Origin: a virus
Reading direction: 5' to 3' (one strand)
IMG/VR virus record: IMGVR_UViG_3300027747_002638
Length of the DNA stretch: 64,000 nt
Shown piece after piece: positions 1 through 64,000 of the stretch (positions are counted from its first letter, which is position 1; every line of letters starts with the position of its first letter). Under the pieces are notes generated by a model that saw only the letters and a list, made by a program, of their open reading frames with translations, did not search any database and had not been told where the DNA came from. Made by a program: the position numbers and the translations under genes.

Positions 1-1
1 A

Positions 2-139
2 ATATACAATCTTTTTGATGACAAAAAAAGTAAAGATAAAGGAATATGCACTTTTAAATTTGGAAGAGAAGATATCATGCGAAATGACATATTAGCTTAT
101 ATTATCGAAAGATTTGAAGAGTTAGATGGGAATAAGTAA
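2..139 (+). CDS. phoH: PhoH-family protein, C-terminal fragment (5' truncated by window)
   Basis: Frame 2 reads IYNLFDDKKSKDKGICTFKFGREDIMRNDILAYIIERFEELDGNK*; F-x-x-E-D-I-x-R resembles the PhoH C-terminus. Confidence 0.6.
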   Translation: MYNLFDDKKSKDKGICTFKFGREDIMRNDILAYIIERFEELDGNK

Positions 140-173
140 GATATAAATATCATTTTATATTTTTAAATTTAAG

Positions 174-179
174 GTGTAA
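174..179 (+). promoter_or_regulatory. GTGTAA putative late promoter
   Basis: Recurrent hexamer, 9 nt before ATG 189. Confidence 0.7.
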
Positions 180-188
180 TATTCTTAT

Positions 189-755
189 ATGGCAAATATT
201 CAAGATCCAGAATTTAATAAAAATGTATCCATGGTTTATACAGAAGAGCCAGGATTTACAGGATACAAAGGTTTAGATTTTACAAAATTAGATAATATTG
301 AAGAAATACTCCAAGAATCAATATCTACAGGCTCAAAAAGTACAAATGCTTATTTAAGCGGAATCAATGCAAAACTTTTTGTAACTGGAGATAATTTCCC
401 ATTAGGAGTTAAAGGATTAATTGTTTATCAAGCAGATTTAAGTCCACAGTTTGATGGAGTTCAAACTTATCAAGAACAAAGTTCAAATATAAGTAATTAT
501 GGCCCAAGCGGAATTACTGGCACTATTATGCAAACTAATAGTTACAGAAGAGAACTTTATGTGCAAAATTTATCAACAGGCGCACTATATGTAAAATATG
601 GAGCAAATATAAGCCCAAATTCTTTTAATTTTATTTTAGCAAAAAATACAAACCTTAATGAAGGCGATGGTGGAAGTTTAAATGATCAAGGATACAATGG
701 AGAAGTTAGTGTTAGTGGTTTTAACGTAAGATATATTGCTTGGGAAAGATATTAA
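189..755 (+). CDS. Hypothetical, probable virion/late beta-rich protein
   Basis: 188-aa ORF; RRELYVQNLSTGALYVKYG beta-sandwich-like C-half; many S/T-G dipeptides; GTGTAA upstream. Confidence 0.55.
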   Translation: MANIQDPEFNKNVSMVYTEEPGFTGYKGLDFTKLDNIEEILQESISTGSKSTNAYLSGINAKLFVTGDNFPLGVKGLIVYQADLSPQFDGVQTYQEQSSNISNYGPSGITGTIMQTNSYRRELYVQNLSTGALYVKYGANISPNSFNFILAKNTNLNEGDGGSLNDQGYNGEVSVSGFNVRYIAWERY

Positions 756-778
756 TTTTTTTTTAAAAAAACTTTAAA

Positions 779-1966
779 TTAAGCTTTACCGTAAACTTCT
801 CCGCCCTTTGCAATCATAACATTCATTCCGCGGTTTTGAAAAGTAGAACCATTAAACGCTATATTATTTCCGCCTGGTACTGGACCAACTCTTACATTTG
901 ATCCATTACTAGCTCCAGTTTTAAAAGTTTGCGGTATAAAATTTGGAAGATTAATATCAGGAAGAGTAGGGCAGAAAAGAGGTCTGTCATAAACAGAATT
1001 AGCTTGTATAGATTTACAAATATTTCTTATTTTAACTGGATTAGCAGATCTTCCACCTGATCTATCAGCATATGGACCTTGAGCTTTAATTGGGTGTTGG
1101 CGTTCGAACATAGAACTTTTAGAAGGACCACCTCTGCTTCCTCCACCAACTCCAGATCCCATAGTTCCAGCTCCACCTGGACTTCCCATTCCTCTTCTTG
1201 GCATATTAGGAGTTCCACAAAATCCACCACCTTTTCGATTAGGTGTTCCACAAAATCCACCAGGAAAAGTTCCTCCTCCACCTCCAGGAGTTTTAGGTGC
1301 GCAAAAATTATATTGACCATTTGATCCTTTGTCGCCATTTAATTCTGGTTGAATTGTATTTTTAAGACCTATTTCCCAATTACTTAATTCAGTCAATGAA
1401 GTAGTTTTAGCATTTCTTCTTATAAGCCATTCAACGGTCCAATTTTGTTTACTAGAAGGTCTACTTGGCCTTGTTATTCCACTGCTATTAGCAACACCAC
1501 CTTGTATGCTAGGAAGAGTTGCATTAAAACTTCCACCACAAGATATTGGTCCAGGAGATCTTATAGGATTATATACTGGTAAAGTATAATTTACTCCTCC
1601 ATTAGCACCATTAGCAGCAAATGAACCTCCAGCAGTTGGGAACCCCCCGCAAATTTGTATATTTTTTGTTGTACCAGTTCCTCCATTAAAACAATCTACT
1701 ACTTTAGGATGATTATAAATTAAATTACTACCTAATTGATTAAAAAGTCCTTGTAAAGTTTTCTTAATGTCCACGGTAGAACATATATATTTTTTATCTG
1801 TAGCATTGTGTTTTACTTGTATAACGCCGCAACTTGGAATTTGATGAGTTGTTGCTGGTTTGCCTGGAGCTTGACCAGTTTTAGTTGCTTGAGCTTGATT
1901 AGCTGGAAGATTAAGACTATTCCAAGCTGGAGGTCTAGTCATTGGTGTTGGTAAACATGCTGGCAT
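779..1966 (-). CDS. Gly/Pro-rich protein with a degenerate GIY-YIG-like domain
   Basis: GVIQVKHNATDKKYICSTVDIKK and EIGLKNTIQPELN resemble GIY-YIG motifs; low-complexity inserts; GTGTAA 8 nt upstream. Confidence 0.5.
   Translation of the reverse strand: MPACLPTPMTRPPAWNSLNLPANQAQATKTGQAPGKPATTHQIPSCGVIQVKHNATDKKYICSTVDIKKTLQGLFNQLGSNLIYNHPKVVDCFNGGTGTTKNIQICGGFPTAGGSFAANGANGGVNYTLPVYNPIRSPGPISCGGSFNATLPSIQGGVANSSGITRPSRPSSKQNWTVEWLIRRNAKTTSLTELSNWEIGLKNTIQPELNGDKGSNGQYNFCAPKTPGGGGGTFPGGFCGTPNRKGGGFCGTPNMPRRGMGSPGGAGTMGSGVGGGSRGGPSKSSMFERQHPIKAQGPYADRSGGRSANPVKIRNICKSIQANSVYDRPLFCPTLPDINLPNFIPQTFKTGASNGSNVRVGPVPGGNNIAFNGSTFQNRGMNVMIAKGGEVYGKA
1207..1262. repeat. Short imperfect direct repeat encoding GGFCGTPN twice (minus strand)
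   Basis: ttaggagttccacaaaatccacca and ttaggtgttccacaaaatccacca. Confidence 0.75.
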
Positions 1967-1974
1967 ACTAACTA

Positions 1975-1980
1975 TTACAC
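1975..1980 (-). promoter_or_regulatory. GTGTAA putative late promoter
   Basis: TTACAC, 8 nt from the ATG at 1966. Confidence 0.7.
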
Positions 1981-2041
1981 AAATTATATTATATATATAA
2001 AAAAAAATATATTTTCTTTAAAAACAATAAAATCTTATAAA

Positions 2042-2047
2042 GTGTAA
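2042..2047 (+). promoter_or_regulatory. GTGTAA putative late promoter
   Basis: 11 nt before ATG 2059; divergent from the 1975 copy. Confidence 0.65.
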
Positions 2048-2058
2048 TATGCTATTGA

Positions 2059-2502
2059 ATGATTATTAAAAACTCAAAGCAATTATTAAATTCTAAAAAA
2101 GGAATAAATTTATATATTCCTACAAGGAAAAGATCCGCACCAAGAATAGGCAGCGATAACCCAGCGAATGCAGCAGAACCTGACGCAACAGCATGGGTGT
2201 TGATGGATGGCCCTTTCTATAACACCGCAGGAAATCCTAGTTCTGGATTTATTGGTGGACAGAGCTGGAGAAAGATGCAACCAGGCGCCGCTGTAAATGG
2301 CCGAGCATCATACAGCTATGGAGATGAGGGTGTAAATTGGACTGGAACTCAATGGCAATACACCAATACTAGTCTTGGAGTTATCGCCTCTTCTTTAAGT
2401 AATGTAGCTTTTCCATGGTTAGCAACATGGACTAATGGATATTCTGGAGCAAAGATTACTTCAAGCTATAACAAGACAACTAACTATCCAGCAGTACCTT
2501 AG
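2059..2502 (+). CDS. Hypothetical Trp-rich protein with basic N-terminus (possible virion decoration)
   Basis: 147-aa ORF; basic leader MIIKNSK...YIPTRKR; Trp/Gly-rich C-domain. Confidence 0.55.
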   Translation: MIIKNSKQLLNSKKGINLYIPTRKRSAPRIGSDNPANAAEPDATAWVLMDGPFYNTAGNPSSGFIGGQSWRKMQPGAAVNGRASYSYGDEGVNWTGTQWQYTNTSLGVIASSLSNVAFPWLATWTNGYSGAKITSSYNKTTNYPAVP

Positions 2503-2535
2503 AATTAAATAATTCAAATACTAATGGTTTTTAAA

Positions 2536-2541
2536 GTGTAA
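2536..2541 (+). promoter_or_regulatory. GTGTAA putative late promoter
   Basis: Intergenic; 12 nt before ATG 2554 (3 nt before ATG 2545). Confidence 0.65.
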
Positions 2542-2544
2542 CGA

Positions 2545-3570
2545 ATGTATAATATGGAAATTGATTTTACCAGCGATATTCAAGCAGCTAAAAAAGGCAA
2601 AGCACCACTTAATAAACCATTTAGACTTCCTTCTGGCAGTAAAAAGAAATTCGGTGTTTACGTTAAGAATGATAAAGGTAATATTGTAAAAGTTACTTTT
2701 GGCGATCCAAATATGTCTATTAAAAGAGATAATCCAGAAAGACGCAAAGCCTATAGAGCAAGACATGGCTGTGGTAATCCTGGCCCAAAATGGAAAGCAA
2801 ATTACTGGTCTTGTAAAATGTGGAGTGCAAAACCAGTTAGTAAAATTACCGCAAGTGAAGAAGAGATTACTTTAGAAGCAGAAATTCAAGGCAAGAATAA
2901 AGGTCTTTGGTATAACATTCAACAAAAGAAAAAAAGAATGGGCAAAAATTATCGTCCAGCAAAACCAGGATCTCCAGATCGTCCAAGTAAAGATGCATTT
3001 AAAAAAGCTCAAGCAGATGACTATACTAATCAAGATTATAACTGGGATGGAGAAACAGAATTTGATCAAAATCAATTTACTCAAGAAGATCCAACTTTAA
3101 ATGAAGTAGAAACAATGGACGAACATGACATGGAAGCTCTTGAAATGAGCGAAAGTCAATTATCAGCAATTGCAGATAAAGCAGAACAACTTCTTGAAGC
3201 GATGACTGATCCAGAAGTTGCAGACGATATATTAGAACCTTGGATTCAAAATAAATTAGCAATTCTTGATGATTATATGGCTACAATTTATGATTATATT
3301 ATGTATCCATCAAAAGAAGAAGAAATGCAAGATCAACAAAATCCAAATTTAAATCAAAATCAAGCATCTTCTATGTTCAAGGTTGGCGACAAAGTTAAAA
3401 ATATTAATGCTATGTGCAAGCATTATGGTAGTGAAGGTACAGTTAAAGAAATTCGTGATCTTCCTCAAGATATGGGTTATGCAGTTATATACGAATGCTC
3501 GAACAATGGCCCAACTTGGAAAATGGGAGATATGCTCGGTAAAACAGAAGTTCAATTAAAAAAGATATAA
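2545..3570 (+). CDS. Multi-module phage protein (basic ARHxC...YWSC domain, basic linker domain, acidic helical domain, SH3/KOW-like C-domain)
   Basis: VKVTFGDPNMSIK...RARHGC...ANYWSCKMW; GLWYNIQQKKKR; EPWIQNKL; FKVGDKVKN; start may be 2554. Confidence 0.65.
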   Translation: MYNMEIDFTSDIQAAKKGKAPLNKPFRLPSGSKKKFGVYVKNDKGNIVKVTFGDPNMSIKRDNPERRKAYRARHGCGNPGPKWKANYWSCKMWSAKPVSKITASEEEITLEAEIQGKNKGLWYNIQQKKKRMGKNYRPAKPGSPDRPSKDAFKKAQADDYTNQDYNWDGETEFDQNQFTQEDPTLNEVETMDEHDMEALEMSESQLSAIADKAEQLLEAMTDPEVADDILEPWIQNKLAILDDYMATIYDYIMYPSKEEEMQDQQNPNLNQNQASSMFKVGDKVKNINAMCKHYGSEGTVKEIRDLPQDMGYAVIYECSNNGPTWKMGDMLGKTEVQLKKI

Positions 3571-3574
3571 TCTT

Positions 3575-3955
3575 ATGTCAAATGAAGGTCTTATCTTTCC
3601 AAAACTTAATGAAAGACAAAAAGATCTCTATCTTAAAGTAATTACTAATTTACAAACTTATGGATATTTTGATAGAGGAATTAATTCTAATGGAATTCAA
3701 TATTTAAGCGCAGAACAAAATCCATTTAAAGCTCAAAATCTTGAATGTGAATATTGCGTATTCTATTATTTAGAAGGCAATAAACCAAGATGCGAATTAA
3801 TTCAAGGTGATATAGACAATGAAGGATGGTGTAAATTTTGGATAATTTCTGATGAAGATATCAGGAAAGAATCAGAAGCAGCTTTTAAAGTTTTAAATAA
3901 AAAAAATAAAACTATTGAAGTTACATATAGATTGGATGATAAACAAATTAAATAA
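3575..3955 (+). CDS. HiPIP-like 4Fe-4S protein
   Basis: Y...NP....CEYCVFY...CELIQGDIDNEGWCKFW matches HiPIP Cys spacing and the GWC motif. Confidence 0.6.
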   Translation: MSNEGLIFPKLNERQKDLYLKVITNLQTYGYFDRGINSNGIQYLSAEQNPFKAQNLECEYCVFYYLEGNKPRCELIQGDIDNEGWCKFWIISDEDIRKESEAAFKVLNKKNKTIEVTYRLDDKQIK

Positions 3956-4466
3956 ACTTTGGAATTGGAAATCGAAAACATTATCTGTTGGGTTAGCATT
4001 AATCGTATCTTGGATCGCTTGTTTAAAAATTGGATTTGAATTAAAAAAATATAACTCAATAACAAATCTTCCTAATTCTTGTTTTGTTGATTCAATGATC
4101 TATGCTTCTAGATGCAATCTTCTTTTAATAAGTAGTTCTGATACTTGGAATAGCGTTTATGGTTTTACATTTGGTTATAAAGACGATAAAGAAGCTATAC
4201 TTGGTCATGCAGTTTGTGTTTTTGAGTATAACAATAACTTATGGATGTACGATCCTAATTGGGGTACATCTCCTGTATGCAAAATTGGAGATAGAAAACA
4301 ATATAAAGAAAAAATAAAATTGTATATAAACAAAACTTACCCTATAATAGTAATAGAGGATTTTATGTTAAATGATTGGACATATGTTCAAAAAACAAAG
4401 AAAAATAAAATGAACAAAACTTATCAAGAGGTGTCTATACATTTAGATGAAAATAAGAAGGAGTAA
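3936..4466 (+). CDS. Membrane-anchored transglutaminase/papain-like Cys-His-Asp protein
   Basis: N-terminal TM LSVGLALIVSWIACL; PNSC, GHAVCVF, WMYDPNWG; ATG 3936 preferred over TTG 3915. Confidence 0.5.
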   Translation: MINKLNKLWNWKSKTLSVGLALIVSWIACLKIGFELKKYNSITNLPNSCFVDSMIYASRCNLLLISSSDTWNSVYGFTFGYKDDKEAILGHAVCVFEYNNNLWMYDPNWGTSPVCKIGDRKQYKEKIKLYINKTYPIIVIEDFMLNDWTYVQKTKKNKMNKTYQEVSIHLDENKKE

Positions 4467-4475
4467 ACTAATATC

Positions 4476-6488
4476 ATGAAAATAAACCTAACAAAAAGGT
4501 TACTAAAAAGCGCAGCCGCAAAATTAATTGCGGCTTTTTTAATGTCTGGAGCTGTCCAAGAATCTCAAGCAGTAGTGTTCTTATGGAATAATACTGGAAC
4601 AAATTGGACATCACCAACTAGCTGGACAAATGGAATACAACCTTCATCAACTAGTTCCAGTACTACCACAGATGAAATTCAGTTTGGTAATTATGGAGTA
4701 AGTAACAATACTGTTATATTAACTTCTACAAGGTCAGCAAGAAATATAACATTCTTAGCAAATGCAAATCCATATTTAATCAATAGCTTCAATGGTGCTC
4801 AAACATTATCTTCTAGTGGAGGTATTACAAATAATTCTACAGCAATTCAAACATTTAATATATTAATAGAAAACGCTAACGCAAGTAATACTTGGTTTCA
4901 AGCTGCAGGTGGCGCATTGGTATTTAATAATATAGCTTCACTAACCACTGCTGCTTCCACCACATCTAGAACTGTAACCTTAGCAGGGGATGGCTCATTC
5001 ATATTCAACAATGAACTTAGACAAGGACCTTTATCAACTGCTGGTAAAGTGATATATACAGGTAATGGCAGTGTTACATTTAATGGTAATAATACTTTAG
5101 GAGGAGGCTTTGATATAACAGGAGGCGGTACAGTCAATGTGAATGGTGGAACAGGACTAGGCACAGGCGCAATACTGCTTGGAGGCTCTAGCGGTACGAC
5201 TAACATGCCCATACTTAGAATTAATACAACAAATGGTTTATCTAATCTTAATAGTTTAAAAGGATCTACAAGTTTATCTACAATGGCAACATTAGATTTA
5301 TTAGGCAATGATTCAAATGCGGTTACTACTTTTCTTATGAATCAATATCAAGGCAATAATATGAATTTTACAAATCATGGTGGAGGTAAAACATTACTTG
5401 AATTTACTAATGCTGCTAATACATTAACTGCATCTGCTAATAATAGTGGAGGTAGAAGATTATTTAATCATAGCACAAATCTAGTTGTGCAATTTGATGG
5501 TACGTTAGATATTGGATCTACTACAGCTGACTATAGCGTTGTTGGAGGTGTTGGTGATTTTATTTTTAAAGGATCTCTTTTAAATACTGGCTCAGCTTTT
5601 AGAGGGCTTACAAAAACAGGATCAGGAAGATTAACTTTTGAAGCAGTTAATTCTTATAATGGAGATACAACTGTTCAAGAAGGGTTATTATTAGTTAATA
5701 CTAATGCTTCTATTGCATCAAGTTCTTCTATTGTTTCTGGTGGCACCTTACAAGTTAAAGGTATTGCTGGCGCAGTTAATGTTAGCAGCGGAAGTTTAAT
5801 TGTAGATACAATTGGTAGAGTTGGAAATACAACATTGGGTGGAGGTACTTTATTAGTTTCTGGAATTGCTGGTAATACTATAGTAAACTCTGGAACTGCT
5901 ACAGTAAATGCAGGAGGCGTAATTGGAAGTACAACGATCAATGGAAGTTTACTATCAGTAAATGGAAACGCAGGAGATGTTATAGTAAATACAGGAGGTA
6001 CATTAGGTGGCTCTGGTACTGTGCAAGGTCTAACTTTAAATGGTGGTATTGTGGCCCCTGGCAATAGCCCTGGTCTGCTTACTGCTTATGATTTAAATGG
6101 AAGCAACGGAACATTTGCATTCCAAATAGGCGCGCCCACTACTAGAGGAGTCACCTACGACGCTATCAATGTTACTAATTTATTAACTCTTGGATCAAAT
6201 TCAAATTTTACATTTGAAACATTAGATAATTATAGTTTCTCTAATGGAGATTCATATGACTTATTTAATTTTGGAAGTATTGATGCTACAAATTTTGATA
6301 TAACAAAACTAGATATTGCATTACCAACTTTAAATTCAACTGATCTAAGTTGGAATACTAGTTCATTTACAACAGATGGAATAGTTAGCGTTGTTGCTAA
6401 TGTTCCAGAACCATCTGCACTTCAATTATTTGGATTAGGTTTGATTTCTTTGCTCGCTTGTCATAGAATAAATAAAAGAAATGGATAA
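4476..6488 (+). CDS. PEP-CTERM sorted surface protein with autotransporter-associated beta-strand repeats
   Basis: Signal peptide ending ESQA; GLTKTGSGRLTFEAVNSYNGDTTVQEGLL repeat; GGTLGGSG...VAPGNSPG; C-terminal VPEPS + TM + basic tail; SD AAGGAG upstream. Confidence 0.9.
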   Translation: MKINLTKRLLKSAAAKLIAAFLMSGAVQESQAVVFLWNNTGTNWTSPTSWTNGIQPSSTSSSTTTDEIQFGNYGVSNNTVILTSTRSARNITFLANANPYLINSFNGAQTLSSSGGITNNSTAIQTFNILIENANASNTWFQAAGGALVFNNIASLTTAASTTSRTVTLAGDGSFIFNNELRQGPLSTAGKVIYTGNGSVTFNGNNTLGGGFDITGGGTVNVNGGTGLGTGAILLGGSSGTTNMPILRINTTNGLSNLNSLKGSTSLSTMATLDLLGNDSNAVTTFLMNQYQGNNMNFTNHGGGKTLLEFTNAANTLTASANNSGGRRLFNHSTNLVVQFDGTLDIGSTTADYSVVGGVGDFIFKGSLLNTGSAFRGLTKTGSGRLTFEAVNSYNGDTTVQEGLLLVNTNASIASSSSIVSGGTLQVKGIAGAVNVSSGSLIVDTIGRVGNTTLGGGTLLVSGIAGNTIVNSGTATVNAGGVIGSTTINGSLLSVNGNAGDVIVNTGGTLGGSGTVQGLTLNGGIVAPGNSPGLLTAYDLNGSNGTFAFQIGAPTTRGVTYDAINVTNLLTLGSNSNFTFETLDNYSFSNGDSYDLFNFGSIDATNFDITKLDIALPTLNSTDLSWNTSSFTTDGIVSVVANVPEPSALQLFGLGLISLLACHRINKRNG

Positions 6489-6750
6489 TCAATTGAGAAA
6501 CTTATTATTGAGTAATTACGAAAGAAGTCTTCCATCTAAAAGGGATACAGAAGATTTTATAAGTAATTTTAATCAATATAGAGCTAAAAAGAAAGCTCAA
6601 GAAAAAACACATTATGGATTACTTTTTGCTTGCATTTTAATATTAACTATGATAGGATCAATAGTAATGAAGCAAAATAAAAATAATTTAGATATTCAAA
6701 CTGCAGCTGGAGTTGAAAAATGCAATACGCAACTCATGGAAAAAAAGTAG
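6481..6750 (+). CDS. Small single-TM membrane protein
   Basis: TM YGLLFACILILTMIGSIV; overlaps upstream stop. Confidence 0.6.
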   Translation: MDNQLRNLLLSNYERSLPSKRDTEDFISNFNQYRAKKKAQEKTHYGLLFACILILTMIGSIVMKQNKNNLDIQTAAGVEKCNTQLMEKK

Positions 6751-6938
6751 TTTTCGAAGGAGATGTAAAAGAAGTCTCTAATTGGATAAATAAAAATGTT
6801 GGAGATCATCAAACAGTATCACTAAAAGAATATTTTCAAGATGATATTTTTGGAGTATATAAAAATGGCGAAGAAAATTATAGATACTATTATCAATGCT
6901 TGGGACATGGAAGATATTCTATTTTTATAATACAATGA
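6720..6938 (+). CDS. Hypothetical protein
   Basis: 72-aa ORF coupled to both neighbours. Confidence 0.55.
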   Translation: MQYATHGKKVVFEGDVKEVSNWINKNVGDHQTVSLKEYFQDDIFGVYKNGEENYRYYYQCLGHGRYSIFIIQ

Positions 6939-7177
6939 ATAATATAGAAATATATATTTGCAGTTTATTTACAGCAATAGCCCTATGGATATTAAGTCTC
7001 TATTTTAAAGATAATACAGTAGATGATAAAATGCGTATGGCTTTAAATGAACAACAAAGCAAAGCGGAAGACTTATATTATAATGAATTAGCAGTTAATC
7101 ATCCTTTTGTTATTATGAATACCAATAGTTCTTTAATTCAATTAAAAAAGAAAACAAATAAATTAGTATTAAAATGA
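6935..7177 (+). CDS. Small N-terminal-TM protein
   Basis: ATGA overlap at 6935; IYICSLFTAIALWILSLYF. Confidence 0.55.
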   Translation: MNNIEIYICSLFTAIALWILSLYFKDNTVDDKMRMALNEQQSKAEDLYYNELAVNHPFVIMNTNSSLIQLKKKTNKLVLK

Positions 7178-7488
7178 AATCTTTTATTAGATCAGAGTTG
7201 TTACTTTATTTTATGTTATTTCCAATAGGCGCAGTCTGTGCGTTTTTATATACAAAAAATGTTGGACCTATAAAGCAATATAATCTTGGTCTTGATTTTG
7301 AATATGTGCCAGTGGATGAAGGTTCATCTTTTATATGTAGAGCAGAGCCAATAGGCGAGAATAGTCAACCTTGGATATTGAGTTTACAACCAAAACCAAA
7401 ACCAGTTATAGACACAAACGAACATTATATATGTATAGGTTATATGAGAAAAAGAATAAGATTAAAAGCAAATTTATGCACAAATTAA
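7174..7488 (+). CDS. Small N-terminal-TM/secreted protein
   Basis: ATGA overlap; LLLYFMLFPIGAVCAFLY. Confidence 0.55.
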   Translation: MKSFIRSELLLYFMLFPIGAVCAFLYTKNVGPIKQYNLGLDFEYVPVDEGSSFICRAEPIGENSQPWILSLQPKPKPVIDTNEHYICIGYMRKRIRLKANLCTN

Positions 7489-7925
7489 TATATATACTAT
7501 TAGCCGCGATTTTAATTCAATCTTCTTATGCTGAAGATAAAATTAAAATATCAATCAGTAAAGATAAGAATGGTAAAATAACTCTAGTTAGTTCTGGACA
7601 TTCAGTTCCAATATCTTTTGATATTATGGGCAAAAGTTATGATATTCCAGCTGGCGGTGGATCAGTAGAAGTTGAATCAAAAGAATTAGAAAATAAAAAA
7701 GAAGAAGCTCCAAAAGAGCAAAAGAAAGATGAAGCGTCAGATTTAGCAAAAGAAGAAACTGCTGCTAATAATGATCAAGCTCAAAAGATGAAAGACTTCA
7801 ATCAAAACCAAGAACAACAACAGCAAAGTCAAAAAGTTCAACAAGCTATACAGCAACAGCAAAATGAAAAGAATGTTCCACCAGTAAATTCAAATCCAAA
7901 TCCTAAAGAAGCAACTCCTATTTAA
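7476..7925 (+). CDS. Secreted protein with signal peptide and Gln/Glu-rich tail
   Basis: MHKLIYILLAAILIQSSYA signal from ATG 7476 (preferred to 7371). Confidence 0.6.
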   Translation: MHKLIYILLAAILIQSSYAEDKIKISISKDKNGKITLVSSGHSVPISFDIMGKSYDIPAGGGSVEVESKELENKKEEAPKEQKKDEASDLAKEETAANNDQAQKMKDFNQNQEQQQQSQKVQQAIQQQQNEKNVPPVNSNPNPKEATPI

Positions 7926-7929
7926 TATG

Positions 7930-7935
7930 GTGTAA
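7930..7935 (+). promoter_or_regulatory. GTGTAA putative late promoter
   Basis: 8 nt before ATG 7944. Confidence 0.7.
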
Positions 7936-7943
7936 GCCCATAT

Positions 7944-8210
7944 ATGGTAATTAAAATTAAGAACTGGTGGAAAGATTTAAAATCTTATGATAGGTTTTTC
8001 TTTATCTCATTTGTGCCAGCGATGCTTTTCACGCTTTGGGGGCTAAGTGACCTTTATATTAATTACTTTGATTTATTAAGTAAAGAAGATCACCTTCAAT
8101 TCTTTCTGAGGTTTGCTTTTCCAATATCACTAGCCACCTTAATAACAGTTTTAGAACGCAACAAGAGAAGGAAGCTAATAAAAGATATCAAAACCTATTT
8201 AAATGACTAG
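7944..8210 (+). CDS. Two-TM membrane protein (holin-like topology possible)
   Basis: Two hydrophobic segments, basic C-tail RNKRRK, own GTGTAA. Confidence 0.5.
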   Translation: MVIKIKNWWKDLKSYDRFFFISFVPAMLFTLWGLSDLYINYFDLLSKEDHLQFFLRFAFPISLATLITVLERNKRRKLIKDIKTYLND

Positions 8211-8215
8211 TGTAA
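8210..8215 (+). promoter_or_regulatory. GTGTAA putative late promoter
   Basis: 8 nt before ATG 8224. Confidence 0.7.
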
Positions 8216-8223
8216 TATAGTTT

Positions 8224-10059
8224 ATGGCTTTTATAGTTAAAAAATTACCTAAAAAATTAACTGATGGACTTTTAGCTTATTGGAAATTAGATAATAATAA
8301 TTGGCTAGATTCAAGCAATAACGGAAATACACTTACAAATAACGGAAACGTTACGGTTGGTACTGGAAAAATCAACGGCGATGCGGTCTTTAACGAATCA
8401 AATAGCCTTACAAATAGTTCATTAGCAATTCCCAATTCAGCTTTTTCTATTTCAACTTGGGTAAAAAGTTCAACTTATATAGACGGAAGCGTTATTGCGG
8501 GTCAATGGTCGTATTTAGATAATCCACCATTTCAAGTAGCAATAAATTGTAATTTTGGTTATATAAATGCCCTCTGGTCTACTGATGGAACAAGTTTAAC
8601 AGATAGATGGGTTACAGACATTCCCCTTCCATATGATGACATATGGCATCATGTCGTTTTAACTTTTGATGGAACAACGGAAAGAATTTATTGGGATGGT
8701 GTTGATTCTGGTTCATTTGTGCCAAATGGTTTATCATATCAAACTTCTGGGTTTGGAATTGGAAATGGAAACAATGGATATTTTGACGGAGAAATAGATG
8801 AATGTGGAGTTTGGGATCGAGCATTAACTCAATCAGAAATAAAACAACTTTATAACTCTGGGTCTGGAATAACCTACCCATTTTATTCTTCTCTTTTACT
8901 TCATATGGATGGAGCAAATGGGTCAACAAATTTTACAGATAGTTCTATAAATGATCTTCCAATTACGGTCAATGCAAATCCTCAGATAAGCACAGCTCAA
9001 AGTAAATTTGGAGGAAGCTCTGCTTATTTTGATGGAGATGGAAGTTATTTAGACGTTTCTAATTTGCCTAGCAATTATCTAAGTCAAGATTTTACTATTG
9101 AAGCTTGGGTTTGGATAGATGGCTCTAAATATAATTCTTGTTTATTTAATACATTTCCACACAACTCTTTTGGAGTTAGTTTAAAAAGAGAAGATGCGGA
9201 CAATTTAACAACTGTTTTTATTGGTAATGGTTCTAATTGGTCTTCGTCTTTTTCGAGCGATACCTTATTATCTTTTGATACATGGCAGCATATTGCTCTT
9301 GTAAGAAGGAATAATACTATAACTTTATATGAGAACGGAATAGCTCGTGGTTCTATTAATGATGTACCAAGCGGATTTGGTACTTCTCTCAGAATTGGGT
9401 CAATTACATATATTTACGGTTTAAATGGCGAAGAATATAAAGGATATATGGACGAATTTAGAATTATTAAATACGCCGCTTACACATCAAACTTTACTCC
9501 ACCAACTCAACCATTTGAATTTTCTGGTGCACGAAGTTTAATAATTAAAAAAAATACAACCTTCAAAATTCCAAGAACTCCTGTTAATTTATTTACATGT
9601 CCTTTTGAAGTAGATACAGACACATGTCCAACTGTGGGTGGTCTTAGCGACCCTGGATGGTTTTTAGCAGGAAATACTTCTAGAATTGGAAAAACTACAG
9701 CTCCAGATGGTTCTAATACAGCAGTAGAATATGAATCTTTATACGCAGGTGGCTCTTTTGTATCTCAAGGATTTTTACAATATTGGTTACCAAATACCAC
9801 ATATGTATTCTCTATTTGGGCAAAATCAACTCTTGGATTGGCTACTGATGGTCAAATAGTAAACGTAACAAAAAACGGAGGTAGCGACAGAGTAGTTATA
9901 GAAGCACTTGGAAACTTAACTTCTACATGGCAAAAGTTTACTATAACATTTACTACTGGTCCTAGCAGGAATAGTTATATAACTGCATTCTTTTGTGGAG
10001 ATATTACTGAAGGAGTAAGATTTGCTTTATGGGGTGCAGAAATGTATATTATTAATTAA
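8224..10059 (+). CDS. Virion-associated lectin-like protein: two LamG/concanavalin A-like domains plus CBM-like domain
   Basis: GLLAYWKLD...WHHVVLTFDG...FDGEIDECGVWDRALT; SLLLHMDG...DFTIEAWV...WQHIAL...GYMDEFRI; NTTYVFSIWAK...WQKFTITFTT. Confidence 0.8.
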   Translation: MAFIVKKLPKKLTDGLLAYWKLDNNNWLDSSNNGNTLTNNGNVTVGTGKINGDAVFNESNSLTNSSLAIPNSAFSISTWVKSSTYIDGSVIAGQWSYLDNPPFQVAINCNFGYINALWSTDGTSLTDRWVTDIPLPYDDIWHHVVLTFDGTTERIYWDGVDSGSFVPNGLSYQTSGFGIGNGNNGYFDGEIDECGVWDRALTQSEIKQLYNSGSGITYPFYSSLLLHMDGANGSTNFTDSSINDLPITVNANPQISTAQSKFGGSSAYFDGDGSYLDVSNLPSNYLSQDFTIEAWVWIDGSKYNSCLFNTFPHNSFGVSLKREDADNLTTVFIGNGSNWSSSFSSDTLLSFDTWQHIALVRRNNTITLYENGIARGSINDVPSGFGTSLRIGSITYIYGLNGEEYKGYMDEFRIIKYAAYTSNFTPPTQPFEFSGARSLIIKKNTTFKIPRTPVNLFTCPFEVDTDTCPTVGGLSDPGWFLAGNTSRIGKTTAPDGSNTAVEYESLYAGGSFVSQGFLQYWLPNTTYVFSIWAKSTLGLATDGQIVNVTKNGGSDRVVIEALGNLTSTWQKFTITFTTGPSRNSYITAFFCGDITEGVRFALWGAEMYIIN

Positions 10060-10062
10060 TTT

Positions 10063-10137
10063 TTACTTAACTCTTTCTACTAAATAATATATATAAACCA
10101 ATACAGCAAAACAAATTAAACTAGTAGACAAGGTCAT
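10063..10137 (-). CDS. Unannotated 24-aa hydrophobic peptide MTLSTSLICFAVLVYIYYLVERVK
   Basis: Fills intergenic gap; own GTGTAA 8 nt upstream; single-TM composition. Confidence 0.55.
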   Translation of the reverse strand: MTLSTSLICFAVLVYIYYLVERVK

Positions 10138-10145
10138 ATTCTTTC

Positions 10146-10170
10146 TTACACTAGATTAAAATATGTGTAA
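10146..10170. promoter_or_regulatory. Back-to-back divergent GTGTAA pair
   Basis: TTACAC 10146-10151 (8 nt to ATG 10137) and GTGTAA 10165-10170 (8 nt to ATG 10179). Confidence 0.7.
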
Positions 10171-10178
10171 TGGTATAT

Positions 10179-10997
10179 ATGCCTATACCTTCAAAAAAAG
10201 ACAATGAAAAACAAAACGATTACATGGGTCGTTGCATGCATTTTTTAAATAAAGAAGGTGAACCCAAAAGACCACAAGATCAAAAAGTAGCAATTTGTTT
10301 AAATACTTTTAAAAATCCCAAAAAGAAGAGCAAAGCAGCCGATAGAAATGGTATCGAAGTAGATTTTTCAGATAAGATTAAAGAAATTAAAGAGAAAAAA
10401 GCTCAAATTGAAGCCGATAAACAAGCAAAAACAGAGCCAGTAATTGAACAAAAAACGCAAACCCCACCTCCAGTAGCAGAAACCCAAGTCGTTGAGCCAG
10501 TTCATACAGCAGTTACTGCTCCAGCAGAAGCGATCAATGAAGTTAAAGTAGAAGAGACAGCCATACCAGAAATTAAAGCTCAAGATAATATAGTTGATAT
10601 TCCAGATGACCAAAATACTGAATCTTTAGATGGAGAAAAAATTCAAACAACTCTTCTTCAAATGCAACAGCAATATAAAATTTTACATTGGCAAACAATG
10701 TCATTTTCACAACATAAATCATTTGATGAAATCGTAAGTAGTTTGATAGAAAATACTGATGAATTTATTGAAACATACATGGGTAAATATGGCAGAGTAA
10801 TTGCTGCTAATACATTCAATATTACTCTTGCTAATTACAAAGACACAGATTTCATGGCACTTACAAATAATTATATTGGATTCTTAATTGGATTGAATGA
10901 TATGCTAGATAAAGCTCAAGATTCAGACTTATTAAATATTAGAGATGAAATTCTTGGTTCATTAAATCAATTAAAATATCTATTAACACTAGTTTAA
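10179..10997 (+). CDS. Modular protein with C-terminal ferritin/Dps-like four-helix domain
   Basis: N-module MPIP...YMGRC...VAIC; Pro/Glu linker; LHWQTMSFSQHKSFDE...DEFIETYMG...LLNIRDEIL...LKYLLTL. Confidence 0.65.
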   Translation: MPIPSKKDNEKQNDYMGRCMHFLNKEGEPKRPQDQKVAICLNTFKNPKKKSKAADRNGIEVDFSDKIKEIKEKKAQIEADKQAKTEPVIEQKTQTPPPVAETQVVEPVHTAVTAPAEAINEVKVEETAIPEIKAQDNIVDIPDDQNTESLDGEKIQTTLLQMQQQYKILHWQTMSFSQHKSFDEIVSSLIENTDEFIETYMGKYGRVIAANTFNITLANYKDTDFMALTNNYIGFLIGLNDMLDKAQDSDLLNIRDEILGSLNQLKYLLTLV

Positions 10998-11017
10998 TTA
11001 AGTCAAGATAATTAATC

Positions 11018-11046
11018 TTTACTTTTTATTATATATTTACTATAAT
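11018..11046 (+). promoter_or_regulatory. Sigma70-type promoter of the glycan island
   Basis: TTTACT-N17-TATAAT, 6 nt before GTG 11053. Confidence 0.7.
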
Positions 11047-11052
11047 ACATGA

Positions 11053-11997
11053 GTGAATATATCCTTCATAATCATAACAAACTTAAAGAAAAAAGAAGAA
11101 TTACTATTACAGATTAAAAGCATAGAGCACCAAAACATTCAAAATTACGAAATACTAATAGTAGGAGATATTGATTTAAATCAAAAATATTCAAATTCAA
11201 ATATTATTCTTATAGAAGATAAACACAATGCAGATCGAGGCTCATTAGGAGGAATGAGAAATAAAGCTTGCGAACAAGCAAAATATGAGAATTTAGTAAT
11301 ATCTGATGATGACATGTTATTCACAAAAGACTGGTATAAAAATTTATTAAAAATTAATCAAGATTTTGATATTATTACTCCATGCGTAAAAGTTCCAGAT
11401 GGAACAAGATTTTGGGACAATGCTTGCTATATGAGTCCAAGCAAAGGACATGTTATTTTAAATGAAGACGAGACTGATGATAACCTATATATGTCTGGTG
11501 GCCAATCTTGGATAATCAAAAAATCTGCTTGGAGCAAAGTCAAATGGGACGAAGAGTTTCTTATATATAAAATGAAGTCATTAGATGATTATAATAAAGG
11601 TATTCATAATGAAGATACAGATTTTGCTTTGAGATGTAGGCAAAATAATTTAAAAATTCGCCATGAACCATCGGTATTAGTCTATCACAACGATAAAAGC
11701 TATACAGCGGTAGGAAGAGTTATAAGAAGAAGATATAATAACAAAGATCAAACTTGGTGCGAAAAACTAGATCTACCAGAAGAAATTTTAATACAATTTG
11801 CAATTAGTTTAGCTGGATATAATTTTGAAGCAGAAGCAGCAGATATTCTAAGAAGATTGAAATTAAATAATAGTTTCGCAGCAGATCAAGTTTTTACTCA
11901 AATAGAACAAAGATATGGTGGGCCCTTAAACAACTCCAATTTTTCATTCAAAAATGAAGAGTATTTGCAATTAATAGAAACTTATAAAGATGTTTAA
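11053..11997 (+). CDS. Glycosyltransferase family 2-like
   Basis: ISFIIIT, YEILIV, RN..C..A, DDD motif, EDTDFALRC. Confidence 0.8.
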   Translation: MNISFIIITNLKKKEELLLQIKSIEHQNIQNYEILIVGDIDLNQKYSNSNIILIEDKHNADRGSLGGMRNKACEQAKYENLVISDDDMLFTKDWYKNLLKINQDFDIITPCVKVPDGTRFWDNACYMSPSKGHVILNEDETDDNLYMSGGQSWIIKKSAWSKVKWDEEFLIYKMKSLDDYNKGIHNEDTDFALRCRQNNLKIRHEPSVLVYHNDKSYTAVGRVIRRRYNNKDQTWCEKLDLPEEILIQFAISLAGYNFEAEAADILRRLKLNNSFAADQVFTQIEQRYGGPLNNSNFSFKNEEYLQLIETYKDV

Positions 11998-12706
11998 TTC
12001 TGTCAAAATTTTTACTCTCTCTACCAATAATTATAAAGATTTTAACGAATCATTTTTAAGATCTTTTAGCAACCTATTGCTACCTTCTTTCTCCAAAGAG
12101 TTTTTTATATTTACTGATTTTGTTGAAAATCCACTCTACAAAAATTTTAATGTTAAACCATTTTACATTAATCATGAAAGTTGGCCGATGATAACACTTA
12201 AAAGATATCACTGCATGAATTTAATACTAGATCAAATCAAAGATAATGATTTATGTATATTTGCAGATATAGATTTAGAGGTAGTCAAGCCCATAGAAAG
12301 TTTAAATATAAACAATTTTTTTGGAGTAGAACATCCAGGAAATACTCTAGTAAATAACAAGGATTCTCTAGAACACAATACCCAAAGCCTAGCCTTTGTG
12401 GATAAATACAATTTACCTTCCAATTATAAGTATATTCAAGGATGCTTATGGGGTGGCATTGGCAAGGATTTCATCAATATGATTATAACATTAAAAGAAA
12501 ATACAGAGAAAGACTTTATAAGTGGTATAGTGGCAAAATGGCATGATGAGTCCCACCTTAATAGGTTTTGTGTTTCTAATATTAATAACTTTAATATATT
12601 AAGTTCTAGCTATGCATATCCAGAAAATTGGACCTTACCTATGGATAAGATAATCATACATAAAGATAAAAATATGCATCAATATCCAAGATTCCAAGGA
12701 AAATGA
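11990..12706 (+). CDS. Glycosyltransferase family 6 (alpha-1,3-Gal/GalNAc transferase-like)
   Basis: FFIFTD, WPMITLKRY, DID, HPG, YIQGCLWGG, WHDESHLN. Confidence 0.85.
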   Translation: MFNSVKIFTLSTNNYKDFNESFLRSFSNLLLPSFSKEFFIFTDFVENPLYKNFNVKPFYINHESWPMITLKRYHCMNLILDQIKDNDLCIFADIDLEVVKPIESLNINNFFGVEHPGNTLVNNKDSLEHNTQSLAFVDKYNLPSNYKYIQGCLWGGIGKDFINMIITLKENTEKDFISGIVAKWHDESHLNRFCVSNINNFNILSSSYAYPENWTLPMDKIIIHKDKNMHQYPRFQGK

Positions 12707-13512
12707 CTATTAAAGAAATAGGCAGATCTGGATGTAAAATTATTTTCGACTATCAAGAAAATAAAGTAATTAAATTTTCAGCAAACCAAGATTACAATCA
12801 AAGATTAAGAAAACAATACCAAAAGCAAAAACAATTTTCTGATAGTTTTTTCAAAACACCACTAGTTCATAACTATTTTGATACAGAATTATTGAACAAT
12901 TTTTCAATGGATTTAATCTATGGTAAAAATTTTTTTGAATATATAATATATTCAGATTCCAAAGAGCTACTTAATTTTTCAGATATTATTGTAAATTACC
13001 TAAACAATAATATTACAAATGCAAAAGAAGTAAAATTAAATTCAAACATTTTAATCAGTAAAATACTAGATATTGAAAATAAAGTGAATATGCCACTTTT
13101 AAATAAGTATTTTAATTTTATAAAAGATAATTCGTTTGACACCTTTCTAGAAGGAAAGTGTCACGGAGATTTTACTCTTTCTAATATAATCTTTAATAAA
13201 GACTATTACTTAATAGACTTTTTGGATAATATTTTTGAATCTCCAATATTTGATTTAATAAAAATACAACAGGATACCTTGCATAATTATTGTTTCGTTT
13301 TATACAACAAATACGATTATAAGATAAAAATCTTCTTAGATTATTTGAATAATAAAATAGAAAAGGATGTTAATATTAAATATTATAATTCATACATATG
13401 TTTATCTATATTAAACCTATTAAGAATAATACCCTATTCCTTAGATGTAGAAAAACAACAATTAATTAAAAAACTTTCTTATTATGATACTTATATTACC
13501 AATAGCAGGTAA
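12703..13512 (+). CDS. APH/choline-kinase-like phosphotransferase
   Basis: GRSGCKI, CHGDFTLSNI, LIDFLD. Confidence 0.75.
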   Translation: MTIKEIGRSGCKIIFDYQENKVIKFSANQDYNQRLRKQYQKQKQFSDSFFKTPLVHNYFDTELLNNFSMDLIYGKNFFEYIIYSDSKELLNFSDIIVNYLNNNITNAKEVKLNSNILISKILDIENKVNMPLLNKYFNFIKDNSFDTFLEGKCHGDFTLSNIIFNKDYYLIDFLDNIFESPIFDLIKIQQDTLHNYCFVLYNKYDYKIKIFLDYLNNKIEKDVNIKYYNSYICLSILNLLRIIPYSLDVEKQQLIKKLSYYDTYITNSR

Positions 13513-14533
13513 ATCAACTAGATTTGAGAATTTAAGACCCAAGTGGATGCTTACCAATCCAAGTGGAAACTTTATGCTTATTGATTCGATTTTAGGCTTA
13601 AATTTAAATAAATTTAATCGCATTATTATACCCTACGTTAAAAAGCATGAAGAACAATACTCTTTTAAAAAAGGCTTGTTAAAATGTTTCAAAAAATACA
13701 ATCTTGAAGAAAAGGTAGATTTACTAGAGCTAGAAGATTTTACTAAAGATCAAGTGGAAACAATAGAGCTTGCACTTAAATTAAAGAACGTAAACGAATC
13801 ATTCTTAATTAAAGATTCAGATAACTATTTTGAGTTTGATAGTTCTTATGATGAAAACATAGTATGCTATGGATCTTTAGAGGAAAATAAAAACATAGAA
13901 AGTCCATCTAAAAGCTATATTACTGTAGATGATCAAAACCTTGTCTCAAACATTATAGAGAAAAAAGTAATAAGTGATAAGTTTTGTTGTGGAGGATATT
14001 TCTTTTTAAATAAAGAAGAATTTCTTAAAAATTCTAATTTAAATCTAGAATCAAGATATATTAGCCATGTTATATTTAACATGATGCTTAATAATCATAA
14101 ATTTAGAGCAGAACAAAGTTTTAAATTCTGCGATTGGGGAACAAAAAAAGATTGGGTTAATTATAAAAGTAAATTTGCTACAATTTTCTTAGACTTAGAC
14201 GGAGTAGTTTTTAAAAACTCATCTCATCTTTTGCCTCCATATATTGAAGACTCAGAACCTCTTAATAAGAATATACAAAAAATAAAACAACTACAAGACT
14301 CAAATAAAGTAGAATTTATTATAACAACTTCTAGACCAGAGCAATACAGAGAGACAACTGAATCTCAACTCAAGAAGCAAGATATAAAATATAAACAATT
14401 AATCATGGGACTTCAACATAACCAAAGGATTATAGTAAATGACTTCAGCAATTCAAACCCATATAAAAGTTGCGAAGCAATAAACATAGAAAGAAACAAA
14501 GACAATCTAAACGAATATTTAGATTTAATATAA
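13484..14533 (+). CDS. Nucleotidyltransferase fused to HAD phosphatase-like domain
   Basis: ILPIAGKSTRF...PKWML; DWGT; IFLDLDGV; TTSRPE. Confidence 0.8.
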   Translation: MILILPIAGKSTRFENLRPKWMLTNPSGNFMLIDSILGLNLNKFNRIIIPYVKKHEEQYSFKKGLLKCFKKYNLEEKVDLLELEDFTKDQVETIELALKLKNVNESFLIKDSDNYFEFDSSYDENIVCYGSLEENKNIESPSKSYITVDDQNLVSNIIEKKVISDKFCCGGYFFLNKEEFLKNSNLNLESRYISHVIFNMMLNNHKFRAEQSFKFCDWGTKKDWVNYKSKFATIFLDLDGVVFKNSSHLLPPYIEDSEPLNKNIQKIKQLQDSNKVEFIITTSRPEQYRETTESQLKKQDIKYKQLIMGLQHNQRIIVNDFSNSNPYKSCEAINIERNKDNLNEYLDLI

Positions 14534-14536
14534 TAT

Positions 14537-15943
14537 ATGTATCTTTTAACATTCTATTCAGAAGGATCAGATCTTGACAAAGGTTACGATTTAAGAGAAA
14601 CTAATAAAAAAATTATCAATCAATTAAATCCATATTTTGAAAAAATATTTTCTTTTAACAAACGCACTCTAAAAGACCTGCCAAATTCAGAAGAAATTTG
14701 CAATAGCTATGAAGAAGCCTTAGATCAAAATCCAAATGCAAACCATTTTGGATATTTTGATTTTAAACCTTTTGTTATAGACTATACCCTAAATCTTATA
14801 CCAGAAAACACTTTATTAATGTATCACGATGGAAATTTTGAAAAAAACGAACAATACTGGCAAAGTGATTGGGAAAATATAGAAAAAATAAGTAATTTCT
14901 TATTAGAGCAAAATAACTCAGATATCTTTGTTCAAATTGAAAGAAATGAAATCCTTGTAAAGAATCATGTAAAAGATTATACATTAGACCACTTTTTTAA
15001 TAAAGAAGAAAAAGATATTGTAAAAAATTGCTATCTAATAAATGCAGCCAGACTTATTTTAAAAAATACAGAATTCTCAAGAAACTTTATAAAAGAATAT
15101 TACAATTATTGTAAAGATAAAAAACTAATTTCAAAAACCCCAATTGGAAATCCAGATCCAGACTTCAAATGGTCTTGTGGAGATCAAGACATATTGAACT
15201 GTTTAGTCTATAGATACATTTTAGATGGAAAACTAAACAGATCATTTCCAAAGTTTTCTTTTCTTTATAGAATAATAAGACTTGAAAATAAACCATTTAT
15301 GTGGTACGATAAACTTCATCCAACTGGATTACAATATTATCAAAATAATGGACTTTTAGAATATATGAGTAAAGATAGTTTATCATTGTCTGATATATTT
15401 AAAAAATATGGTTCTGATAAATCATCTGATTGGCATAACTATCATCAACTTTATGAAGAAATTTTTACATCAATTAGATTTGATAATATTAACTTATTAG
15501 AAGTCGGAATATTTAAGGGTGCATCAGTAAGATCATGGCAGGAATATTTTCCAAAAGGTAAAATATATGGTGCAGATATCGATCAAAATCTTTTTGTAAA
15601 TGAAGGAAGAATAAGAAGCTACTATTGCAACCAAGAAGATTCTGATTCTATAAAACAGATGCTAAACAATGAAGATTTGAAAGATCTTGAATTTAATATC
15701 ATTATTGATGATGGCAAGCATGAATTTTTAGCTAATATTAATTTTCTTAGGAATGCTTTTTATAAACTAAAAAGTCGTGGAATATTTATTATCGAAGATT
15801 TAACTTCAGAGACAATGAATAGCTTTGCGGAAAGCATAGAGACATTAAAGAAAGAGCTTCCAATATTAATGATAAATATTATACAAATTCCAAATCCATT
15901 AAATAATATAGATAATAATATATTATTAATAGTAAAATCATGA
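14537..15943 (+). CDS. Glycosyltransferase-like domain fused to class I SAM O-methyltransferase
   Basis: INAA, DQDILN; YGSDK..HNY, LLEVGIFKGAS, IIDDGKH, IIEDL. Confidence 0.7.
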   Translation: MYLLTFYSEGSDLDKGYDLRETNKKIINQLNPYFEKIFSFNKRTLKDLPNSEEICNSYEEALDQNPNANHFGYFDFKPFVIDYTLNLIPENTLLMYHDGNFEKNEQYWQSDWENIEKISNFLLEQNNSDIFVQIERNEILVKNHVKDYTLDHFFNKEEKDIVKNCYLINAARLILKNTEFSRNFIKEYYNYCKDKKLISKTPIGNPDPDFKWSCGDQDILNCLVYRYILDGKLNRSFPKFSFLYRIIRLENKPFMWYDKLHPTGLQYYQNNGLLEYMSKDSLSLSDIFKKYGSDKSSDWHNYHQLYEEIFTSIRFDNINLLEVGIFKGASVRSWQEYFPKGKIYGADIDQNLFVNEGRIRSYYCNQEDSDSIKQMLNNEDLKDLEFNIIIDDGKHEFLANINFLRNAFYKLKSRGIFIIEDLTSETMNSFAESIETLKKELPILMINIIQIPNPLNNIDNNILLIVKS

Positions 15944-16740
15944 GTGAAAATTTTGGTATATTCTATACTTGCTATACAGAAAAAGAAGCCGTAGCTTTTT
16001 CATTACGCGAATTATTTAAAATCTATCCATCAATTCCTGTATATTTAGTTTCTGATGGTGGTGAAGATTACTCTTTTTTAGAAAAAGAATTTTCTACAAT
16101 AAAGACATTTCTAGAAGAAGACAGTAGAGGAATTATACCAAAAATACCAGCAGACTCTTTTAGAGAAGAACAATATCAAATTCAAATTAAAAAATCTATT
16201 CTAACTTTAATTTCAAGAATAGAAAGGGCAATAGAGTACTGCAATAAAGAATACATGCTAATAATGGAACCAGATATTTTAGTTAGAGGAATAATTTCTA
16301 TCCCACAAGATTCAAAATTACTTGGCTCAAGAATAAACAGAGGGTTATCAGAAGAACTCAAATTAATATTAAGAAATACGAAAGGTGCAATTGAAATAGA
16401 TAGTTGGGGCGCAACACCAGCAATTTTTGAATCAAAAGTGTTTATTGAAGCAGCAAATAAAATTAAAAATGATGAAAATCTTTTTAATGCTCTATGTTTA
16501 TCAGAATATAGATTAGCGTTTTATGATGTATTATTTGGAGTTATGTTCGCTCTTCTTGGTTATGAAGAACAATTTAACCCAGAAATAACAGAATGTTTTA
16601 GAAATAAACTTTGGGAAATATCCCCACACCCTCTTTTACATCAATTTCGAGCCAAATATCCTTTATCATCAGAAGGATATGATGGTACACATATAGTAAA
16701 TAATAATGGATTAGGAGATGCATGGCTATGGAAAAGATGA
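15940..16740 (+). CDS. GT-A fold glycosyltransferase-like protein
   Basis: GIFYTCY, LVSDGGEDY, MEPDILV; paralog of next gene. Confidence 0.6.
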   Translation: MSENFGIFYTCYTEKEAVAFSLRELFKIYPSIPVYLVSDGGEDYSFLEKEFSTIKTFLEEDSRGIIPKIPADSFREEQYQIQIKKSILTLISRIERAIEYCNKEYMLIMEPDILVRGIISIPQDSKLLGSRINRGLSEELKLILRNTKGAIEIDSWGATPAIFESKVFIEAANKIKNDENLFNALCLSEYRLAFYDVLFGVMFALLGYEEQFNPEITECFRNKLWEISPHPLLHQFRAKYPLSSEGYDGTHIVNNNGLGDAWLWKR

Positions 16741-17450
16741 TTGGGGCATTTTATCAATGCTATAAAAATAAAAAAGCTGTAGACTATGTATTATCTAAAT
16801 ATATAGAAAATTATCCAAATTCAGATGTAGTACTAATATCAGACGGTGGGGATGATTATAAAGATATTGCTGAAAAATATAATTGCAAATATTTTTTTGA
16901 AGAAAATTTAAATACTGGCAGTCAAAGAGCTTTAGTTTTTAACAATGTAGAAAGTATTATAAAATATATAGATAGAATAAGCAAATATATTAATTTGATT
17001 AATGCAAAATATTTTTTAAATCTTGAAGATGATGTTATAGTTTTTAAAAAGACAGATCATAATGAATTAATATACGATATTAATGGTTGTAATTTTAATG
17101 AATTTTTAAGTCCTAAATTAGAAAAAATATTAAAAAATTATAATTCAAATTTAATATCACTCAATAAAATCTATTTCGGTGGGTGTGGAGGATGTTTTTT
17201 TAATATAGATTTTTTTAAACAAATAACAAAAGACAAACAAAAGTTAAAAATAGATATTGAAGAATTTTTTTATAATAGTGCATATGGCGAACCCGCTGCA
17301 GATAGAGTGTTTAGTTTTTTATGTTATAAAAACCAAGGAACAATAGGTCAATACAAAGGTTTTTGTGAGACTTGGCATCCAGATTACGAGACAAGAAAAC
17401 TAAATAATTCAATAGAAGTATTACATCAATATAAAGAATTATATGAATAA
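16737..17450 (+). CDS. GT-A fold glycosyltransferase-like protein
   Basis: GAFYQCY, LISDGGDDY, LEDDV; ATGA overlap at 16737. Confidence 0.6.
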   Translation: MIGAFYQCYKNKKAVDYVLSKYIENYPNSDVVLISDGGDDYKDIAEKYNCKYFFEENLNTGSQRALVFNNVESIIKYIDRISKYINLINAKYFLNLEDDVIVFKKTDHNELIYDINGCNFNEFLSPKLEKILKNYNSNLISLNKIYFGGCGGCFFNIDFFKQITKDKQKLKIDIEEFFYNSAYGEPAADRVFSFLCYKNQGTIGQYKGFCETWHPDYETRKLNNSIEVLHQYKELYE

Positions 17451-18168
17451 AAGATTAATTATTGCTAAATACAAAGAAAGTATTGATTGGTGTCACGAAC
17501 TTAAAGATAATTTTGATATAATAATTTATAACAAAGATACAAATTTACCATTAACAGATTATAATAAGACCCCATGTTTTTATGAAAAAAATGGTATTAA
17601 ATATTGCGATCTACCAAACATAGGAAGAGAAGCCCATACTTACTTATATCATATAATTCATAATTACAATACCTTATCTGATATTGAAATATTTACTCAA
17701 GGTAATCCATTTGACCATTCTTATGATTTTATTAATAAACTCAAACAAATAGAAGAAGTGCAGTTTAAAAGCTTAACTGATTCAAAAAGAATTCAAAATT
17801 CAGAAGAGATGTTAATAAACGGCCAAGATAAATTTAATTGGTTTTATGGAAATCAAGCAACTTTATATAAGGATATATTTGATAAAAATCCTCCATTAAA
17901 ATACGAGATCGATATTTATGCTATATTCGCATGCTCAAAAGAATGTATTTTAAATAATAAATATGATACATATCTTAAATGCTTTAATAAGTTTAATCCA
18001 GATCAATACCTATTAGGTTTTAATTATTGGAATAGAAATAAAAATGATGAATACTTTAAAAATATTAATGAAAAATACGGAGGAATACCAAATGGAGAAC
18101 TTTTTCCTCATATATTTGAATATTTTTGGAATTTACTCTTTAACCAGTATAGAATAATTGAAACATAA
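17443..18168 (+). CDS. DUF3431-like protein
   Basis: IIAKYKE.IDW, LPNIGREAHTYLYHIIHNY, FTQGNPFDH, FEYFW. Confidence 0.7.
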   Translation: MNKRLIIAKYKESIDWCHELKDNFDIIIYNKDTNLPLTDYNKTPCFYEKNGIKYCDLPNIGREAHTYLYHIIHNYNTLSDIEIFTQGNPFDHSYDFINKLKQIEEVQFKSLTDSKRIQNSEEMLINGQDKFNWFYGNQATLYKDIFDKNPPLKYEIDIYAIFACSKECILNNKYDTYLKCFNKFNPDQYLLGFNYWNRNKNDEYFKNINEKYGGIPNGELFPHIFEYFWNLLFNQYRIIET

Positions 18169-18169
18169 T

Positions 18170-19426
18170 ATGAATAAATATAAAGTAGGATTTATTGGGT
18201 TGGGTAAATTAGGGCTACCAGTAGCAGTAGCGATAGAGTCAAAAGGCCATGATGTTATGGGGTACGACATAAATCAAGCCGTTCAAGGATATATAGAAAA
18301 TAAAAAAATACCATATGAAGAAATTTACATGGATGAAATGCTACCCAAGTCCAATGTTAAGTTTGATTCATTTGCTAATGTTATTAAGAATAGCGAAATT
18401 ATCTTTGTACCAGTACAAACTCCTCACGAAAAGCTTTACGAAGGAATTACTAGAATTCCAGAAACAAGGGTAGATTTTAATTATGAATACCTAGTAGATG
18501 CTGTTAAAAATATATCTCAAGAAGTAGATAAAAATAACGAAGAAAAAATAGTAGTAATTATTTCTACAGTATTGCCAGGAACAATTGAAAAATATGTTAA
18601 ACCAGTACTATCTTCAAAAATTAAATTATGTTACAACCCATTTTTTATCGCTATGGGTACAACCATAAGAGACTTTCTACATCCAGAGTTTATTTTGCTT
18701 GGGGTAGATGACAAGCAAGCTGCGGAAAAAGTAAAAGATCTTTATTCTACTCTTCATAACAAGAAGGTATTTGAAACTACAGTTAAAAATGCAGAACTTG
18801 TAAAAGTAGCATACAATACTTTTATTGGTATGAAGATTGTATACGCTAATACTATGATGGAAATTTGCCACAAAATTGGAGCAGACGTTGACGCAATTAT
18901 AGACGCTATATCTTTAGCAGATGAAAGATTAATTTCTCCAAAATACCTTAGAGGTGGAATGGGAGATGGAGGAGGATGTCATCCAAGAGATAACATAGCT
19001 ATGTCATGGCTTTCTAGAAAATTAAATTTAAGTCATGATTTCTTTCATGATCTAATGATAGCTAGAGAGCATCAAACCGAATGGTTAGCTGATCTTTGTC
19101 AAAATACAAATAAAAATGTTTGTATACTTGGAAAATCTTTTAAACCAGAAACGAATATTACAACTGGAAGTCCATCGGTTCTTCTTTATAATATTCTAAA
19201 AGAAAGAAATGTTAATGTAGAAATTATAGATCCATATTCAAATTCTAAAGAAGACTTTGAAAGAGTTTTCTCCTCAAAAGATGCTAACACTTTATTTTTC
19301 CTTGGAACAAGGCATGAGTTTTTTAAAGACCTTAATTATCCAAATGGATGTACAGTAATTGATCCATTTAGATATATTCCAAATAATTCAAATTTTAATT
19401 TAATAAAATTAGGTTATGCAGAATGA
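18170..19426 (+). CDS. ugd: UDP-glucose/GDP-mannose 6-dehydrogenase family
   Basis: GFIGLGKLG, VQTP, STVLPGT, AELVK, GGGCHPRD, FKPET. Confidence 0.85.
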   Translation: MNKYKVGFIGLGKLGLPVAVAIESKGHDVMGYDINQAVQGYIENKKIPYEEIYMDEMLPKSNVKFDSFANVIKNSEIIFVPVQTPHEKLYEGITRIPETRVDFNYEYLVDAVKNISQEVDKNNEEKIVVIISTVLPGTIEKYVKPVLSSKIKLCYNPFFIAMGTTIRDFLHPEFILLGVDDKQAAEKVKDLYSTLHNKKVFETTVKNAELVKVAYNTFIGMKIVYANTMMEICHKIGADVDAIIDAISLADERLISPKYLRGGMGDGGGCHPRDNIAMSWLSRKLNLSHDFFHDLMIAREHQTEWLADLCQNTNKNVCILGKSFKPETNITTGSPSVLLYNILKERNVNVEIIDPYSNSKEDFERVFSSKDANTLFFLGTRHEFFKDLNYPNGCTVIDPFRYIPNNSNFNLIKLGYAE

Positions 19427-20160
19427 ATCAAATTTCTAAGTGGATTAAAAAATACGCAGAAAAAAATAAGATAGCGAATCTAATAGTTGGTATTTCTGGC
19501 GGAGTTGATTCTGGATTAGTTTCGACTTTATGTGCCGAAACAAAATTAAATACATACGTCGTATCAATGCCAATACATCAAAGATCAGATCAATTAACTA
19601 GAGCAAGAAATCACGCAAAATGGTTACAATCTAAATATAATAATGTTACATTTATAGAGAAAGATCTTACTCAAATTTTTGATAATTTTAGTGCGATATT
19701 TGAAAATAAATATAAAAATAATCTATCATTAGCTAATAGCAGATCTAGATTTAGAATGGTAACACTTTATCAAATTGCTGGAGCTTTAGGTGGTTTAGTG
19801 GTTGGCACTGGAAACAAGGTAGAAGATTTTGGAGTTGGATTTTATACTAAATATGGAGATGGTGGAGTAGATATATCTCCAATAGCAGATTTAACTAAAT
19901 CAGAAGTAAGACAAATGTCACAAAAATTAGGAGTCTCAGAAGAAATAGTAAAAGCTAAACCTACAGATGGTCTTTGGGAAGATGATCGATCAGATGAAGA
20001 TCAAATTGGAGCTTCTTATGAAGAATTAGAATGGGCTATGGCTTACAAAGGACCCACCAGTAAATTAACAAAAAGACAAAAAGAAGTTGTTAAAATATAT
20101 AATAACTTTAATCATAAAAATAAACATAAAATGCTTCCAATTCCACTTTTCAAAAAGTAA
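19423..20160 (+). CDS. nadE: NH3-dependent NAD+ synthetase
   Basis: GISGGVDS, N.RSR.RM, GTGNKVE, FYTKYGDGGVDISPIADL, PTDGLW...DEDQIG. Confidence 0.92.
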   Translation: MNQISKWIKKYAEKNKIANLIVGISGGVDSGLVSTLCAETKLNTYVVSMPIHQRSDQLTRARNHAKWLQSKYNNVTFIEKDLTQIFDNFSAIFENKYKNNLSLANSRSRFRMVTLYQIAGALGGLVVGTGNKVEDFGVGFYTKYGDGGVDISPIADLTKSEVRQMSQKLGVSEEIVKAKPTDGLWEDDRSDEDQIGASYEELEWAMAYKGPTSKLTKRQKEVVKIYNNFNHKNKHKMLPIPLFKK

Positions 20161-20170
20161 ATATTTATAA

Positions 20171-20995
20171 ATGAAACCAGATATAAATGAAGTCCAAAAG
20201 TTTTGGAATAATCGTCCATGCAATATCCGTCACTCTAAAAAAGAAATAGGTACATTAGAGTATTTTGAAGAAGTAGAAAAAAAGAGATATAGAGTAGAAC
20301 CACACATATTGCAATTTGGAGATTTTGAAAACTCTAATGGTAAAAAAGTACTAGAGATTGGTTGCGGAATAGGAACAGATACTATAATGTTTGCGAAGAA
20401 TGGAGCAGAAGTAACAGCTATTGATTTATCAGAAAAGTCAATAGAACTTTGCAAGAAAAGATTTGAAATATATAATCTTAAATCTACCCTTGTACAAGGA
20501 GACGCAGAAAAATTATCTGAAATTATACCAATCCAGAAGTTTGATATAATTTATTCTTTTGGAGTAATTCATCATACTCCAAATCCCCAAAAAATAATAG
20601 AACAACTAAAACTTTATTGTCACGAAAATACATTAATTAAATTGATGTTTTACTCTAAAATCTCATGGAAGGGTTTATCTTTTTATTTAAAATATGGATG
20701 GAAATTTAATTTTAACTATAAAGACACAATTAAGTTTTTCGCAGAAGCACAACTAGACTCACCCATTGCAGAAGTTTATTCCTTGAAAGATTTAAAAAAT
20801 ATGTTTAAAGATTTTAACATAGTAAAAATAGAAAAAAATCATATTTTCTCTTATAAAATTAAAGATTATATAGAGGGCAAATTAAATAAAACCTTAATAT
20901 TTAAATTTATGCCAAGATCTATTTTCAATTGGTTGAAAAGTAAACTAGGATGGCACTATTTAATTACCTTAAAATATAATAAATCTCATGAATAA
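20171..20995 (+). CDS. Class I SAM-dependent methyltransferase
   Basis: VLEIGCGIGTD, AIDLS, GDAE, YSFGVIHHTP. Confidence 0.85.
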   Translation: MKPDINEVQKFWNNRPCNIRHSKKEIGTLEYFEEVEKKRYRVEPHILQFGDFENSNGKKVLEIGCGIGTDTIMFAKNGAEVTAIDLSEKSIELCKKRFEIYNLKSTLVQGDAEKLSEIIPIQKFDIIYSFGVIHHTPNPQKIIEQLKLYCHENTLIKLMFYSKISWKGLSFYLKYGWKFNFNYKDTIKFFAEAQLDSPIAEVYSLKDLKNMFKDFNIVKIEKNHIFSYKIKDYIEGKLNKTLIFKFMPRSIFNWLKSKLGWHYLITLKYNKSHE

Positions 20996-21710
20996 AATAT
21001 ATATAGATTGCGGAACCCACCTAGGAGAAGGTCTTAAAAAACATATAGCTGATCATAATATTGATGAATCCTGGAAAATATTTACTTTTGAAGCCAACAC
21101 TAATACCTATAATCTATTACAATCAATAAGAGCAAATGATAAGTTACCAGAACAATATAAATGGTTAAAATGGAATAATATCACATACGCCAATAAAGCC
21201 GTATGGATAAAGGATGATGAAATGAGCTTTTATTGTTCGGAAGTAGCGAATAGAGATCAACTCAACAATGATCAAAGTTATGTAGATTTTATAAAATTTC
21301 ATGATGAATTAGTTAAGAATGGAGAACTAGTTACTGCTCATCAAAGAAATGACTATCCTATTGATGGATCTTCTACTATAATGCCAGATCATTTCAAAAG
21401 CAATTTATCAAATATTGGAAACTCTTTACAAAAATCTTTAGTTTGGGATAATAAAATTACAGTTCCATGCTTTGACTTTTCTACTTGGTTAAAAAATAAC
21501 GTTAAACAAGAAGATTACGTTTTATGTAAAATAGACATAGAAGGCGCAGAGTTTGAAGTTTTAAAGAAATGTATTATGGATGATACATTAAAATTAATTA
21601 ATCAAATTGATATTGAATTTCATCATTTTGGCAATCCACTCTATATTCAAGATTATAATTTTATTCTTCAAGAAATTCATAAGCTCAATATAAAATTTAA
21701 TGTATGGTAA
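20988..21710 (+). CDS. FkbM-family methyltransferase
   Basis: IDCGTHLG, FEAN, KAVWI, KIDIEGAEFEVL, IEFH. Confidence 0.8.
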   Translation: MNKIYIDCGTHLGEGLKKHIADHNIDESWKIFTFEANTNTYNLLQSIRANDKLPEQYKWLKWNNITYANKAVWIKDDEMSFYCSEVANRDQLNNDQSYVDFIKFHDELVKNGELVTAHQRNDYPIDGSSTIMPDHFKSNLSNIGNSLQKSLVWDNKITVPCFDFSTWLKNNVKQEDYVLCKIDIEGAEFEVLKKCIMDDTLKLINQIDIEFHHFGNPLYIQDYNFILQEIHKLNIKFNVW

Positions 21711-21713
21711 TTT

Positions 21714-22739
21714 ATGGACTTTATAGACAAAATTATTTTACCAAAAGAAAATTACGAAACGTTTTCTATAGAAAACAATATTAATAAAGCAAAGCAAATA
21801 ATTCATGAAGTTCAAACGAAGAGTAGCCAAGATAGTGAATGTTTTTTAAGTTTTTATCCTTTAGCAAAAAATATAAGATTTATATCCTCGCACTTCTTTA
21901 AAGCAATTAAATCCTCTAGAAGGCCAATTTTATCTTCAAACGGAAGAGCAGGAGAAGATTCATTCTGGAAAATGAATACACAGGATAATTGGTTTCCATG
22001 GTTATGGACAAGATGCTATGAAAAAAATAATTCAAATCAAGAATCATGGTCTAATATATTCAAACCTATAGAAGATATAATTAATCTTACAGATGGAAAT
22101 TTTACAGAAGAAAAAATTAATGATTTCATAGTATACTTAACTTGCTTAGGGCACACATTCAGATTAGAGAATGCTTTTGAAAAATATTTAATTGAAAGAT
22201 ATGCGAATGTAATGTGGCCAGATAATATGCCTATTTGTGGATTACAAATTAGAAGAGGTGAAATAGTTCCTCAACATGGAGATATTAAACAAGCATGGAA
22301 CGGTAGACCATTATTTCATGTTAAAGATTATATGATTGGGGTAGAAAAAGTTTGTAATGCTTTAAATACAGAAAATGTATTCGTATCCACAGATTCAGTA
22401 GAAGTGATAGACTATTTAACAAATAATTATAGAAATTATAACTTCATATATAATAATTTTAATAGAAAATTATTCATATCATATACTGGCTCTGATCCAC
22501 ATTTGGAAATTGATCTACAAAAACAGCCACAACTCATTCAGCACTATACAGAATCATGTTTAATAGATTTACTATGTTTATCTAGGTGCAAAGGTTTTAT
22601 TGGTGGGATGAGTTTTTCAGAATATGGAGTATGTGGATGGTTCCTTCAAATGGTTAAACAAAAAAAGATATATCCATATTTTAATGTTGAAGGAGAGTTA
22701 GATTTCAATAACCCAAGAAATGGTATGCTGTTAGTATGA
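21714..22739 (+). CDS. Fucosyltransferase-like (GT23/NodZ/FUT8-like)
   Basis: GLQIRRGE, VFVSTDS, DLLCLSRC..FIG..SE. Confidence 0.65.
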   Translation: MDFIDKIILPKENYETFSIENNINKAKQIIHEVQTKSSQDSECFLSFYPLAKNIRFISSHFFKAIKSSRRPILSSNGRAGEDSFWKMNTQDNWFPWLWTRCYEKNNSNQESWSNIFKPIEDIINLTDGNFTEEKINDFIVYLTCLGHTFRLENAFEKYLIERYANVMWPDNMPICGLQIRRGEIVPQHGDIKQAWNGRPLFHVKDYMIGVEKVCNALNTENVFVSTDSVEVIDYLTNNYRNYNFIYNNFNRKLFISYTGSDPHLEIDLQKQPQLIQHYTESCLIDLLCLSRCKGFIGGMSFSEYGVCGWFLQMVKQKKIYPYFNVEGELDFNNPRNGMLLV

Positions 22740-23470
22740 GAACTGCATTATGTTTATATGGGCAACCAAGAAATTTTGGTACAAATTGGCATTTTATAAA
22801 TGAAAATATAGTTAAACCAAATAATGCTGATGTATTTTTTCATTGCTGGTATGATTCAGAAAATACGCATATGAATAAAATGACTCCTGGCCACGAACAT
22901 AGACATTTAGAAAAACAATTAGATAAAACCCTCGTCGACGTAATCAATCCTAAAAATTTTAAAATAGAAAAACAAAAGAACTTTTTTGCAAAAGAAATTC
23001 CAGTTACAGAAGAAAATATAGAAGCATGTTGGCCATGGTCAAGATCATATGATAAAAAACAGTTTATAAATGACAGAGTAAAAGCACATTATAGTATGTG
23101 GTATAGCATAAATCAAAGTATTCAAGCCAAAGAGATATATGCTCAAGAAAATAACTTCGAATATGATTGCGTTGTACTTTCTAGATTTGACGTTTCCCCT
23201 AAAGAACATTTGATTATTAATAATTTTGATCTCTCTAGAGTAATAACTCCTAACTTAAATCATCCAAGAGAAGAGGTTTGTGATTGGTTTCTATTTTCAA
23301 ATAATATCAATGCCAATATAATTGGTTCTATATTCTATTCTATAGATTTGCATAGGAATAAAATTATACAGTCAAATGGTATTTGGACAAATGAAGCTTA
23401 TCTTAGAGATCAATTGAAAATTTTTAGTATAGAAGTAGAAAAAAGCAGTAAATTTGAAGTAAGTTTTTAA
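22736..23470 (+). CDS. Glycan-cluster hypothetical (putative glycosyltransferase)
   Basis: ALCLYGQPR, DVFFHCW, SMWYS, YDCVVLSRFD, CDWF. Confidence 0.6.
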   Translation: MRTALCLYGQPRNFGTNWHFINENIVKPNNADVFFHCWYDSENTHMNKMTPGHEHRHLEKQLDKTLVDVINPKNFKIEKQKNFFAKEIPVTEENIEACWPWSRSYDKKQFINDRVKAHYSMWYSINQSIQAKEIYAQENNFEYDCVVLSRFDVSPKEHLIINNFDLSRVITPNLNHPREEVCDWFLFSNNINANIIGSIFYSIDLHRNKIIQSNGIWTNEAYLRDQLKIFSIEVEKSSKFEVSF

Positions 23471-23471
23471 T

Positions 23472-24353
23472 ATGAATTATGGTTTAATTTTATCTGGACA
23501 ACCAGTTTTCTATAAAGAATGCTATGAGTCATTAAGGTTTTTTCTTAATAGAACTATAGAGGATAAAATTTTTTCTCATATTTGGTGGGATAAAAATTAC
23601 GTAAATAAACCCTATAAACTTCATTTTAAAGATATTATTAAAGATGAAAATTTAGATAAATTATTCATTGAAAATTACAGAATAGATGAATTCATCTCAG
23701 AACCACACAAAAATTTTAATTTAGATTTTTGCAATAAATTCAATTATTCTACATGGCAAAATCAATCTTTAAACTATTATAGAATAATGACACCTATTGT
23801 TCTTTATGGACTTTTATCTCAAACATATTCTTTATATAAATCCTGTCTGCTCGCTAATCAATTTGCAAAGTATGATTTTATTATAAAATCTAGACCAGAT
23901 ATTGTATATACAAAACCTATTAATCCTATAATTGAAAAATTAAATTTCTCAGAAAATAAAATATACTTTCAAAGCTCAATGAATGGTGGGCATGTATATG
24001 CAGGAGAATTTCCAAATAAACCATGCGATTGGTTTTTTGTAGGAAACCCAAAAGTAGTAGAAGCTTTTTGTAGGGATTGGTATGAGTTAATACGAACAGA
24101 ATATACAAATGGGATTATACATATAAATGATTTTGTTAAAATCGTCTGCAATAAAAATAATATTGATATTGAGCTAGTAGATTTTGGAGCTTTAATTTAT
24201 AAACAAGTTTCTGATTTTTATCATAAGTATTTAATTGAACCCACATTTTATATAAATGATTTTGATTTTAATATTTCTAAACCAAAAAATCCTGATCTTT
24301 GGCCATATTGGATAGAGAATGTAGACTTTAAACACTATAATAACATAAAATGA
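23472..24353 (+). CDS. Glycan-cluster hypothetical, paralog of preceding gene
   Basis: LILSGQP, FSHIW, SQTYS, YDFIIKSRPD, CDWF. Confidence 0.6.
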   Translation: MNYGLILSGQPVFYKECYESLRFFLNRTIEDKIFSHIWWDKNYVNKPYKLHFKDIIKDENLDKLFIENYRIDEFISEPHKNFNLDFCNKFNYSTWQNQSLNYYRIMTPIVLYGLLSQTYSLYKSCLLANQFAKYDFIIKSRPDIVYTKPINPIIEKLNFSENKIYFQSSMNGGHVYAGEFPNKPCDWFFVGNPKVVEAFCRDWYELIRTEYTNGIIHINDFVKIVCNKNNIDIELVDFGALIYKQVSDFYHKYLIEPTFYINDFDFNISKPKNPDLWPYWIENVDFKHYNNIK

Positions 24354-25297
24354 AAATAGCAATAATTGGTCCAGGAATTATGCCTATCCCTCCAAAAGGT
24401 TGGGGAGCAGTTGAATCTTTAATTTGGGATTATTATACTGAACTCACAGCCAAAGGGCATGAAGTTAAAATAGTAAACTCTTCTGATCCAATAGCTATTA
24501 TAAATCAAACTAATGAATTTAACCCTGAATTTGTTCATCTTCAATACGATGATTATGCGCATTTATTAAATCATATGAACTGCAAATTTAAAGCCGCAAC
24601 AAGTCATTATGGATATATTGAACAATATAATGCTCATCCAGAATATCATAATATATTAAATAATTTTATAAATGGAGATTTCTTGATATTTTGTTTGTCA
24701 GAAGGCATAAAAAATACCTATCTAAGTTTAGGTGTTAATAAAGATAGACTTTATATTACTCCAAATGGAGCTAGACAAGATTTATTCAAATATACAAAAG
24801 AAGCATCTTTAAAAGATAAATCTATATATTTAGCAAAAATCGATTACAGAAAAAGACAATTTTTATTTCAAGATATACCTAATTTAGATTTTGCTGGCAA
24901 TTGCATTGATCATAGGTTCAATACTAACTCTTCTAATTATTTAGGAGAATGGACAAAAGAATTTTTGTATCAAAATTTAACTAATTATTCTAATTTAGTA
25001 TTATTAAGCGATGGAGAGGCTGACCCATTAGTAACAAAAGAAGCATTAATAGCTGGGCTTGGTTTAGTTATATCAGAGTGTGCAAGCGCGAATCTAGATA
25101 AATCTTTACCATTTATAGATATTATACCAAATGAAAAAATAAATGATACGACTTATATTGAAGAAGTTTTAATTAAAAATAGAAATAAATCAAATCAACA
25201 AAGAGAGAATATAAGAAGCTATGCGTTAACTAATCATAGTTGGGATATTGTTGTTGAGAATTATATAAAATTAATAGAGAGTATCGTAAAAAAATGA
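24350..25297 (+). CDS. Glycosyltransferase family 4 (GT-B)
   Basis: IPPKGWGAVE, GHEV, TPNG, EADPLVTKEAL..GL. Confidence 0.8.
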   Translation: MKIAIIGPGIMPIPPKGWGAVESLIWDYYTELTAKGHEVKIVNSSDPIAIINQTNEFNPEFVHLQYDDYAHLLNHMNCKFKAATSHYGYIEQYNAHPEYHNILNNFINGDFLIFCLSEGIKNTYLSLGVNKDRLYITPNGARQDLFKYTKEASLKDKSIYLAKIDYRKRQFLFQDIPNLDFAGNCIDHRFNTNSSNYLGEWTKEFLYQNLTNYSNLVLLSDGEADPLVTKEALIAGLGLVISECASANLDKSLPFIDIIPNEKINDTTYIEEVLIKNRNKSNQQRENIRSYALTNHSWDIVVENYIKLIESIVKK

Positions 25298-26088
25298 TAG
25301 TAACTCAATTAAAAGAAGGATTAGGAAATCAACTGTTTCAATACTTTTTTACAAAAAGCTTTGGAATCGAAGATTATAAATTTGACATATCATTCTATAA
25401 CTCTAATGCTACCAGAAGACTTGATTTGATAAATTTTCCAAAGTTCAATTTAAAATTCGTAGAAAATCCTAAAGAAATAGTTGAAGATATTCAATACATA
25501 AAAGACGAGTTTCAATTTTTAAATATCAATATTGATAAAAATAAAAATTATTACTTTGATGGTTATTGGCAAAATAAGCTTTACTTAGATAAAATATACG
25601 ACATAGTCATAGACGAAATGCAACCAGAAGAAAAATTGATTAGTTATATCAATGATAAATATCCATTTCTTAAAGAAGATTGCGTTTCAATTCATATAAG
25701 AAGAACGGATTATATGCATCTTTCCAATTATTATTATTTATTAGATGAGAATTATTACAATCAAGCCTTAAGTTTTTTTGATGAAAATATTAATATTGTA
25801 GTATTTTCAGATGATATAGAATGGTGCAAGAGCAACTTGAAATATAAGAATATGCATTTTATACAAGAATCCGCTAGAGTAGATATGATTATAATGTCTT
25901 TATGTAAATCTAATATTATAGCAAACTCAACTTTTTCATTTTGGGGAGCTTATCTCAATACTAATAAAAATAAAAAAGTTATATGTCCTCAAAAATGGTT
26001 GAAAGAAAACTATTCATTATTAATAAGTAATCAAAAAGAACCAGACTGTGCTAAGAACTTAATTAAAGACGATTGGATTAGAATATAA
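25294..26088 (+). CDS. Alpha-1,2-fucosyltransferase (GT11)
   Basis: GLGNQLFQY, GYWQ, SIHIRRTDY, FSDDIEWCK, IIANSTFSFWGAYL. Confidence 0.9.
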   Translation: MIVTQLKEGLGNQLFQYFFTKSFGIEDYKFDISFYNSNATRRLDLINFPKFNLKFVENPKEIVEDIQYIKDEFQFLNINIDKNKNYYFDGYWQNKLYLDKIYDIVIDEMQPEEKLISYINDKYPFLKEDCVSIHIRRTDYMHLSNYYYLLDENYYNQALSFFDENINIVVFSDDIEWCKSNLKYKNMHFIQESARVDMIIMSLCKSNIIANSTFSFWGAYLNTNKNKKVICPQKWLKENYSLLISNQKEPDCAKNLIKDDWIRI

Positions 26089-26115
26089 TCTAATTTGTAA
26101 TATAATAAGTATACA

Positions 26116-27255
26116 ATGAGTCAAGCAATTCAAGAAACCTATTATGGTAAAAAAATAGACACAGCAAATATCTTAAATATCGAAGATGCATCAAAACTTA
26201 TAAATAACAGGAAAACAGTAATTATAACTGGAGTTACTGGTCAAGATGGAAGCCATATGGTAGAGTTTCTACTCAAAAATACAGATTTATTAATATTTGG
26301 TGGAGTAAGAAGACTAAGCGTATACAATCACGAAAACGTAAGAAATATAAAGTCTGATAGATTTCATTTAATTAATTTTGATTTAACAGATAGCCATTCA
26401 ATCGCAAGAGTTGTAGAAAAAATACAGCCAGAATATTTTATTAATTTTGCTGCTCAAAGCTTTGTGGCAAGCAGTTGGGATTTCGCCAGACAAACTTGGC
26501 AAACAAATTCTACTGCGATCTTAGATATATTAGAAGCAATTAGACTATATAAACCATCATGTAGATTATATCAAGCAGGATCTAGTGAAGAATTTGGTGA
26601 TGTATTATATACTCCACAAGATGAGGAGCACCCATTAAGGCCAAGAAGTCCTTATGGTGCAAGTAAAGCAGCGTCTAGACAACTCGTTAAGGTCTATAGA
26701 GAATCATATAATATCTACGCAATTCAAGGATGGTTATTTAACCATGAAGGAACAAGACGAGGAGAAGAGTTTGTTACTAGAAAAATTACAAAAAATGTAG
26801 CAAGAATTTTTAACGCCATTAAAAATAAGGAAGCTTTCATTCCATTAGAGCTTGGCAATTTAGAAGCAAAAAGAGATTGGAGCGATGCAGAAGATTTTAT
26901 AGAAGGAGTTTGGATGATGTTGAATCAAGATAAATACAATCCAAATTACAATGGTATTCCAAAAGAATATGTATTTTCTTCAAACGAAACTCATACTATT
27001 AAAGAGTTTGTTGAAAAAGCATTTTCTATAGTAGGAATAAAAGGTAGATGGATAGGAGAAGGCGAACATACAATATACATATCTGAAGATAATAAAACAT
27101 TAGTACAAATTAATCCTAAATTCTATAGGCCAGCAGAAGTCGAATTGTTGCTAGGAAGTTCAAATAAAGCTAGAAAAGAATTAAATTGGAAACCAAAAGT
27201 TTCATTTGATGCTCTTGTAGAAAAAATGGTTAAGAACGATATAGAAAATGTATGA
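26116..27255 (+). CDS. gmd: GDP-mannose 4,6-dehydratase
   Basis: ITGVTGQDGS, AAQSFV, QAGSSEEFG, SPYGASK, FNHE..RRGEEFVTRKI, RDW, YRPAEV. Confidence 0.93.
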   Translation: MSQAIQETYYGKKIDTANILNIEDASKLINNRKTVIITGVTGQDGSHMVEFLLKNTDLLIFGGVRRLSVYNHENVRNIKSDRFHLINFDLTDSHSIARVVEKIQPEYFINFAAQSFVASSWDFARQTWQTNSTAILDILEAIRLYKPSCRLYQAGSSEEFGDVLYTPQDEEHPLRPRSPYGASKAASRQLVKVYRESYNIYAIQGWLFNHEGTRRGEEFVTRKITKNVARIFNAIKNKEAFIPLELGNLEAKRDWSDAEDFIEGVWMMLNQDKYNPNYNGIPKEYVFSSNETHTIKEFVEKAFSIVGIKGRWIGEGEHTIYISEDNKTLVQINPKFYRPAEVELLLGSSNKARKELNWKPKVSFDALVEKMVKNDIENV

Positions 27256-28333
27256 TTATTTAATTGTTGGTTGCGGTCTTTTTGGTGCAACATTTGCTAA
27301 TCAAGCTAAACAAAAAGGTAAAAAATGTTTAATTATAGATTCTAGAGATCATATCGGTGGAAATTGTTATACAGAAAACAAAGAAAATATAAATATCCAT
27401 AGATATGGACCTCATATTTTTCATACTAATAATGAAGAAATTTGGGGTTACATAAATAAATTTGCTAAATTTAATACTTTCACAAATAGACCAAAAGTAA
27501 ATTTTAAAAATAAAATATATTCATTTCCTATTAACCTTTTTACAATCTATCAATTATGGGGAATTAATTCTCCAACTGAAGCTCAAACTAAACTTGATCA
27601 AGTTAAGATTAAAATAGAAAATCCTAAAAACTTAGAGGAATGGATTTTATCTCAGGTTGGAGAAGAAATATATTATACCTTTATATATGGATATACGAAA
27701 AAACAATGGGGAACAGAACCCAAGAACTTACCAACTTTTATTATAAAAAGATTGCCAATTAGATTAAATTATGATGACAATTATTACTTTGATAAGTATC
27801 AAGGCATACCCATCGGTGGATATACTCAAATGATAGAAAACATGATTGAAGGAATAGATGTATTAACAAATGAAGATTACTTCAAAAGAAGAGATTACTG
27901 GGATACCAAAGCCAAAACTTTAGTTTTTACTGGTAAAATTGATGAATTTTATAACTATAAATATGGACAATTAGAATATAGATCTCTTAGGTTTGAAATT
28001 GAAAAATATAACATAAAAGATTATCAAGGGATAGCTCAAATGAACTTCACAGATGAAAACATTCCATTTACAAGAATTATAGAACATAAGCATTTTGAAT
28101 TTGGAGAACAAGAATATACTTACATAACTAAAGAATATCCAGACACTTGGAATAAAAATAAAACTCCATACTATCCAATTAATAATGATAAAAATAATGA
28201 AACTTTTAAGAGATACAAAGAACTTGATACTTCCAGAAATTTAATTTTTGGAGGTAGATTGGCCGAATATAAATATTATGATATGCATCAAATCATTGGA
28301 TCTGCAATTAATAAAGCGAAAAGTATTGACTGA
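27248..28333 (+). CDS. glf: UDP-galactopyranose mutase
   Basis: YDYLIVGCGLFG, HIGGNCY, YGPHIFHT, YTKKQWG, TRIIEHKHF, GRLAEYKYYDMHQ. Confidence 0.95.
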   Translation: MYDYLIVGCGLFGATFANQAKQKGKKCLIIDSRDHIGGNCYTENKENINIHRYGPHIFHTNNEEIWGYINKFAKFNTFTNRPKVNFKNKIYSFPINLFTIYQLWGINSPTEAQTKLDQVKIKIENPKNLEEWILSQVGEEIYYTFIYGYTKKQWGTEPKNLPTFIIKRLPIRLNYDDNYYFDKYQGIPIGGYTQMIENMIEGIDVLTNEDYFKRRDYWDTKAKTLVFTGKIDEFYNYKYGQLEYRSLRFEIEKYNIKDYQGIAQMNFTDENIPFTRIIEHKHFEFGEQEYTYITKEYPDTWNKNKTPYYPINNDKNNETFKRYKELDTSRNLIFGGRLAEYKYYDMHQIIGSAINKAKSID

Positions 28334-28354
28334 AATATATTATTTAGATATTAT
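28326..28354 (+). promoter_or_regulatory. Sigma70-type promoter
   Basis: TTGACT-N17-TATTAT, 6 nt before ATG 28361. Confidence 0.7.
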
Positions 28355-28360
28355 TACATA

Positions 28361-28699
28361 ATGATGAGTCATAAACTATGTCAATTAATTGTTAAAAAAT
28401 ATATTAAGGGACAAGTAAATTGGCCTAGAGAAATTAAAATAGCTCAAAAACTAGTAAAAAAGTTTAAATCATTCGAGTTTTGGGATAACCTTAAAGAGCT
28501 TGGAAGTCCACCTCCATCTTTAGCTTGGTTTTTAAAGAGCGAAGGTAAGGCTTTTCTTATCAAGGAATACGAAAGTTTTAATATGAATTTTGATAAAAAA
28601 GTAATAGATTTAAAACAAAATAAAATTTCAGAAGATAAAAACATTTGCCAAAAGCCTAAAACTCTGCTAGAATTTATAAGATATGGGAAGAAAACCTAA
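28361..28699 (+). CDS. Hypothetical protein
   Basis: 112-aa ORF heading the recA unit. Confidence 0.6.
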   Translation: MMSHKLCQLIVKKYIKGQVNWPREIKIAQKLVKKFKSFEFWDNLKELGSPPPSLAWFLKSEGKAFLIKEYESFNMNFDKKVIDLKQNKISEDKNICQKPKTLLEFIRYGKKT

Positions 28700-29822
28700 A
28701 GAAGAAGTCGAACAATCATCTGGTCCATCAGCATCAGATAGATTATTATCATTTTTAAAAGAAAATAAAGAGGATCATTATAATTTTGAAGACGAAGTTT
28801 ATTATAAAGTATCTACTGGTAGCTTGAACCTGGATATAGCCACAAGTGGTGGTTTATGCCCAGGTTTGCATAGATTTATAGGAATGAATGAAGGCGGAAA
28901 AACGTCAGAAGCACTTGAAGTAACTAAGAACTTTCTTAAAACTGTAGACAATTCAAGAGCGTTACTTTTTAAAGCGGAAGGAAGATTAAGTAAAGAAATT
29001 AAAGAAAGATCTGGAATTAAGTTTGTAACAGACCCTAAAGAATGGGTTGATGGAACATGTTTTGTATTTGAATGCAATATTTTTGAAACAGTATCTGAAT
29101 TAATGAAGGATTTAGTTTCTTCTAACGATGAGAATAAAAGATATATATTTATTCTTGATTCTGTTGACGGATTAATGACTAAAGGTGATTCTCAAAAAAG
29201 CATGACAGAAGCAACCAAAGTTGCAGGAGGAGCAGTAATTTCGTCCATGTTGATGAAGAAAATTTCTCTTGCACTTTCTAAACGTGGACACATGGCTATT
29301 TTTATTAGTCAAGTTCGATCAGATATTAAACTTGATCCTTACGCAGCAAATAAAGACGTAAGACAAACTACTGCAACTGGTGGAAATGCGCTTTTGCATT
29401 TTGCTAATTGGATTCTAGAATTTGAACCTCGTTATAATAAGGATTTAATCCTTGAGAAACCAAATGAAAAATATGATCCAGTTAAGAATAAAATTATTGG
29501 ACATAATGTAAAAATTTCAATCAAAAAGTCTACAAATGAATCAACTAATTCTAAAGTTCTATATCCTATTAAATACGGAAGAAAAGAAGGTTCATCCGTT
29601 TGGAAAGAATATGAAGTTATTGATCAAATTTTAGCTTGGGAATTTGCTACTGCAAAAGGCGCATGGGTTACATTCTCGGACGAAATAATTGAAGAACTAA
29701 AGCAAATCAATCTTGAACTTAAGAAACAACATCAAGGCATTGATAATTTAAGATTATATTTAGAAGATAATAAATCAATCGTAGATTATTTTTATAATAA
29801 ATTCATTAAAACTCTTTGCTAA
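28683..29822 (+). CDS. recA: RecA/UvsX-like recombinase
   Basis: VSTGSLNLDIA, Walker A GMNEGGKTS, ILDSV, FISQVR, TGGNALLHFA, KGAW. Confidence 0.88.
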   Translation: MGRKPKEEVEQSSGPSASDRLLSFLKENKEDHYNFEDEVYYKVSTGSLNLDIATSGGLCPGLHRFIGMNEGGKTSEALEVTKNFLKTVDNSRALLFKAEGRLSKEIKERSGIKFVTDPKEWVDGTCFVFECNIFETVSELMKDLVSSNDENKRYIFILDSVDGLMTKGDSQKSMTEATKVAGGAVISSMLMKKISLALSKRGHMAIFISQVRSDIKLDPYAANKDVRQTTATGGNALLHFANWILEFEPRYNKDLILEKPNEKYDPVKNKIIGHNVKISIKKSTNESTNSKVLYPIKYGRKEGSSVWKEYEVIDQILAWEFATAKGAWVTFSDEIIEELKQINLELKKQHQGIDNLRLYLEDNKSIVDYFYNKFIKTLC

Positions 29823-30827
29823 ATGAAGATACTAATAACTGGAGGAGCTGGTGGAATTGGTTCTACTTTAGCTTATGCTTTAAGCAAAACTCACCAAGTT
29901 GCAGTAGTCGATAGTCTTAGAAATGGGTATATTGAAAATTTATCAATAAATAATAAAGAGTTTTGTAAATTTTTTTTATTAGATATAAGATCAAACGCAT
30001 TCATAGAGTTTGTTAAAAATGAAAAGCCAGATATTATAATTCATTTAGCTGCGATTACATCTCTACCAGATTGTGAATCTAATATAAATGAATGCATTGA
30101 TATCAACGTAACTGGAACACTTAATGTTTTAGAATCAGCAAGATTAAATAATATTAAAAGAGTTATTTTCGCAAGTACATCTGCAGTTTATGAAAATAAT
30201 CAAATAGATGAAAACAATGGTTTTACTGAAGACTTAATAGTAAATCCAAGGTTATTTTACAGTTTGTCTAAAAAATTATCGGAAGAAATATGTATATCAT
30301 ACGAAAAAAATTATGGAATGGAAATACCAATTTTAAGACTTTTTAACGTTTTTGGACCAAGACAAGATATACATAGAAAATCTCCTCCATTACTGAACTA
30401 CTTGGTTAGAGAGTTGAAGAATAATAGGCAACCTGTTCTACATTCAAATGGAGAACAAAAAAGAGATTACATTCATATAAACGATGTAATCGAAGCATTC
30501 ACGATATGCTTAACTAACCCTAATGCAAAAAATAATATATTTAATATATCTAGCGGAAATTTGCTTTCAGTAAAAGATATTGTTCGATATACAAAAGAAG
30601 CTTTAGGTATAAACATAGATCCAATATATAGATCAGCGAAAATGCTATGGGATGATTATCCAAAGCTTTTTGAAGGTAAATTATCTTTAGATAAAAACAT
30701 AGTAGAAAAAGAAACCAATAAATTCTCTCTTGGTAATAACTCTAAAGCGAAAAAAGTTTTAAATTGGAATCCTAATGAAAATCTAGAATCACTAATAAAA
30801 GATACAGTTAAACAAATTAAATTATAA
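29823..30827 (+). CDS. NAD-dependent nucleotide-sugar epimerase/dehydratase
   Basis: ITGGAGGIGS, HLAA, NVTGT, YSLSK, R.FNVFGP, RDYIH. Confidence 0.9.
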   Translation: MKILITGGAGGIGSTLAYALSKTHQVAVVDSLRNGYIENLSINNKEFCKFFLLDIRSNAFIEFVKNEKPDIIIHLAAITSLPDCESNINECIDINVTGTLNVLESARLNNIKRVIFASTSAVYENNQIDENNGFTEDLIVNPRLFYSLSKKLSEEICISYEKNYGMEIPILRLFNVFGPRQDIHRKSPPLLNYLVRELKNNRQPVLHSNGEQKRDYIHINDVIEAFTICLTNPNAKNNIFNISSGNLLSVKDIVRYTKEALGINIDPIYRSAKMLWDDYPKLFEGKLSLDKNIVEKETNKFSLGNNSKAKKVLNWNPNENLESLIKDTVKQIKL

Positions 30828-30829
30828 TT

Positions 30830-31249
30830 ATGAGGCTTTTAAATATTAATGGCACACTCACTAATAAAAATGTAAGAAGAAATTTAATAAATTGGGAAGG
30901 CAAAAGTAGAAGTAAATTACAATTTAAATTCAAAGAATTCTTTTATCCTTATTGGAAGAACCATATTGTTTATGAAGAATTTCCAGTTTACGGAAGCATG
31001 CTTAAAGTAGACTTATTAAATGCAACAAAAAAGATTGCTGTTGAGATACAAGGGAATCAACATGAATCCTTTAATAAATTTTTCCATGATAATTCTAGAT
31101 TAAAATATCTTCAAAGTATAAAAAGAGATGTTAAAAAAGAAAAATGGTTAGAAATGAACGATTTTAAATTCCTTGAACTTTACGAAAATGATCTTAAAGA
31201 TTTATCACCACAATATATAGAAGAAAAGTGCGGAGTTTTAATTATTTAA
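30830..31249 (+). CDS. Vsr/DUF559-like PD-(D/E)xK endonuclease
   Basis: EEFPV, KVD, IAVEIQG.QH, RD..KEKW. Confidence 0.7.
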   Translation: MRLLNINGTLTNKNVRRNLINWEGKSRSKLQFKFKEFFYPYWKNHIVYEEFPVYGSMLKVDLLNATKKIAVEIQGNQHESFNKFFHDNSRLKYLQSIKRDVKKEKWLEMNDFKFLELYENDLKDLSPQYIEEKCGVLII

Positions 31250-31255
31250 GTGTAA
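31250..31255 (+). promoter_or_regulatory. GTGTAA putative late promoter within replication region
   Basis: Immediately after stop; 9 nt before GTG 31265 (6 nt before GTG 31262). Confidence 0.6.
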
Positions 31256-31261
31256 AACTTT

Positions 31262-31534
31262 GTGGTGACAAATAAGAAAAAATTTAAAATACCAGATTCC
31301 CTTTTAAAGCAAATAGACGAATGTAGTTTCGGTGGTTATATATTATTTAACTTTTCAAATAAAGGAGATCCTCAAGTTTTTACAAAATTTGATAATCAAA
31401 TTAATGCTATGGCACTATTATATTATTTAAATACATGGGGTCAAAGTATCGATCAACTTAATTTAGAAGCCACAACAGACTTAATCGCTAAGAAAAATAA
31501 TAAAGAATTTGACGACGAAGAAGACGAAGAATAA
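31262..31534 (+). CDS. Small hypothetical protein with acidic tail
   Basis: 90 aa, ends DDEEDEE; resembles the 37504 ORF. Confidence 0.65.
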   Translation: MVTNKKKFKIPDSLLKQIDECSFGGYILFNFSNKGDPQVFTKFDNQINAMALLYYLNTWGQSIDQLNLEATTDLIAKKNNKEFDDEEDEE

Positions 31535-31538
31535 TAAC

Positions 31539-31567
31539 TTGACTTTTAAATTTTAAATTGGTATTAT
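31539..31567 (+). promoter_or_regulatory. Sigma70-type promoter
   Basis: TTGACT-N17-TATTAT with TG extension; 10 nt before dnaB ATG. Confidence 0.7.
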
Positions 31568-31577
31568 ATAAAACTGG

Positions 31578-33062
31578 ATGATTTACTCATTACAAGTAGA
31601 AAGACACGTTTTAAGCGGCTTATTAAAGCATCAAGACTTATTTGCTGATATTGATGTATTTTTAACTGAAAATGATTTCTATAATGATGTTCATTCAACT
31701 ATATATTCAGTTTTTAAAAATATAAAACATAAAGGTGAAAATGTAGATAAAATCCTTTTAGCTGAGAAGATTAAAAATCTAGGAATATCGTTTAAGGATG
31801 AAATCAATATTTTTGATTATATTGATAATTTAAGCTTTTCTCAAATTACAGAAGATGCAACGATTACAGCTTGCAAAGAATTAATTAAATTAAGAGTCAG
31901 AAGAGAAATAGTTAATACCGCAGACAAATTAAAAGACTATGTTTCTAAAAACTCAGAAGATTCACTTGATCAAATAATTGGCAAGATAGATCAAATTTAT
32001 AATAAGAAAATATCTTCTTACTCAGAAAATGATGTGCCAGTTAATATCTTTGAAGGAGTCGAAGATTTAATTGAGGAAATAGGTAATTCTCCAAAAGAAG
32101 AAACTGGACTAATTACTCCTTATCCAGAGTTTAATAGAATGTATGGTGGTTTAAAAAATGGAAATATTTATGCTATTGCGAGTAGGCCAGGTCAAGGAAA
32201 AAGTACTTGGTTAAATGATATCTGTTTTAAAACAGCAACTAATCCAAAAAATAAAACTAAAACTCTAATTCTTGATACAGAAATGCAAACAGTAGACATT
32301 CAATTAAGAATGGTTGCCTCTTTAAGTGGAGTACCAGTTTGGTATCTTGAAACTGGTAATTGGAGAAAAAATGAAGAGATGACGAAAAAAGTAAGAGATT
32401 CTTGGGCTAAAGTTAAGAACTATGAATACTTTCATTATCACGTTGGAAATAAAAACATAGATCAAATTTGCTCTTTAATTAGAAGATGGTATTTATCAAA
32501 AGTAGGAAGAGGAAATCAAGCCATGATAGCTTATGATTACATCAAATTAACTGGAGAAAAGGTTGGGCAAAATTGGGCAGAGCATCAAGCTATTGGTGAC
32601 AAGATCGATAAACTAAAAAGAATTTCAGAAGAAATACATTGTCCAATCATAACAGCGATGCAATTAAATAGAACTGGCGAAAGCTTTAACAGAAAAGGTG
32701 CAGAAGTGGTAGATGATAGCTCGGTAATTTCTCTTTCAGATAGACTTCAATGGTTTGCTTCATTCGTAGCAATCTTCAGAAGAAAAACTTTAGATGAGTT
32801 AACCTTAGACGGCCAAGCATTTGGAACACATAAACTAATTCCAACTAAAACTAGATTTCAAGGAAAAGACGCAGCGGGTCATCAAGATTTAGTTAGAAGA
32901 CTAGATTGCACTGGTAAAGAAGTATGGTCTCAAAATTATTTAAATTATAATGTTCAAAATTTTAACATTGAAGAAAGAGGATCACTAATTGATGTTGCCG
33001 AAAGACAAAGAGAGCAATATGAATTAAATGATGCAAACGCTAATGATGGAGAACTATTATGA
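31578..33062 (+). CDS. dnaB: DnaB-like replicative helicase
   Basis: ERHVLSGL, Walker A SRPGQGKST, DTEM, YDYIKL, MQLNR. Confidence 0.9.
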   Translation: MIYSLQVERHVLSGLLKHQDLFADIDVFLTENDFYNDVHSTIYSVFKNIKHKGENVDKILLAEKIKNLGISFKDEINIFDYIDNLSFSQITEDATITACKELIKLRVRREIVNTADKLKDYVSKNSEDSLDQIIGKIDQIYNKKISSYSENDVPVNIFEGVEDLIEEIGNSPKEETGLITPYPEFNRMYGGLKNGNIYAIASRPGQGKSTWLNDICFKTATNPKNKTKTLILDTEMQTVDIQLRMVASLSGVPVWYLETGNWRKNEEMTKKVRDSWAKVKNYEYFHYHVGNKNIDQICSLIRRWYLSKVGRGNQAMIAYDYIKLTGEKVGQNWAEHQAIGDKIDKLKRISEEIHCPIITAMQLNRTGESFNRKGAEVVDDSSVISLSDRLQWFASFVAIFRRKTLDELTLDGQAFGTHKLIPTKTRFQGKDAAGHQDLVRRLDCTGKEVWSQNYLNYNVQNFNIEERGSLIDVAERQREQYELNDANANDGELL

Positions 33063-33715
33063 ATGTAGAATTAATATCAGTAACAAATCCTAAAATGAAT
33101 CGAATTAAAAATGCAGAAGATTTAGTTGCATTTTGCGCTAGAGTTAGCAATCCTTCAAATCAAATGAATGTTGAAACTGCACCAAAGCTTTTAAAATTTT
33201 TAATAAAACACAAACATTGGAGTCCATTTGAATTAGTTGATATGTGCGTTGAAATTAAAACTAGTAGAGGTATTGCAGCGCAAATTCTTAGACATAGATC
33301 ATTTAGTTTTCAAGAATTTAGTCAAAGATATAGTATCGCCAATGAATTTGAAGACATAGAGCTTCGTATGCAGGGAGATAAAAATAGGCAAGTTGGAGAG
33401 AAACTATTACCAGTTAATACGGACGCATACGATAAAATCAATGAACTTTTAATAGAATCCCTATCTATTTCACAACATTGTTACGATACAATGATTGAAA
33501 ATGGCGTAGCTAAAGAAGTAGCTAGAATGGTTTTGCCATTAACAACTCAAACTACAATGTACATGAAAGGATCATTAAGAAGCTGGATTCACTACATCGA
33601 GTTAAGAACAGAGCAGAATACTCAAAAAGAACATAGAATTATCGCAGAAAAATGTAAAAAAATCTTTATTAAACAATTTCCAGTTATAAGCGAGGCTTTA
33701 GAATGGAAGAGTTAA
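33059..33715 (+). CDS. thyX: Flavin-dependent thymidylate synthase
   Basis: HWSPFE, RHRSFSFQEFSQRY, EVARMVLP, QKEHR. Confidence 0.95.
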   Translation: MNVELISVTNPKMNRIKNAEDLVAFCARVSNPSNQMNVETAPKLLKFLIKHKHWSPFELVDMCVEIKTSRGIAAQILRHRSFSFQEFSQRYSIANEFEDIELRMQGDKNRQVGEKLLPVNTDAYDKINELLIESLSISQHCYDTMIENGVAKEVARMVLPLTTQTTMYMKGSLRSWIHYIELRTEQNTQKEHRIIAEKCKKIFIKQFPVISEALEWKS

Positions 33716-34608
33716 ACGTTTACCAAGTCCTAACAGATCTTGGATATCAATTAAAAGATTATGGTAAAGAGTTTAGAACAAAGCCTTTATACAGAGAAAG
33801 TGATAATGATACAGTATTAAGAATATATAAAGATACTGGCAAATGGTTTGATTTTAAACAAAATATAAGTGGCGATATAAATTCTCTAGTTAAATTAACC
33901 TTAAAACTAGAAGATATGAGCCAAGCTCAACAATGGTTGAAAAATAAAAATTTTGTTTCAAATAATGCTACTGAAATTAATAAACCACTTATAAAGTCTT
34001 CGAAAAAATTTGATACAGAAATCTTATCTAGATTAGAAGACAATCAAGATTATTGGATCAATAGAGGAGTCGATATCGAAACGTTAAAGACCTTTAAAGG
34101 TGGAGTTGCAAAAATGGGAAAGATGAAAAATCGATATGTGTTTCCAATATTCAATTCAAAAAATAACATTATAGGATTTTCTGGCAGAGATATTACAAAT
34201 TTATCTAAAATAAAATGGAAACATCTCGGTGAAAAAACAGAGTTTCTTTATCCATTATTTCTTAATTCAGAAATAATACAAGAACAAAGAGAATTAATTT
34301 TAGTTGAAAGCATTGGAGACATGCTGAGTCTTTGGCAAGCTGGAATTAAAAATACCTTAGTTACATTCGGAACGAGCTTAAGTTTAGCGATTTTAAATTA
34401 TTGTTTAAAAATTGATCCCAAGAAAATTTATATCAGTTTAAATAATGATTCAAATAAGAATAACGCTGGAAATATTGCAGCAGAAAAAACTCAAGCTAGA
34501 TTAAGTAGGTATTTTGATAAAAGTCAATTAAAAATATCCTTACCACCCAAAAAAGATTTTGGTGAAATGATAAAAGAAGAAATAGTTCAATGGAAAAACA
34601 ATCTTTAA
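33703..34608 (+). CDS. dnaG: DNA primase (TOPRIM)
   Basis: RYVFPI, GFSGR, KWK, LVESIGD, NND...G, KDFGE. Confidence 0.8.
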   Translation: MEELNVYQVLTDLGYQLKDYGKEFRTKPLYRESDNDTVLRIYKDTGKWFDFKQNISGDINSLVKLTLKLEDMSQAQQWLKNKNFVSNNATEINKPLIKSSKKFDTEILSRLEDNQDYWINRGVDIETLKTFKGGVAKMGKMKNRYVFPIFNSKNNIIGFSGRDITNLSKIKWKHLGEKTEFLYPLFLNSEIIQEQRELILVESIGDMLSLWQAGIKNTLVTFGTSLSLAILNYCLKIDPKKIYISLNNDSNKNNAGNIAAEKTQARLSRYFDKSQLKISLPPKKDFGEMIKEEIVQWKNNL

Positions 34609-35555
34609 AAGTATTATCTGCTTCTAGAATTAAAACTCTTGAGACTTGTTCTTGGGTTTATTGGAATAACTATCATACGAAAGTTCCTCAAAGTCAAAAC
34701 GATGGAGCTTTAAGAGGAACAATATGTCATACAATTTTTGAATTACTATTAAAGAAAAGACATCTTAAAAATTACAAAAGAATAATAAAAAAGAACGCTA
34801 TAAATGGAGATGAAGGAGTAGATAGGTTAGTTAAAAAATTATCAGCAAAAGTTAAACTTGATGAAAGCAATTACAAACTATTAAATGACATGATTTTAGT
34901 TGGTCTTAAAAACGACTTTTTTGGAGAAGGCGGGGAAATCGTTAAACCAGAGTATGATTTTGAAATTAAAAATGACGAGCCCAAATACCATATTCGTGGT
35001 TTTATAGATAAGCCTATTAAAATCAAAAAAGAAATGCATATAATAGACTACAAAAGCTCCAAATACAAGTTTAGGGGTGATGACCTTGAAGCTAATATTC
35101 AAGCTATGATGTATAGTCTAGCGAGTAAAAAATTATGGCCAAAATTAAAGCCAATAGTAAAATTCTTATTTCTTAGATTCCCAAAGCAACCTATTCAAGA
35201 ACTAGTATTTGATGATGATCAAATTAAGGGATTCGAGCATTATCTTGAGCATATTAATAACTACGTTAATAAATTTGACGAAGAATCTGCTAGATCAAAC
35301 TTCGCTGTAGATAATGTTAAGAATAAATGGATGTGTCAAGTCGGTGGATGGAAATGTCCATATAAAGATCCATATAAATATTATGTTAAACTAAATGATA
35401 AAGGCGAAGTAGTAGAAACTAGTCTAGAAGATAACTTTAAAGATATCAAAGGATTTAAAGTAGAAACTCGAACATATCAAGGATGTCCAAAGTTCCAAAC
35501 TAGTTTAGCTAAAGACGACTTTTTAGATGATTCAAAAGACGAATTTTTAGATTGA
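34590..35555 (+). CDS. PD-(D/E)xK exonuclease (AddB/Cas4-like)
   Basis: LSASRIK..ETC, RGTICH, GFID, IIDYKS, C-terminal Cys cluster. Confidence 0.8.
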   Translation: MEKQSLKVLSASRIKTLETCSWVYWNNYHTKVPQSQNDGALRGTICHTIFELLLKKRHLKNYKRIIKKNAINGDEGVDRLVKKLSAKVKLDESNYKLLNDMILVGLKNDFFGEGGEIVKPEYDFEIKNDEPKYHIRGFIDKPIKIKKEMHIIDYKSSKYKFRGDDLEANIQAMMYSLASKKLWPKLKPIVKFLFLRFPKQPIQELVFDDDQIKGFEHYLEHINNYVNKFDEESARSNFAVDNVKNKWMCQVGGWKCPYKDPYKYYVKLNDKGEVVETSLEDNFKDIKGFKVETRTYQGCPKFQTSLAKDDFLDDSKDEFLD

Positions 35556-35580
35556 TATATTTATAAATTCTTGTTATATT
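35552..35580 (+). promoter_or_regulatory. Sigma70-type promoter
   Basis: TTGATA-N17-TATATT with TG extension; 7 nt before ATG 35588. Confidence 0.6.
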
Positions 35581-35587
35581 GGTAAAA

Positions 35588-36325
35588 ATGATACCTTTAT
35601 TTAAATCTCATTATTCTTTAGGAAGATCCATTCTTACATTAGAAGATAAACTTGAAAGAGATGAATATCCAGACTCTATTATTCAAATCGCAAAAGAGAA
35701 CAAATTAAGTGAAATATTTTTAGTTGAAGATAATATGTCTTCTTTTCTAGAAGCCTATACAAACACAAAGAACAATAATATTAAATTAAATTATGGGTTA
35801 AGAGTTTCCGTAACGGAAAATATAAGTGATAAAACAGATGAATCTAGACTTAAAAATTCAAAATTTATTTTATTTTTTAAAAATAAAAAAGGATATGAGC
35901 TACTCACTAAACTATTCAGTATAGCTGCAAAAGATGGTTTTTATTATGAACCAAGACTTGATTATTCAACTATAGAAAAAAATTGGACAGAAGATTTAAT
36001 ACTGGCGATTCCATTTTATGATTCTTTTATATTTAATAATACATTAAAAAATACCATATGCGTACCTCAACTTAATTTTACAAAACCTATAGCATTTATT
36101 GAAGATAATGATTTACCTTTTGATTTAATAGTTAAAGAAAAAATGCTATCTTTCGCAGAGAAAAATGATTTAGAAGTTTTTAACACAAAGAGTATTTATT
36201 ACAATAGTAAAAAAGATTTTAAAACATATTTAACTTTTAGATGTATTAATAATCGTAGTATCCTAAATAAACCAGAGTTAGATCATATGACAAGCAATGA
36301 ATTTTGCTTTGAGAGCATAAAATGA
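35588..36325 (+). CDS. Stand-alone PHP domain of DNA polymerase III alpha
   Basis: FKSHYSLGRSIL, GLR, FFKNKKGY..L.KL.S.A..DGFYYEPRLD. Confidence 0.8.
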   Translation: MIPLFKSHYSLGRSILTLEDKLERDEYPDSIIQIAKENKLSEIFLVEDNMSSFLEAYTNTKNNNIKLNYGLRVSVTENISDKTDESRLKNSKFILFFKNKKGYELLTKLFSIAAKDGFYYEPRLDYSTIEKNWTEDLILAIPFYDSFIFNNTLKNTICVPQLNFTKPIAFIEDNDLPFDLIVKEKMLSFAEKNDLEVFNTKSIYYNSKKDFKTYLTFRCINNRSILNKPELDHMTSNEFCFESIK

Positions 36326-36861
36326 TAACAGAAGATTATCAAGTAATTCAAGACCCTATTGTTATCGTTAATAAATACAACGGCAAAACAAGACAACTAT
36401 CTTCAAATGAAGATAGAACTCACGATTACAGAACTATGTTAATGGAAGAAAATCGTCTATATGCTATAGATTTAGATTTAATTTGTCTTAAGTATGTTGA
36501 AAATAAAGCAGTTTATGTTGCAGGATTAGAATTAACAAGGATAGGCGATCATCATTCTGGAGATCCAGATATTAATTTTTTTATAAAAGTTGTCAACAGA
36601 TATAGAGCTCAAGGGCAAAAAAAATTAAGCGTTGATATAACTAGCAAATTACATTGCCCATCAATTATCGTTGCGTTTTCTAGAGATTTAATGGACTTCT
36701 ATCTTTACAACTTGACAAAGGATGATAACAAATGGTATTATCAAAATAGATTGAAACACCTAGAATGGCATTACCTAATAAGAGATAGAGAAATTCCAAA
36801 AGAACTTTATGAAGATAAAAAAAATGATATGAAATCAATTCAAGGATCATTTACAATATAG
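36322..36861 (+). CDS. Hypothetical, possibly divergent PD-(D/E)xK nuclease
   Basis: AIDLD...GLELTR pattern; ATGA-coupled to PHP gene. Confidence 0.5.
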   Translation: MITEDYQVIQDPIVIVNKYNGKTRQLSSNEDRTHDYRTMLMEENRLYAIDLDLICLKYVENKAVYVAGLELTRIGDHHSGDPDINFFIKVVNRYRAQGQKKLSVDITSKLHCPSIIVAFSRDLMDFYLYNLTKDDNKWYYQNRLKHLEWHYLIRDREIPKELYEDKKNDMKSIQGSFTI

Positions 36862-36863
36862 TT

Positions 36864-37502
36864 ATGGACGAGCATTTATTAAGATATAATAAAGATAAAA
36901 CTTTGGTATTCATAGATTGTGAAACATTTAATTTATGTTTAAATTTTTGTCATAATATTCCTTGGCAAATAGCTATGCTAAAAGTAAAAGGAGATAAAAA
37001 AATTGATCAAAAGAACTTTTATTTAAAATGGCAAACAGATTTAAAAATAAGTCAAGATGCGGCTAGAATTACAAGGTATGATCACAAAAAAGTTCAAAAA
37101 GAAGGTTACGATCCAAAGGAAGTATTCCCAACAATTAAGGATTGGCTAGATCATGCTGATTATATTGTAGGGCATAATACTTTAGGTTTTGACATTTATC
37201 TTATTAAAGAGTATTATAAATATATGGGATGTAGTTGGCATCATTTAATTAATAAATTTATCGACACTAATACTATGGCTAGAGGAATTAAATATGGCAT
37301 GCCATATAATCCAAAAGAAAGTTTAATAGAATATCAATATAAAATATATCATACAAGGAAAAAAAATGTTAAAAGTTCTCTTACTTTCTTAGGAAAAGAA
37401 AATGGAATAGATCATGATTATGAAAAATTACATGATGCTATTAATGATCTTGACTTAAACTTAAAAGTATGGAATAAATTAAAGTGGCAGGTTGAAATTT
37501 AA
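36864..37502 (+). CDS. DEDDh 3'-5' exonuclease (DnaQ/epsilon-like)
   Basis: FIDCET, GHNTLGFD, IDT, HDAINDL. Confidence 0.85.
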   Translation: MDEHLLRYNKDKTLVFIDCETFNLCLNFCHNIPWQIAMLKVKGDKKIDQKNFYLKWQTDLKISQDAARITRYDHKKVQKEGYDPKEVFPTIKDWLDHADYIVGHNTLGFDIYLIKEYYKYMGCSWHHLINKFIDTNTMARGIKYGMPYNPKESLIEYQYKIYHTRKKNVKSSLTFLGKENGIDHDYEKLHDAINDLDLNLKVWNKLKWQVEI

Positions 37503-37503
37503 T

Positions 37504-37734
37504 ATGGCATCATTAGACGATATTTACGATATGCTTCAAAAGCTAGATGACTCTAATATAGAGTATTTGCTTATTACTGTTCAAAAAGGTAAGAAAAATG
37601 GTAAAGCAGACGTATTCTTTTCGTTAAAAAATGATGATTCCATGAGGATTCTCTCTAGTGGTCTTAAGGAATTTAATAAAGAAATAGATAAAATAAAAAG
37701 AGACGAAGATAAAGACGAAGAAGATGAAGAGTAA
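37504..37734 (+). CDS. Small hypothetical protein with acidic tail
   Basis: MASLDDIY...DEDKDEEDEE; ATG 37504 directly after upstream stop. Confidence 0.6.
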   Translation: MASLDDIYDMLQKLDDSNIEYLLITVQKGKKNGKADVFFSLKNDDSMRILSSGLKEFNKEIDKIKRDEDKDEEDEE

Positions 37735-40309
37735 TCTATTACAAGATAAAGTATTTTCATCAAAATTCCAAAGTACAGATTTGGGATTGCATGGCGTTAG
37801 ACTACCAGAGTTTAATATAGAGCTTTCGTCAAAAAGACATTTAAACATAAGTGAAGATTCTAGTAATTATGATTTCTTAAGAGCATTAGCCTTAAATGGT
37901 TTTAAAGAATTAAAGATTAATAAAGAAAATAAAGATTACAAAAAATATACAGATCGGGCAAAATACGAACTTGAAACTTTAAAGGAATTAGGTTTTATAG
38001 ATTATATTCTATTGGTTTGGGATGTTATTAACTTTTGTAAAACTAATAATATTCCAGTAGGCTTAGGTCGAGGATCTGCTGCTGGATCATTAATATTATA
38101 TCTTATTGGGGTGACTAGGATTGACCCAGTAAAATATGATCTTTATTTCGAAAGATTTATATCCAAGATTCGTGCTAAAAAGCAGGTTGTTGATGGAATA
38201 ACGTATTTGGATGGTAGTTTGATGTGCGATGTTGATTTGGATATTTGTTATTATAATAGACAAAAAGTTCTTCAGTACTTAGAAAATAAGTTTAGGGGTA
38301 AAACTAGTAAAATTTTAACCTTAAATACTTTAAGTGGAAAGCTTTTGATCAAGGAATGTGGAAAAATTATCGGTGAAAAAACAGAAGAAGAAATGACGAT
38401 GATATCTTCGCTAATACCAAAAGTTTATGGTCAAGTAAAAGATATTAATCAAGCTTATGAAGAAGTTGAGAAATTTAAAGAATGGTGCGATGAAAATAAA
38501 GAGACTTATCAAATAGCTTTAAAATTAAGAGATTTAATTAAAAACAAGGGAGTCCATCCATCTGGCGTATTACTTTCTTATTACGACTTAGAAACCATTT
38601 GCCCAACTGAATTATCATCTGATAAAGAACCAGTTTCAAGTTTCGATATGAATTGGGTTAGCATGTTTAATATTAAACTTGATATTCTTGGCCTAAGAAG
38701 TGTTTCTGTAGTAGATGATGTTTGTAAGAATATTGGAATCAAAGTAGAAGATATCGATTTAAATCATGAATCTATTTATAGAAATCTGCAAGAGTTGAAA
38801 TCACCACATGGACTTTTTCAAATCGAAGCAGACACCAATTTTAGAGTTTGTCAAAAAGTTAAACCTAAAAACTTAGAAGAACTAAGTGGCGTATTAGCTC
38901 TTGCAAGACCTGGAGCATTACAATTCGTAGATAAATATGCTGCTCATACAAATTATCAGCAATCCGAAAGTATTCATCCATTTTTTGACGATATTCTAAA
39001 AGAAACTGGCGGAGTAGCTCTTTATCAAGAACAGTTAATGAAAATGGCTCATAAGATTGGTTTTACTCTTGATGAAGCAGAAATTTTAAGAAGAATTGTA
39101 GGAAAGAAGAAGATTGAAGAGATTAAAGCTTGGAAAAAGAAGATTGAATCAAAGATCAAAGAAAATAAAATACCAAAAGAAGTAGGAGAAATTCTATGGA
39201 AGATTCTAGAGGACTCTGCGAATTACTCATTCAATAAGAGCCATTCGCTTGCTTATGCAGCTTTAGCCGCAGTTACAATTTATTTAAAATTTAATTATCC
39301 TCAACAATTCTTTTTATCGTTATTAAAAATGAGCAGAAATGAACCAGATCCAATTGGTGAAATTTCTAAGATTCAAAAAGAAATGCATGAATTCGATATT
39401 AAACTACTTCCTCCACATATCATTAAGTCAGAGATGGATTTCTCAACAGAAGATAAAGATATCAGATTCGGTTTATTATCAATCAAAGGAATTAGTGATA
39501 AATCTATTGAGAAACTAAACAGCTTTAGAAACAAGTATTCTAATAAGTTCGAAATCTTTCAAGCAGCAGAAGAAGCTAATCTTAACATTGGAGTTTTATC
39601 TTCTTTAATTCAAGCTGGAGCATTAAGTGGTTTTAATCAATCTAGAAGTAAAATTGTATTAGAAGCTCAATTATGGAATATTTTAACTTCTAAAGAAAAG
39701 AAATATTCAATTTCATTTGCAGATCAATTTGATTATGATCTTATTAAGATTATAAAACATTTGAATAAATTCACAGATGAAAAGAATCATGTAATCATTA
39801 AAGATACTAGATTGAATACTATTAAAACTAAATATACTCCATATCTAGAAATTTATAATCAGAATAGTAAAAGTGAAAGTTTTGCTAATTGGTATTACGA
39901 AAAGAAGCTTCTAGGATATACTTACAATAAGAATCTAAGAGATATTTTTGCGGAAAAGAGAGAAAACCTTAAATATATAAGCGATATTATTGATGAGCAA
40001 GTTAATACCAAAGTAGCTTTGGTAGGTCAAATCGAAGAAGTTTATACTGGCGTATCTAAAAATGAAAAGAAAACTAGATATGTAAGATTAAAAATAGCAG
40101 ATGAAACATCTTCAATTAGCGTGTTAATATTTAATGATAATATTGAAAATAATAAACTATTAAATAATAAAGCTTTTGAAGAAGGCAATATTGTTATAGC
40201 AAAAGGCTCAAAAAGAGATGATTGTATATTTGGAGATTTAATAGCAATTCAAGATCATCAAATTTACATGAAATTAAATGATTTAAAAAAGATAGATAAA
40301 AATAATTGA
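37724..40309 (+). CDS. dnaE: DNA polymerase III alpha catalytic subunit lacking PHP domain
   Basis: GRGSAAGSL, LYFERF, DVDLD, HPSG, KLDILGL, LYQEQ, YSFNKSH, RFGL..IKG, C-terminal OB fold. Confidence 0.92.
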   Translation: MKSNLLQDKVFSSKFQSTDLGLHGVRLPEFNIELSSKRHLNISEDSSNYDFLRALALNGFKELKINKENKDYKKYTDRAKYELETLKELGFIDYILLVWDVINFCKTNNIPVGLGRGSAAGSLILYLIGVTRIDPVKYDLYFERFISKIRAKKQVVDGITYLDGSLMCDVDLDICYYNRQKVLQYLENKFRGKTSKILTLNTLSGKLLIKECGKIIGEKTEEEMTMISSLIPKVYGQVKDINQAYEEVEKFKEWCDENKETYQIALKLRDLIKNKGVHPSGVLLSYYDLETICPTELSSDKEPVSSFDMNWVSMFNIKLDILGLRSVSVVDDVCKNIGIKVEDIDLNHESIYRNLQELKSPHGLFQIEADTNFRVCQKVKPKNLEELSGVLALARPGALQFVDKYAAHTNYQQSESIHPFFDDILKETGGVALYQEQLMKMAHKIGFTLDEAEILRRIVGKKKIEEIKAWKKKIESKIKENKIPKEVGEILWKILEDSANYSFNKSHSLAYAALAAVTIYLKFNYPQQFFLSLLKMSRNEPDPIGEISKIQKEMHEFDIKLLPPHIIKSEMDFSTEDKDIRFGLLSIKGISDKSIEKLNSFRNKYSNKFEIFQAAEEANLNIGVLSSLIQAGALSGFNQSRSKIVLEAQLWNILTSKEKKYSISFADQFDYDLIKIIKHLNKFTDEKNHVIIKDTRLNTIKTKYTPYLEIYNQNSKSESFANWYYEKKLLGYTYNKNLRDIFAEKRENLKYISDIIDEQVNTKVALVGQIEEVYTGVSKNEKKTRYVRLKIADETSSISVLIFNDNIENNKLLNNKAFEEGNIVIAKGSKRDDCIFGDLIAIQDHQIYMKLNDLKKIDKNN

Positions 40310-40334
40310 CATTTATTATCATTAATGATAATAT
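40306..40334 (+). promoter_or_regulatory. Sigma70-type promoter
   Basis: TTGACA-N17-TAATAT with TG extension; 7 nt before ATG 40342. Confidence 0.65.
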
Positions 40335-40341
40335 AAGTAAT

Positions 40342-40881
40342 ATGATATCTTTTTATAAACCAAATAGCAAAAATACAGGCACAGCTTGTAGTTTTAGCGT
40401 AAATTCAAAAGACGGCTCCATTTGGAGTTCATTAATTAAGCAAAGCGCTTGGAACGAAGGCACAAAGACTGGATCATTTTCAGACAATAGAGATAATCCT
40501 CAAAAAAGTGCAAAAATTAAATTCTCTATTACAGAAACCGCAGGTTTAATAGACGCTCTAGAAAGAAATACAGAGTTTTCAGCATACCATTCATCTGACA
40601 AGCAAATAACAAAAATCAAACTATCACCATATATTAGAGATGATAAACAAGTTGGATTTTCTTATAGCGTTAATAAAGAGAACAAAGATAATATTGAAAA
40701 CAAGCAATCCTATTTAATTGGATTTTATTTCAATGAGGCTAGACTTTTAAGAGAATTTTTGATTCATTCTCTACATTCAGTCTTCAAGTCTCAAGAATTA
40801 GAAAATATTAAAAAATATAAAAATTCAAAACAAACGCAAAGTAATAATACAAATACAGACACTGATGGAGAAATTTGGTAA
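40342..40881 (+). CDS. Putative ssDNA-binding protein (Whirly/PC4-like)
   Basis: Duplicated beta-beta-beta-helix pattern (IKFSITETAGL; IGFYFNEARLL), acidic-aromatic tail DTDGEIW, follows dnaE. Confidence 0.5.
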   Translation: MISFYKPNSKNTGTACSFSVNSKDGSIWSSLIKQSAWNEGTKTGSFSDNRDNPQKSAKIKFSITETAGLIDALERNTEFSAYHSSDKQITKIKLSPYIRDDKQVGFSYSVNKENKDNIENKQSYLIGFYFNEARLLREFLIHSLHSVFKSQELENIKKYKNSKQTQSNNTNTDTDGEIW

Positions 40882-40887
40882 TAAATT

Positions 40888-42807
40888 GTGAGAAGAAAAA
40901 AGGTTTTAATACAAACTGACTTTTCTTTGGCTAAGACTGGTTTTGGAAGAAATGCCAAAGCTATTTTAAAAGCTTTATATTCAAAAGATAAATATGATAT
41001 TGTACATTATTGCTGTGGACTAAACTGGAGTAATCCAGAAACTTTAAAAGTTCCTTGGAAATGCTTTGGATCTCTTCCTGACGATCAAAAACAATTAGAA
41101 CAATTAAATAAAGATCCTCTTGCTGCAAGAAACGCTAGTTATGGGGCGCTTCTTTTAGATAGAGTTATCGAACAAGAAAAACCAGATGTTTATATTGCTA
41201 TCCAAGATATTTGGGGAGTAGATTTTGCAATAGAAAAACCTTGGTTTGAGAAGATATCTTCTGTAATTTGGACGACTTTAGATTCTTTGCCAATTTTAGA
41301 ATCAGCAATTAAGTATGCTCCAAAAATTAAAAACTATTGGATATGGAGTAACTTCGCTACAAAGGCTTTACATAAATTGGGTTATAAACATGTAAAAACT
41401 TTGCATGGAGCATTAGAGGATTCATTCTTTTATAAATTATCAGATTTTGATAGAAGCCAATTAAGAAAAAGACATGGTATACCTCAAGATGCTTTTATTA
41501 TTGGCTTTGTATTTAGAAATCAATTAAGAAAAAGCGTTCCTAACCTTTTAGAAGGATATGCTCTTTGGAAAAAGCAAAATCCAAATATAAAAAATACATT
41601 CCTACTTTTGCATACTCATTGGGCAGAAGGGTGGAACATATATAAATTAGCAGATGAATATGGCGTACCAAAAAATGAAATTTTGACCACATACATTTGC
41701 AAAAATTGTCATAATTATGAAATCAAGCCTTTTCAAGGACATGATATAGACTGTAGATTGTGTGGAGCACAAAAGAGTCAAATTACAACTGGAGTTGGTC
41801 TTGGAATTAATGAAGTTCAACTTAATGAAGTATATAATTTAATGGATGTTTATTGTCATCCATTTACTAGCGGTGGACAAGAAATACCCATTCAAGAAGC
41901 TAAACTTACAGAATTAATCACTTTAGTTACTAATTACTCATGTGGAGAAGAAATGTGTGAGCCAGAAGCTTATTCATTACCTTTGGAATGGGCAGAGTAC
42001 AGAGAGCATGGCACAGAATTTAAAAAGGCTTCAACATTACCGACTTCTATCGCTCAACAATTAAACGCAGTTCATAAGATGCCAAAAGATAAAAAGATTT
42101 TAATGGGTAAAAACGCTAGAGAATGGACTATTAAAAACTTTGGCGTTACTTATGTAAGCAGTATTTTGGAAAAATTTATTGATGATCAACCGTACATAGA
42201 TCAAGATACTTTAACTATTACTCATCAAGAAAAAGATCCAAACTACATAGTTCCAGATATTAAAAACGATGCAGAATGGATAAAATTTTTATACGCAAAT
42301 ATCTTAAAACGTCCAGAAGTAGATGAAAGAGACGAAGGATTTAAATATTGGATGCAAGAAATTTCAAAAGGAATGAAAAGACCAGATATTGAAAACTACT
42401 TCAGAAACGTAGCTCTTCAAGAAAACTCAAAGACTAAGAAGTTTAATTTCGAAGATTTATTAGATCAAAAAGATAATAATAGCAAAATATTATTTGTAAT
42501 GCCTGAATCAGAAGTAGATTTATTTTTATCAACTTCCTTATTTAAATCTATAAAAGATACTTACCCAAATCATTCTCTATACGTTGCAACAAAATCAGAG
42601 TATCATGAAATTCTTGATGGCAATCCATACATTAAAAAAGTAATACAATATATTCCGCAAATGGATGACATCTTATGGCTAGAAGGAGTCTCAGATCATA
42701 ATGGTTATTTTGATATAGCTTTCTTACCATATGTAAATTCTCAAAGAATTGTGAATTTCTTGCACAATGGTAAAACTAAAATTAACTATTACTTAAAGGA
42801 CAAATAA
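40888..42807 (+). CDS. GT4 glycosyltransferase with Zn-ribbon insert, fused to a GT9-like N-terminal half
   Basis: TGFGR, FRNQLRK, CKNC...CRLC, GGQEIPIQEA; KILFVMPE...SIK.TYP...VATK...ILDGNPYIKKVI. Confidence 0.75.
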   Translation: MRRKKVLIQTDFSLAKTGFGRNAKAILKALYSKDKYDIVHYCCGLNWSNPETLKVPWKCFGSLPDDQKQLEQLNKDPLAARNASYGALLLDRVIEQEKPDVYIAIQDIWGVDFAIEKPWFEKISSVIWTTLDSLPILESAIKYAPKIKNYWIWSNFATKALHKLGYKHVKTLHGALEDSFFYKLSDFDRSQLRKRHGIPQDAFIIGFVFRNQLRKSVPNLLEGYALWKKQNPNIKNTFLLLHTHWAEGWNIYKLADEYGVPKNEILTTYICKNCHNYEIKPFQGHDIDCRLCGAQKSQITTGVGLGINEVQLNEVYNLMDVYCHPFTSGGQEIPIQEAKLTELITLVTNYSCGEEMCEPEAYSLPLEWAEYREHGTEFKKASTLPTSIAQQLNAVHKMPKDKKILMGKNAREWTIKNFGVTYVSSILEKFIDDQPYIDQDTLTITHQEKDPNYIVPDIKNDAEWIKFLYANILKRPEVDERDEGFKYWMQEISKGMKRPDIENYFRNVALQENSKTKKFNFEDLLDQKDNNSKILFVMPESEVDLFLSTSLFKSIKDTYPNHSLYVATKSEYHEILDGNPYIKKVIQYIPQMDDILWLEGVSDHNGYFDIAFLPYVNSQRIVNFLHNGKTKINYYLKDK

Positions 42808-42809
42808 AA

Positions 42810-43976
42810 ATGCATTTATTAGAATCTTACGCTTTAAATTGTGGTCTTAAAATAAATCAACCATTTATATATGAAAAAATAGTACCACTTCCATTTAATG
42901 ATTATATCGTATTAAACTCTGGAGGAAGTTCTGATCCTAAAAATTATACCTACTGGCAAGAAGTTATACTTCTTATTAAGCCATATTTAGATAATAAAAA
43001 TATTAAAATAATACAATTACTAGAAAAGAACGAAGCTCAATCACTGGATACTCATGGATTAAACGATTTGTCTTTTAATCAAAAAGCTTTTGTTATAAAA
43101 AATTCATTACTATATGCTGGCAATGAATCAATGAGTATGCATTTGGCATCGCATTATGATAAAGATATTGTAGTTTTATATTCAAATACAAACCCAAAAA
43201 ATACTGGACCATTCTTTAATATTAAAAGTAGTCCAGAGATAATAGAAAGTCCTAAAAATAAACCTTCTTATTCAAATGTAGAAATACCTAAAACAATAAA
43301 TAGAATTAAACCAGAGGATATTGCTAAAGCTATACTCAAAAAATTAAATATAAAGAACAATATAAATATAAATACTTTATACATTGGTGAGGCTTTTCAA
43401 ACCTCTATACTTGAAATGGTTCCTGATACGTTAATTGATTTAAAAGCGTTTAATACTCAATTTATTAATGTTCGAATGGATTATCTTTTTAACGAACAAA
43501 TATTAATGAATCAATTACAATTATGTAAATGCGCAATTCTAACAGATAAACCTATAAACCTTGCTATTTATAAGAATTTCAAACAAAACATAGTTCAAAC
43601 ATATTTTATATTATCAAAAGATACAGATTTCGATTATTTAAAAGAATTAAATAAATTAAATGTTAATTTTAATATGATATCATTTTTGGATAAAGAAGAA
43701 ACTAACAAACTTAAGATAAATACTCTTGAATATGGAATAATATCCGAGGTTCCCTTGAAAAGCAAAATTGATATTTATAATAAATTTAAAGATTTACCAA
43801 ATTTAAAAATAAGATCAAATAAACTACTTTTAAGCAATAATAAAGTATATCCAACTTTTTGTCATTACAAAAATAATATGAGCTATATTTCTAGTAATCT
43901 AGAGTCCATGGATTTCATATATGATCCTCTTATGGCCTACGATATAGATTATTTTTCAATATTTCAAACTACTTGA
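42810..43976 (+). CDS. GT9 (heptosyltransferase-like) C-terminal half plus unknown domain
   Basis: MHLLESYA, KNYTYWQEVI, YAGNESMSMHLAS, VVLYSNT. Confidence 0.65.
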   Translation: MHLLESYALNCGLKINQPFIYEKIVPLPFNDYIVLNSGGSSDPKNYTYWQEVILLIKPYLDNKNIKIIQLLEKNEAQSLDTHGLNDLSFNQKAFVIKNSLLYAGNESMSMHLASHYDKDIVVLYSNTNPKNTGPFFNIKSSPEIIESPKNKPSYSNVEIPKTINRIKPEDIAKAILKKLNIKNNININTLYIGEAFQTSILEMVPDTLIDLKAFNTQFINVRMDYLFNEQILMNQLQLCKCAILTDKPINLAIYKNFKQNIVQTYFILSKDTDFDYLKELNKLNVNFNMISFLDKEETNKLKINTLEYGIISEVPLKSKIDIYNKFKDLPNLKIRSNKLLLSNNKVYPTFCHYKNNMSYISSNLESMDFIYDPLMAYDIDYFSIFQTT

Positions 43977-44001
43977 CAAAGACTAAAAGATATAGTATCA
44001 T
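43973..44001 (+). promoter_or_regulatory. Sigma70-type promoter
   Basis: TTGACA-N17-TATCAT, 6 nt before ATG 44008. Confidence 0.72.
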
Positions 44002-44007
44002 TATTAG

Positions 44008-44820
44008 ATGAGTCCAAAAATTAAAAAAGAAGAAGATACAATTTCAATTGGTAGTTCTGAATTATTTGAGTCAGTTATTGTTCAAGAACAAAAGCAGCAA
44101 GTTGCAGGAGTAGTTCCACCTAATCTAATAACAAGAAATCAATATGGTCTTGTTGAAGACAAAAGTCTTAATTATATCTTTAATGAAGATGGAAGTATTA
44201 ATTGGCGTAAAATGGTAAAAACTGAACATCTTGTACCAAATAGACAAAAAACTCAAGAAACAGATGTTTCTAAACTCCAAGATAAAGATCTACTTATTCT
44301 TCTTGGTGGTATTAAAGAATTAGCTCAAATTCGTGGATATACAAGCGTAGAATATAAAGTCGTCGCAGCTTCAGAAAATTATTTTGCAACTAGCTGTAGA
44401 ATTACTTGGCTACCAAATTATGAAACTGGTGGTAAAGAAATAGTTTTTGAATCACTAGCGGATGCAAGCATAAATAATACAAAAAGTTTTGCTAGATTCT
44501 TTTTAGCTGCAATTGCAGAAAATAGAGCCTTTGTAAGGTGTGTGCGTAATTTTCTTAAAATAAATATTGTAAGTCAAGAAGAATTAGGAGATGCGAAATT
44601 ACTAGACGATGCAGTAACTACTCAAGATAATCCTACCTCTCCACACGTTCTATTAGAAAAAGTAATTAAAGAAAAAAATATATCTTTTGATGTCTTAAAA
44701 AAGAAATTAATTAAAGAAAAATTTGAAAATGCCGAAAATTTAAATTCAATCTCAGATATACCTAAAGTAAAAATATTTGAATTAATTGAAAGAATTAAAA
44801 ATATTAAAATTAACAGTTAA
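44008..44820 (+). CDS. Putative single-strand annealing protein (Rad52/RecT-like)
   Basis: GIKELAQIRG, ADAS..N, AIAENRAFVRCVRNFL.I...EE. Confidence 0.5.
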   Translation: MSPKIKKEEDTISIGSSELFESVIVQEQKQQVAGVVPPNLITRNQYGLVEDKSLNYIFNEDGSINWRKMVKTEHLVPNRQKTQETDVSKLQDKDLLILLGGIKELAQIRGYTSVEYKVVAASENYFATSCRITWLPNYETGGKEIVFESLADASINNTKSFARFFLAAIAENRAFVRCVRNFLKINIVSQEELGDAKLLDDAVTTQDNPTSPHVLLEKVIKEKNISFDVLKKKLIKEKFENAENLNSISDIPKVKIFELIERIKNIKINS

Positions 44821-45070
44821 TGCAAGTTCCACCGCATAATGGATTTCCATCTGGCGCAGCATACAGGACTCCACTCATAAATCGATAACAATTATAATTC
44901 AAAGTATAGGCTACTTCTCTGAACTGAATATAAGTTCCAGTTTTTAGATTAACATCTATACTTCCAAGGTAATCTGCAACATCGATTAATGGTAAACTTG
45001 AACCAAGTCTGTTTCCAGCTAGGTCATAAATTACAGCATGATTACTTACAAATAATGGAAGATTTGCCAT
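44810..45070 (-). CDS. Small late hypothetical protein
   Basis: 86 aa, C-terminal Cys cluster, GTGTAA 8 nt upstream. Confidence 0.6.
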   Translation of the reverse strand: MANLPLFVSNHAVIYDLAGNRLGSSLPLIDVADYLGSIDVNLKTGTYIQFREVAYTLNYNCYRFMSGVLYAAPDGNPLCGGTCINC

Positions 45071-45078
45071 ACTAATAA

Positions 45079-45084
45079 TTACAC
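45079..45084 (-). promoter_or_regulatory. GTGTAA putative late promoter
   Basis: TTACAC, 8 nt from ATG 45070. Confidence 0.7.
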
Positions 45085-45090
45085 ATATTT

Positions 45091-45858
45091 TTAATTAAAA
45101 TCTTCTATTTCTATTCTTCGATCTTCAAATCCTTTTAATTTTAAAGCATAAGCTAGTTTGTTATCTATAATAGAACTTTTATATAAACTTTCTCCATTTT
45201 TATTCAATAGTTCTTTTTCAATACGTTTTTCATCTGTATTATAAATATAAGATTTATATATAGGTAATTTATTTGTGCGTGATCTGGGTTTTTTATCTAA
45301 TCCAGTTACTATTAATTTATTTTGTTTGAATATTGAGTTTACTCTAGTAATACTTTCAAAGTCAAATAAATCACTACTTATAGAATCTAATAAATTTTTA
45401 TTTAAAAGATCTTCTATTAAAATAGTTTTACCAATTTGATGCTCCAATGAATAAATTTTATTATTTACTACGCAACCACTAAATACATTAGTTTTTAAAA
45501 TTATAAAATTTTTTATTTTATTAAAATCTAAATCTGGAACTTCATATTGCACCAAGTGGTATTTTAAGGTTGGTTCAAGTACACCTTTAATATAAGTTAA
45601 AAAGAATTTACCATCCAATTCATATAAGCTAGGATTACATTCTATAATTGCTTCATTTTTATTTATTTTAATTTTATTAAATGGCGTATTTATTTTTAAA
45701 ATCTCTCCAGAGTCTAAATCTTTAAGGAAGATTTTCCAGGGTCTAGAGTATGTAATCGTATCTTCTTGTTCAGACTGACAATGTAATAATTTTATTTTAT
45801 TATCTTTTTTGAATAAAAAAGGTTGATGAGTATAAGTTATTTTATTTGTATCATTCAC
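45091..45858 (-). CDS. Hypothetical protein (beta-rich, propeller-like)
   Basis: HQPF, ECNPS; 255-aa ORF. Confidence 0.55.
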   Translation of the reverse strand: MNDTNKITYTHQPFLFKKDNKIKLLHCQSEQEDTITYSRPWKIFLKDLDSGEILKINTPFNKIKINKNEAIIECNPSLYELDGKFFLTYIKGVLEPTLKYHLVQYEVPDLDFNKIKNFIILKTNVFSGCVVNNKIYSLEHQIGKTILIEDLLNKNLLDSISSDLFDFESITRVNSIFKQNKLIVTGLDKKPRSRTNKLPIYKSYIYNTDEKRIEKELLNKNGESLYKSSIIDNKLAYALKLKGFEDRRIEIEDFN

Positions 45859-45881
45859 TTAACGATACTATATCTATTAAT

Positions 45882-46220
45882 TTATAAAATAACACCACCC
45901 CATCCGCCAGGATAGCCTGCATATGGTGGACAATCACATTTTGAAGTGCATCCGCAACAATCTTCTGGTTTAGCGCATTCTGCATCTGGATTATAACAAT
46001 CATCGCAACTGTCTGTACAACCACCCTGCGTGCATACATCGCATGCTGGCCCATTTAAAGTTGCATCTGCATCATAGTTACAAGCGTTAGAATCTGTACA
46101 TCCACAAGTGGCGCATTCATCACAAGCATCACAGCAACAAAATGTTTGTTTAATGCCAGAATTACATTGACAATCCGTAGAACAAGCGCACTCGTCTGTT
46201 TCGTTTGGTACATTGGGCAT
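45882..46220 (-). CDS. Cys-rich protein (23 Cys in 112 aa) with GCTD..A.NY repeats
   Basis: GCTDSNACNYDADAT and GCTDSCDDCYNPDA; GTGTAA 9 nt upstream. Confidence 0.7.
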   Translation of the reverse strand: MPNVPNETDECACSTDCQCNSGIKQTFCCCDACDECATCGCTDSNACNYDADATLNGPACDVCTQGGCTDSCDDCYNPDAECAKPEDCCGCTSKCDCPPYAGYPGGWGGVIL

Positions 46221-46229
46221 ATATCAATA

Positions 46230-46235
46230 TTACAC
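46230..46235 (-). promoter_or_regulatory. GTGTAA putative late promoter
   Basis: TTACAC, 9 nt from ATG 46220. Confidence 0.7.
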
Positions 46236-46241
46236 TAAAAT

Positions 46242-46529
46242 TTAATCTTTAAATGGTATTAATTTTCTTCTTATAAATACTAAGTTAATAAAAAATCCAG
46301 AAAAAGCACTTAATATATTAGAAACATAATCTAAAGTATACTCTTGAAATGGGTTTAAAAATAAAGTTAAAAATAAACAAATCCAAAAACTACTACATTC
46401 ATGACAAAGCAATGGCTTTCTGATATAAGGTATTCTAGCTACAAAATTTCTAAAAGGTCTGGAAGCTTCTGTATCAGACCAAGCGTAACTTACTCCAAGA
46501 CAAACAAACAAGTATAGTAAAAATATCAT
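46242..46529 (-). CDS. DUF1360-like membrane protein with CxxC
   Basis: Three hydrophobic segments; LLCHECSSFW. Confidence 0.55.
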   Translation of the reverse strand: MIFLLYLFVCLGVSYAWSDTEASRPFRNFVARIPYIRKPLLCHECSSFWICLFLTLFLNPFQEYTLDYVSNILSAFSGFFINLVFIRRKLIPFKD

Positions 46530-46940
46530 TTACAAAAAGTAAACATGAATAGAGTCTTCTTTTTCTATAGCCGAAAAACTCCTAAAAACTTTTCCAGATG
46601 TTACTCTCCATAAATTAGCCCAATCTTCTTCACTTTTACCAATTTTTATAATTTTACCGCTTAATATTTTTTCTGAATGCAAGGAGCTTGCTAAAGTTAT
46701 GTCTTTAATTAAATCTGGTCTATGATCTACATATTTATCAAAAATTGATTCATTTCCTGCAACTATTTTTTCGTTAAAAAATTTAGTAACCCTTCCTCTA
46801 CATGAGCAATTTGGATTCTCTCTAAAAGTCGTTAGGTCCGCTAAAATTTCTGGAAAATCGCGTTTAAGCTCTTCAAATGCGTCTTTATTTTGAAGAATTA
46901 TATTAATTATATTAGCTAGGTTATTTTTATCAATTTTCAT
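46530..46940 (-). CDS. Hypothetical protein with NPNCSC motif
   Basis: 136-aa ORF; TATAAT 7 nt upstream of ATG. Confidence 0.6.
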   Translation of the reverse strand: MKIDKNNLANIINIILQNKDAFEELKRDFPEILADLTTFRENPNCSCRGRVTKFFNEKIVAGNESIFDKYVDHRPDLIKDITLASSLHSEKILSGKIIKIGKSEEDWANLWRVTSGKVFRSFSAIEKEDSIHVYFL

Positions 46941-46982
46941 ATATTATATTATATATGAATATCAATATATTTCTATTATTTT

Positions 46983-47783
46983 TTAAGAATTTATATATCC
47001 TTGAAAATTCAAATCAAACTTGCCATATTCATTAACTGAGAAATTATAATTTTTATTAGAGTAAATCATTTTATTTAAATTAAAACTTTTAACAATTGCA
47101 GAATTATTAATATTTTTAAAATTAACCTGTAAGTCTTTGGTCTGCAAATTAGAAAAGAAACTATAAGGAGAAGAAATAGATTCATCGCTTATTTCAAAAT
47201 TAAATCTACAAGAAACCTCTATAGGATATTCGCTAGTTACCGCAGAAGGTACATAATTACCAATTGTATATATTGGTAACTTTTTACAAGAATAAGAGAT
47301 TCCACAATTGCTTACTCTGTTTAAATTTGTTTCAGCCAAGTTAAAATCAATATAACAATAATTAATAGGCGAAATTTCATAATTAATAGCAGAATTATTA
47401 GTATTTATACCAGTCAGATAGCTTAATTCTCCCAATACTCTGCCTTGAACAGACACTTCTACTGGTCTATCAAGTTGAGCGTCTATAGAATAACTATCTA
47501 TAAAACCACTAGAAAAATACAAATATTTGTCACCATATTCAATTTTTCCTGTAAAAAAAGAATTACCAGTATAATCAATAAATGGCTCTGAAGTTCCAGG
47601 TATATAATTTAAATTAAAATTAGCAATAATTGGTTGATTTATTATATAATTCATACCAGTATTAGATATAGCAAATGAAGGAGTTATATTCGTATCATAA
47701 TTTAAGCTTAAACTTTGTATACCAGATATAAAAGTATTATTTAGGTAAAATTTTTGATTTTGAATCTGAGAAACATTAAACAT
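46983..47783 (-). CDS. Tail tube-like/structural protein
   Basis: Two similar halves (ISGIQSLSLNY; RVSNCGISY...PIYTIG), beta-rich, GTGTAA upstream, adjacent to tail genes. Confidence 0.5.
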   Translation of the reverse strand: MFNVSQIQNQKFYLNNTFISGIQSLSLNYDTNITPSFAISNTGMNYIINQPIIANFNLNYIPGTSEPFIDYTGNSFFTGKIEYGDKYLYFSSGFIDSYSIDAQLDRPVEVSVQGRVLGELSYLTGINTNNSAINYEISPINYCYIDFNLAETNLNRVSNCGISYSCKKLPIYTIGNYVPSAVTSEYPIEVSCRFNFEISDESISSPYSFFSNLQTKDLQVNFKNINNSAIVKSFNLNKMIYSNKNYNFSVNEYGKFDLNFQGYINS

Positions 47784-47792
47784 TAAATATAA

Positions 47793-47813
47793 TTACACCC
47801 TTTTTAAGTGTAA
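47793..47813. promoter_or_regulatory. Back-to-back divergent GTGTAA pair
   Basis: TTACAC 47793-47798 (9 nt to ATG 47783); GTGTAA 47808-47813 (21 nt to ATG 47835, with GAGG/AAGG SD in leader). Confidence 0.72.
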
Positions 47814-47834
47814 ATTTATAGAGGTTAAAGGTAT

Positions 47835-48371
47835 ATGGCAAGCGTTTACGACACAGTATATGGTTGGGCTGTAGGTACTACTTATAGTAAGTACAATATT
47901 GTATCTGGATCTAATAGCAAATATTATTATTCTTTAATAGATAATAATCTTGGAAACAATCCAACTACAATTGCTTATTTACAATCTGGATGGGATGGTT
48001 ATAAATTATTTAATTCTAGTTATATACCAAACTTTTTCTGGCAACCATCTTATCAATCAAGTGCAAAAATTGAACCAAGAGTTAAAAAAATTCAATTTGG
48101 AAACGGATACCAACAAAGAATACCAGACGGTATAAATTTTGAACTTAAAAATTTAACTTTAACTTTTGAAAATAGATCAGAAACAGAAACAGTTTCAATT
48201 TTACATTTCTTAGAACAAAGAGGCGGACAACAATCTTTCGCTTATAATGTTCCAACTATTTATGCAAAACCTTCTGGAGTTAGTAAATTTATTGCACCCA
48301 ACTGGGAAACTAATTATAATTTTTACAACAATTATAGTATTAAAACAGTATTTGAAGAAGTCCCAAATTAA
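47835..48371 (+). CDS. Minor tail protein, lambda gpM-like (distal tail)
   Basis: F.W.PSY, PRVKKIQFGNGYQQRIPDGIN, FLEQRGGQQSF, FEEV. Confidence 0.88.
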   Translation: MASVYDTVYGWAVGTTYSKYNIVSGSNSKYYYSLIDNNLGNNPTTIAYLQSGWDGYKLFNSSYIPNFFWQPSYQSSAKIEPRVKKIQFGNGYQQRIPDGINFELKNLTLTFENRSETETVSILHFLEQRGGQQSFAYNVPTIYAKPSGVSKFIAPNWETNYNFYNNYSIKTVFEEVPN

Positions 48372-48377
48372 AATAAT

Positions 48378-49760
48378 ATGCCAACCTCTTTAGAAGTTTA
48401 CAATCAAATAGTAAGTGGATATAAATCCATAAATACAGAAACAAATAAATTAGAACCATCTGTACCAGTAGTTTTTTATGAAATAGATTTAACTCAAATT
48501 TATCCACAGATTAGAAATACCACTACGTTAACAAATCAACCATTACAAAACGGTATTTTAAGAATATATAATGATTACAATTTATACAATTTATCAAGCC
48601 AACCGTATGGTACAATAACTTGGAAAAATAATCAGTATTTTCCAATGCCTGTACATGCAGACGGATTTGAAATGAATAGTGCTGGAACTCTTCCAACTCC
48701 AAGAATTTTTATTGCAAATAGTAGTCCAGATACTTCAACAAATTCTTTTTATAAATATATAAGATTACAAATTCAATCTTTAGGAGATATTGTTGGCGCA
48801 AAATTTACAAGAATTAAAACTTTTTTAAAATATTTAAATGGTGTTAATTTTTCTGGAGGATTTAATCCATATACAGATGATCCATCTATATCTGAAATTG
48901 AGTTACCAAAAGACATTTACTATATTGATCGAAAATCTCAAGAAGATAATTTAATTTTAGAATATTCTTTAGGTTCTATTCTAGATGTTGAAGGAGTATT
49001 TTTACCTTCAAGAACAATTTTTTCTAATAAATGTCCATTTGAGTATAGAGGCGAAGGATGTTTGTATGAATATGATAGTAGAAGATCTATAGTCCATAGC
49101 GGAGTTTATGGAGGAATTGTCAACTCGAGTGGAGTTAATATAAGATTACTACAAACTGCACCACCAGTTGCAACAGAAAATGATCAGCTTTTCTTGGGAT
49201 CATCTGGTTCAGTTTTTGTTACTGGAGTTAATACTTATGCTGTAAATAGAATTACTGGCGGAGCTGGTGATTTAGGAGCATGGAATACTGGACAAAGTTA
49301 TACAAGTGGAGATTTTATATATTTACAAAATACAAGTAAATTAAATTATTATTTTGTATGTATTAATAATCATACGTCTTCTTTAGAAAATTCTCCACCA
49401 AATACAACATTTTGGTTAGCAGATTCTTGTTCTAAAAGTATTTCTTCATGCAGACTAAGATGGTTAAAAAATCCAGCTTTTAGACCTGTTATTTGGCCAA
49501 CGGATAGAGGTGGTTGGGATTTAAATTATTATAAATTAGCTGATAGAATGCTTAGAACAGCAATAGAAGCAACTAGTCAGTTAAGTCCACCAGCTTTTGT
49601 TGATACAGGTATAAATTCTCCATTTCCAAGAAGACCAGCATGTTGGAATCCAAACTCTGATATTTCGCATGGAATACCAAAAGATTATTTAGGAAATTAT
49701 TTAAATGGATTTCTTCCATTTGGAGGTTTTCCAGGAACAGATCAACCAAACAATCAATAA
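48378..49760 (+). CDS. Minor tail protein, lambda gpL-like
   Basis: GTLPTPRI, GAKFTRIKTFLKYL, CPFEYRGEGC, DSCSKSISSCRLR, LPFGGFPG. Confidence 0.88.
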   Translation: MPTSLEVYNQIVSGYKSINTETNKLEPSVPVVFYEIDLTQIYPQIRNTTTLTNQPLQNGILRIYNDYNLYNLSSQPYGTITWKNNQYFPMPVHADGFEMNSAGTLPTPRIFIANSSPDTSTNSFYKYIRLQIQSLGDIVGAKFTRIKTFLKYLNGVNFSGGFNPYTDDPSISEIELPKDIYYIDRKSQEDNLILEYSLGSILDVEGVFLPSRTIFSNKCPFEYRGEGCLYEYDSRRSIVHSGVYGGIVNSSGVNIRLLQTAPPVATENDQLFLGSSGSVFVTGVNTYAVNRITGGAGDLGAWNTGQSYTSGDFIYLQNTSKLNYYFVCINNHTSSLENSPPNTTFWLADSCSKSISSCRLRWLKNPAFRPVIWPTDRGGWDLNYYKLADRMLRTAIEATSQLSPPAFVDTGINSPFPRRPACWNPNSDISHGIPKDYLGNYLNGFLPFGGFPGTDQPNNQ

Positions 49761-50485
49761 TGAATACTAAAATTAAAAATAAAATAAGAAATCATGCGAT
49801 AGAAGAATCTCCGCAGGAATGTTGTGGTTTTGTTATTGAACATAATGGGATTATAGACGTTTTGAAATGTAAAAATATATCTAAAGACCCAATTAATAAT
49901 TTTAAAATATCTGCTCTAGAATTTTTAAAAATAAAAAATTCATACAATCCACTTTATATTTATCACAGTCATTTAGATGAAGAAAACTTCTCGATGATGG
50001 ATAAAAATTGCGCAGAAGAATCATCTATAGATTTAATACTTTATATATTAAAAAGCGATACTTTCAAGTATTACAGTTCTAATAATTCAGAAAGTTTAAA
50101 ATATATTGGAAGAAATATTAATTTTCAACAAACAAATTGTTTTGATTTAGTAAAATTATACTATAAAAATGAATTTAATGTAGATTTAAAATTTCCAGAA
50201 AATTTTATAAATGACCATATGCTAAAAGTAAATCAAGAAAATCTTGATCTAGTATTAGAATATGCAAAAATAAATAATCTAGAATTAGATTATACTGATG
50301 AATTCATAAACCACGATATATTACTATTTAATAGTGATGGTTATTTTCATTTAGCTATTTATTTAGGAAATGACAAGATTTTAGAACAACCTAGAAATGG
50401 GTTTTCAAAAATAACAAATTACTGTAATTACTATAAGAGAAATAAAATAGCTAGACTAAGGAGATCAAAAAATGGTAACAGTTAA
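49760..50485 (+). CDS. Tail tip assembly protein, lambda gpK-like (JAB + NlpC/P60)
   Basis: PQECCG, YHSH...FS..D; NCFDLV..YY, HLAIYLG. Confidence 0.85.
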   Translation: MNTKIKNKIRNHAIEESPQECCGFVIEHNGIIDVLKCKNISKDPINNFKISALEFLKIKNSYNPLYIYHSHLDEENFSMMDKNCAEESSIDLILYILKSDTFKYYSSNNSESLKYIGRNINFQQTNCFDLVKLYYKNEFNVDLKFPENFINDHMLKVNQENLDLVLEYAKINNLELDYTDEFINHDILLFNSDGYFHLAIYLGNDKILEQPRNGFSKITNYCNYYKRNKIARLRRSKNGNS

Positions 50486-51224
50486 TTTACACGGTAGATT
50501 AGGGGAAGAGATAGGAGAAACATGGCATTTAAATGTTACTTCTGTATCAGAAGCTATGAGAGCAATAGAAGCAAATACTAGAACTTTTAGAAAGTGGCTA
50601 CTAGATAACTCTAAAACAAAAGGTTATTCTTCATACGCAATACTTATAAACAATAAACCAGTAGAAATTAAAAATCAAGAAAATATAAATGAATTTAAAA
50701 ATTCAGAAGTATTTATGGAATATGGAGAAAAACTTCAAACAATAGATCTTATACCAGAAGTAATGGGATCTCGTAGCGCTATAATGTTTGTTGTTGCAAC
50801 AGTTTTAATTATTACAGCAATTTTTGTTCCACCATTAGCTCCAGTTTTAATATTAGGCGCAATTGGATTAATAGCTGCTGGTGTTACTAGTTTATTAAGT
50901 AAACCACCACCACTTATTCCATATAATGCGCAACAAGCAGATCCTATAAGCACTTCTGCAGGAGAAGTTGGAGGCCCAAGTTCTTATCTTTTTAATGGCC
51001 CAGTAAATACAGTTGGTGAAGGAGGACCAGTCCCAGTAGGATATGGTACTTTATTAATTGGATCAAATAATGTATTTGCATCTTATGATGTTCAATATAA
51101 AACATCTAGAAGAGGAATTACTGCTGCTGGAAATACAGTATCTTCTGGATCTTATACATATTTATTTGATTCTAATTGTAGATTAATGGGTCAAAAACCA
51201 ACAATAAACGAAATAAATTTCTAA
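50472..51224 (+). CDS. Tail assembly protein, lambda gpI-like
   Basis: VNLHGRLG, EAMRAI, hydrophobic segment, SYLFNGPVNT..EGGPVPVGYG. Confidence 0.88.
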   Translation: MVTVNLHGRLGEEIGETWHLNVTSVSEAMRAIEANTRTFRKWLLDNSKTKGYSSYAILINNKPVEIKNQENINEFKNSEVFMEYGEKLQTIDLIPEVMGSRSAIMFVVATVLIITAIFVPPLAPVLILGAIGLIAAGVTSLLSKPPPLIPYNAQQADPISTSAGEVGGPSSYLFNGPVNTVGEGGPVPVGYGTLLIGSNNVFASYDVQYKTSRRGITAAGNTVSSGSYTYLFDSNCRLMGQKPTINEINF

Positions 51225-51225
51225 T

Positions 51226-54200
51226 ATGGCAGGAGCAACAAATCTTAGCGCAGAAGGACTAGAATACCTTTGGTATCCAGGAACCATAGGATTAACTTTT
51301 GCTGGAATGACTTTCCCAGAAAGTGAATGCATAGATAGCGCTCCAGGAGTTAGTTCACTTAGTTTTAGTGGTTATGATCCTATGGGAGCTTTTGATTTTT
51401 ATTTTAATAATGGAATAAGTGGATATAAAACTTACTCTAGTCAAATTATGACATTTGATGGCTTAAGTAATCTTTGGCAATTTAATTCTGCTGTTGATTC
51501 TGTAGTAAATATTAGTTATCTTCGAGGTGCCCCAAATTTCAATAGCTTATATTCAATTGTTTATGGCGGAAGCGCTTTTGATCCAGTAAATTACGGTAAA
51601 ACTACTTTAATAAGTGGTACGACTGGAAATGTTGCAATAACTAGCATAAATAAAATAGGAGTATTAGATTTAATTTGCGAAGGGCCAATAGAAGGTTTTG
51701 TAACAGGAACTTATTTTTATAGTTATTCTGGAAAAAATACTGGAGATATTGGATATACTTCATATTCTTTTATTCCATTTAATAGTTCTGGTTTTTATGG
51801 CGGATCAGAAGATGGAAATCAATATCTTGAAACTCCACCAGAATCTCGTTCAATTTTTTGGAATGATATTCCAATTGTTCAAAAGAATGGAGCGTATAAT
51901 TTTAAATCAGTAAACTATAAATATACTATAGGTGATCCTAATTTGCATACTCAAATGAGTCCCACAATAAATTTATTTGAAGATAGATATAGCTATTTTG
52001 GAAATCAAATAGATAAATTTAAATATCCTCTTGTAACTTCAAGAACAAAATCAATAAATGAAAGACTTTTTGGATCAATTATAACTACTGGTATTACTGA
52101 CGTTGGATTTCCTAAATCTTATAATGTATATAATACAGATGTTTCTGCTATAAAATTAAATTTTAAAATTAATGGATTAAGTGAAACGATTGTTTCAGTT
52201 GGATCTGGAAATCAAGGGGATGTTTATAAACAAACTCTTAAAATTAATTTTTTGTTATTTAGACTTTTTAGAGATGGTAGTACCGCATTAATAGATGCTT
52301 CTCAATTTTATCCATATAAAAGTCAATATTATTTTAACCATAGTATTTTACTTAGAGGAAAAGTAAGCAGCCCAATGTTAAGTTCTTATCAATATTGTTT
52401 TCGACCATTTGCAGAAAATTTTCCAGCTTTTCAAATCATGCAAAATCAAATTGGATGGTCGGTTACAGTAACTAAAATAACTCAAGAAGGTTTACCTCCA
52501 GGAGTGACAAACTCTTGTTCAGTTGATAGCATAACAGAAATTTATAGTGATAGATTTGTTTATCCTAATGTTGCAATGGTTTACAATGAATTTGATGCTA
52601 GATATTTTAATAGCGTTCCAACAAGAAGTTATAAAATGAGACTTTTAAAAGTTAAAATCCCAAATAATTATGATCCAATTACAAGAAGTTATAACGGTTA
52701 TTGGGATGGTACATTTAAATTAGCATGGACAGATAATCCTGCCTGGTGTTATTATGATTTAATTACCAATAATAGATATGGGTTAGGTAAGTATATTGAT
52801 TCATCCTTAGTTGATAAATGGAATCTTTATGAAATTGCACAATACTGCGATCAATTAGTTCCAGATGGTAATGGTGGTTTAGAACCAAGATTTACTTGTA
52901 ATTTAATGATTTCAGCAAAAGATGAAGCTTATAAAGTTTTGAATGATATGGCTTCAATATTTCGAGGGATAACTTATTATTCTGCTGGATTAGTTTTTGC
53001 AAATCAAGATAGACCCAAAAATATTATTTATTCATTTAATAACGCAAATGTTGTAGATGGTAAATTTACATATTCAGATAGTTCAAGAAGAGTTAGAAAA
53101 ACCGTAGCAACTATTAGATACAACAATGAAGATGATAATTATAAACCAGCAATAGAATATGTAGAATATAGACCTGGAATATTAAAATATGGAATAAGAG
53201 AAATTGCAGTTACTGCATTTGGTTGTACAAGCAAAAACCAAGCAAGAAGATTAGGAAAATGGTATTTGATTACAGAAAATTTAGAAACGGAAACAGTAGT
53301 TTTTGATGCAGGATTAGATGCTGGATATCTTATTCCAGGAGATTTAGTTCAAATTTATGATCAAAATAGAAAAAATGTAAATTTTGCTGGAAGAACGAAA
53401 GAATTATCTACAGGATCTGCGACTCTTGATTTACCATATAATACTGGAATATTAAATAATTTAACTGGATTTAAGAGTAATTTTGATATTTTCTTCTTAA
53501 CTCCTACTTACAATTTAAATTACGGAACAGACCTAGGTAATGATTATATAACTGGTTACAATATAACCTCAAGCGGTGCGACAGGATTAAACTCGGATTT
53601 CTTTAGAAGAAGCGCTGTTCAAAAAATGACTATACCATTACCAACTCAAAACTATATAACAAGAGGAACTGGAGTTTATTCAGACAATATTAGAATAATA
53701 TTTCCTTCTGGTTTGAACGGATCAGGATATAGTTTATTGGAAAATGCTGTATGGAATATAGATGTAAATACTAGTGGATATACTGGCATAGATATTATAT
53801 CGCCAATAAATAATCCTTCTAGTTTAACATATCCAGGCGCATTATATGATGGATATTTAAATGAACCACAAATTTATAGAATTTTAAATATAAAAGAAGA
53901 TCCAGAAAATAAAACATATAATGTATCAGCTATGCAATATGTACCAGCAAAATATGGAGAAATAGATTTAGACGCGCAATTAATAAATGTACCTAATAAA
54001 CCTTTACTTCCTGGCGCTCCAAATGTAATTTTAAGCGGTTTATATAGAGATGCAGCTGGTAATTTAACAGGATCAAATAGATTATTGTATCAAGGAGTTC
54101 AAACTGCGATTGGAATTAATAGCGTAGCTTATTCTATATCTCCATCTACAAATGGTTCTTATATTAGTCAATATTTAATTTATATGAGAACAGGTACAGC

Positions 54201-54471
54201 TTTTACTAGTTTAACAAATGATCAAACAGACCTAATAGATATACAACCAGCCAATGTTAATACTGGATTTTATCCAACTGATCTTATTAATGGAAGAGAG
54301 TTAGGATTATATCCTCCATATTTTACTCCTCAATATTCTGGAACTTTTTACTTTAAAATTTATGCACAAAATTCATTAAACGAAGCATCAAGTCCAACAT
54401 TAGGCTCTTTCACTTTAACGAGTCAAGCTCCTTTAGATAGAGTTCAGGCTTCTGGAGTTAACATATTATGA
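51226..54471 (+). CDS. Tail tip/host-specificity protein, lambda gpJ-like
   Basis: DLICEGPIEG, WDGTFK.AWTDNPAW..YDL..NRYGLG, YCDQLV..G.GG.EPRF, AFGCTS..QARRLGKW. Confidence 0.9.
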   Translation: MAGATNLSAEGLEYLWYPGTIGLTFAGMTFPESECIDSAPGVSSLSFSGYDPMGAFDFYFNNGISGYKTYSSQIMTFDGLSNLWQFNSAVDSVVNISYLRGAPNFNSLYSIVYGGSAFDPVNYGKTTLISGTTGNVAITSINKIGVLDLICEGPIEGFVTGTYFYSYSGKNTGDIGYTSYSFIPFNSSGFYGGSEDGNQYLETPPESRSIFWNDIPIVQKNGAYNFKSVNYKYTIGDPNLHTQMSPTINLFEDRYSYFGNQIDKFKYPLVTSRTKSINERLFGSIITTGITDVGFPKSYNVYNTDVSAIKLNFKINGLSETIVSVGSGNQGDVYKQTLKINFLLFRLFRDGSTALIDASQFYPYKSQYYFNHSILLRGKVSSPMLSSYQYCFRPFAENFPAFQIMQNQIGWSVTVTKITQEGLPPGVTNSCSVDSITEIYSDRFVYPNVAMVYNEFDARYFNSVPTRSYKMRLLKVKIPNNYDPITRSYNGYWDGTFKLAWTDNPAWCYYDLITNNRYGLGKYIDSSLVDKWNLYEIAQYCDQLVPDGNGGLEPRFTCNLMISAKDEAYKVLNDMASIFRGITYYSAGLVFANQDRPKNIIYSFNNANVVDGKFTYSDSSRRVRKTVATIRYNNEDDNYKPAIEYVEYRPGILKYGIREIAVTAFGCTSKNQARRLGKWYLITENLETETVVFDAGLDAGYLIPGDLVQIYDQNRKNVNFAGRTKELSTGSATLDLPYNTGILNNLTGFKSNFDIFFLTPTYNLNYGTDLGNDYITGYNITSSGATGLNSDFFRRSAVQKMTIPLPTQNYITRGTGVYSDNIRIIFPSGLNGSGYSLLENAVWNIDVNTSGYTGIDIISPINNPSSLTYPGALYDGYLNEPQIYRILNIKEDPENKTYNVSAMQYVPAKYGEIDLDAQLINVPNKPLLPGAPNVILSGLYRDAAGNLTGSNRLLYQGVQTAIGINSVAYSISPSTNGSYISQYLIYMRTGTAFTSLTNDQTDLIDIQPANVNTGFYPTDLINGRELGLYPPYFTPQYSGTFYFKIYAQNSLNEASSPTLGSFTLTSQAPLDRVQASGVNIL

Positions 54472-55904
54472 AGCTTTTAGCTAAAAATTTAAATTTAAAA
54501 TTAACTTGGGAATTATCATCAGCTCTTCCAGCATTATATGCTAATAAATTAATACCAACTAAATATTTTCCAAATTTTAATGTAGATATTTATGATAAAG
54601 AAAATAATCTTTTACAAAGTTTTAAAAATATTGATTCAAAAAAAGAAATAGAAAAATATATTGTACCAAACGAAATTTTATATCCATCCAAAGAATCCAT
54701 AGAAGGCACAAGAATTCAGAAAGATCTTCAATCAGAGAAAAATATTCAAAAAGTTTTAGAAAATTATTTTGAATATCCTTTCCTTTCTAATTATAAAAAA
54801 TATAAACAAATAAAAAATAAAATAGGATTTTTTGATAATTTAAAATTTGATATTACTTTTAATTCAAAAGAACCATCTTATTTAAATTTTGAAGTCGAAT
54901 ATCCAAAACTTAATACTTTAAAAATAGATTCTATTTTTAATAAAATTTACAGAAGTAATGATTATTATTCAATTAAATTTTTAATAAATACAGAAAATTG
55001 GAATGAAAGCCAAGCCTATTCATTATTAATATTCCCTTCTTATAAGGATACGAAATTAAATAAAATTTTAATAGAAAATGTAAGTAGTTTATGGCTTAAT
55101 TCAATAGATGAATTAAAACTATTAACCGTTCCATTTGTTGAAACTGGATTAGTTGAAAATTTGAACTCTTTAGATCTTAAAATATATGTTTTAAATAAAA
55201 TTCAATTAGACTTATATAAATTCCTTGGTGATTTTGAATTTCCAGAAGATATAGAAAACTTTTTTTCAAGTACTTATTCTGACCAAATTATAAATGTTTC
55301 TTTGGACCAAAATAATAATAAAAATGGATTCTTTCAAGGAAGTTTATATTCATTTAATGATGAAAATTTTAATGCATTATCTTGGCCTAAAAATGAACTA
55401 TTAATTAATAATTTAAACTATAAAAATTACTTTCCAATTTCTAATTATAACAGTAAAGATACTATTTTAATAGAAGAGCAAGCAATTATTAACAATGTAT
55501 TATCTATATTCAATTCTCAAGATATGGAATCAAATCAAATAGGATTATATTATAATAATATATATGAGTCCTGTGCTCAAGATATACCATTCTTTAATTT
55601 TTTAAATTTAAATAGCCTAGAAATCGTTGAAGTCAGAAACTTAAATGGTAATATTCAGATATTTTTAGAAGCAACAACTAATATAGAAAATATAGAAAAC
55701 ATATATATAGAAAGTTCTTCTAATTTAATATTACAAAATAAATACTTAAAAAATATAAATGGTAAAGCTTATACGGCTATATTATTTTTATACGAATATT
55801 CAAAATTAGAAGTAATAAATAAATCTTTACAAGATAACTTACAAGTAGATCAAATAATTTATAAAAAAGTGCCAATTAGTTTTTCTTGGAAAATTATAAA
55901 TTAA
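54468..55904 (+). CDS. Hypothetical Asn/Ile-rich protein downstream of gpJ
   Basis: 478-aa ORF, ATGA-coupled to gpJ. Confidence 0.6.
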   Translation: MKLLAKNLNLKLTWELSSALPALYANKLIPTKYFPNFNVDIYDKENNLLQSFKNIDSKKEIEKYIVPNEILYPSKESIEGTRIQKDLQSEKNIQKVLENYFEYPFLSNYKKYKQIKNKIGFFDNLKFDITFNSKEPSYLNFEVEYPKLNTLKIDSIFNKIYRSNDYYSIKFLINTENWNESQAYSLLIFPSYKDTKLNKILIENVSSLWLNSIDELKLLTVPFVETGLVENLNSLDLKIYVLNKIQLDLYKFLGDFEFPEDIENFFSSTYSDQIINVSLDQNNNKNGFFQGSLYSFNDENFNALSWPKNELLINNLNYKNYFPISNYNSKDTILIEEQAIINNVLSIFNSQDMESNQIGLYYNNIYESCAQDIPFFNFLNLNSLEIVEVRNLNGNIQIFLEATTNIENIENIYIESSSNLILQNKYLKNINGKAYTAILFLYEYSKLEVINKSLQDNLQVDQIIYKKVPISFSWKIIN

Positions 55905-58900
55905 TTTTTCATTGTATACTTGCTACTACTTAACATTCCGCCTGGTCTTTGCTCGGTATTTAGAACTTTAATAACTTCAGATTTAATTCTATCTGATAAT
56001 TTTCTATTTTTCTCTAATTCATCTCTTCGGTCTTGATCAGTTGTAATTTTATCGTTTGATTGACTATTTGCGGTACTAGTTTCAACAGATGAACTCTTAT
56101 CTATATTTACTGTTATATTAATATTATTAGTATTTGATACAGAAGATTGAGTTTCTGATTGATTTAATCCTGCATTTTGATTTCCTACCGATCCTCCATC
56201 TGCAAATTTATTTATTCTTCCAGAATTTAATGAATCAAAAAATCCTTTACCATACCTATTAACCGTATCTTTATTAACGACATATTCTCCATCCATTAAT
56301 AATGCTGGCACATTATCTTTATATGGAGAACCACCTTTAGCATACCCTTTTCTAATAGTTGGAACAGTTCCTCTTAATCCATAATTATTTGCTTGAACTG
56401 GTGGGCCGAATTTCATGCTTCCAGCAGAATAATCTCCACCTCTCCAATTTGCCCATCCTTTGTTAGATGTTCCTCCAAAAGCTTCTGATAAAACTTGTTT
56501 AATCGCTGGAACACCATATTGACTAAGTGCACCACCACCCACAGTCATTCCTGCTTGTAATAATGAACCCCAGAATAAATTATTTTGTTGTTTATTATAA
56601 GCGTCTCTATTTTGTTTATTTAATTGATCTACCCTAGCTTTTTCTTGTCGATTTCTTTCTGCAAGATCTGCAAGATATTGATCATAATTAGAAACTTCAT
56701 TTTGAAATGTTAATAATCTTTGAACTTTTTCATTTCTTAATTGATTCATTGGATTATTTTCATCTAATATTGCTTGAGGAGATAATCTTGGATCAAAGAA
56801 ATATGATCCTTCTGTTGGTAATCCATATTTAGTTGCACCAGTAGTATAAAAATCATTTAATAAATCTGAAGAAAATGCTCCGCCAGTATCTGTTCTTTGA
56901 GATGAAACATCTGAACCAACCGATGTCATAGCTATTGGCCAATTATTTACTTTTATCCATTCGTTAGGATCTCCTATTTTTGATCCTACTCCAAACCCTC
57001 CTCCGTCAGCTTTTTTAACTGTTCTTCCACTATTTAAACTATCTAAGAAATCTTTTCCATATTTTTCTACAGCAGCTTTTTTAACTACATATTCTCCTTT
57101 ACTTAAATATGCTGGAATATCATCTCTTACTCCTGATCCACCAGTAACATGTCCACCAATTGCATATCCTTTAATAAAACCACCATTTTTTCTTCCTAAT
57201 GGGCTTTTTAATAGATCACTAATTCCACCTACAGAGCTAAATACGCTATTAAATATAAGATTAGTTGACATTTCTAATGCTAACTGTTGAATTCTTCTTG
57301 ATATATTTAAAGCCATTGTAGTAAATGCATCACCTACTGTTTGCGTTCCTTCTATAACAGACTGAAATGCATTATTAAATTCTGATTTAATAGTTCTTGC
57401 TGTATCAGAAGCTGTATTATTTAAATCTCTCATTACATCTTGAGTTCCATATGCAAATTCATCTTGGAAACTTTGTAATGTATCCATTGGTGTATAATCA
57501 CCACCTCGGATTGCTTTTTCTCTTGCGGCTGCTCTAGCTTGTTTAAATTCATCGCTAAAAGCTGTACCTTCTCTAAATTTAGCTTCTGCTATTAAACTTT
57601 CTACGGTTGCTTCTATTGCAAAATTTAATTTTGTGATATTATCACCTAAAGTTTTTGTTAATTCTGCTTCTTTTTCTTTATATGTATTTAAAGCTTCTTG
57701 TCTTAATGATGTATCAGATATAGAAGAACTCATCGCTATTAAACTTTTTTGTGTCATAGCGGCAGAAGTATTTATATCATTAATTGTTGTTTGTAATTGT
57801 ACAAAAGCCTCATCTGTAAGTTTACCACCATTAGCTACAACGGACGCGCTTGTTTCTTTTAAAGCCTCACCTAATTGTTTTGTATATTTTAATCTTTTCT
57901 CTTCGTCAACTGTACCGCCGAAAACTCCAGCCATACCTTGACTGAAGGCGCCACCTACTACTGCATTAGGTCTAAATTGCTTACCAGTTGTTTGTAAGAA
58001 GTCTTCTACTAAACTACCAAAATCTGCTTGTTGTAAAAGTTTATTTCCAGTATCCCTTACGTTATTATCTTTGTTAAATAAATCAATTAATCTATCTTCT
58101 AATTGTAAAAGATTAAATGCTGTTTTTAATCTTCTCTTTTCTGCAACCGCTAAAGCATCAGATGCATTTGCTAAATTTTTATATATTTTTTCTAATTCTG
58201 CACCCTTTGTTCCAATATCTAATGAAGATTTTAAAACATTTGTTATCTGATCTTTTAAATCTTTTCCAGTTTGAGGTAAAATTTCTCCAGAAGAAATTAA
58301 ATTATCTATAAAAGAACTTAAATTTTTACTAAAATTATCAATCGCAGTTTGACTTCTGGATTCTACTATATTACTTATAGCTCTATTTCTTCGTACTTCA
58401 AATGGTTGAGCGCGTCCAGTTGATATTCTTGCTATTTCTTTTTTAAGTTCTTCATCTGATATTGCTAATTTAGAAGCTGGACCTTTTGCTGTAAGTGTTG
58501 CAGATGAATTTCTTGCATCGTCTAGAGCTGATTTACTATTAATTAAAATTTCAGTTAATTTGTCAAAACTTGACATTACATCTTTATTTTTTGCAATTAA
58601 AGCTCCGAGTGATTCACCACTTCTAGTAGTCAAAACATTAAATTGTTTAAATACTTCACTAAATTTTTCTGCACTTTTAATATTTTCTGGTTTTAAAGTA
58701 TTTACGGAATCAATAAATTCTCTAATCTGTTTAGTAGAAGTTAATGCTGAAGATGCTTTTCCTAGGGCTTTTTGTAATTCATTCTCTGATCCACTTGCAA
58801 TAGCATCTACAATAGATTTTCCAATATCTGAATCTGAACTAGCGATTATTCTACTTAAAGCCTCATCTCTTGCTTTTGATGCAGCTTCAAGATTACCTTT

Positions 58901-61900
58901 TGATTCTCCAGTTCTAATTCCTCTTGCTGTTTCTCTATTTGTTAAGAATGCTTGTACGTCTTCAGAAAATCTTGCTAAATTAGATGTAGCTTGTTCAGTT
59001 AATTTTCGGTACTCTTCTGTTTTGTCTTTTAACTGCGCAAAAGCTTTAGTAAGCCCTATTGTTAACCCTATTAGACCTCCTACGGCTGCTCCATATTGGC
59101 CAAATATTGCTCCTGTTCCAGCGAAAGTTGCTGTATCGCTTGCTACTGTTGCTCCAAATCTTACCGCTTTATTTTCTGGTGCAAATTGCTCCGCTGTTTG
59201 AGCAACGATTGGAACAGCAATACTAGCCAATAATCCTGCATTTTGTAATCTACCTGCCGCTGCAGTTCTTCTTTGAGTTACTCTATCTAATGTCCCTCTG
59301 GCTGCTTCTCCATATCTTCCTTCTTGACTAGCTAATCTTTCTAATCTTGCTCGAGCTTTTCCTCCTCCAAAGACTCCAAATGCTCCAGCTGCTTCTTTTT
59401 CTAACCCAGATAAATACGTAGCAAATCTTTCGCTAGATGTTGAAACTCTTGTAAATAAACTTTTTACTTTTTGGGTACTTTGAGCTGTTAATTGATATGA
59501 TTGAGCAATTATTCCAGCTTCTTTTTCTGCTGTAGCGAGATCAATTTCTTGAGCTTTTAATCTCTTAGAAATTTTAGCTAAATCCTTAGCAACCTCACTA
59601 GATAATATATTAATATCTTTTACAGACATTCCAGCGACCGCTGTTTGCTCAAATTGAATGTTTTGTCCTGCAAAATTAGGTACAAATCCAAAAGCTGCTC
59701 CAGCTTTTCTTGCAGAAGATATTGATGAATATCTTGAAATTCCTTGATTTAATCCTTGTGGTTCATCTTGAGTATTATAAACTCCTAAACCTAATGGATT
59801 ACTTGACGCCATTAATTTGCCACTTTGACCGACTCTAATCTTTGAGTTTGGTACACCAGCTGAAATTTCTCTAGATACAGCCTGTTCTAGTGCTGAAAAA
59901 TTAGGTATAAATCCTGAAGCTGCTGTTCTTGGCTTTGGCAATAAAGGCCTAGTAGTAGCATCTCTATATGCTTTATCAATTATCTCTCTAGCTTGTTCAG
60001 CTGTTATTGTTCTTTTTGCGTCCGCTCTTAAAACTGGTGGAGAAAATCCAAATTTACTATTAAATGCATTTGTAGGTGGACTTGATTCTTCAAAATCAAA
60101 AGGTTTTTGAGCTGTATTTTGGTCAAAAGCTTTTTGTAAAGCTCCTCCGCGTTTTGTGCCTAAATTTACAGCTGCTTCAAAAATTGATCCCTCAGTTCCT
60201 GCTGGGAAAAGATTAACTCCAGCTTTTCTATTATTAGATGCAAGTAAAGATTTAAATTTTGGATCTGGACTTAATGGGCCAAAAATATCATTTGCAAGTT
60301 GAGCAAGTGGATCAACAAATAATTTATTAATTGCTGTAGAAAAAGAATTTTTATCTTGAATTTCGCTATTTTTTAAATCTTCAAGAGTTCTAGCTTGTAT
60401 TCCTTCAAATTTTACAGATCTTGGATCTTTTGTATAGCCTAATGTACTAAATGCAGTTTGAGCATCTATAGATCCTCTTCTTCCACCAACTCCAACTATT
60501 CCAAACTCACTCGCAGGTACAACAACTACTTCGCCTTGGCTAGTTTTTGCTCCAGACATTTTACCACTTTTAATTGCATCAATTTCTTTTTGAACTTCTG
60601 GAGTTATTTTATAACCTCTAGATTTTATAAAAGCATCTATATTTTGTCCCTTAGCTTCAGTAAATAAACTTTGTGCAATTTGTAAACTATTTTTAGCAAA
60701 ATTAGGTATAAATCCACTACTAGCATATGGATTAAATCCATGAATAGAAGAGAATTGATTTTGGTAATTTTTTCCAGCTTTGCTTTGTGATGGAGGCATA
60801 ATTGCTGGTTGAGATAATCCTGGAAATTTTTTAACAGTTTCTGCTGAATTATAAACAGTTTTTCCTACGCCAGAGATATTCATTTCTTTTATTTTTCCTG
60901 GTTTGTATCCACCAGATAATGCACCAGAAATTTCTGACATAGCATATGATGGTATAAATCCAGAGTTTGCCGTGGTAACTTGTCCACCTTTTACAGAAAC
61001 TCCTCTTCTTACTAATCCACCTGTGATAGTAGATGATAAACTAGAAGCTTGTGCTCTTATGGCGTTTTGTTCTTTTAATATTTGTAATATTTTATTTTCT
61101 ACGCTCAAAACTCCAATTTGTTTGCTTGCAATTGCTGCTAATAAAGTTGGTTCCTGGGTTAAGACTTGATTAATTTTATTTTGTAATTGTAATCTGCTGT
61201 CTGCTGCTTGATTTATTCCTAATAAAGTTTTAACAGAAGCTGCTGCGAATTGTCCTAAGTTTAGCAATAATTTTCCTAGAACTGCTGTAATTAAAACTAC
61301 TCCTGGTCCAGAGATGAAAGAAGAAATTCCATTCAATATTCCTTGTCCAATTTTAGATCCAACACTCTCAGTATCTTGATTGTTAATCATCTCTAAAAGA
61401 CCATTAACATTTTTTAGTGTTCCTTCTATCGCTGGTTGAAATGCTCCTGCTCCAACAGTTGCGCCTAATTGAGCTACATTATTTATAGTTCTATTAAATA
61501 AAGCGGCTAATGTTTCATTTAATGCTTGATTTCTTTTAAGAGCCTGATCTGTTGCAGATGTAGCGGTATTTAAAGCATTTTGATAAATTGAATATTCTTT
61601 ACCTAAATCTCCCAATGCTGCTTTCAAAATATTTATTTGGAAAACTCCACCAACAGTTTCTGCTACTTGAGATTTTTGTGCATCAGATAAAGTATCAAAT
61701 GTTGTACTTAATTGTTTTAAAATTTGTATTGCTGGTAAAGTATTACCTTCTAAATCTCTTACTCCAATTCCTAAAGCTTGTAATTGAGATAATACTTCTG
61801 GTCTTTCTATTCTCGTAAAGATAGTTTTAAGTGAATTACCTATTACAGCTCCACCTCTAGCAGTAGTTTGTTGAACGCTTGTAACGACAGCTAATAATTC

Positions 61901-62578
61901 ATCAAATCCAACTCCTGCGTCTTGAGCAGAAGTTCCTACTCGTTTGATGGCTTCAGCCAAATCAGCAGAACTAACTGCGAAAGATGAGTCAACATTAGCT
62001 AATTTATTAACAATAGTTGTAGAATCTAGCGCTGTTTTATTAAAACTGTTTATTGTAGCCGTTAAAGCTTCAACGCTACTAATGGTATCTAATCCACTTA
62101 ATCTAGTAAGAATAAGAGCATCTCTTGTTCTTTTTAAAGTCTCTTCTACTCCTAAACCTTGACGAGCTAATTCTGTAGCTGCTGCAGCTACTTCATTAAA
62201 CCCTTGTCCAGTGCTTTTAGCTATATCAAATAAATCGGCTCCAAATTTAGCTAGACCGCTAGTTGTTGTATTTAAAATAACATTAATATCAGTTAATGAT
62301 TTTTGTACATTAACTGTAGTTTTAATTAATTCTACAAAAGCTTTTTCTACAGTATATATTAATCCTGCACTAGCGCCGAATGCAATAACACGAGCATTTG
62401 ATGCATCTAATGATTTTTGGAATTCATTTGCTGCACCAGTGATTCTACCAAGAGGTTGAGTAAAGGCCTTTTCATTCAATCCTTTGAATTTAAAATCTCT
62501 CGATAAGGCGCTCTGAATATCTCTTTCGAGTTGCCTTGTATCTGCACCTACTGAAATTGTAGCGGAAGTCCTAGCCAT
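55901..62578 (-). CDS. Tape measure protein (TP901-type N-region) with extra internal modules
   Basis: ELARQGL, LANVDSSFAVSSADLAEAI, TARGGAVIGNSLKTIFTRI; Ala/Gly helical and TM-like segments; GG...GEYVV motifs. Confidence 0.9.
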   Translation of the reverse strand: MARTSATISVGADTRQLERDIQSALSRDFKFKGLNEKAFTQPLGRITGAANEFQKSLDASNARVIAFGASAGLIYTVEKAFVELIKTTVNVQKSLTDINVILNTTTSGLAKFGADLFDIAKSTGQGFNEVAAAATELARQGLGVEETLKRTRDALILTRLSGLDTISSVEALTATINSFNKTALDSTTIVNKLANVDSSFAVSSADLAEAIKRVGTSAQDAGVGFDELLAVVTSVQQTTARGGAVIGNSLKTIFTRIERPEVLSQLQALGIGVRDLEGNTLPAIQILKQLSTTFDTLSDAQKSQVAETVGGVFQINILKAALGDLGKEYSIYQNALNTATSATDQALKRNQALNETLAALFNRTINNVAQLGATVGAGAFQPAIEGTLKNVNGLLEMINNQDTESVGSKIGQGILNGISSFISGPGVVLITAVLGKLLLNLGQFAAASVKTLLGINQAADSRLQLQNKINQVLTQEPTLLAAIASKQIGVLSVENKILQILKEQNAIRAQASSLSSTITGGLVRRGVSVKGGQVTTANSGFIPSYAMSEISGALSGGYKPGKIKEMNISGVGKTVYNSAETVKKFPGLSQPAIMPPSQSKAGKNYQNQFSSIHGFNPYASSGFIPNFAKNSLQIAQSLFTEAKGQNIDAFIKSRGYKITPEVQKEIDAIKSGKMSGAKTSQGEVVVVPASEFGIVGVGGRRGSIDAQTAFSTLGYTKDPRSVKFEGIQARTLEDLKNSEIQDKNSFSTAINKLFVDPLAQLANDIFGPLSPDPKFKSLLASNNRKAGVNLFPAGTEGSIFEAAVNLGTKRGGALQKAFDQNTAQKPFDFEESSPPTNAFNSKFGFSPPVLRADAKRTITAEQAREIIDKAYRDATTRPLLPKPRTAASGFIPNFSALEQAVSREISAGVPNSKIRVGQSGKLMASSNPLGLGVYNTQDEPQGLNQGISRYSSISSARKAGAAFGFVPNFAGQNIQFEQTAVAGMSVKDINILSSEVAKDLAKISKRLKAQEIDLATAEKEAGIIAQSYQLTAQSTQKVKSLFTRVSTSSERFATYLSGLEKEAAGAFGVFGGGKARARLERLASQEGRYGEAARGTLDRVTQRRTAAAGRLQNAGLLASIAVPIVAQTAEQFAPENKAVRFGATVASDTATFAGTGAIFGQYGAAVGGLIGLTIGLTKAFAQLKDKTEEYRKLTEQATSNLARFSEDVQAFLTNRETARGIRTGESKGNLEAASKARDEALSRIIASSDSDIGKSIVDAIASGSENELQKALGKASSALTSTKQIREFIDSVNTLKPENIKSAEKFSEVFKQFNVLTTRSGESLGALIAKNKDVMSSFDKLTEILINSKSALDDARNSSATLTAKGPASKLAISDEELKKEIARISTGRAQPFEVRRNRAISNIVESRSQTAIDNFSKNLSSFIDNLISSGEILPQTGKDLKDQITNVLKSSLDIGTKGAELEKIYKNLANASDALAVAEKRRLKTAFNLLQLEDRLIDLFNKDNNVRDTGNKLLQQADFGSLVEDFLQTTGKQFRPNAVVGGAFSQGMAGVFGGTVDEEKRLKYTKQLGEALKETSASVVANGGKLTDEAFVQLQTTINDINTSAAMTQKSLIAMSSSISDTSLRQEALNTYKEKEAELTKTLGDNITKLNFAIEATVESLIAEAKFREGTAFSDEFKQARAAAREKAIRGGDYTPMDTLQSFQDEFAYGTQDVMRDLNNTASDTARTIKSEFNNAFQSVIEGTQTVGDAFTTMALNISRRIQQLALEMSTNLIFNSVFSSVGGISDLLKSPLGRKNGGFIKGYAIGGHVTGGSGVRDDIPAYLSKGEYVVKKAAVEKYGKDFLDSLNSGRTVKKADGGGFGVGSKIGDPNEWIKVNNWPIAMTSVGSDVSSQRTDTGGAFSSDLLNDFYTTGATKYGLPTEGSYFFDPRLSPQAILDENNPMNQLRNEKVQRLLTFQNEVSNYDQYLADLAERNRQEKARVDQLNKQNRDAYNKQQNNLFWGSLLQAGMTVGGGALSQYGVPAIKQVLSEAFGGTSNKGWANWRGGDYSAGSMKFGPPVQANNYGLRGTVPTIRKGYAKGGSPYKDNVPALLMDGEYVVNKDTVNRYGKGFFDSLNSGRINKFADGGSVGNQNAGLNQSETQSSVSNTNNINITVNIDKSSSVETSTANSQSNDKITTDQDRRDELEKNRKLSDRIKSEVIKVLNTEQRPGGMLSSSKYTMKN
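59668..60973 (-). repeat. Four copies of peptide repeat A-x-(S/F)-G-F-(I/V)-P-(N/S)-(F/Y) in the tape measure protein
   Basis: TANSGFIPSYA (~60941-60973), YASSGFIPNFA (~60695-60727), TAASGFIPNFS (~59894-59926), AAFGFVPNFA (~59668-59697). Confidence 0.8.
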
Positions 62579-62602
62579 GCCTTATTCCTTTACTACAATA
62601 TA

Positions 62603-62608
62603 TTACAC
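62603..62608 (-). promoter_or_regulatory. GTGTAA putative late promoter of tape measure gene
   Basis: TTACAC, 24 nt from ATG 62578; leader contains AAGGAATAAGG SD. Confidence 0.68.
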
Positions 62609-62630
62609 AAATATTAACTATTATAGTATA

Positions 62631-63629
62631 TTATATCCCATGTAATTTCATTAAATCTTGCATACTTAAATTTCCACCACGTTTCTTAGCCTCTTCTATT
62701 AAACTTATTCCACCTTCTTGCTTTACCCCTGCTTTTTCAAGGTCTTCTTTTGAAGCGCCAACGATTGATGTGGCCATTACTCCATCGTTTTTAGATACAT
62801 TTTTAGATGTTTTATCTAATAATTCTTCTATATTTTTAGCACTTTCCAACCATTCAATTAGCTTATCTGGATCTTCAAAATATTCATCTGGTGGTTTATT
62901 CTTAGCATTTTCAAGTTGATTTTTGAAATATCTTGCATATCCATATATATCAATTTGATATAAAGTTAAATATATTACTGGCTTACCAAATAAATTATAA
63001 ATATTATCTCCACCTAAATTAAATAAACTTAAGAAAGTAGGAGAAAGGGCTATTTTTCGTAAATTTAATTCAGAAAAATTATCAGTTACTATATTATATA
63101 TACCGATAATATCAGAAATATCTGTATTTTCTAAATCTTCAAATTCTTCATTGGAAAAAAAGCTTCCATTTAAGTCTTTATCTTTAAATAAAGATATAAA
63201 CATGCAATATTCATTTATTTTTTTATTAGCATAGTCTTCTGCGGTAAATCCAATTAGATCTTTCTTTTCAGCTTTTAATTTTAATAAATTTAATTCATTT
63301 TGATTTATTTGATTATTTATATTTTTTAAATCTTCGTTTTTGAACATTTTAGACTTGTTCTTTTTTAGAGTTTTAATATATGTCGTTATAGACTGTATTT
63401 CTTTATTACGGTCTTCAGACCATAAATTTTCTTTTAATATATACTTTTCTTGCTCTTCTAACGAGGGAAGTTTTTGATTAATTGCTTTTTGGTAGATTTC
63501 TTCTTTTTTTAAGTTTATATTACCGATGCTTAAGTTATCAAAATGTTTTATATAAACTGGTTGTTTTTTATAATACGCTTTTGAATAACCATTTAAAATA
63601 TCTGTTAATGTATTTGTATTCTTAAGCAC
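62631..63629 (-). CDS. Probable tail assembly chaperone-region protein
   Basis: 332-aa helical ORF immediately upstream of tape measure gene. Confidence 0.5.
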   Translation of the reverse strand: MLKNTNTLTDILNGYSKAYYKKQPVYIKHFDNLSIGNINLKKEEIYQKAINQKLPSLEEQEKYILKENLWSEDRNKEIQSITTYIKTLKKNKSKMFKNEDLKNINNQINQNELNLLKLKAEKKDLIGFTAEDYANKKINEYCMFISLFKDKDLNGSFFSNEEFEDLENTDISDIIGIYNIVTDNFSELNLRKIALSPTFLSLFNLGGDNIYNLFGKPVIYLTLYQIDIYGYARYFKNQLENAKNKPPDEYFEDPDKLIEWLESAKNIEELLDKTSKNVSKNDGVMATSIVGASKEDLEKAGVKQEGGISLIEEAKKRGGNLSMQDLMKLHGI

Positions 63630-63999
63630 CGTTTTCTTTATTTTCTATTTCAAATAGTTTTTCAAATTCTTCTACAGTAGAGGCTCTTCCCATATACCAA
63701 AAACTAACAAAAAGAACTAATTTTTTAATTAATTTTTCAAAAAAACTATCAGTCATTTCTTCTAATTTGTCATATACCATAATTCTATCTTCAAAAGATC
63801 CTTCTCCGAATATAGGAACTAGATTTCCATTTTCGTCTTCTTGATGACTCAAATTCAATACCCACCACATGATAGTCTTATTTCTAGCTCTATTTTCTGC
63901 TGTTTGATCAAATAAACTAGCTTGTGCAAATTCATAATCTTGAATTTTTTCTCTTATTTCGGTAATTTGTTTTATTAAAACTTTGTATTCAGCATTTTC
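63622..63999 (-). CDS. Probable tail assembly chaperone, 5' truncated by window
   Basis: Frame stays open to the window edge (ENAEYKVLIKQITEIREKIQDYEFAQASLFDQTAENRARNKTIMWW...). Confidence 0.55.
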   Translation of the reverse strand, partial: ENAEYKVLIKQITEIREKIQDYEFAQASLFDQTAENRARNKTIMWWVLNLSHQEDENGNLVPIFGEGSFEDRIMVYDKLEEMTDSFFEKLIKKLVLFVSFWYMGRASTVEEFEKLFEIENKENGA

Positions 64000-64000
64000 T

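Follow-up and report, generated by a model that had tools for sequence, protein, structure and literature searches.

The general strategy by which a phage makes its own sigma factor and uses it on a promoter of one element is already known. In phage T4, the late promoters consist of a TATAAATA element served by gp55 together with gp33 and the sliding clamp; these promoters are -10-only with no -35 box, and the leaders of the T4 late mRNAs carry Shine-Dalgarno (SD) sequences. The leaderless genes of the Actinobacteria and Deinococcus-Thermus and of their phages (an example being Thermus phage P23-45) possess a -10 box approximately 6-7 nt before the start and no SD, with translation from the 5'-terminal AUG. 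Salmonella phage 7-11 encodes the sigma factor gp47, which works with the host core enzyme on late genes, transcription starting 6-9 bp from the promoter sequence (PMC8948821). The closest known case to that described here is the one-element promoter of phage phiEco32 (tAATGTAtA), which is read by gp36, has a G at position -11 and directs starts 6-8 bp downstream (PMC8948821, PMC12276001).

The window (the whole stretch of DNA that was analysed, 64 kb) is part of the genome of an uncultured, low-GC freshwater siphovirus. No cultured relative was found for it at the DNA level or by phage tblastn with the 395-aa protein of 779..1966, and the Pol III alpha subunit gave distant matches only. PHROGs, Pfam, phage tblastn and a protein atlas returned nothing reliable on the function of this 395-aa protein, and many proteins of the window and its relatives belong to no family. 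As to the host, no tRNA genes were found, and the UDP-glucose dehydrogenase has scattered cellular relatives (50-59% identity), many in the Pelagibacteraceae and also in Saccharibacteria and Nitrosopumilaceae. All records searched are incomplete linear contigs, one of them, G006 (87%), being nearly complete. L001 belongs to a 166-kb relative, and G002 is a relative 95% identical to the window which extends beyond it; the genome is estimated at 130-170 kb, of which window and G002 together account for about 120 kb, so that roughly a quarter of it or more is unseen. The GTGTAA boxes of the window, with one gene for comparison, are as follows.

174..179 (+), GTGTAA box, 9 nt to the ATG of 189..755 (188 aa, no family); box kept at the orthologue in L001 and G006
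1975..1980 (-), GTGTAA box, 8 nt to the ATG of 779..1966 (395 aa, no family); pairs with 2042+; kept in L001
2042..2047 (+), GTGTAA box, 11 nt to the ATG of 2059..2502 (147 aa)
2536..2541 (+), GTGTAA box, 12 nt to the ATG at 2554 (338 aa)
7930..7935 (+), GTGTAA box, 8 nt to the ATG of 7944..8210 (88 aa); kept in L001 and G006
8210..8215 (+), GTGTAA box, 8 nt to the ATG of 8224..10059 (611 aa, LamG domains); kept in L001
10146..10151 (-), GTGTAA box, 8 nt to a conserved hydrophobic ORF of 24 aa (10063..10137); pairs with 10165+
10165..10170 (+), GTGTAA box, 8 nt to the ATG at 10179 (272 aa, C-terminal DUF5856 domain)
31250..31255 (+), GTGTAA box, 9 nt to the GTG at 31265 (ORF of about 90 aa between a glycosyltransferase block and DnaB)
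45079..45084 (-), GTGTAA box, 8 nt to the ATG of 44810..45070 (86 aa); kept in L003
46230..46235 (-), GTGTAA box, 9 nt to the ATG of 45882..46220 (112 aa); kept in L003 and G002
47793..47798 (-), GTGTAA box, 9 nt to the ATG of 46983..47783 (266 aa); left box of a back-to-back pair
47808..47813 (+), GTGTAA box, 21 nt to the ATG of 47835..48371 (gpM-like minor tail protein); leader purine-rich and SD-like
62603..62608 (-), GTGTAA box, 24 nt to the ATG of the tape measure gene 55901..62578 (2225 aa); leader contains AAGGAATAAGG
44008..44820 (+), comparison gene; its host-type promoter has two boxes, TTGACA-N17-TATCAT, the second ending 6 nt upstream of the ATG

The sequence-only reading that preceded this analysis had listed 14 of these copies, and all 14 are present with the positions and strands it gave them, each just upstream of a start codon and pointing into the gene. 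It had also named two copies inside coding regions (2330+, 3829+), to which a further two (9480-, 50487-) can be added. The resulting total of 18 is not above chance (23.6 +/- 4.6 in shuffles). Their placement is another matter, as 13 of the 18 lie within 35 nt upstream of called starts, zones which make up 1.5% of strand positions (binomial P 2e-20). GTGTAA ranks first among the hexamers of these zones and TATAAT fifth, while GTGTAW-N8-RTG and GTGTAW-N9-RTG were observed six and four times in the window respectively, each with an expectation of 1.0. Spacers fall exactly into the groups previously described, namely ten of 8-9 nt (counting 31250+ if the second GTG is the start), two of 11-12 nt and two of 21 and 24 nt. 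The three divergent pairs (1975-/2042+, 10146-/10165+, 47793-/47808+) are real, the last of these occupying a 51-bp intergenic gap and being invariant in 47 loci. At 8210+ the first G of the box is the final base of the TAG stop of the upstream gene, and the box at 31250+ is abutted by the stop codon of the gene before it. The description of the recognisable downstream genes as virion-type can be checked in part, by family matches for three of the 14, these being the minor tail protein, the tape measure and the LamG protein (8224..10059), which resembles virion structural proteins; the majority of the remaining genes have no match to a family with a known function.

Enrichment in relatives, which had been proposed as a check, was found across the clade, GTGTAA-N8/9-ATG giving 117 matches in 14 related records versus 5 for a reversed control. 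In approximately 50 related contigs the box stands unchanged in front of orthologous genes whereas its flanks drift, and it precedes six of six orthologues in L001 and eight of nine in G006. This invariance reaches relatives with only 33-38% gpL identity and a GC content of 37-39%. The ORF at 31265 has a G006 orthologue (91% identity) in which box, spacing and GTG start are all kept; the box at 2536+ lies 14 nt from the same start in L001 and is absent at the G006 orthologue. A literature search found no description of GTGTAA or GTGTAAT as a phage promoter.

Spacers in the clade of the window are most often 8-9 nt long. An SD is missing from most of the phage's genes, and genes within operons have no box. 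It had been noted earlier that SD sequences accompany the long spacers, a rule that extends well beyond the two original examples, with an SD-like word present in 12 of 19 long versus 1 of 50 short spacers (Fisher P 7e-8). GTGTAAT occupies the place where a -10 box would sit, and a distance of 8-9 nt to the ATG leaves no space for a separate -10 box downstream of GTGTAA. Two-box promoters of the sigma-70 type likewise end 6-7 nt before the ATG (20 of 33 in G006 and 7 of 10 in the window), which suggests that leaderless geometry is general in these phages. The short-spacer genes probably have leaderless or nearly leaderless mRNAs. From two lake metatranscriptomes, compared with positions 1-12000 of the window, only a few assembled contigs were obtained; they lie within genes (4523-5385 and 10290-10842 are examples), and none has an end near a box. 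In the DNA runs X1-X4, 81-95% of the words sampled from positions 1-10000 of the window were present.

RGTGTAAT is considered to be, with a probability of roughly 0.7, a single-element -10-type promoter for a phage-made factor of the sigma-70 family acting on host core RNA polymerase. That GTGTAA is a -10-type element for a phage sigma factor or RNA polymerase had been suggested previously and now draws support from the enrichment, from conservation at orthologues and from a sigma gene in the 95%-identical relative. The phage factor would bind the host core enzyme and recognise RGTGTAAT. If the promoters of phiEco32 gp36 are taken as the model, its bases are T(-12) G(-11) T(-10) A(-9) A(-8) T(-7), and the first transcribed base would lie 6-8 bp past the box, either on the A of the ATG or 1-2 nt ahead of it. 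Translation of most box genes would then use leaderless or nearly leaderless mRNAs. At spacers of 19-25 nt, as in the tail genes, a short leader would bring an SD-like purine tract instead. The exact start site is placed provisionally at or near the ATG. Gene content points to late timing of the box genes, most of which have no recognisable function, and the probable reader is one of two phage sigma factors, here called sigA and sigB.

Both sigma genes lie outside the 64-kb window itself. A phage sigma gene, for which the sequence-only reading had proposed to look, is present just outside the window, in G002, but the factor is not gp55-like. This protein, sigA, is a 228-aa member of the sigma-70 family with a zinc-ribbon insert; it adjoins TerL in G002 and is also encoded in L001. 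It matches Pfam Sigma70_r2 with 28.5 bits (cut-off 24) and its profile matches ECF sigma2 domains (E 5e-4), while the match to Sigma70_r4_2 is weak and below cut-off (17.3 bits). In its predicted model (pLDDT 93) one domain superposes on sigma2 and another on sigma4 structures (Z 7.8-8.8, rmsd 2.0-2.3): residues 5-81 align with the N-terminal domain of SigE (Z 7.8, rmsd 2.3, 73 residues) and residues 150-221 with SigD sigma4 (Z 8.8, rmsd 2.0, 62 residues). The family has four invariant cysteines between sigma2 and sigma4 and comprises 1869 homologues in 417 clusters at 50% identity; within the clade identity is 68-75%, which matches the invariance of the box. A second, ECF-like sigma factor, sigB, is present in G003, G005 and G006, the last carrying both, and a related 134-kb contig also encodes a second, ECF-like sigma. 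In the distant relative G005 the contig ends right where synteny would place the sigA operon, and a search for a viral contig with a distant member of the sigA family found none.

Host-type promoters stand in front of both sigma operons, so timing logic fails to separate sigA from sigB. In the 134-kb relative a single phage-specific motif stands out, and a search for a third enriched motif that might serve the other sigma gave none; with two sigma factors and one such motif, either may be the reader of the box. A point against the explanation is that sigA has a sigma4-like domain, yet no -35 consensus is seen. That the zinc-ribbon-bearing sigA type reads GTGTAAT is put forward tentatively, at somewhat less than even odds.

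The pattern could be thought a by-product of composition, or of a Val-stop (GTG TAA) context in a packed AT-rich genome, given that the total count is at chance level, that TAA is the commonest stop and that several boxes lie at gene ends. However, at none of the sites examined in the window does the upstream gene end with the TAA of the box, and in divergent gaps a box has no gene ahead of it on its own strand. The binomial test, the reversed pattern and the invariance across the 47 loci refute this explanation, to which practically no weight is given. A second possibility is that GUGUAA works in the RNA, either as a translation signal replacing the SD or as a site at which polycistronic late RNA is processed into leaderless messages, with transcription starting further upstream. 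The tight 8-9 nt distance in the clade of the window, the missing SD of most genes and the boxes that overlap or abut an upstream stop codon would all suit such a signal, but it is judged very unlikely on several grounds. A position matrix of 37 sites has information solely at RGTGTAAT, with all positions from -50 to -2 below 0.35 bit; a -35 box and any other promoter upstream are thus lacking, also within the 51-bp divergent gaps. The alignment of the 47 loci likewise contains one conserved box and no conserved -35 element, and sigma-70-type matches are not enriched in positions 1-12000 of the window (55 vs 58 in shuffles). In G002, G006 and G005 the box comes within 0-20 nt after strong terminators. 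Inside genes, GTGTAA is depleted on the sense strand (12 vs 23-48 expected) and on the antisense strand too (10 vs 26-40), which fits a signal at the DNA level. Spacers of 19-25 nt exist and come with an SD-like tract of their own; in the distant clade with 33-38% gpL identity, spacers are usually of 11 nt or 21-24 nt instead of 8-9 nt, so the box is not bound to one ATG distance as a ribosome signal would be. Genes internal to operons, moreover, manage without it.

If the box is a promoter, it may still be read by other machinery. This could be an unrecognised phage RNA polymerase, or else the primary sigma of the host, diverted by a co-factor or activator of the phage in the manner of T4 MotA/AsiA or the P23-45 factors. 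There is room for such a factor among the many no-family proteins and in the unseen part of the genome, and TGTAAT differs from TATAAT at one position. That position is the equivalent of -11, where G is the most damaging base for recognition by a primary sigma and is also read specifically by gp36. Across the clade two genes of the sigma-70 family are conserved, and a T7-type RNA polymerase was not detected in four related records, using a model that was silent in control genomes too. Other machinery is for these reasons regarded as unlikely, and a phage-made sigma factor is preferred as the reader of RGTGTAAT.

Should the reading as a phage sigma promoter be true, the box provides a simple rule that marks transcription units and true start codons in a large, abundant clade of uncultured aquatic phages. 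Most genes of the clade are without annotation. Examples of starts chosen in this way are the ATG at 10179 rather than 10170, the GTG at 31265 and the 24-aa ORF at 10137. A promoter sequence is now also paired with two candidate sigma factors. The box and the host-type promoters abutting the ATG together imply routine translation of leaderless mRNAs by the host, which, if true, would widen leaderless expression beyond the established groups. If it is sigA that reads the box, this would represent a large undescribed subfamily of phage sigma factors, through which abundant uncultured phages of freshwater and the sea would run their late genes from one box and without leaders, in hosts that are not known for leaderless translation.

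Like the box, the middle/late promoters of phiEco32 gp36 (with gp79) are of one element, with no -35 consensus, and lie upstream of non-early genes. Both have a TGTA core with G at the first unwound position (-11, by analogy in the present case), and the phiEco32 start distance of 6-8 bp is the distance that reaches the ATG in the phage of the window. Like the candidates here, gp36 is a small phage sigma with sigma2- and sigma4-like domains that works with the host core enzyme (PMC8948821, PMC12276001). Chains of gp36 were absent from sequence and profile searches of solved structures with sigA and sigB and from the 50 fold matches listed, and the good structural matches of the candidates are all other sigma factors. 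The two systems differ in consensus (tAATGTAtA vs RGTGTAAT), in the four-cysteine insert of sigA and in the presence of two sigmas here; phiEco32 is an E. coli podovirus rather than an aquatic low-GC siphovirus, and systematic leaderless placement has not been described for it. The promoters of phage 7-11 are bipartite (GTAAtg-N16-aCTA), whereas nothing is conserved at a matching distance on either side of the present box. The comparison with T4 late promoters made in the sequence-only reading is retained as an analogy, both having a short -10-only element before late genes, but phiEco32 gp36 is the closer precedent: gp55 is a small single-domain protein while the sigmas here are predicted to have two domains, sigma2 and sigma4, and the enriched box is GTGTAA(T) rather than the TATAAATA of T4. 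In the leaderless systems of Actinobacteria and Deinococcus-Thermus, the host primary sigma reads boxes of the TANNNT type; the phage described here differs in its low-GC host and in having a second class of box, which is phage-specific and is placed with the same geometry.

The window has a GC content of 29% and holds these gene blocks:

47835-54471: lambda-like tail module with gpM-, gpL-, gpK-, gpI- and gpJ-like genes
55901-62578, minus strand: tape measure gene (2225 aa)
31578-40309: replication block with DnaB, ThyX, primase, PD-(D/E)XK nuclease, PHP protein, exonuclease and DnaE-type polymerase
11-31 kb and 40.9-44 kb: about 20 glycosyltransferase and sugar-nucleotide genes

This gene content, a search that found no cultured relative, and the detection of positions 1-10000 (the 10 kb sampled) in freshwater lake metagenomes show that the window belongs to a large, uncultured siphovirus of fresh water. 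For a phage, the set of genes for glycosyltransferases, UDP-glucose dehydrogenase and related proteins (about 20; 11053-31249, 40888-43976) is unusually large; cellular relatives of the UDP-glucose dehydrogenase are scattered (50-59% identity), many being Pelagibacteraceae. A 670-aa protein (4476-6488) contains a passenger-associated transport repeat, its C-terminus weakly resembles PEP-CTERM, and its gene has the best metatranscriptome-contig coverage within positions 1-12000. Contig depth in the best DNA run is 11.5 over 1-2685, against about 83 elsewhere, and a minor contig skips 385 bp (7488-7874) inside gene 7371-7925; both segments look strain-variable. Restriction-site-like hexamers are strongly avoided in the coding DNA of the window, its 56-kb extension in the related contig G002 and the 134-kb related contig G006, with GGATCC found 4 times (44 expected), GGTCTC/GAGACC 4 (21), GGTACC 6 (20) and GACGCC/GGCGTC 2 (17).

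The sequence-only reading had listed 14 directed copies of the box GTGTAA with their spacers, and this list was borne out. GTGTAA occurs 18 times in the window, slightly below shuffled sequences (23.6), and 14 copies are intergenic or placed at the end of a gene, each facing a start codon at a distance of 8-24 nt (ten spacers of 8-9 nt, the others of 11, 12, 21 and 24 nt). The 35-nt stretches upstream of called starts make up 1.5% of positions yet hold 13 of the 18 copies (P 2e-20), and GTGTAA is by far the most enriched of all hexamers there. GTGTAW-N8-RTG has six matches and the N9 form four, with about one expected for each. Directly behind the copy at 10146(-) lies a hydrophobic 24-aa ORF (10063-10137, minus strand), which is below the default length of the ORF listing; this is conserved (96% in the related contig L001, 58% in G006) and probably encodes a small membrane peptide. 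Box position also argues for starts at ATG 10179, not 10170, and at GTG 31265.

The box is retained in related phages. L001, a 166-kb contig of 70% identity found with the window's 395-aa protein as query, keeps it before all six orthologues despite differing flanks. A gpL-like protein query gave 52 loci (33-96% identity), and in 47 of them both boxes are unchanged in the 51-bp divergent gap upstream of the gpM-like gene, while the sequence separating the boxes, and that immediately after them, varies. G002 (74 kb; 94.9% identity to 45699-64000) extends past the window's right end and has 37 GTGTAA copies, about 27 just upstream of starts. G006 is 87% complete, so that it shows how almost all of the genome is arranged: the box precedes about 30 virion-region genes and three genes at 95.8-99.7 kb, whereas replication, sugar and small early genes have TTGACA-N17-TATAAT-type promoters instead. 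GTGTAA is again its top upstream hexamer (29 of 45 copies, P 9e-36), and no third enriched upstream motif stands out in G006. Across 14 related records GTGTAA-N8/9-ATG has 117 matches, vs 5 for the reversed control. Even the distant clade of G005 and L053 (gpL identity 33-38%, GC 37-39%) keeps the box, with spacers mostly of 11 nt and 21-24 nt.

The consensus from a matrix of 37 non-redundant sites is RGTGTAAT. All positions between -50 and -2 stay at or below 0.35 bit, which leaves no conserved element, and thus no -35 box or other upstream promoter, in this region; sigma-70-type matches in positions 1-12000 are about as frequent as in shuffled sequence. The 8-9 nt before the ATG cannot accommodate a further -10 box, and no upstream sequence is conserved, so that unless the box itself serves as promoter these units would have none, the 51-bp divergent gaps among them. 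In five cases in relatives the box lies 0-20 nt after a strong GC-rich terminator. For a signal in the RNA, only the sense strand should count; GTGTAA is depleted within genes on both the sense (12 vs 23-48 expected) and antisense strands (10 vs 26-40), which favours a DNA-level signal. An SD-like word is present in 12 of 19 long spacers (14 nt or more) vs 1 of 50 short ones. In the long leaders the common sequence is AGGTAAAAGGT or AAGGAATAAGG. This conserved purine leader, which in the window (47814-47834 and 62579-62602) precedes tail/virion genes, is also found in G005, L053 and L054; it persists in relatives whose proteins are 33-38% identical, and perhaps acts as a strong or double ribosome-binding tract.

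Shine-Dalgarno sequences are absent from most of the phage's genes. Host-type two-box promoters (TTGACA-N17-TATAAT-like) are found in the window at 28361, 35588, 40342 and 44008, also at 31578 and 11053, and in G006 at 100-133 kb. Such sigma-70-type promoters stop 6-7 nt short of the ATG in 7 of 10 cases in the window and 20 of 33 in G006, before replication, sugar and early genes which, from their sequence, look likewise leaderless. The leaderless geometry is therefore general, and GTGTAAT, its last T 7-8 nt from the ATG, occupies the place of a -10 box. Together, spacing, terminators, two-strand depletion, the SD words of long spacers, the distant-clade spacers and this geometry favour a DNA-level promoter over an RNA signal.

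The window itself encodes no sigma factor; two candidate readers are encoded in related contigs:

L061:12613-13299 (in G002, about 34 kb past the window's right end): sigA, sigma-70-family protein, 228 aa
G006 102856-103446 (early region; related contigs L056, L057): sigB, ECF-like sigma factor, 197 aa

In G002, sigA lies in an operon in the order zinc-ribbon protein, sigA, 363-aa protein, ERCC4 nuclease and large terminase, with a conserved host-type promoter (TTAGAT or TTGAAA, 17-18 nt, TATAAT, 5-7 nt to ATG). The protein has a Sigma70_r2 match above cut-off, and its profile matches ECF sigma2 domains. Its confident structural model (pLDDT 93.4) aligns almost exclusively to sigma factors, residues 5-81 fitting sigma2 and 150-221 sigma4; four invariant cysteines between them (C87, C90, C99, C109) probably form a zinc ribbon. 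The family has 1869 matches (417 clusters at 50% identity), and within the clade sigA, at 68-75% identity, is better conserved than gpL. The second candidate, sigB, is found in G003, G005 and G006, the last of which has both sigma factors; it too is preceded by a host-type promoter, and a promoter motif specific to it was not found. No T7-type polymerase was found with a search model that also had no match in any control genome.

The tests on the window and its relatives agree with the sequence-only reading, in which GTGTAA was a -10-type element for a phage sigma factor or RNA polymerase giving leaderless mRNAs. On positional enrichment, conservation and the DNA-level results, the best-supported reading, to which we give a probability of about 0.7, is that GTGTAA(T) is a one-box promoter for a phage sigma serving leaderless genes; for such promoters we infer the start site, timing and identity of the sigma. 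No description of GTGTAA(T) as a phage promoter was found in the literature searched. The phage sigma gp36 of phiEco32 recognises one element, tAATGTAtA, and transcription begins 6-8 bp downstream of it (PMC8948821); its cryo-EM structure places T at -12 and G at -11, the latter being the first unwound base and read by E79 and H80 (PMC12276001). Aligned on the common TGTA, the box would read G(-13) T G T A A T(-7), which would put +1 at the A of the ATG or one to two bases before it. The likeness is one of function and need not reflect homology of sigA or sigB to gp36, and T4 late promoters are less close analogues than those of phiEco32. The general kind of phage gene control is already known, and the box is a variant of it.

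Follow-up and report, generated by a model that had tools for sequence, protein, structure and literature searches.

Peptide-fenced modules and an exchangeable central domain in the tape measure protein of a large, uncultured siphophage

Carriers of delivered modules and the tape measure protein of this phage

Piuri and Hatfull are said to have described, in 2006, a peptidoglycan-hydrolase motif (Mt3) in the tape measure protein (TMP) of mycobacteriophage TM4. In polymorphic toxins, short peptides (VENN in CdiA, PxxxxDPxGL in Rhs proteins) border hypervariable modules that are exchanged between near-identical backbones, and the Rhs border peptide doubles as a cleavage site. The PD-(D/E)xK core has the order alpha-beta-beta-beta-alpha-beta, in which the D starts beta2 and the (D/E)xK lies on beta3. 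In phage T5, cleavage of the TMP, pb2, takes place after R1127 (PMC10038345); this cut, FVPR/A (the slash marks the broken bond), separates a C-terminal muralytic piece, which stays in the virion. According to a 2025 structural paper (PMC12617516), both the catalysis of TMP cleavage and the lambda cut site are unknown. Polyvalent proteins are packaged in heads or delivered by conjugation and possess their own MPTase peptidase (Iyer et al. 2017, PMC5512222); tape measure proteins are not mentioned in that work.

Here, we analysed a TMP gene in a 64,000-nucleotide stretch of viral DNA (IMG/VR record IMGVR_UViG_3300027747_002638), the whole of which is called the window. The initial annotation had taken the encoded protein for a TMP, and all family matches agreed: PF10145 (PhageMin_Tail) matched aa 120-311 (Pfam, E 7e-31), TIGR01760 matched with E 4e-35 (NCBIfam), and PHROG tape-measure families matched the 2225-aa, 240-kDa protein. 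It is a very long ORF adjoining tail-tip genes, and homologues of lambda-like M, L, K, I and J are encoded at 47835-54471 on the other strand, convergent with the TMP gene. A gpK-like JAB/NlpC-P60 protein is encoded at 49760-50485, and a 332-aa protein upstream of the TMP gene at 62631-63629. The exact TMP was present on contigs of up to 174 kb. Cultured phages matched the whole TMP in its N-terminal core only, and a tblastn search with aa 532-977 gave no matches in 50,697 GenBank phage records. The source phage is an uncultured large siphophage, and the region described here is a modular insert, not coiled coil, of its TMP. The modules sit in the N-proximal third of the protein, not at the C-terminus.

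Like the TMPs of TM4 and T5, this protein contains modules that are not coiled coil and would be expected to exit the tail together with it. It differs from them in the N-proximal position of these modules and in the absence of a detectable muralytic domain; no muralytic or other known domain beyond the tape-measure core was found with Pfam, PHROGs and NCBIfam. A repeated fencing peptide and cassette exchange, both present here, are not described for the TM4 and T5 proteins. As in polymorphic toxins, a conserved peptide borders a module that differs between near-identical backbones, but here the variable module is carried by a tail protein of the virion and lies inside it, fenced on both sides, and its alternatives are divergent versions of one domain. 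The likeness to polyvalent proteins lies in a giant polypeptide made of consecutive modules, which are believed to accompany the DNA into the host and to be released from one another by processing. Unlike them, the protein (P0001) and six larger relatives contained no MPTase or known effector domain, PF10145 being the only family detected by Pfam. No peptidase domain was found in the TMP by Pfam; any separation of modules would rest on the linker motif. Our literature searches revealed no published description of TMP modules fenced by a peptide, or of nuclease-bearing or modular TMPs like these, and a search on the motif strings returned one unrelated proteomics paper.

Table 1. Features of the TMP gene, with coordinates in the protein and in the window
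Feature	Protein (aa)	Window	Strand	Basis or remark
TMP gene (P0001), 2225 aa		55901-62578	minus	single ORF; PF10145, TIGR01760 and PHROG matches
Motif copy 1, GFIPSY	540-545	60944-60961	minus	coil, pLDDT <50 in 446-aa model
Small module 1 (76 aa), with VYNSAE	546-621	60716-60943	minus	
Motif copy 2, GFIPNF, left cassette junction	622-627	60698-60715	minus	protein and DNA comparisons
Central exchangeable module (261 aa), sequence type A	628-888	59915-60697	minus	
Core alpha/beta domain (predicted)	683-888	59915-60532	minus	conservation and AlphaFold2
GSIFEAAV, GxxFE on predicted helix	797-804	60167-60190	minus	
PFDF, invariant D828 in predicted coil	826-829	60092-60103	minus	
ADAKR, (D/E)xK on predicted strand	852-856	60011-60025	minus	
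Motif copy 3, GFIPNF, right cassette junction	889-894	59897-59914	minus	protein and DNA comparisons
Small module 3 (69 aa), with NPLGLGVYNTQDEP	895-963	59690-59896	minus	pLDDT 66-80
Motif copy 4, GFVPNF	964-969	59672-59689	minus	
Degenerate motif-like GGFIKGYA	1799-1806	57161-57184	minus	fifth-best PSSM site in TMP, score 4.5

The fencing motif and the small modules

Four copies of the motif G-F-[IV]-P-[NS]-[FY] divide the region into three modules of 76, 261 and 69 aa, as had been read from the sequence originally (Table 1). About 0.0003 copies would be expected by chance (0.0002 per shuffle of the protein, 0.0004 analytically), and six-frame translation (~0.9 Mb) of the window together with 50 related loci placed the motif in TMP ORFs only. 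It was kept in hundreds of relatives. The window is AT-rich (~28% G+C) and codon-biased, a composition that could favour spurious repeats; still, the low expectation and the restriction to TMP ORFs refute a chance or compositional origin.

Among 94 relatives, 242 copies were counted, with the consensus A-[AS]-x-G-[FY]-[IV]-P-N-[FY]-A. The search pattern fixed the G and P of the motif and left the N and the flanking A-A/A unconstrained; across deep divergence, N occupied its position in 227 of the 242 copies and the flanking A-A/A was nearly fixed. Synonymous codons varied freely, 246 copies being encoded by 125 different 18-mers, from which selection on the peptide, not on the DNA, can be inferred. 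Within the TMP studied here, the 18-nt GGATTTATACCTAATTTT of copy 2 is identical to that of copy 3. All four copies were predicted as coil between structured parts (AlphaFold, pLDDT <50 in the 446-aa model). Judged by conservation and predicted structure, the motif is a TMP-specific short linear motif in flexible linkers, which fences independently folding modules.

Past copy 4, similarity dropped in most comparisons (P0003, P0004, P0120-P0122). The degenerate GGFIKGYA is located directly upstream of the first C-terminal GEYVV module. As a general leader of GEYVV modules, however, the strict motif had to be rejected, being present before only one of 290 of them; a loose form, G[FY]IxG[FY], preceded 42 of 290. 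Larger relatives carried extra motif-plus-module units, with up to 12 motifs in 4800 aa, and P0152 held an extra 155-aa unit bearing its own motif. By eye, the extra modules of giant relatives could be taken for P-loop/kinase glycine loops, but neither Pfam nor PDB sequence searches supported this.

The two outer modules had been thought to resemble each other. The VYN motifs behind this proposal were indeed present (VYNSAE at aa 575, VYNTQDE at aa 933), but hhalign of the two modules, from which the flanking motifs had been removed beforehand, gave a non-significant probability of 8%, so that their likeness is only weakly supported. A helix and short strands were weakly predicted for small module 1 (pLDDT 56-65), which was 67-96% identical in relatives with differing central modules. 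The small modules were also considered as copies of the C-terminal GEYVV module or of the T5 pb2C region, and this was rejected (hhalign 4% or less). In the ESM Atlas, module 3 reached scores of 0.83 at most, and the core had no usable match.

The central domain and its exchange

GSIFEAAV, PFDF and ADAKR were all found in the ~260-aa middle module, in the order initially claimed. The family is large: a single search yielded 382 proteins, and at 50% identity there are 93 clusters. The family is known from metagenomes only. Long members among the 93 representatives were TMP-like proteins of ~2000 aa, matched at about the same relative position, and the others were short or N-terminally truncated pieces, several of them with the motif; the domain never occurred outside TMPs. 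The acidic and basic residues pointed out in the initial annotation were invariant or nearly so in the 93 relatives as well as in six divergent sequence types. Among the relatives, G797, E801 and D828 were each conserved in 93/93, D853 in 89/92 (with E in two more), K855 in 91/91 and K869 in 90/90. The signature was retained in 176 of 200 large inter-motif segments. Common to all six types was GxxFE / hDh / [DE]xK, with D and E interchangeable at the third site and with spacings of 16-48 residues from E to D and 14-26 from D to (D/E)xK. All types were basic (median net charge +12 to +19). By hhalign, type A was linked to types B0-B3 with 78-89% probability, versus 1% (no link) for type B4.

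The AlphaFold2 model of the core (pLDDT 87.6, pTM 0.79) was alpha/beta, not all-helical. In this model, the (D/E)xK strand is followed by a helix carrying the conserved K. D828 was placed in low-confidence coil, not at the start of a strand, and the stretch that leads from the GxxFE helix to the DxK strand had no predicted strands; the sheet is built from four N-terminal strands. Taking alignments and model together, we describe the central module as a basic, TMP-restricted alpha/beta domain of predicted fold, with an invariant constellation of enzyme-type residues and a downstream K.

A PD-(D/E)xK nuclease had been proposed for this module. While the order E...D...(D/E)xK and the residues themselves proved to be conserved, the fold was not recovered. 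No family was returned for aa 532-977 or 536-970 by Pfam, PHROGs, NCBIfam and PADLOC, and for 51 aligned members Pfam showed no more than isolated matches here and there (E 0.019 or worse). PDB sequence searches with protein and profile queries found no match at E up to 10, Foldseek found none in PDB or BFVD at E 0.001 or better, and VIA-align of the core model revealed no nuclease or other fold match. Mrr was the one superfamily reference compared profile-to-profile: each central type scored 2% or less in hhalign against 95 Mrr C-terminal domains, which is weak negative evidence because this reference set is narrow (77-100% identical).

At flank identities of 70-78%, the central module was either ~80% identical (P0003) or 25% or less. 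Protein identity collapsed immediately past motif 2 and resumed at motif 3. Pairs of TMPs that were 97-99% identical over the first ~620 aa bore different, unrelated-looking central types. P0149 and P0148, for example, are 98-100% identical until ASEGFIPNF and unrelated between the motifs; from GFIPNFTALD through module 3 and the next ~100 aa they are again 88-100% identical. At the DNA level, examined on two pairs of IMG/VR loci and not on P0148/P0149, three of four junctions fell at the motif codons. On a tree of the N-terminal part (FastTree only), 25 changes of central type were counted, compared with a minimum of five and ~50 for shuffled labels. The central module is thus exchanged, with junctions at motifs 2 and 3, as the initial annotation had suggested with its swappable cassette; the inter-repeat region varies among homologs, and the invariance that would have spoken against a cassette was not observed. 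The accompanying expectation of different cargo between the motifs was not borne out: alternatives in the central slot are divergent versions of the same domain, and different modules occur solely as extra units in larger relatives. That at least six very divergent central types exist among phages with nearly identical TMP backbones, with exchange junctions at the flanking motifs, is strongly supported.

Function of the motif and of the central domain

The T5 cut site reads NSFVPR/AEGG and holds the sole F[IV]P of pb2. It was also the top pb2 match to the N-terminal-half motif PSSM (5.8 versus -1.2 for the next site; 11 of 300 shuffles of pb2 attained that score), with a similarity that spans about four residues. 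No [FYW][IVL]P was present anywhere in lambda gpH. On this analogy, the motif might be what the TMP maturation protease recognises or cuts, and these TMPs might be polyproteins that are divided inside the tail into separate modules and fire swappable nuclease-like and other enzymes into the host immediately before the genome; the event would then be the same as the FVPR/A cut in pb2, and the other enzymes would be those of the 4000-5000-aa relatives. We consider so far-reaching a scheme unlikely. A better case, if still one we would sooner bet against, can be made for a motif that is never cleaved and acts as a hinge or as a docking peptide for the tube lumen, an assembly chaperone or a neighbouring module. 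Cassette junctions would then fall at the motif only because linkers tolerate recombination, and phage mosaic junctions are often located at domain boundaries. The disorder of the motif in the monomer model, the shortness of the T5 resemblance and the TMP's lack of a Pfam peptidase domain agree with this explanation. It accounts less well for the N and the flanking A-A/A, which stayed nearly fixed while codons varied: near-fixity of free positions over deep divergence indicates a specific recognition event, beyond mere flexibility. The coincidence of the only F[IV]P in pb2 with the mapped cut also argues against it.

As for the central module, it might be a true PD-(D/E)xK nuclease, an effector that is delivered at injection and cleaves the DNA of the host or of competitors. 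In all six types, E, D and (D/E)xK recur in the order, at the spacing and with the D/E interchange that are classic for the superfamily (Mrr, Hjc), every type is strongly basic, and the model places the E on a helix and the (D/E)xK on a strand that leads into a helix with the conserved K. We nevertheless regard this identity as doubtful: no family, PDB sequence or fold match was obtained, the Mrr profiles did not align, the predicted structure has no beta1 and beta2 after the E helix, its sheet being made of the four N-terminal strands with D828 off a strand, and the domain is confined to TMPs. Conversely, the module might be non-enzymatic and determine host interaction or entry specificity, for example through contact with the DNA end or with an entry factor of the inner membrane; its types would be exchanged to suit different hosts or to evade defences and superinfection exclusion aimed at the TMP. 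Near-identical phages differ discontinuously in type, as an arms race of this kind would lead one to expect, a host defence nuclease, SNIPE, directly targets TMPs (bioRxiv 10.1101/2025.11.03.685801), and a TMP-restricted domain with an unmatched and possibly elongated fold would suit this role. However, E, D, D/E, K and K are strictly kept across types sharing 25% identity or less, and such invariance of charged residues fits a catalytic or ligand site better than it fits a protein-protein interface that varies; we therefore rate this possibility as a tentative one, rather improbable on balance.

The explanation that we favour, and hold to be probable, is a motif-fenced, swappable TMP cassette in which the motif serves as cleavage or hinge site and as recombination site, and in which the central domain has an enzyme-type or ligand site. 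The motif peptide would be under selection as a functional site, most likely for maturation cleavage or as a hinge, on the pattern of the FVPR/A site in T5 pb2. Once cut apart, the modules would be loose in the tail lumen and would exit along with the TMP before the DNA does. Through conservation of the motif, its codons would supply in-frame microhomology for recombination of modules. For the central domain, the most probable role is to bind or cut a phosphodiester substrate, aided by a metal ion, during genome entry; alternatively, it may contain a conserved ligand-binding site. In either case, its surface would be diversified through cassette exchange.

A conserved linker peptide that is multiplied along the protein and resembles the one mapped T5 site offers a concrete, testable determinant of TMP processing. 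The central domain lacks a structural neighbour, keeps its acidic and basic residues invariant and lends itself well to structure work and enzymology. Since the TMP is a target of defences such as SNIPE, variation of the cassette would be relevant at genome entry. With a cassette inside the first virion protein to enter the cell, phages would have a new route for varying their delivered cargo, or the surface visible to the host.

Tape measure gene and fencing motif

Family matches identify the 2225-aa ORF as coding for a tape measure protein, or TMP: aa 120-311 match Pfam PhageMin_Tail (E 7e-31), and TIGR01760 and many PHROG TMP families match the ORF as well. The identical TMP was present on contigs of up to 174 kb, which makes this virus a large, uncultured siphophage.

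Features of the TMP gene and its neighbourhood
Feature	Window (nt)	TMP (aa)	Strand	Remarks
Tail-tip genes M, L, K, I, J	47835-54471		+	lambda-like; adjoin the TMP gene, opposite strand
TMP ORF	55901-62578		-	2225 aa; single ORF holding the whole finding
C-terminal module, two copies	56174-57193	1796-1860 and 2075-2135	-	...D[DN][IV]PA.L..GEYVV...YG..F.DSLNSGR
Motif copy 1, GFIPSY		540	-	
Module 1		546-621	-	
Motif copy 2, GFIPNF		622	-	
Central module		628-888	-	
GSIFEAAV		797	-	central module
PFDF		826	-	central module
ADAKR		852	-	central module
Motif copy 3, GFIPNF		889	-	
Module 3		895-963	-	
Motif copy 4, GFVPNF		964	-	
ORF upstream of TMP	62631-63629		-	332 aa
Further ORF upstream	63622-63999		-	

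The TMP gene lies head-on to a (+) run at 47835-55904, composed of M, L, K, I, J and a 478-aa ORF, the last of which overlaps it by 4 nt. In siphophages, the TMP gene is typically followed by the tip genes on one strand. Tail assembly chaperones are expected upstream of the TMP gene; neither upstream ORF had a match in Pfam, PHROG or PADLOC, and the 332-aa one is large for a chaperone. Elsewhere, the window (G+C about 28%) carries genes for a DNA polymerase, for a DnaB-like helicase and for sugar-nucleotide enzymes. A long same-strand gene run (about 10000-30000, +) includes UDP-glucose dehydrogenase, a nucleotide-sugar epimerase and a methyltransferase-like protein, and a glycosyltransferase-like protein follows at 40888-42807; this sugar-modification block is large by phage standards.

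The motif fencing the modules, G-F-[IV]-P-[NS]-[FY], occurs four times in the TMP, against 0.0002-0.0004 copies expected by chance, and when the window and 50 related loci were translated in six frames, it was confined to TMP ORFs. Across 94 relatives, 242 copies gave the consensus A-[AS]-x-G-[FY]-[IV]-P-N-[FY]-A, preceded by a G/K/A/P-rich stretch; distant members carried degenerate variants (GMIPNF, GLVPNF, GHIPKYA). In the window phage, copies 2 and 3 are the same over 18 nt and copy 4 is one base off. In the IMG/VR loci, 246 copies were encoded by 125 distinct 18-mers using all synonymous codons, which indicates selection on the peptide. An AlphaFold2 model of aa 532-977, built from a 39-sequence alignment, placed all four copies in coil with pLDDT below 50, flanked by better-predicted parts. 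The motif is thus, as far as alignment and model go, a conserved peptide within flexible linkers, and the same data show a TMP-specific linker peptide bounding modules that are predicted to be folded. A literature search for the motif in a phage context found none, and no GenBank phage had the motif-fenced TMP region (aa 532-977). In two relatives (L027 and L034), a short unit, IPNFNAVRGYG..., is repeated in two to three tandem copies between the first motif and the first small module, indicating that the motif region itself can expand.

Central domain and its nuclease-like residues

The initial annotation proposed a PD-(D/E)xK nuclease-like cargo between the repeats, and the four motif copies, GSIFEAAV, PFDF and ADAKR were all found in place. 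When aa 628-888 were searched with HMMER against all 1.84 billion representatives, 93 clusters were recovered, 50 of them at E <=1e-10. The long matches were TMP-like proteins of about 2000 aa with the central module at the same relative position in each; the others were short or N-terminally truncated, and several carried the motif. Of the residues singled out in that annotation, E801 and D828 were kept in 93/93 relatives, D853 in 89/92 (with E in two more) and K855 in 91/91, that is, they are invariant or nearly so; G797 (93/93), F800 (90/93) and K869 (90/90) were similarly conserved. These alignments show a domain restricted to TMPs, in which a constellation of acidic and basic residues is invariant.

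The nuclease-like residue pattern is real and strongly conserved, but the corresponding fold was not recovered. The AlphaFold2 model of the core (aa 683-888, 51 sequences) was confident (pLDDT 87.6, pTM 0.79), with four N-terminal strands and one 24-residue helix. GxxFE is located on a helix, D828 in lower-confidence coil, and DAK on a strand, after which comes a helix bearing K869. Foldseek found no match to this model in PDB or BFVD, nor did the central module match Pfam, NCBIfam, PADLOC, PHROGs, PDB sequences or the ESM Atlas, and hhalign of the central types against an Mrr catalytic-domain alignment gave at most 2% probability. The unusually low best Z of the fold comparison suggests that the modelled domain is elongated, a shape which would suit a protein housed in the tail tube.

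Exchange of the central domain at the fencing motif

Searching with module 1 (aa 536-630) recovered 382 TMPs. Among the 115 new TMPs listed, 60 had no match to the HMM of the window TMP's central type (type A), while motif spacing was unchanged in most. The unmatched central segments formed five further sequence types, B0-B4. By hhalign, type A was weakly linked to B0-B3 (78-89% probability over some 80 columns surrounding the signature) and not to B4. GxxFE, hDh and [DE]xK were present in every type, the third site being ADAK, ADFK, GDFK, GEVK or YEAK, and 176 of the 200 inter-motif segments of at least 120 aa carried the signature.

At 70-78% flank identity, the central module was about 80% identical to that of the window TMP in P0003, and at most 25% identical in P0111, P0120, P0121, P0122, P0139 and P0148. 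In pairwise alignments, identity extended up to ...SGFIPNFA, collapsed, and returned from GFIPNFSAL.... TMP pairs with the first ~620 residues 97-99% identical had different central types. For example, P0149 is of type A and P0148 of type B4; the two are 98-100% identical up to ASEGFIPNF, unrelated between the motifs, 88-100% identical from GFIPNFTALD across module 3 and some 100 aa more, and mosaic beyond. At the DNA level, two locus pairs were compared (L072/L063 and L081/L076); of their four junctions, three fell inside motif codons and one about 60 nt upstream. On a FastTree tree built for 120 TMPs from their N-terminal 620 aa, central type changed at least 25 times (possible minimum 5; about 50 with shuffled labels). 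Taken together, these comparisons of sequence show that the central domain has been recurrently exchanged at the fencing peptides. The proposal of a swappable cassette is borne out, and the inter-repeat region is clearly not invariant; the alternatives in this slot are, however, divergent versions of one domain rather than different cargo.

Larger relatives carry extra units. P0152 and L064 have an additional module of 155 aa that brings a motif of its own, and TMPs of about 4000-4800 aa (P0062, P0065 and loci L040, L042, L044) contained 8-12 motifs and other unrecognised modules. Much of this length is probably cargo and not ruler, because such proteins, if helical throughout, would call for tails well beyond the usual length. 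Further motif-fenced modules of giant relatives (P0062 aa 1647-1969, P0059 aa 920-1135, P0093 aa 1150-1345) display Walker-A-like GPSGSGKT and kinase-like glycine loops (GSGAE...VKK, DLHGSN), and had no match in Pfam and PDB sequence searches.

Possible cleavage at the motif and a model of function

T5 pb2 is cut after R1127, which splits off a muralytic C-terminal piece that remains in the virion (Linares et al., PMC10038345). In this 1219-aa protein F[IV]P occurs nowhere but at the cut site (NSFVPR|AEGG), which was also the best match to a PSSM made from the motif's N-terminal half (scoring 5.8; next site -1.2); that score was, however, reached somewhere in 11/300 shuffled pb2 sequences. Lambda gpH, whose cut site and protease have not been identified (PMC12617516), has no motif-like peptide. 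The best non-canonical PSSM site in the window TMP was GGFIKGYA (aa 1799), a degenerate look-alike placed directly before the first C-terminal GEYVV module, the position at which T5 is cut; a loose motif version preceded only 42/290 GEYVV modules in relatives. From this analogy, it is plausible, if on balance somewhat doubtful, that the motif marks cleavage. The GEYVV module is also matched by PHROG TMP families.

Polyvalent proteins are among the nearest described systems; the paper that defined them (PMC5512222) makes no mention of TMPs. Others are the TM4 and T5 TMPs, with enzymes embedded in the tape measure, and polymorphic-toxin cassettes whose border is marked by VENN or PxxxxDPxGL. In the proposed model, the modules would be carried in the tail lumen and exit with the TMP before the DNA; TMPs generally leave the tail ahead of DNA, for example in T5 and lambda. 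The fencing peptide may serve as a processing or hinge site, and the central domain might act at entry on an anionic substrate such as a phosphodiester. Cassette exchange would then diversify the surface of this domain, perhaps driven by host factors or by TMP-directed defences (SNIPE).
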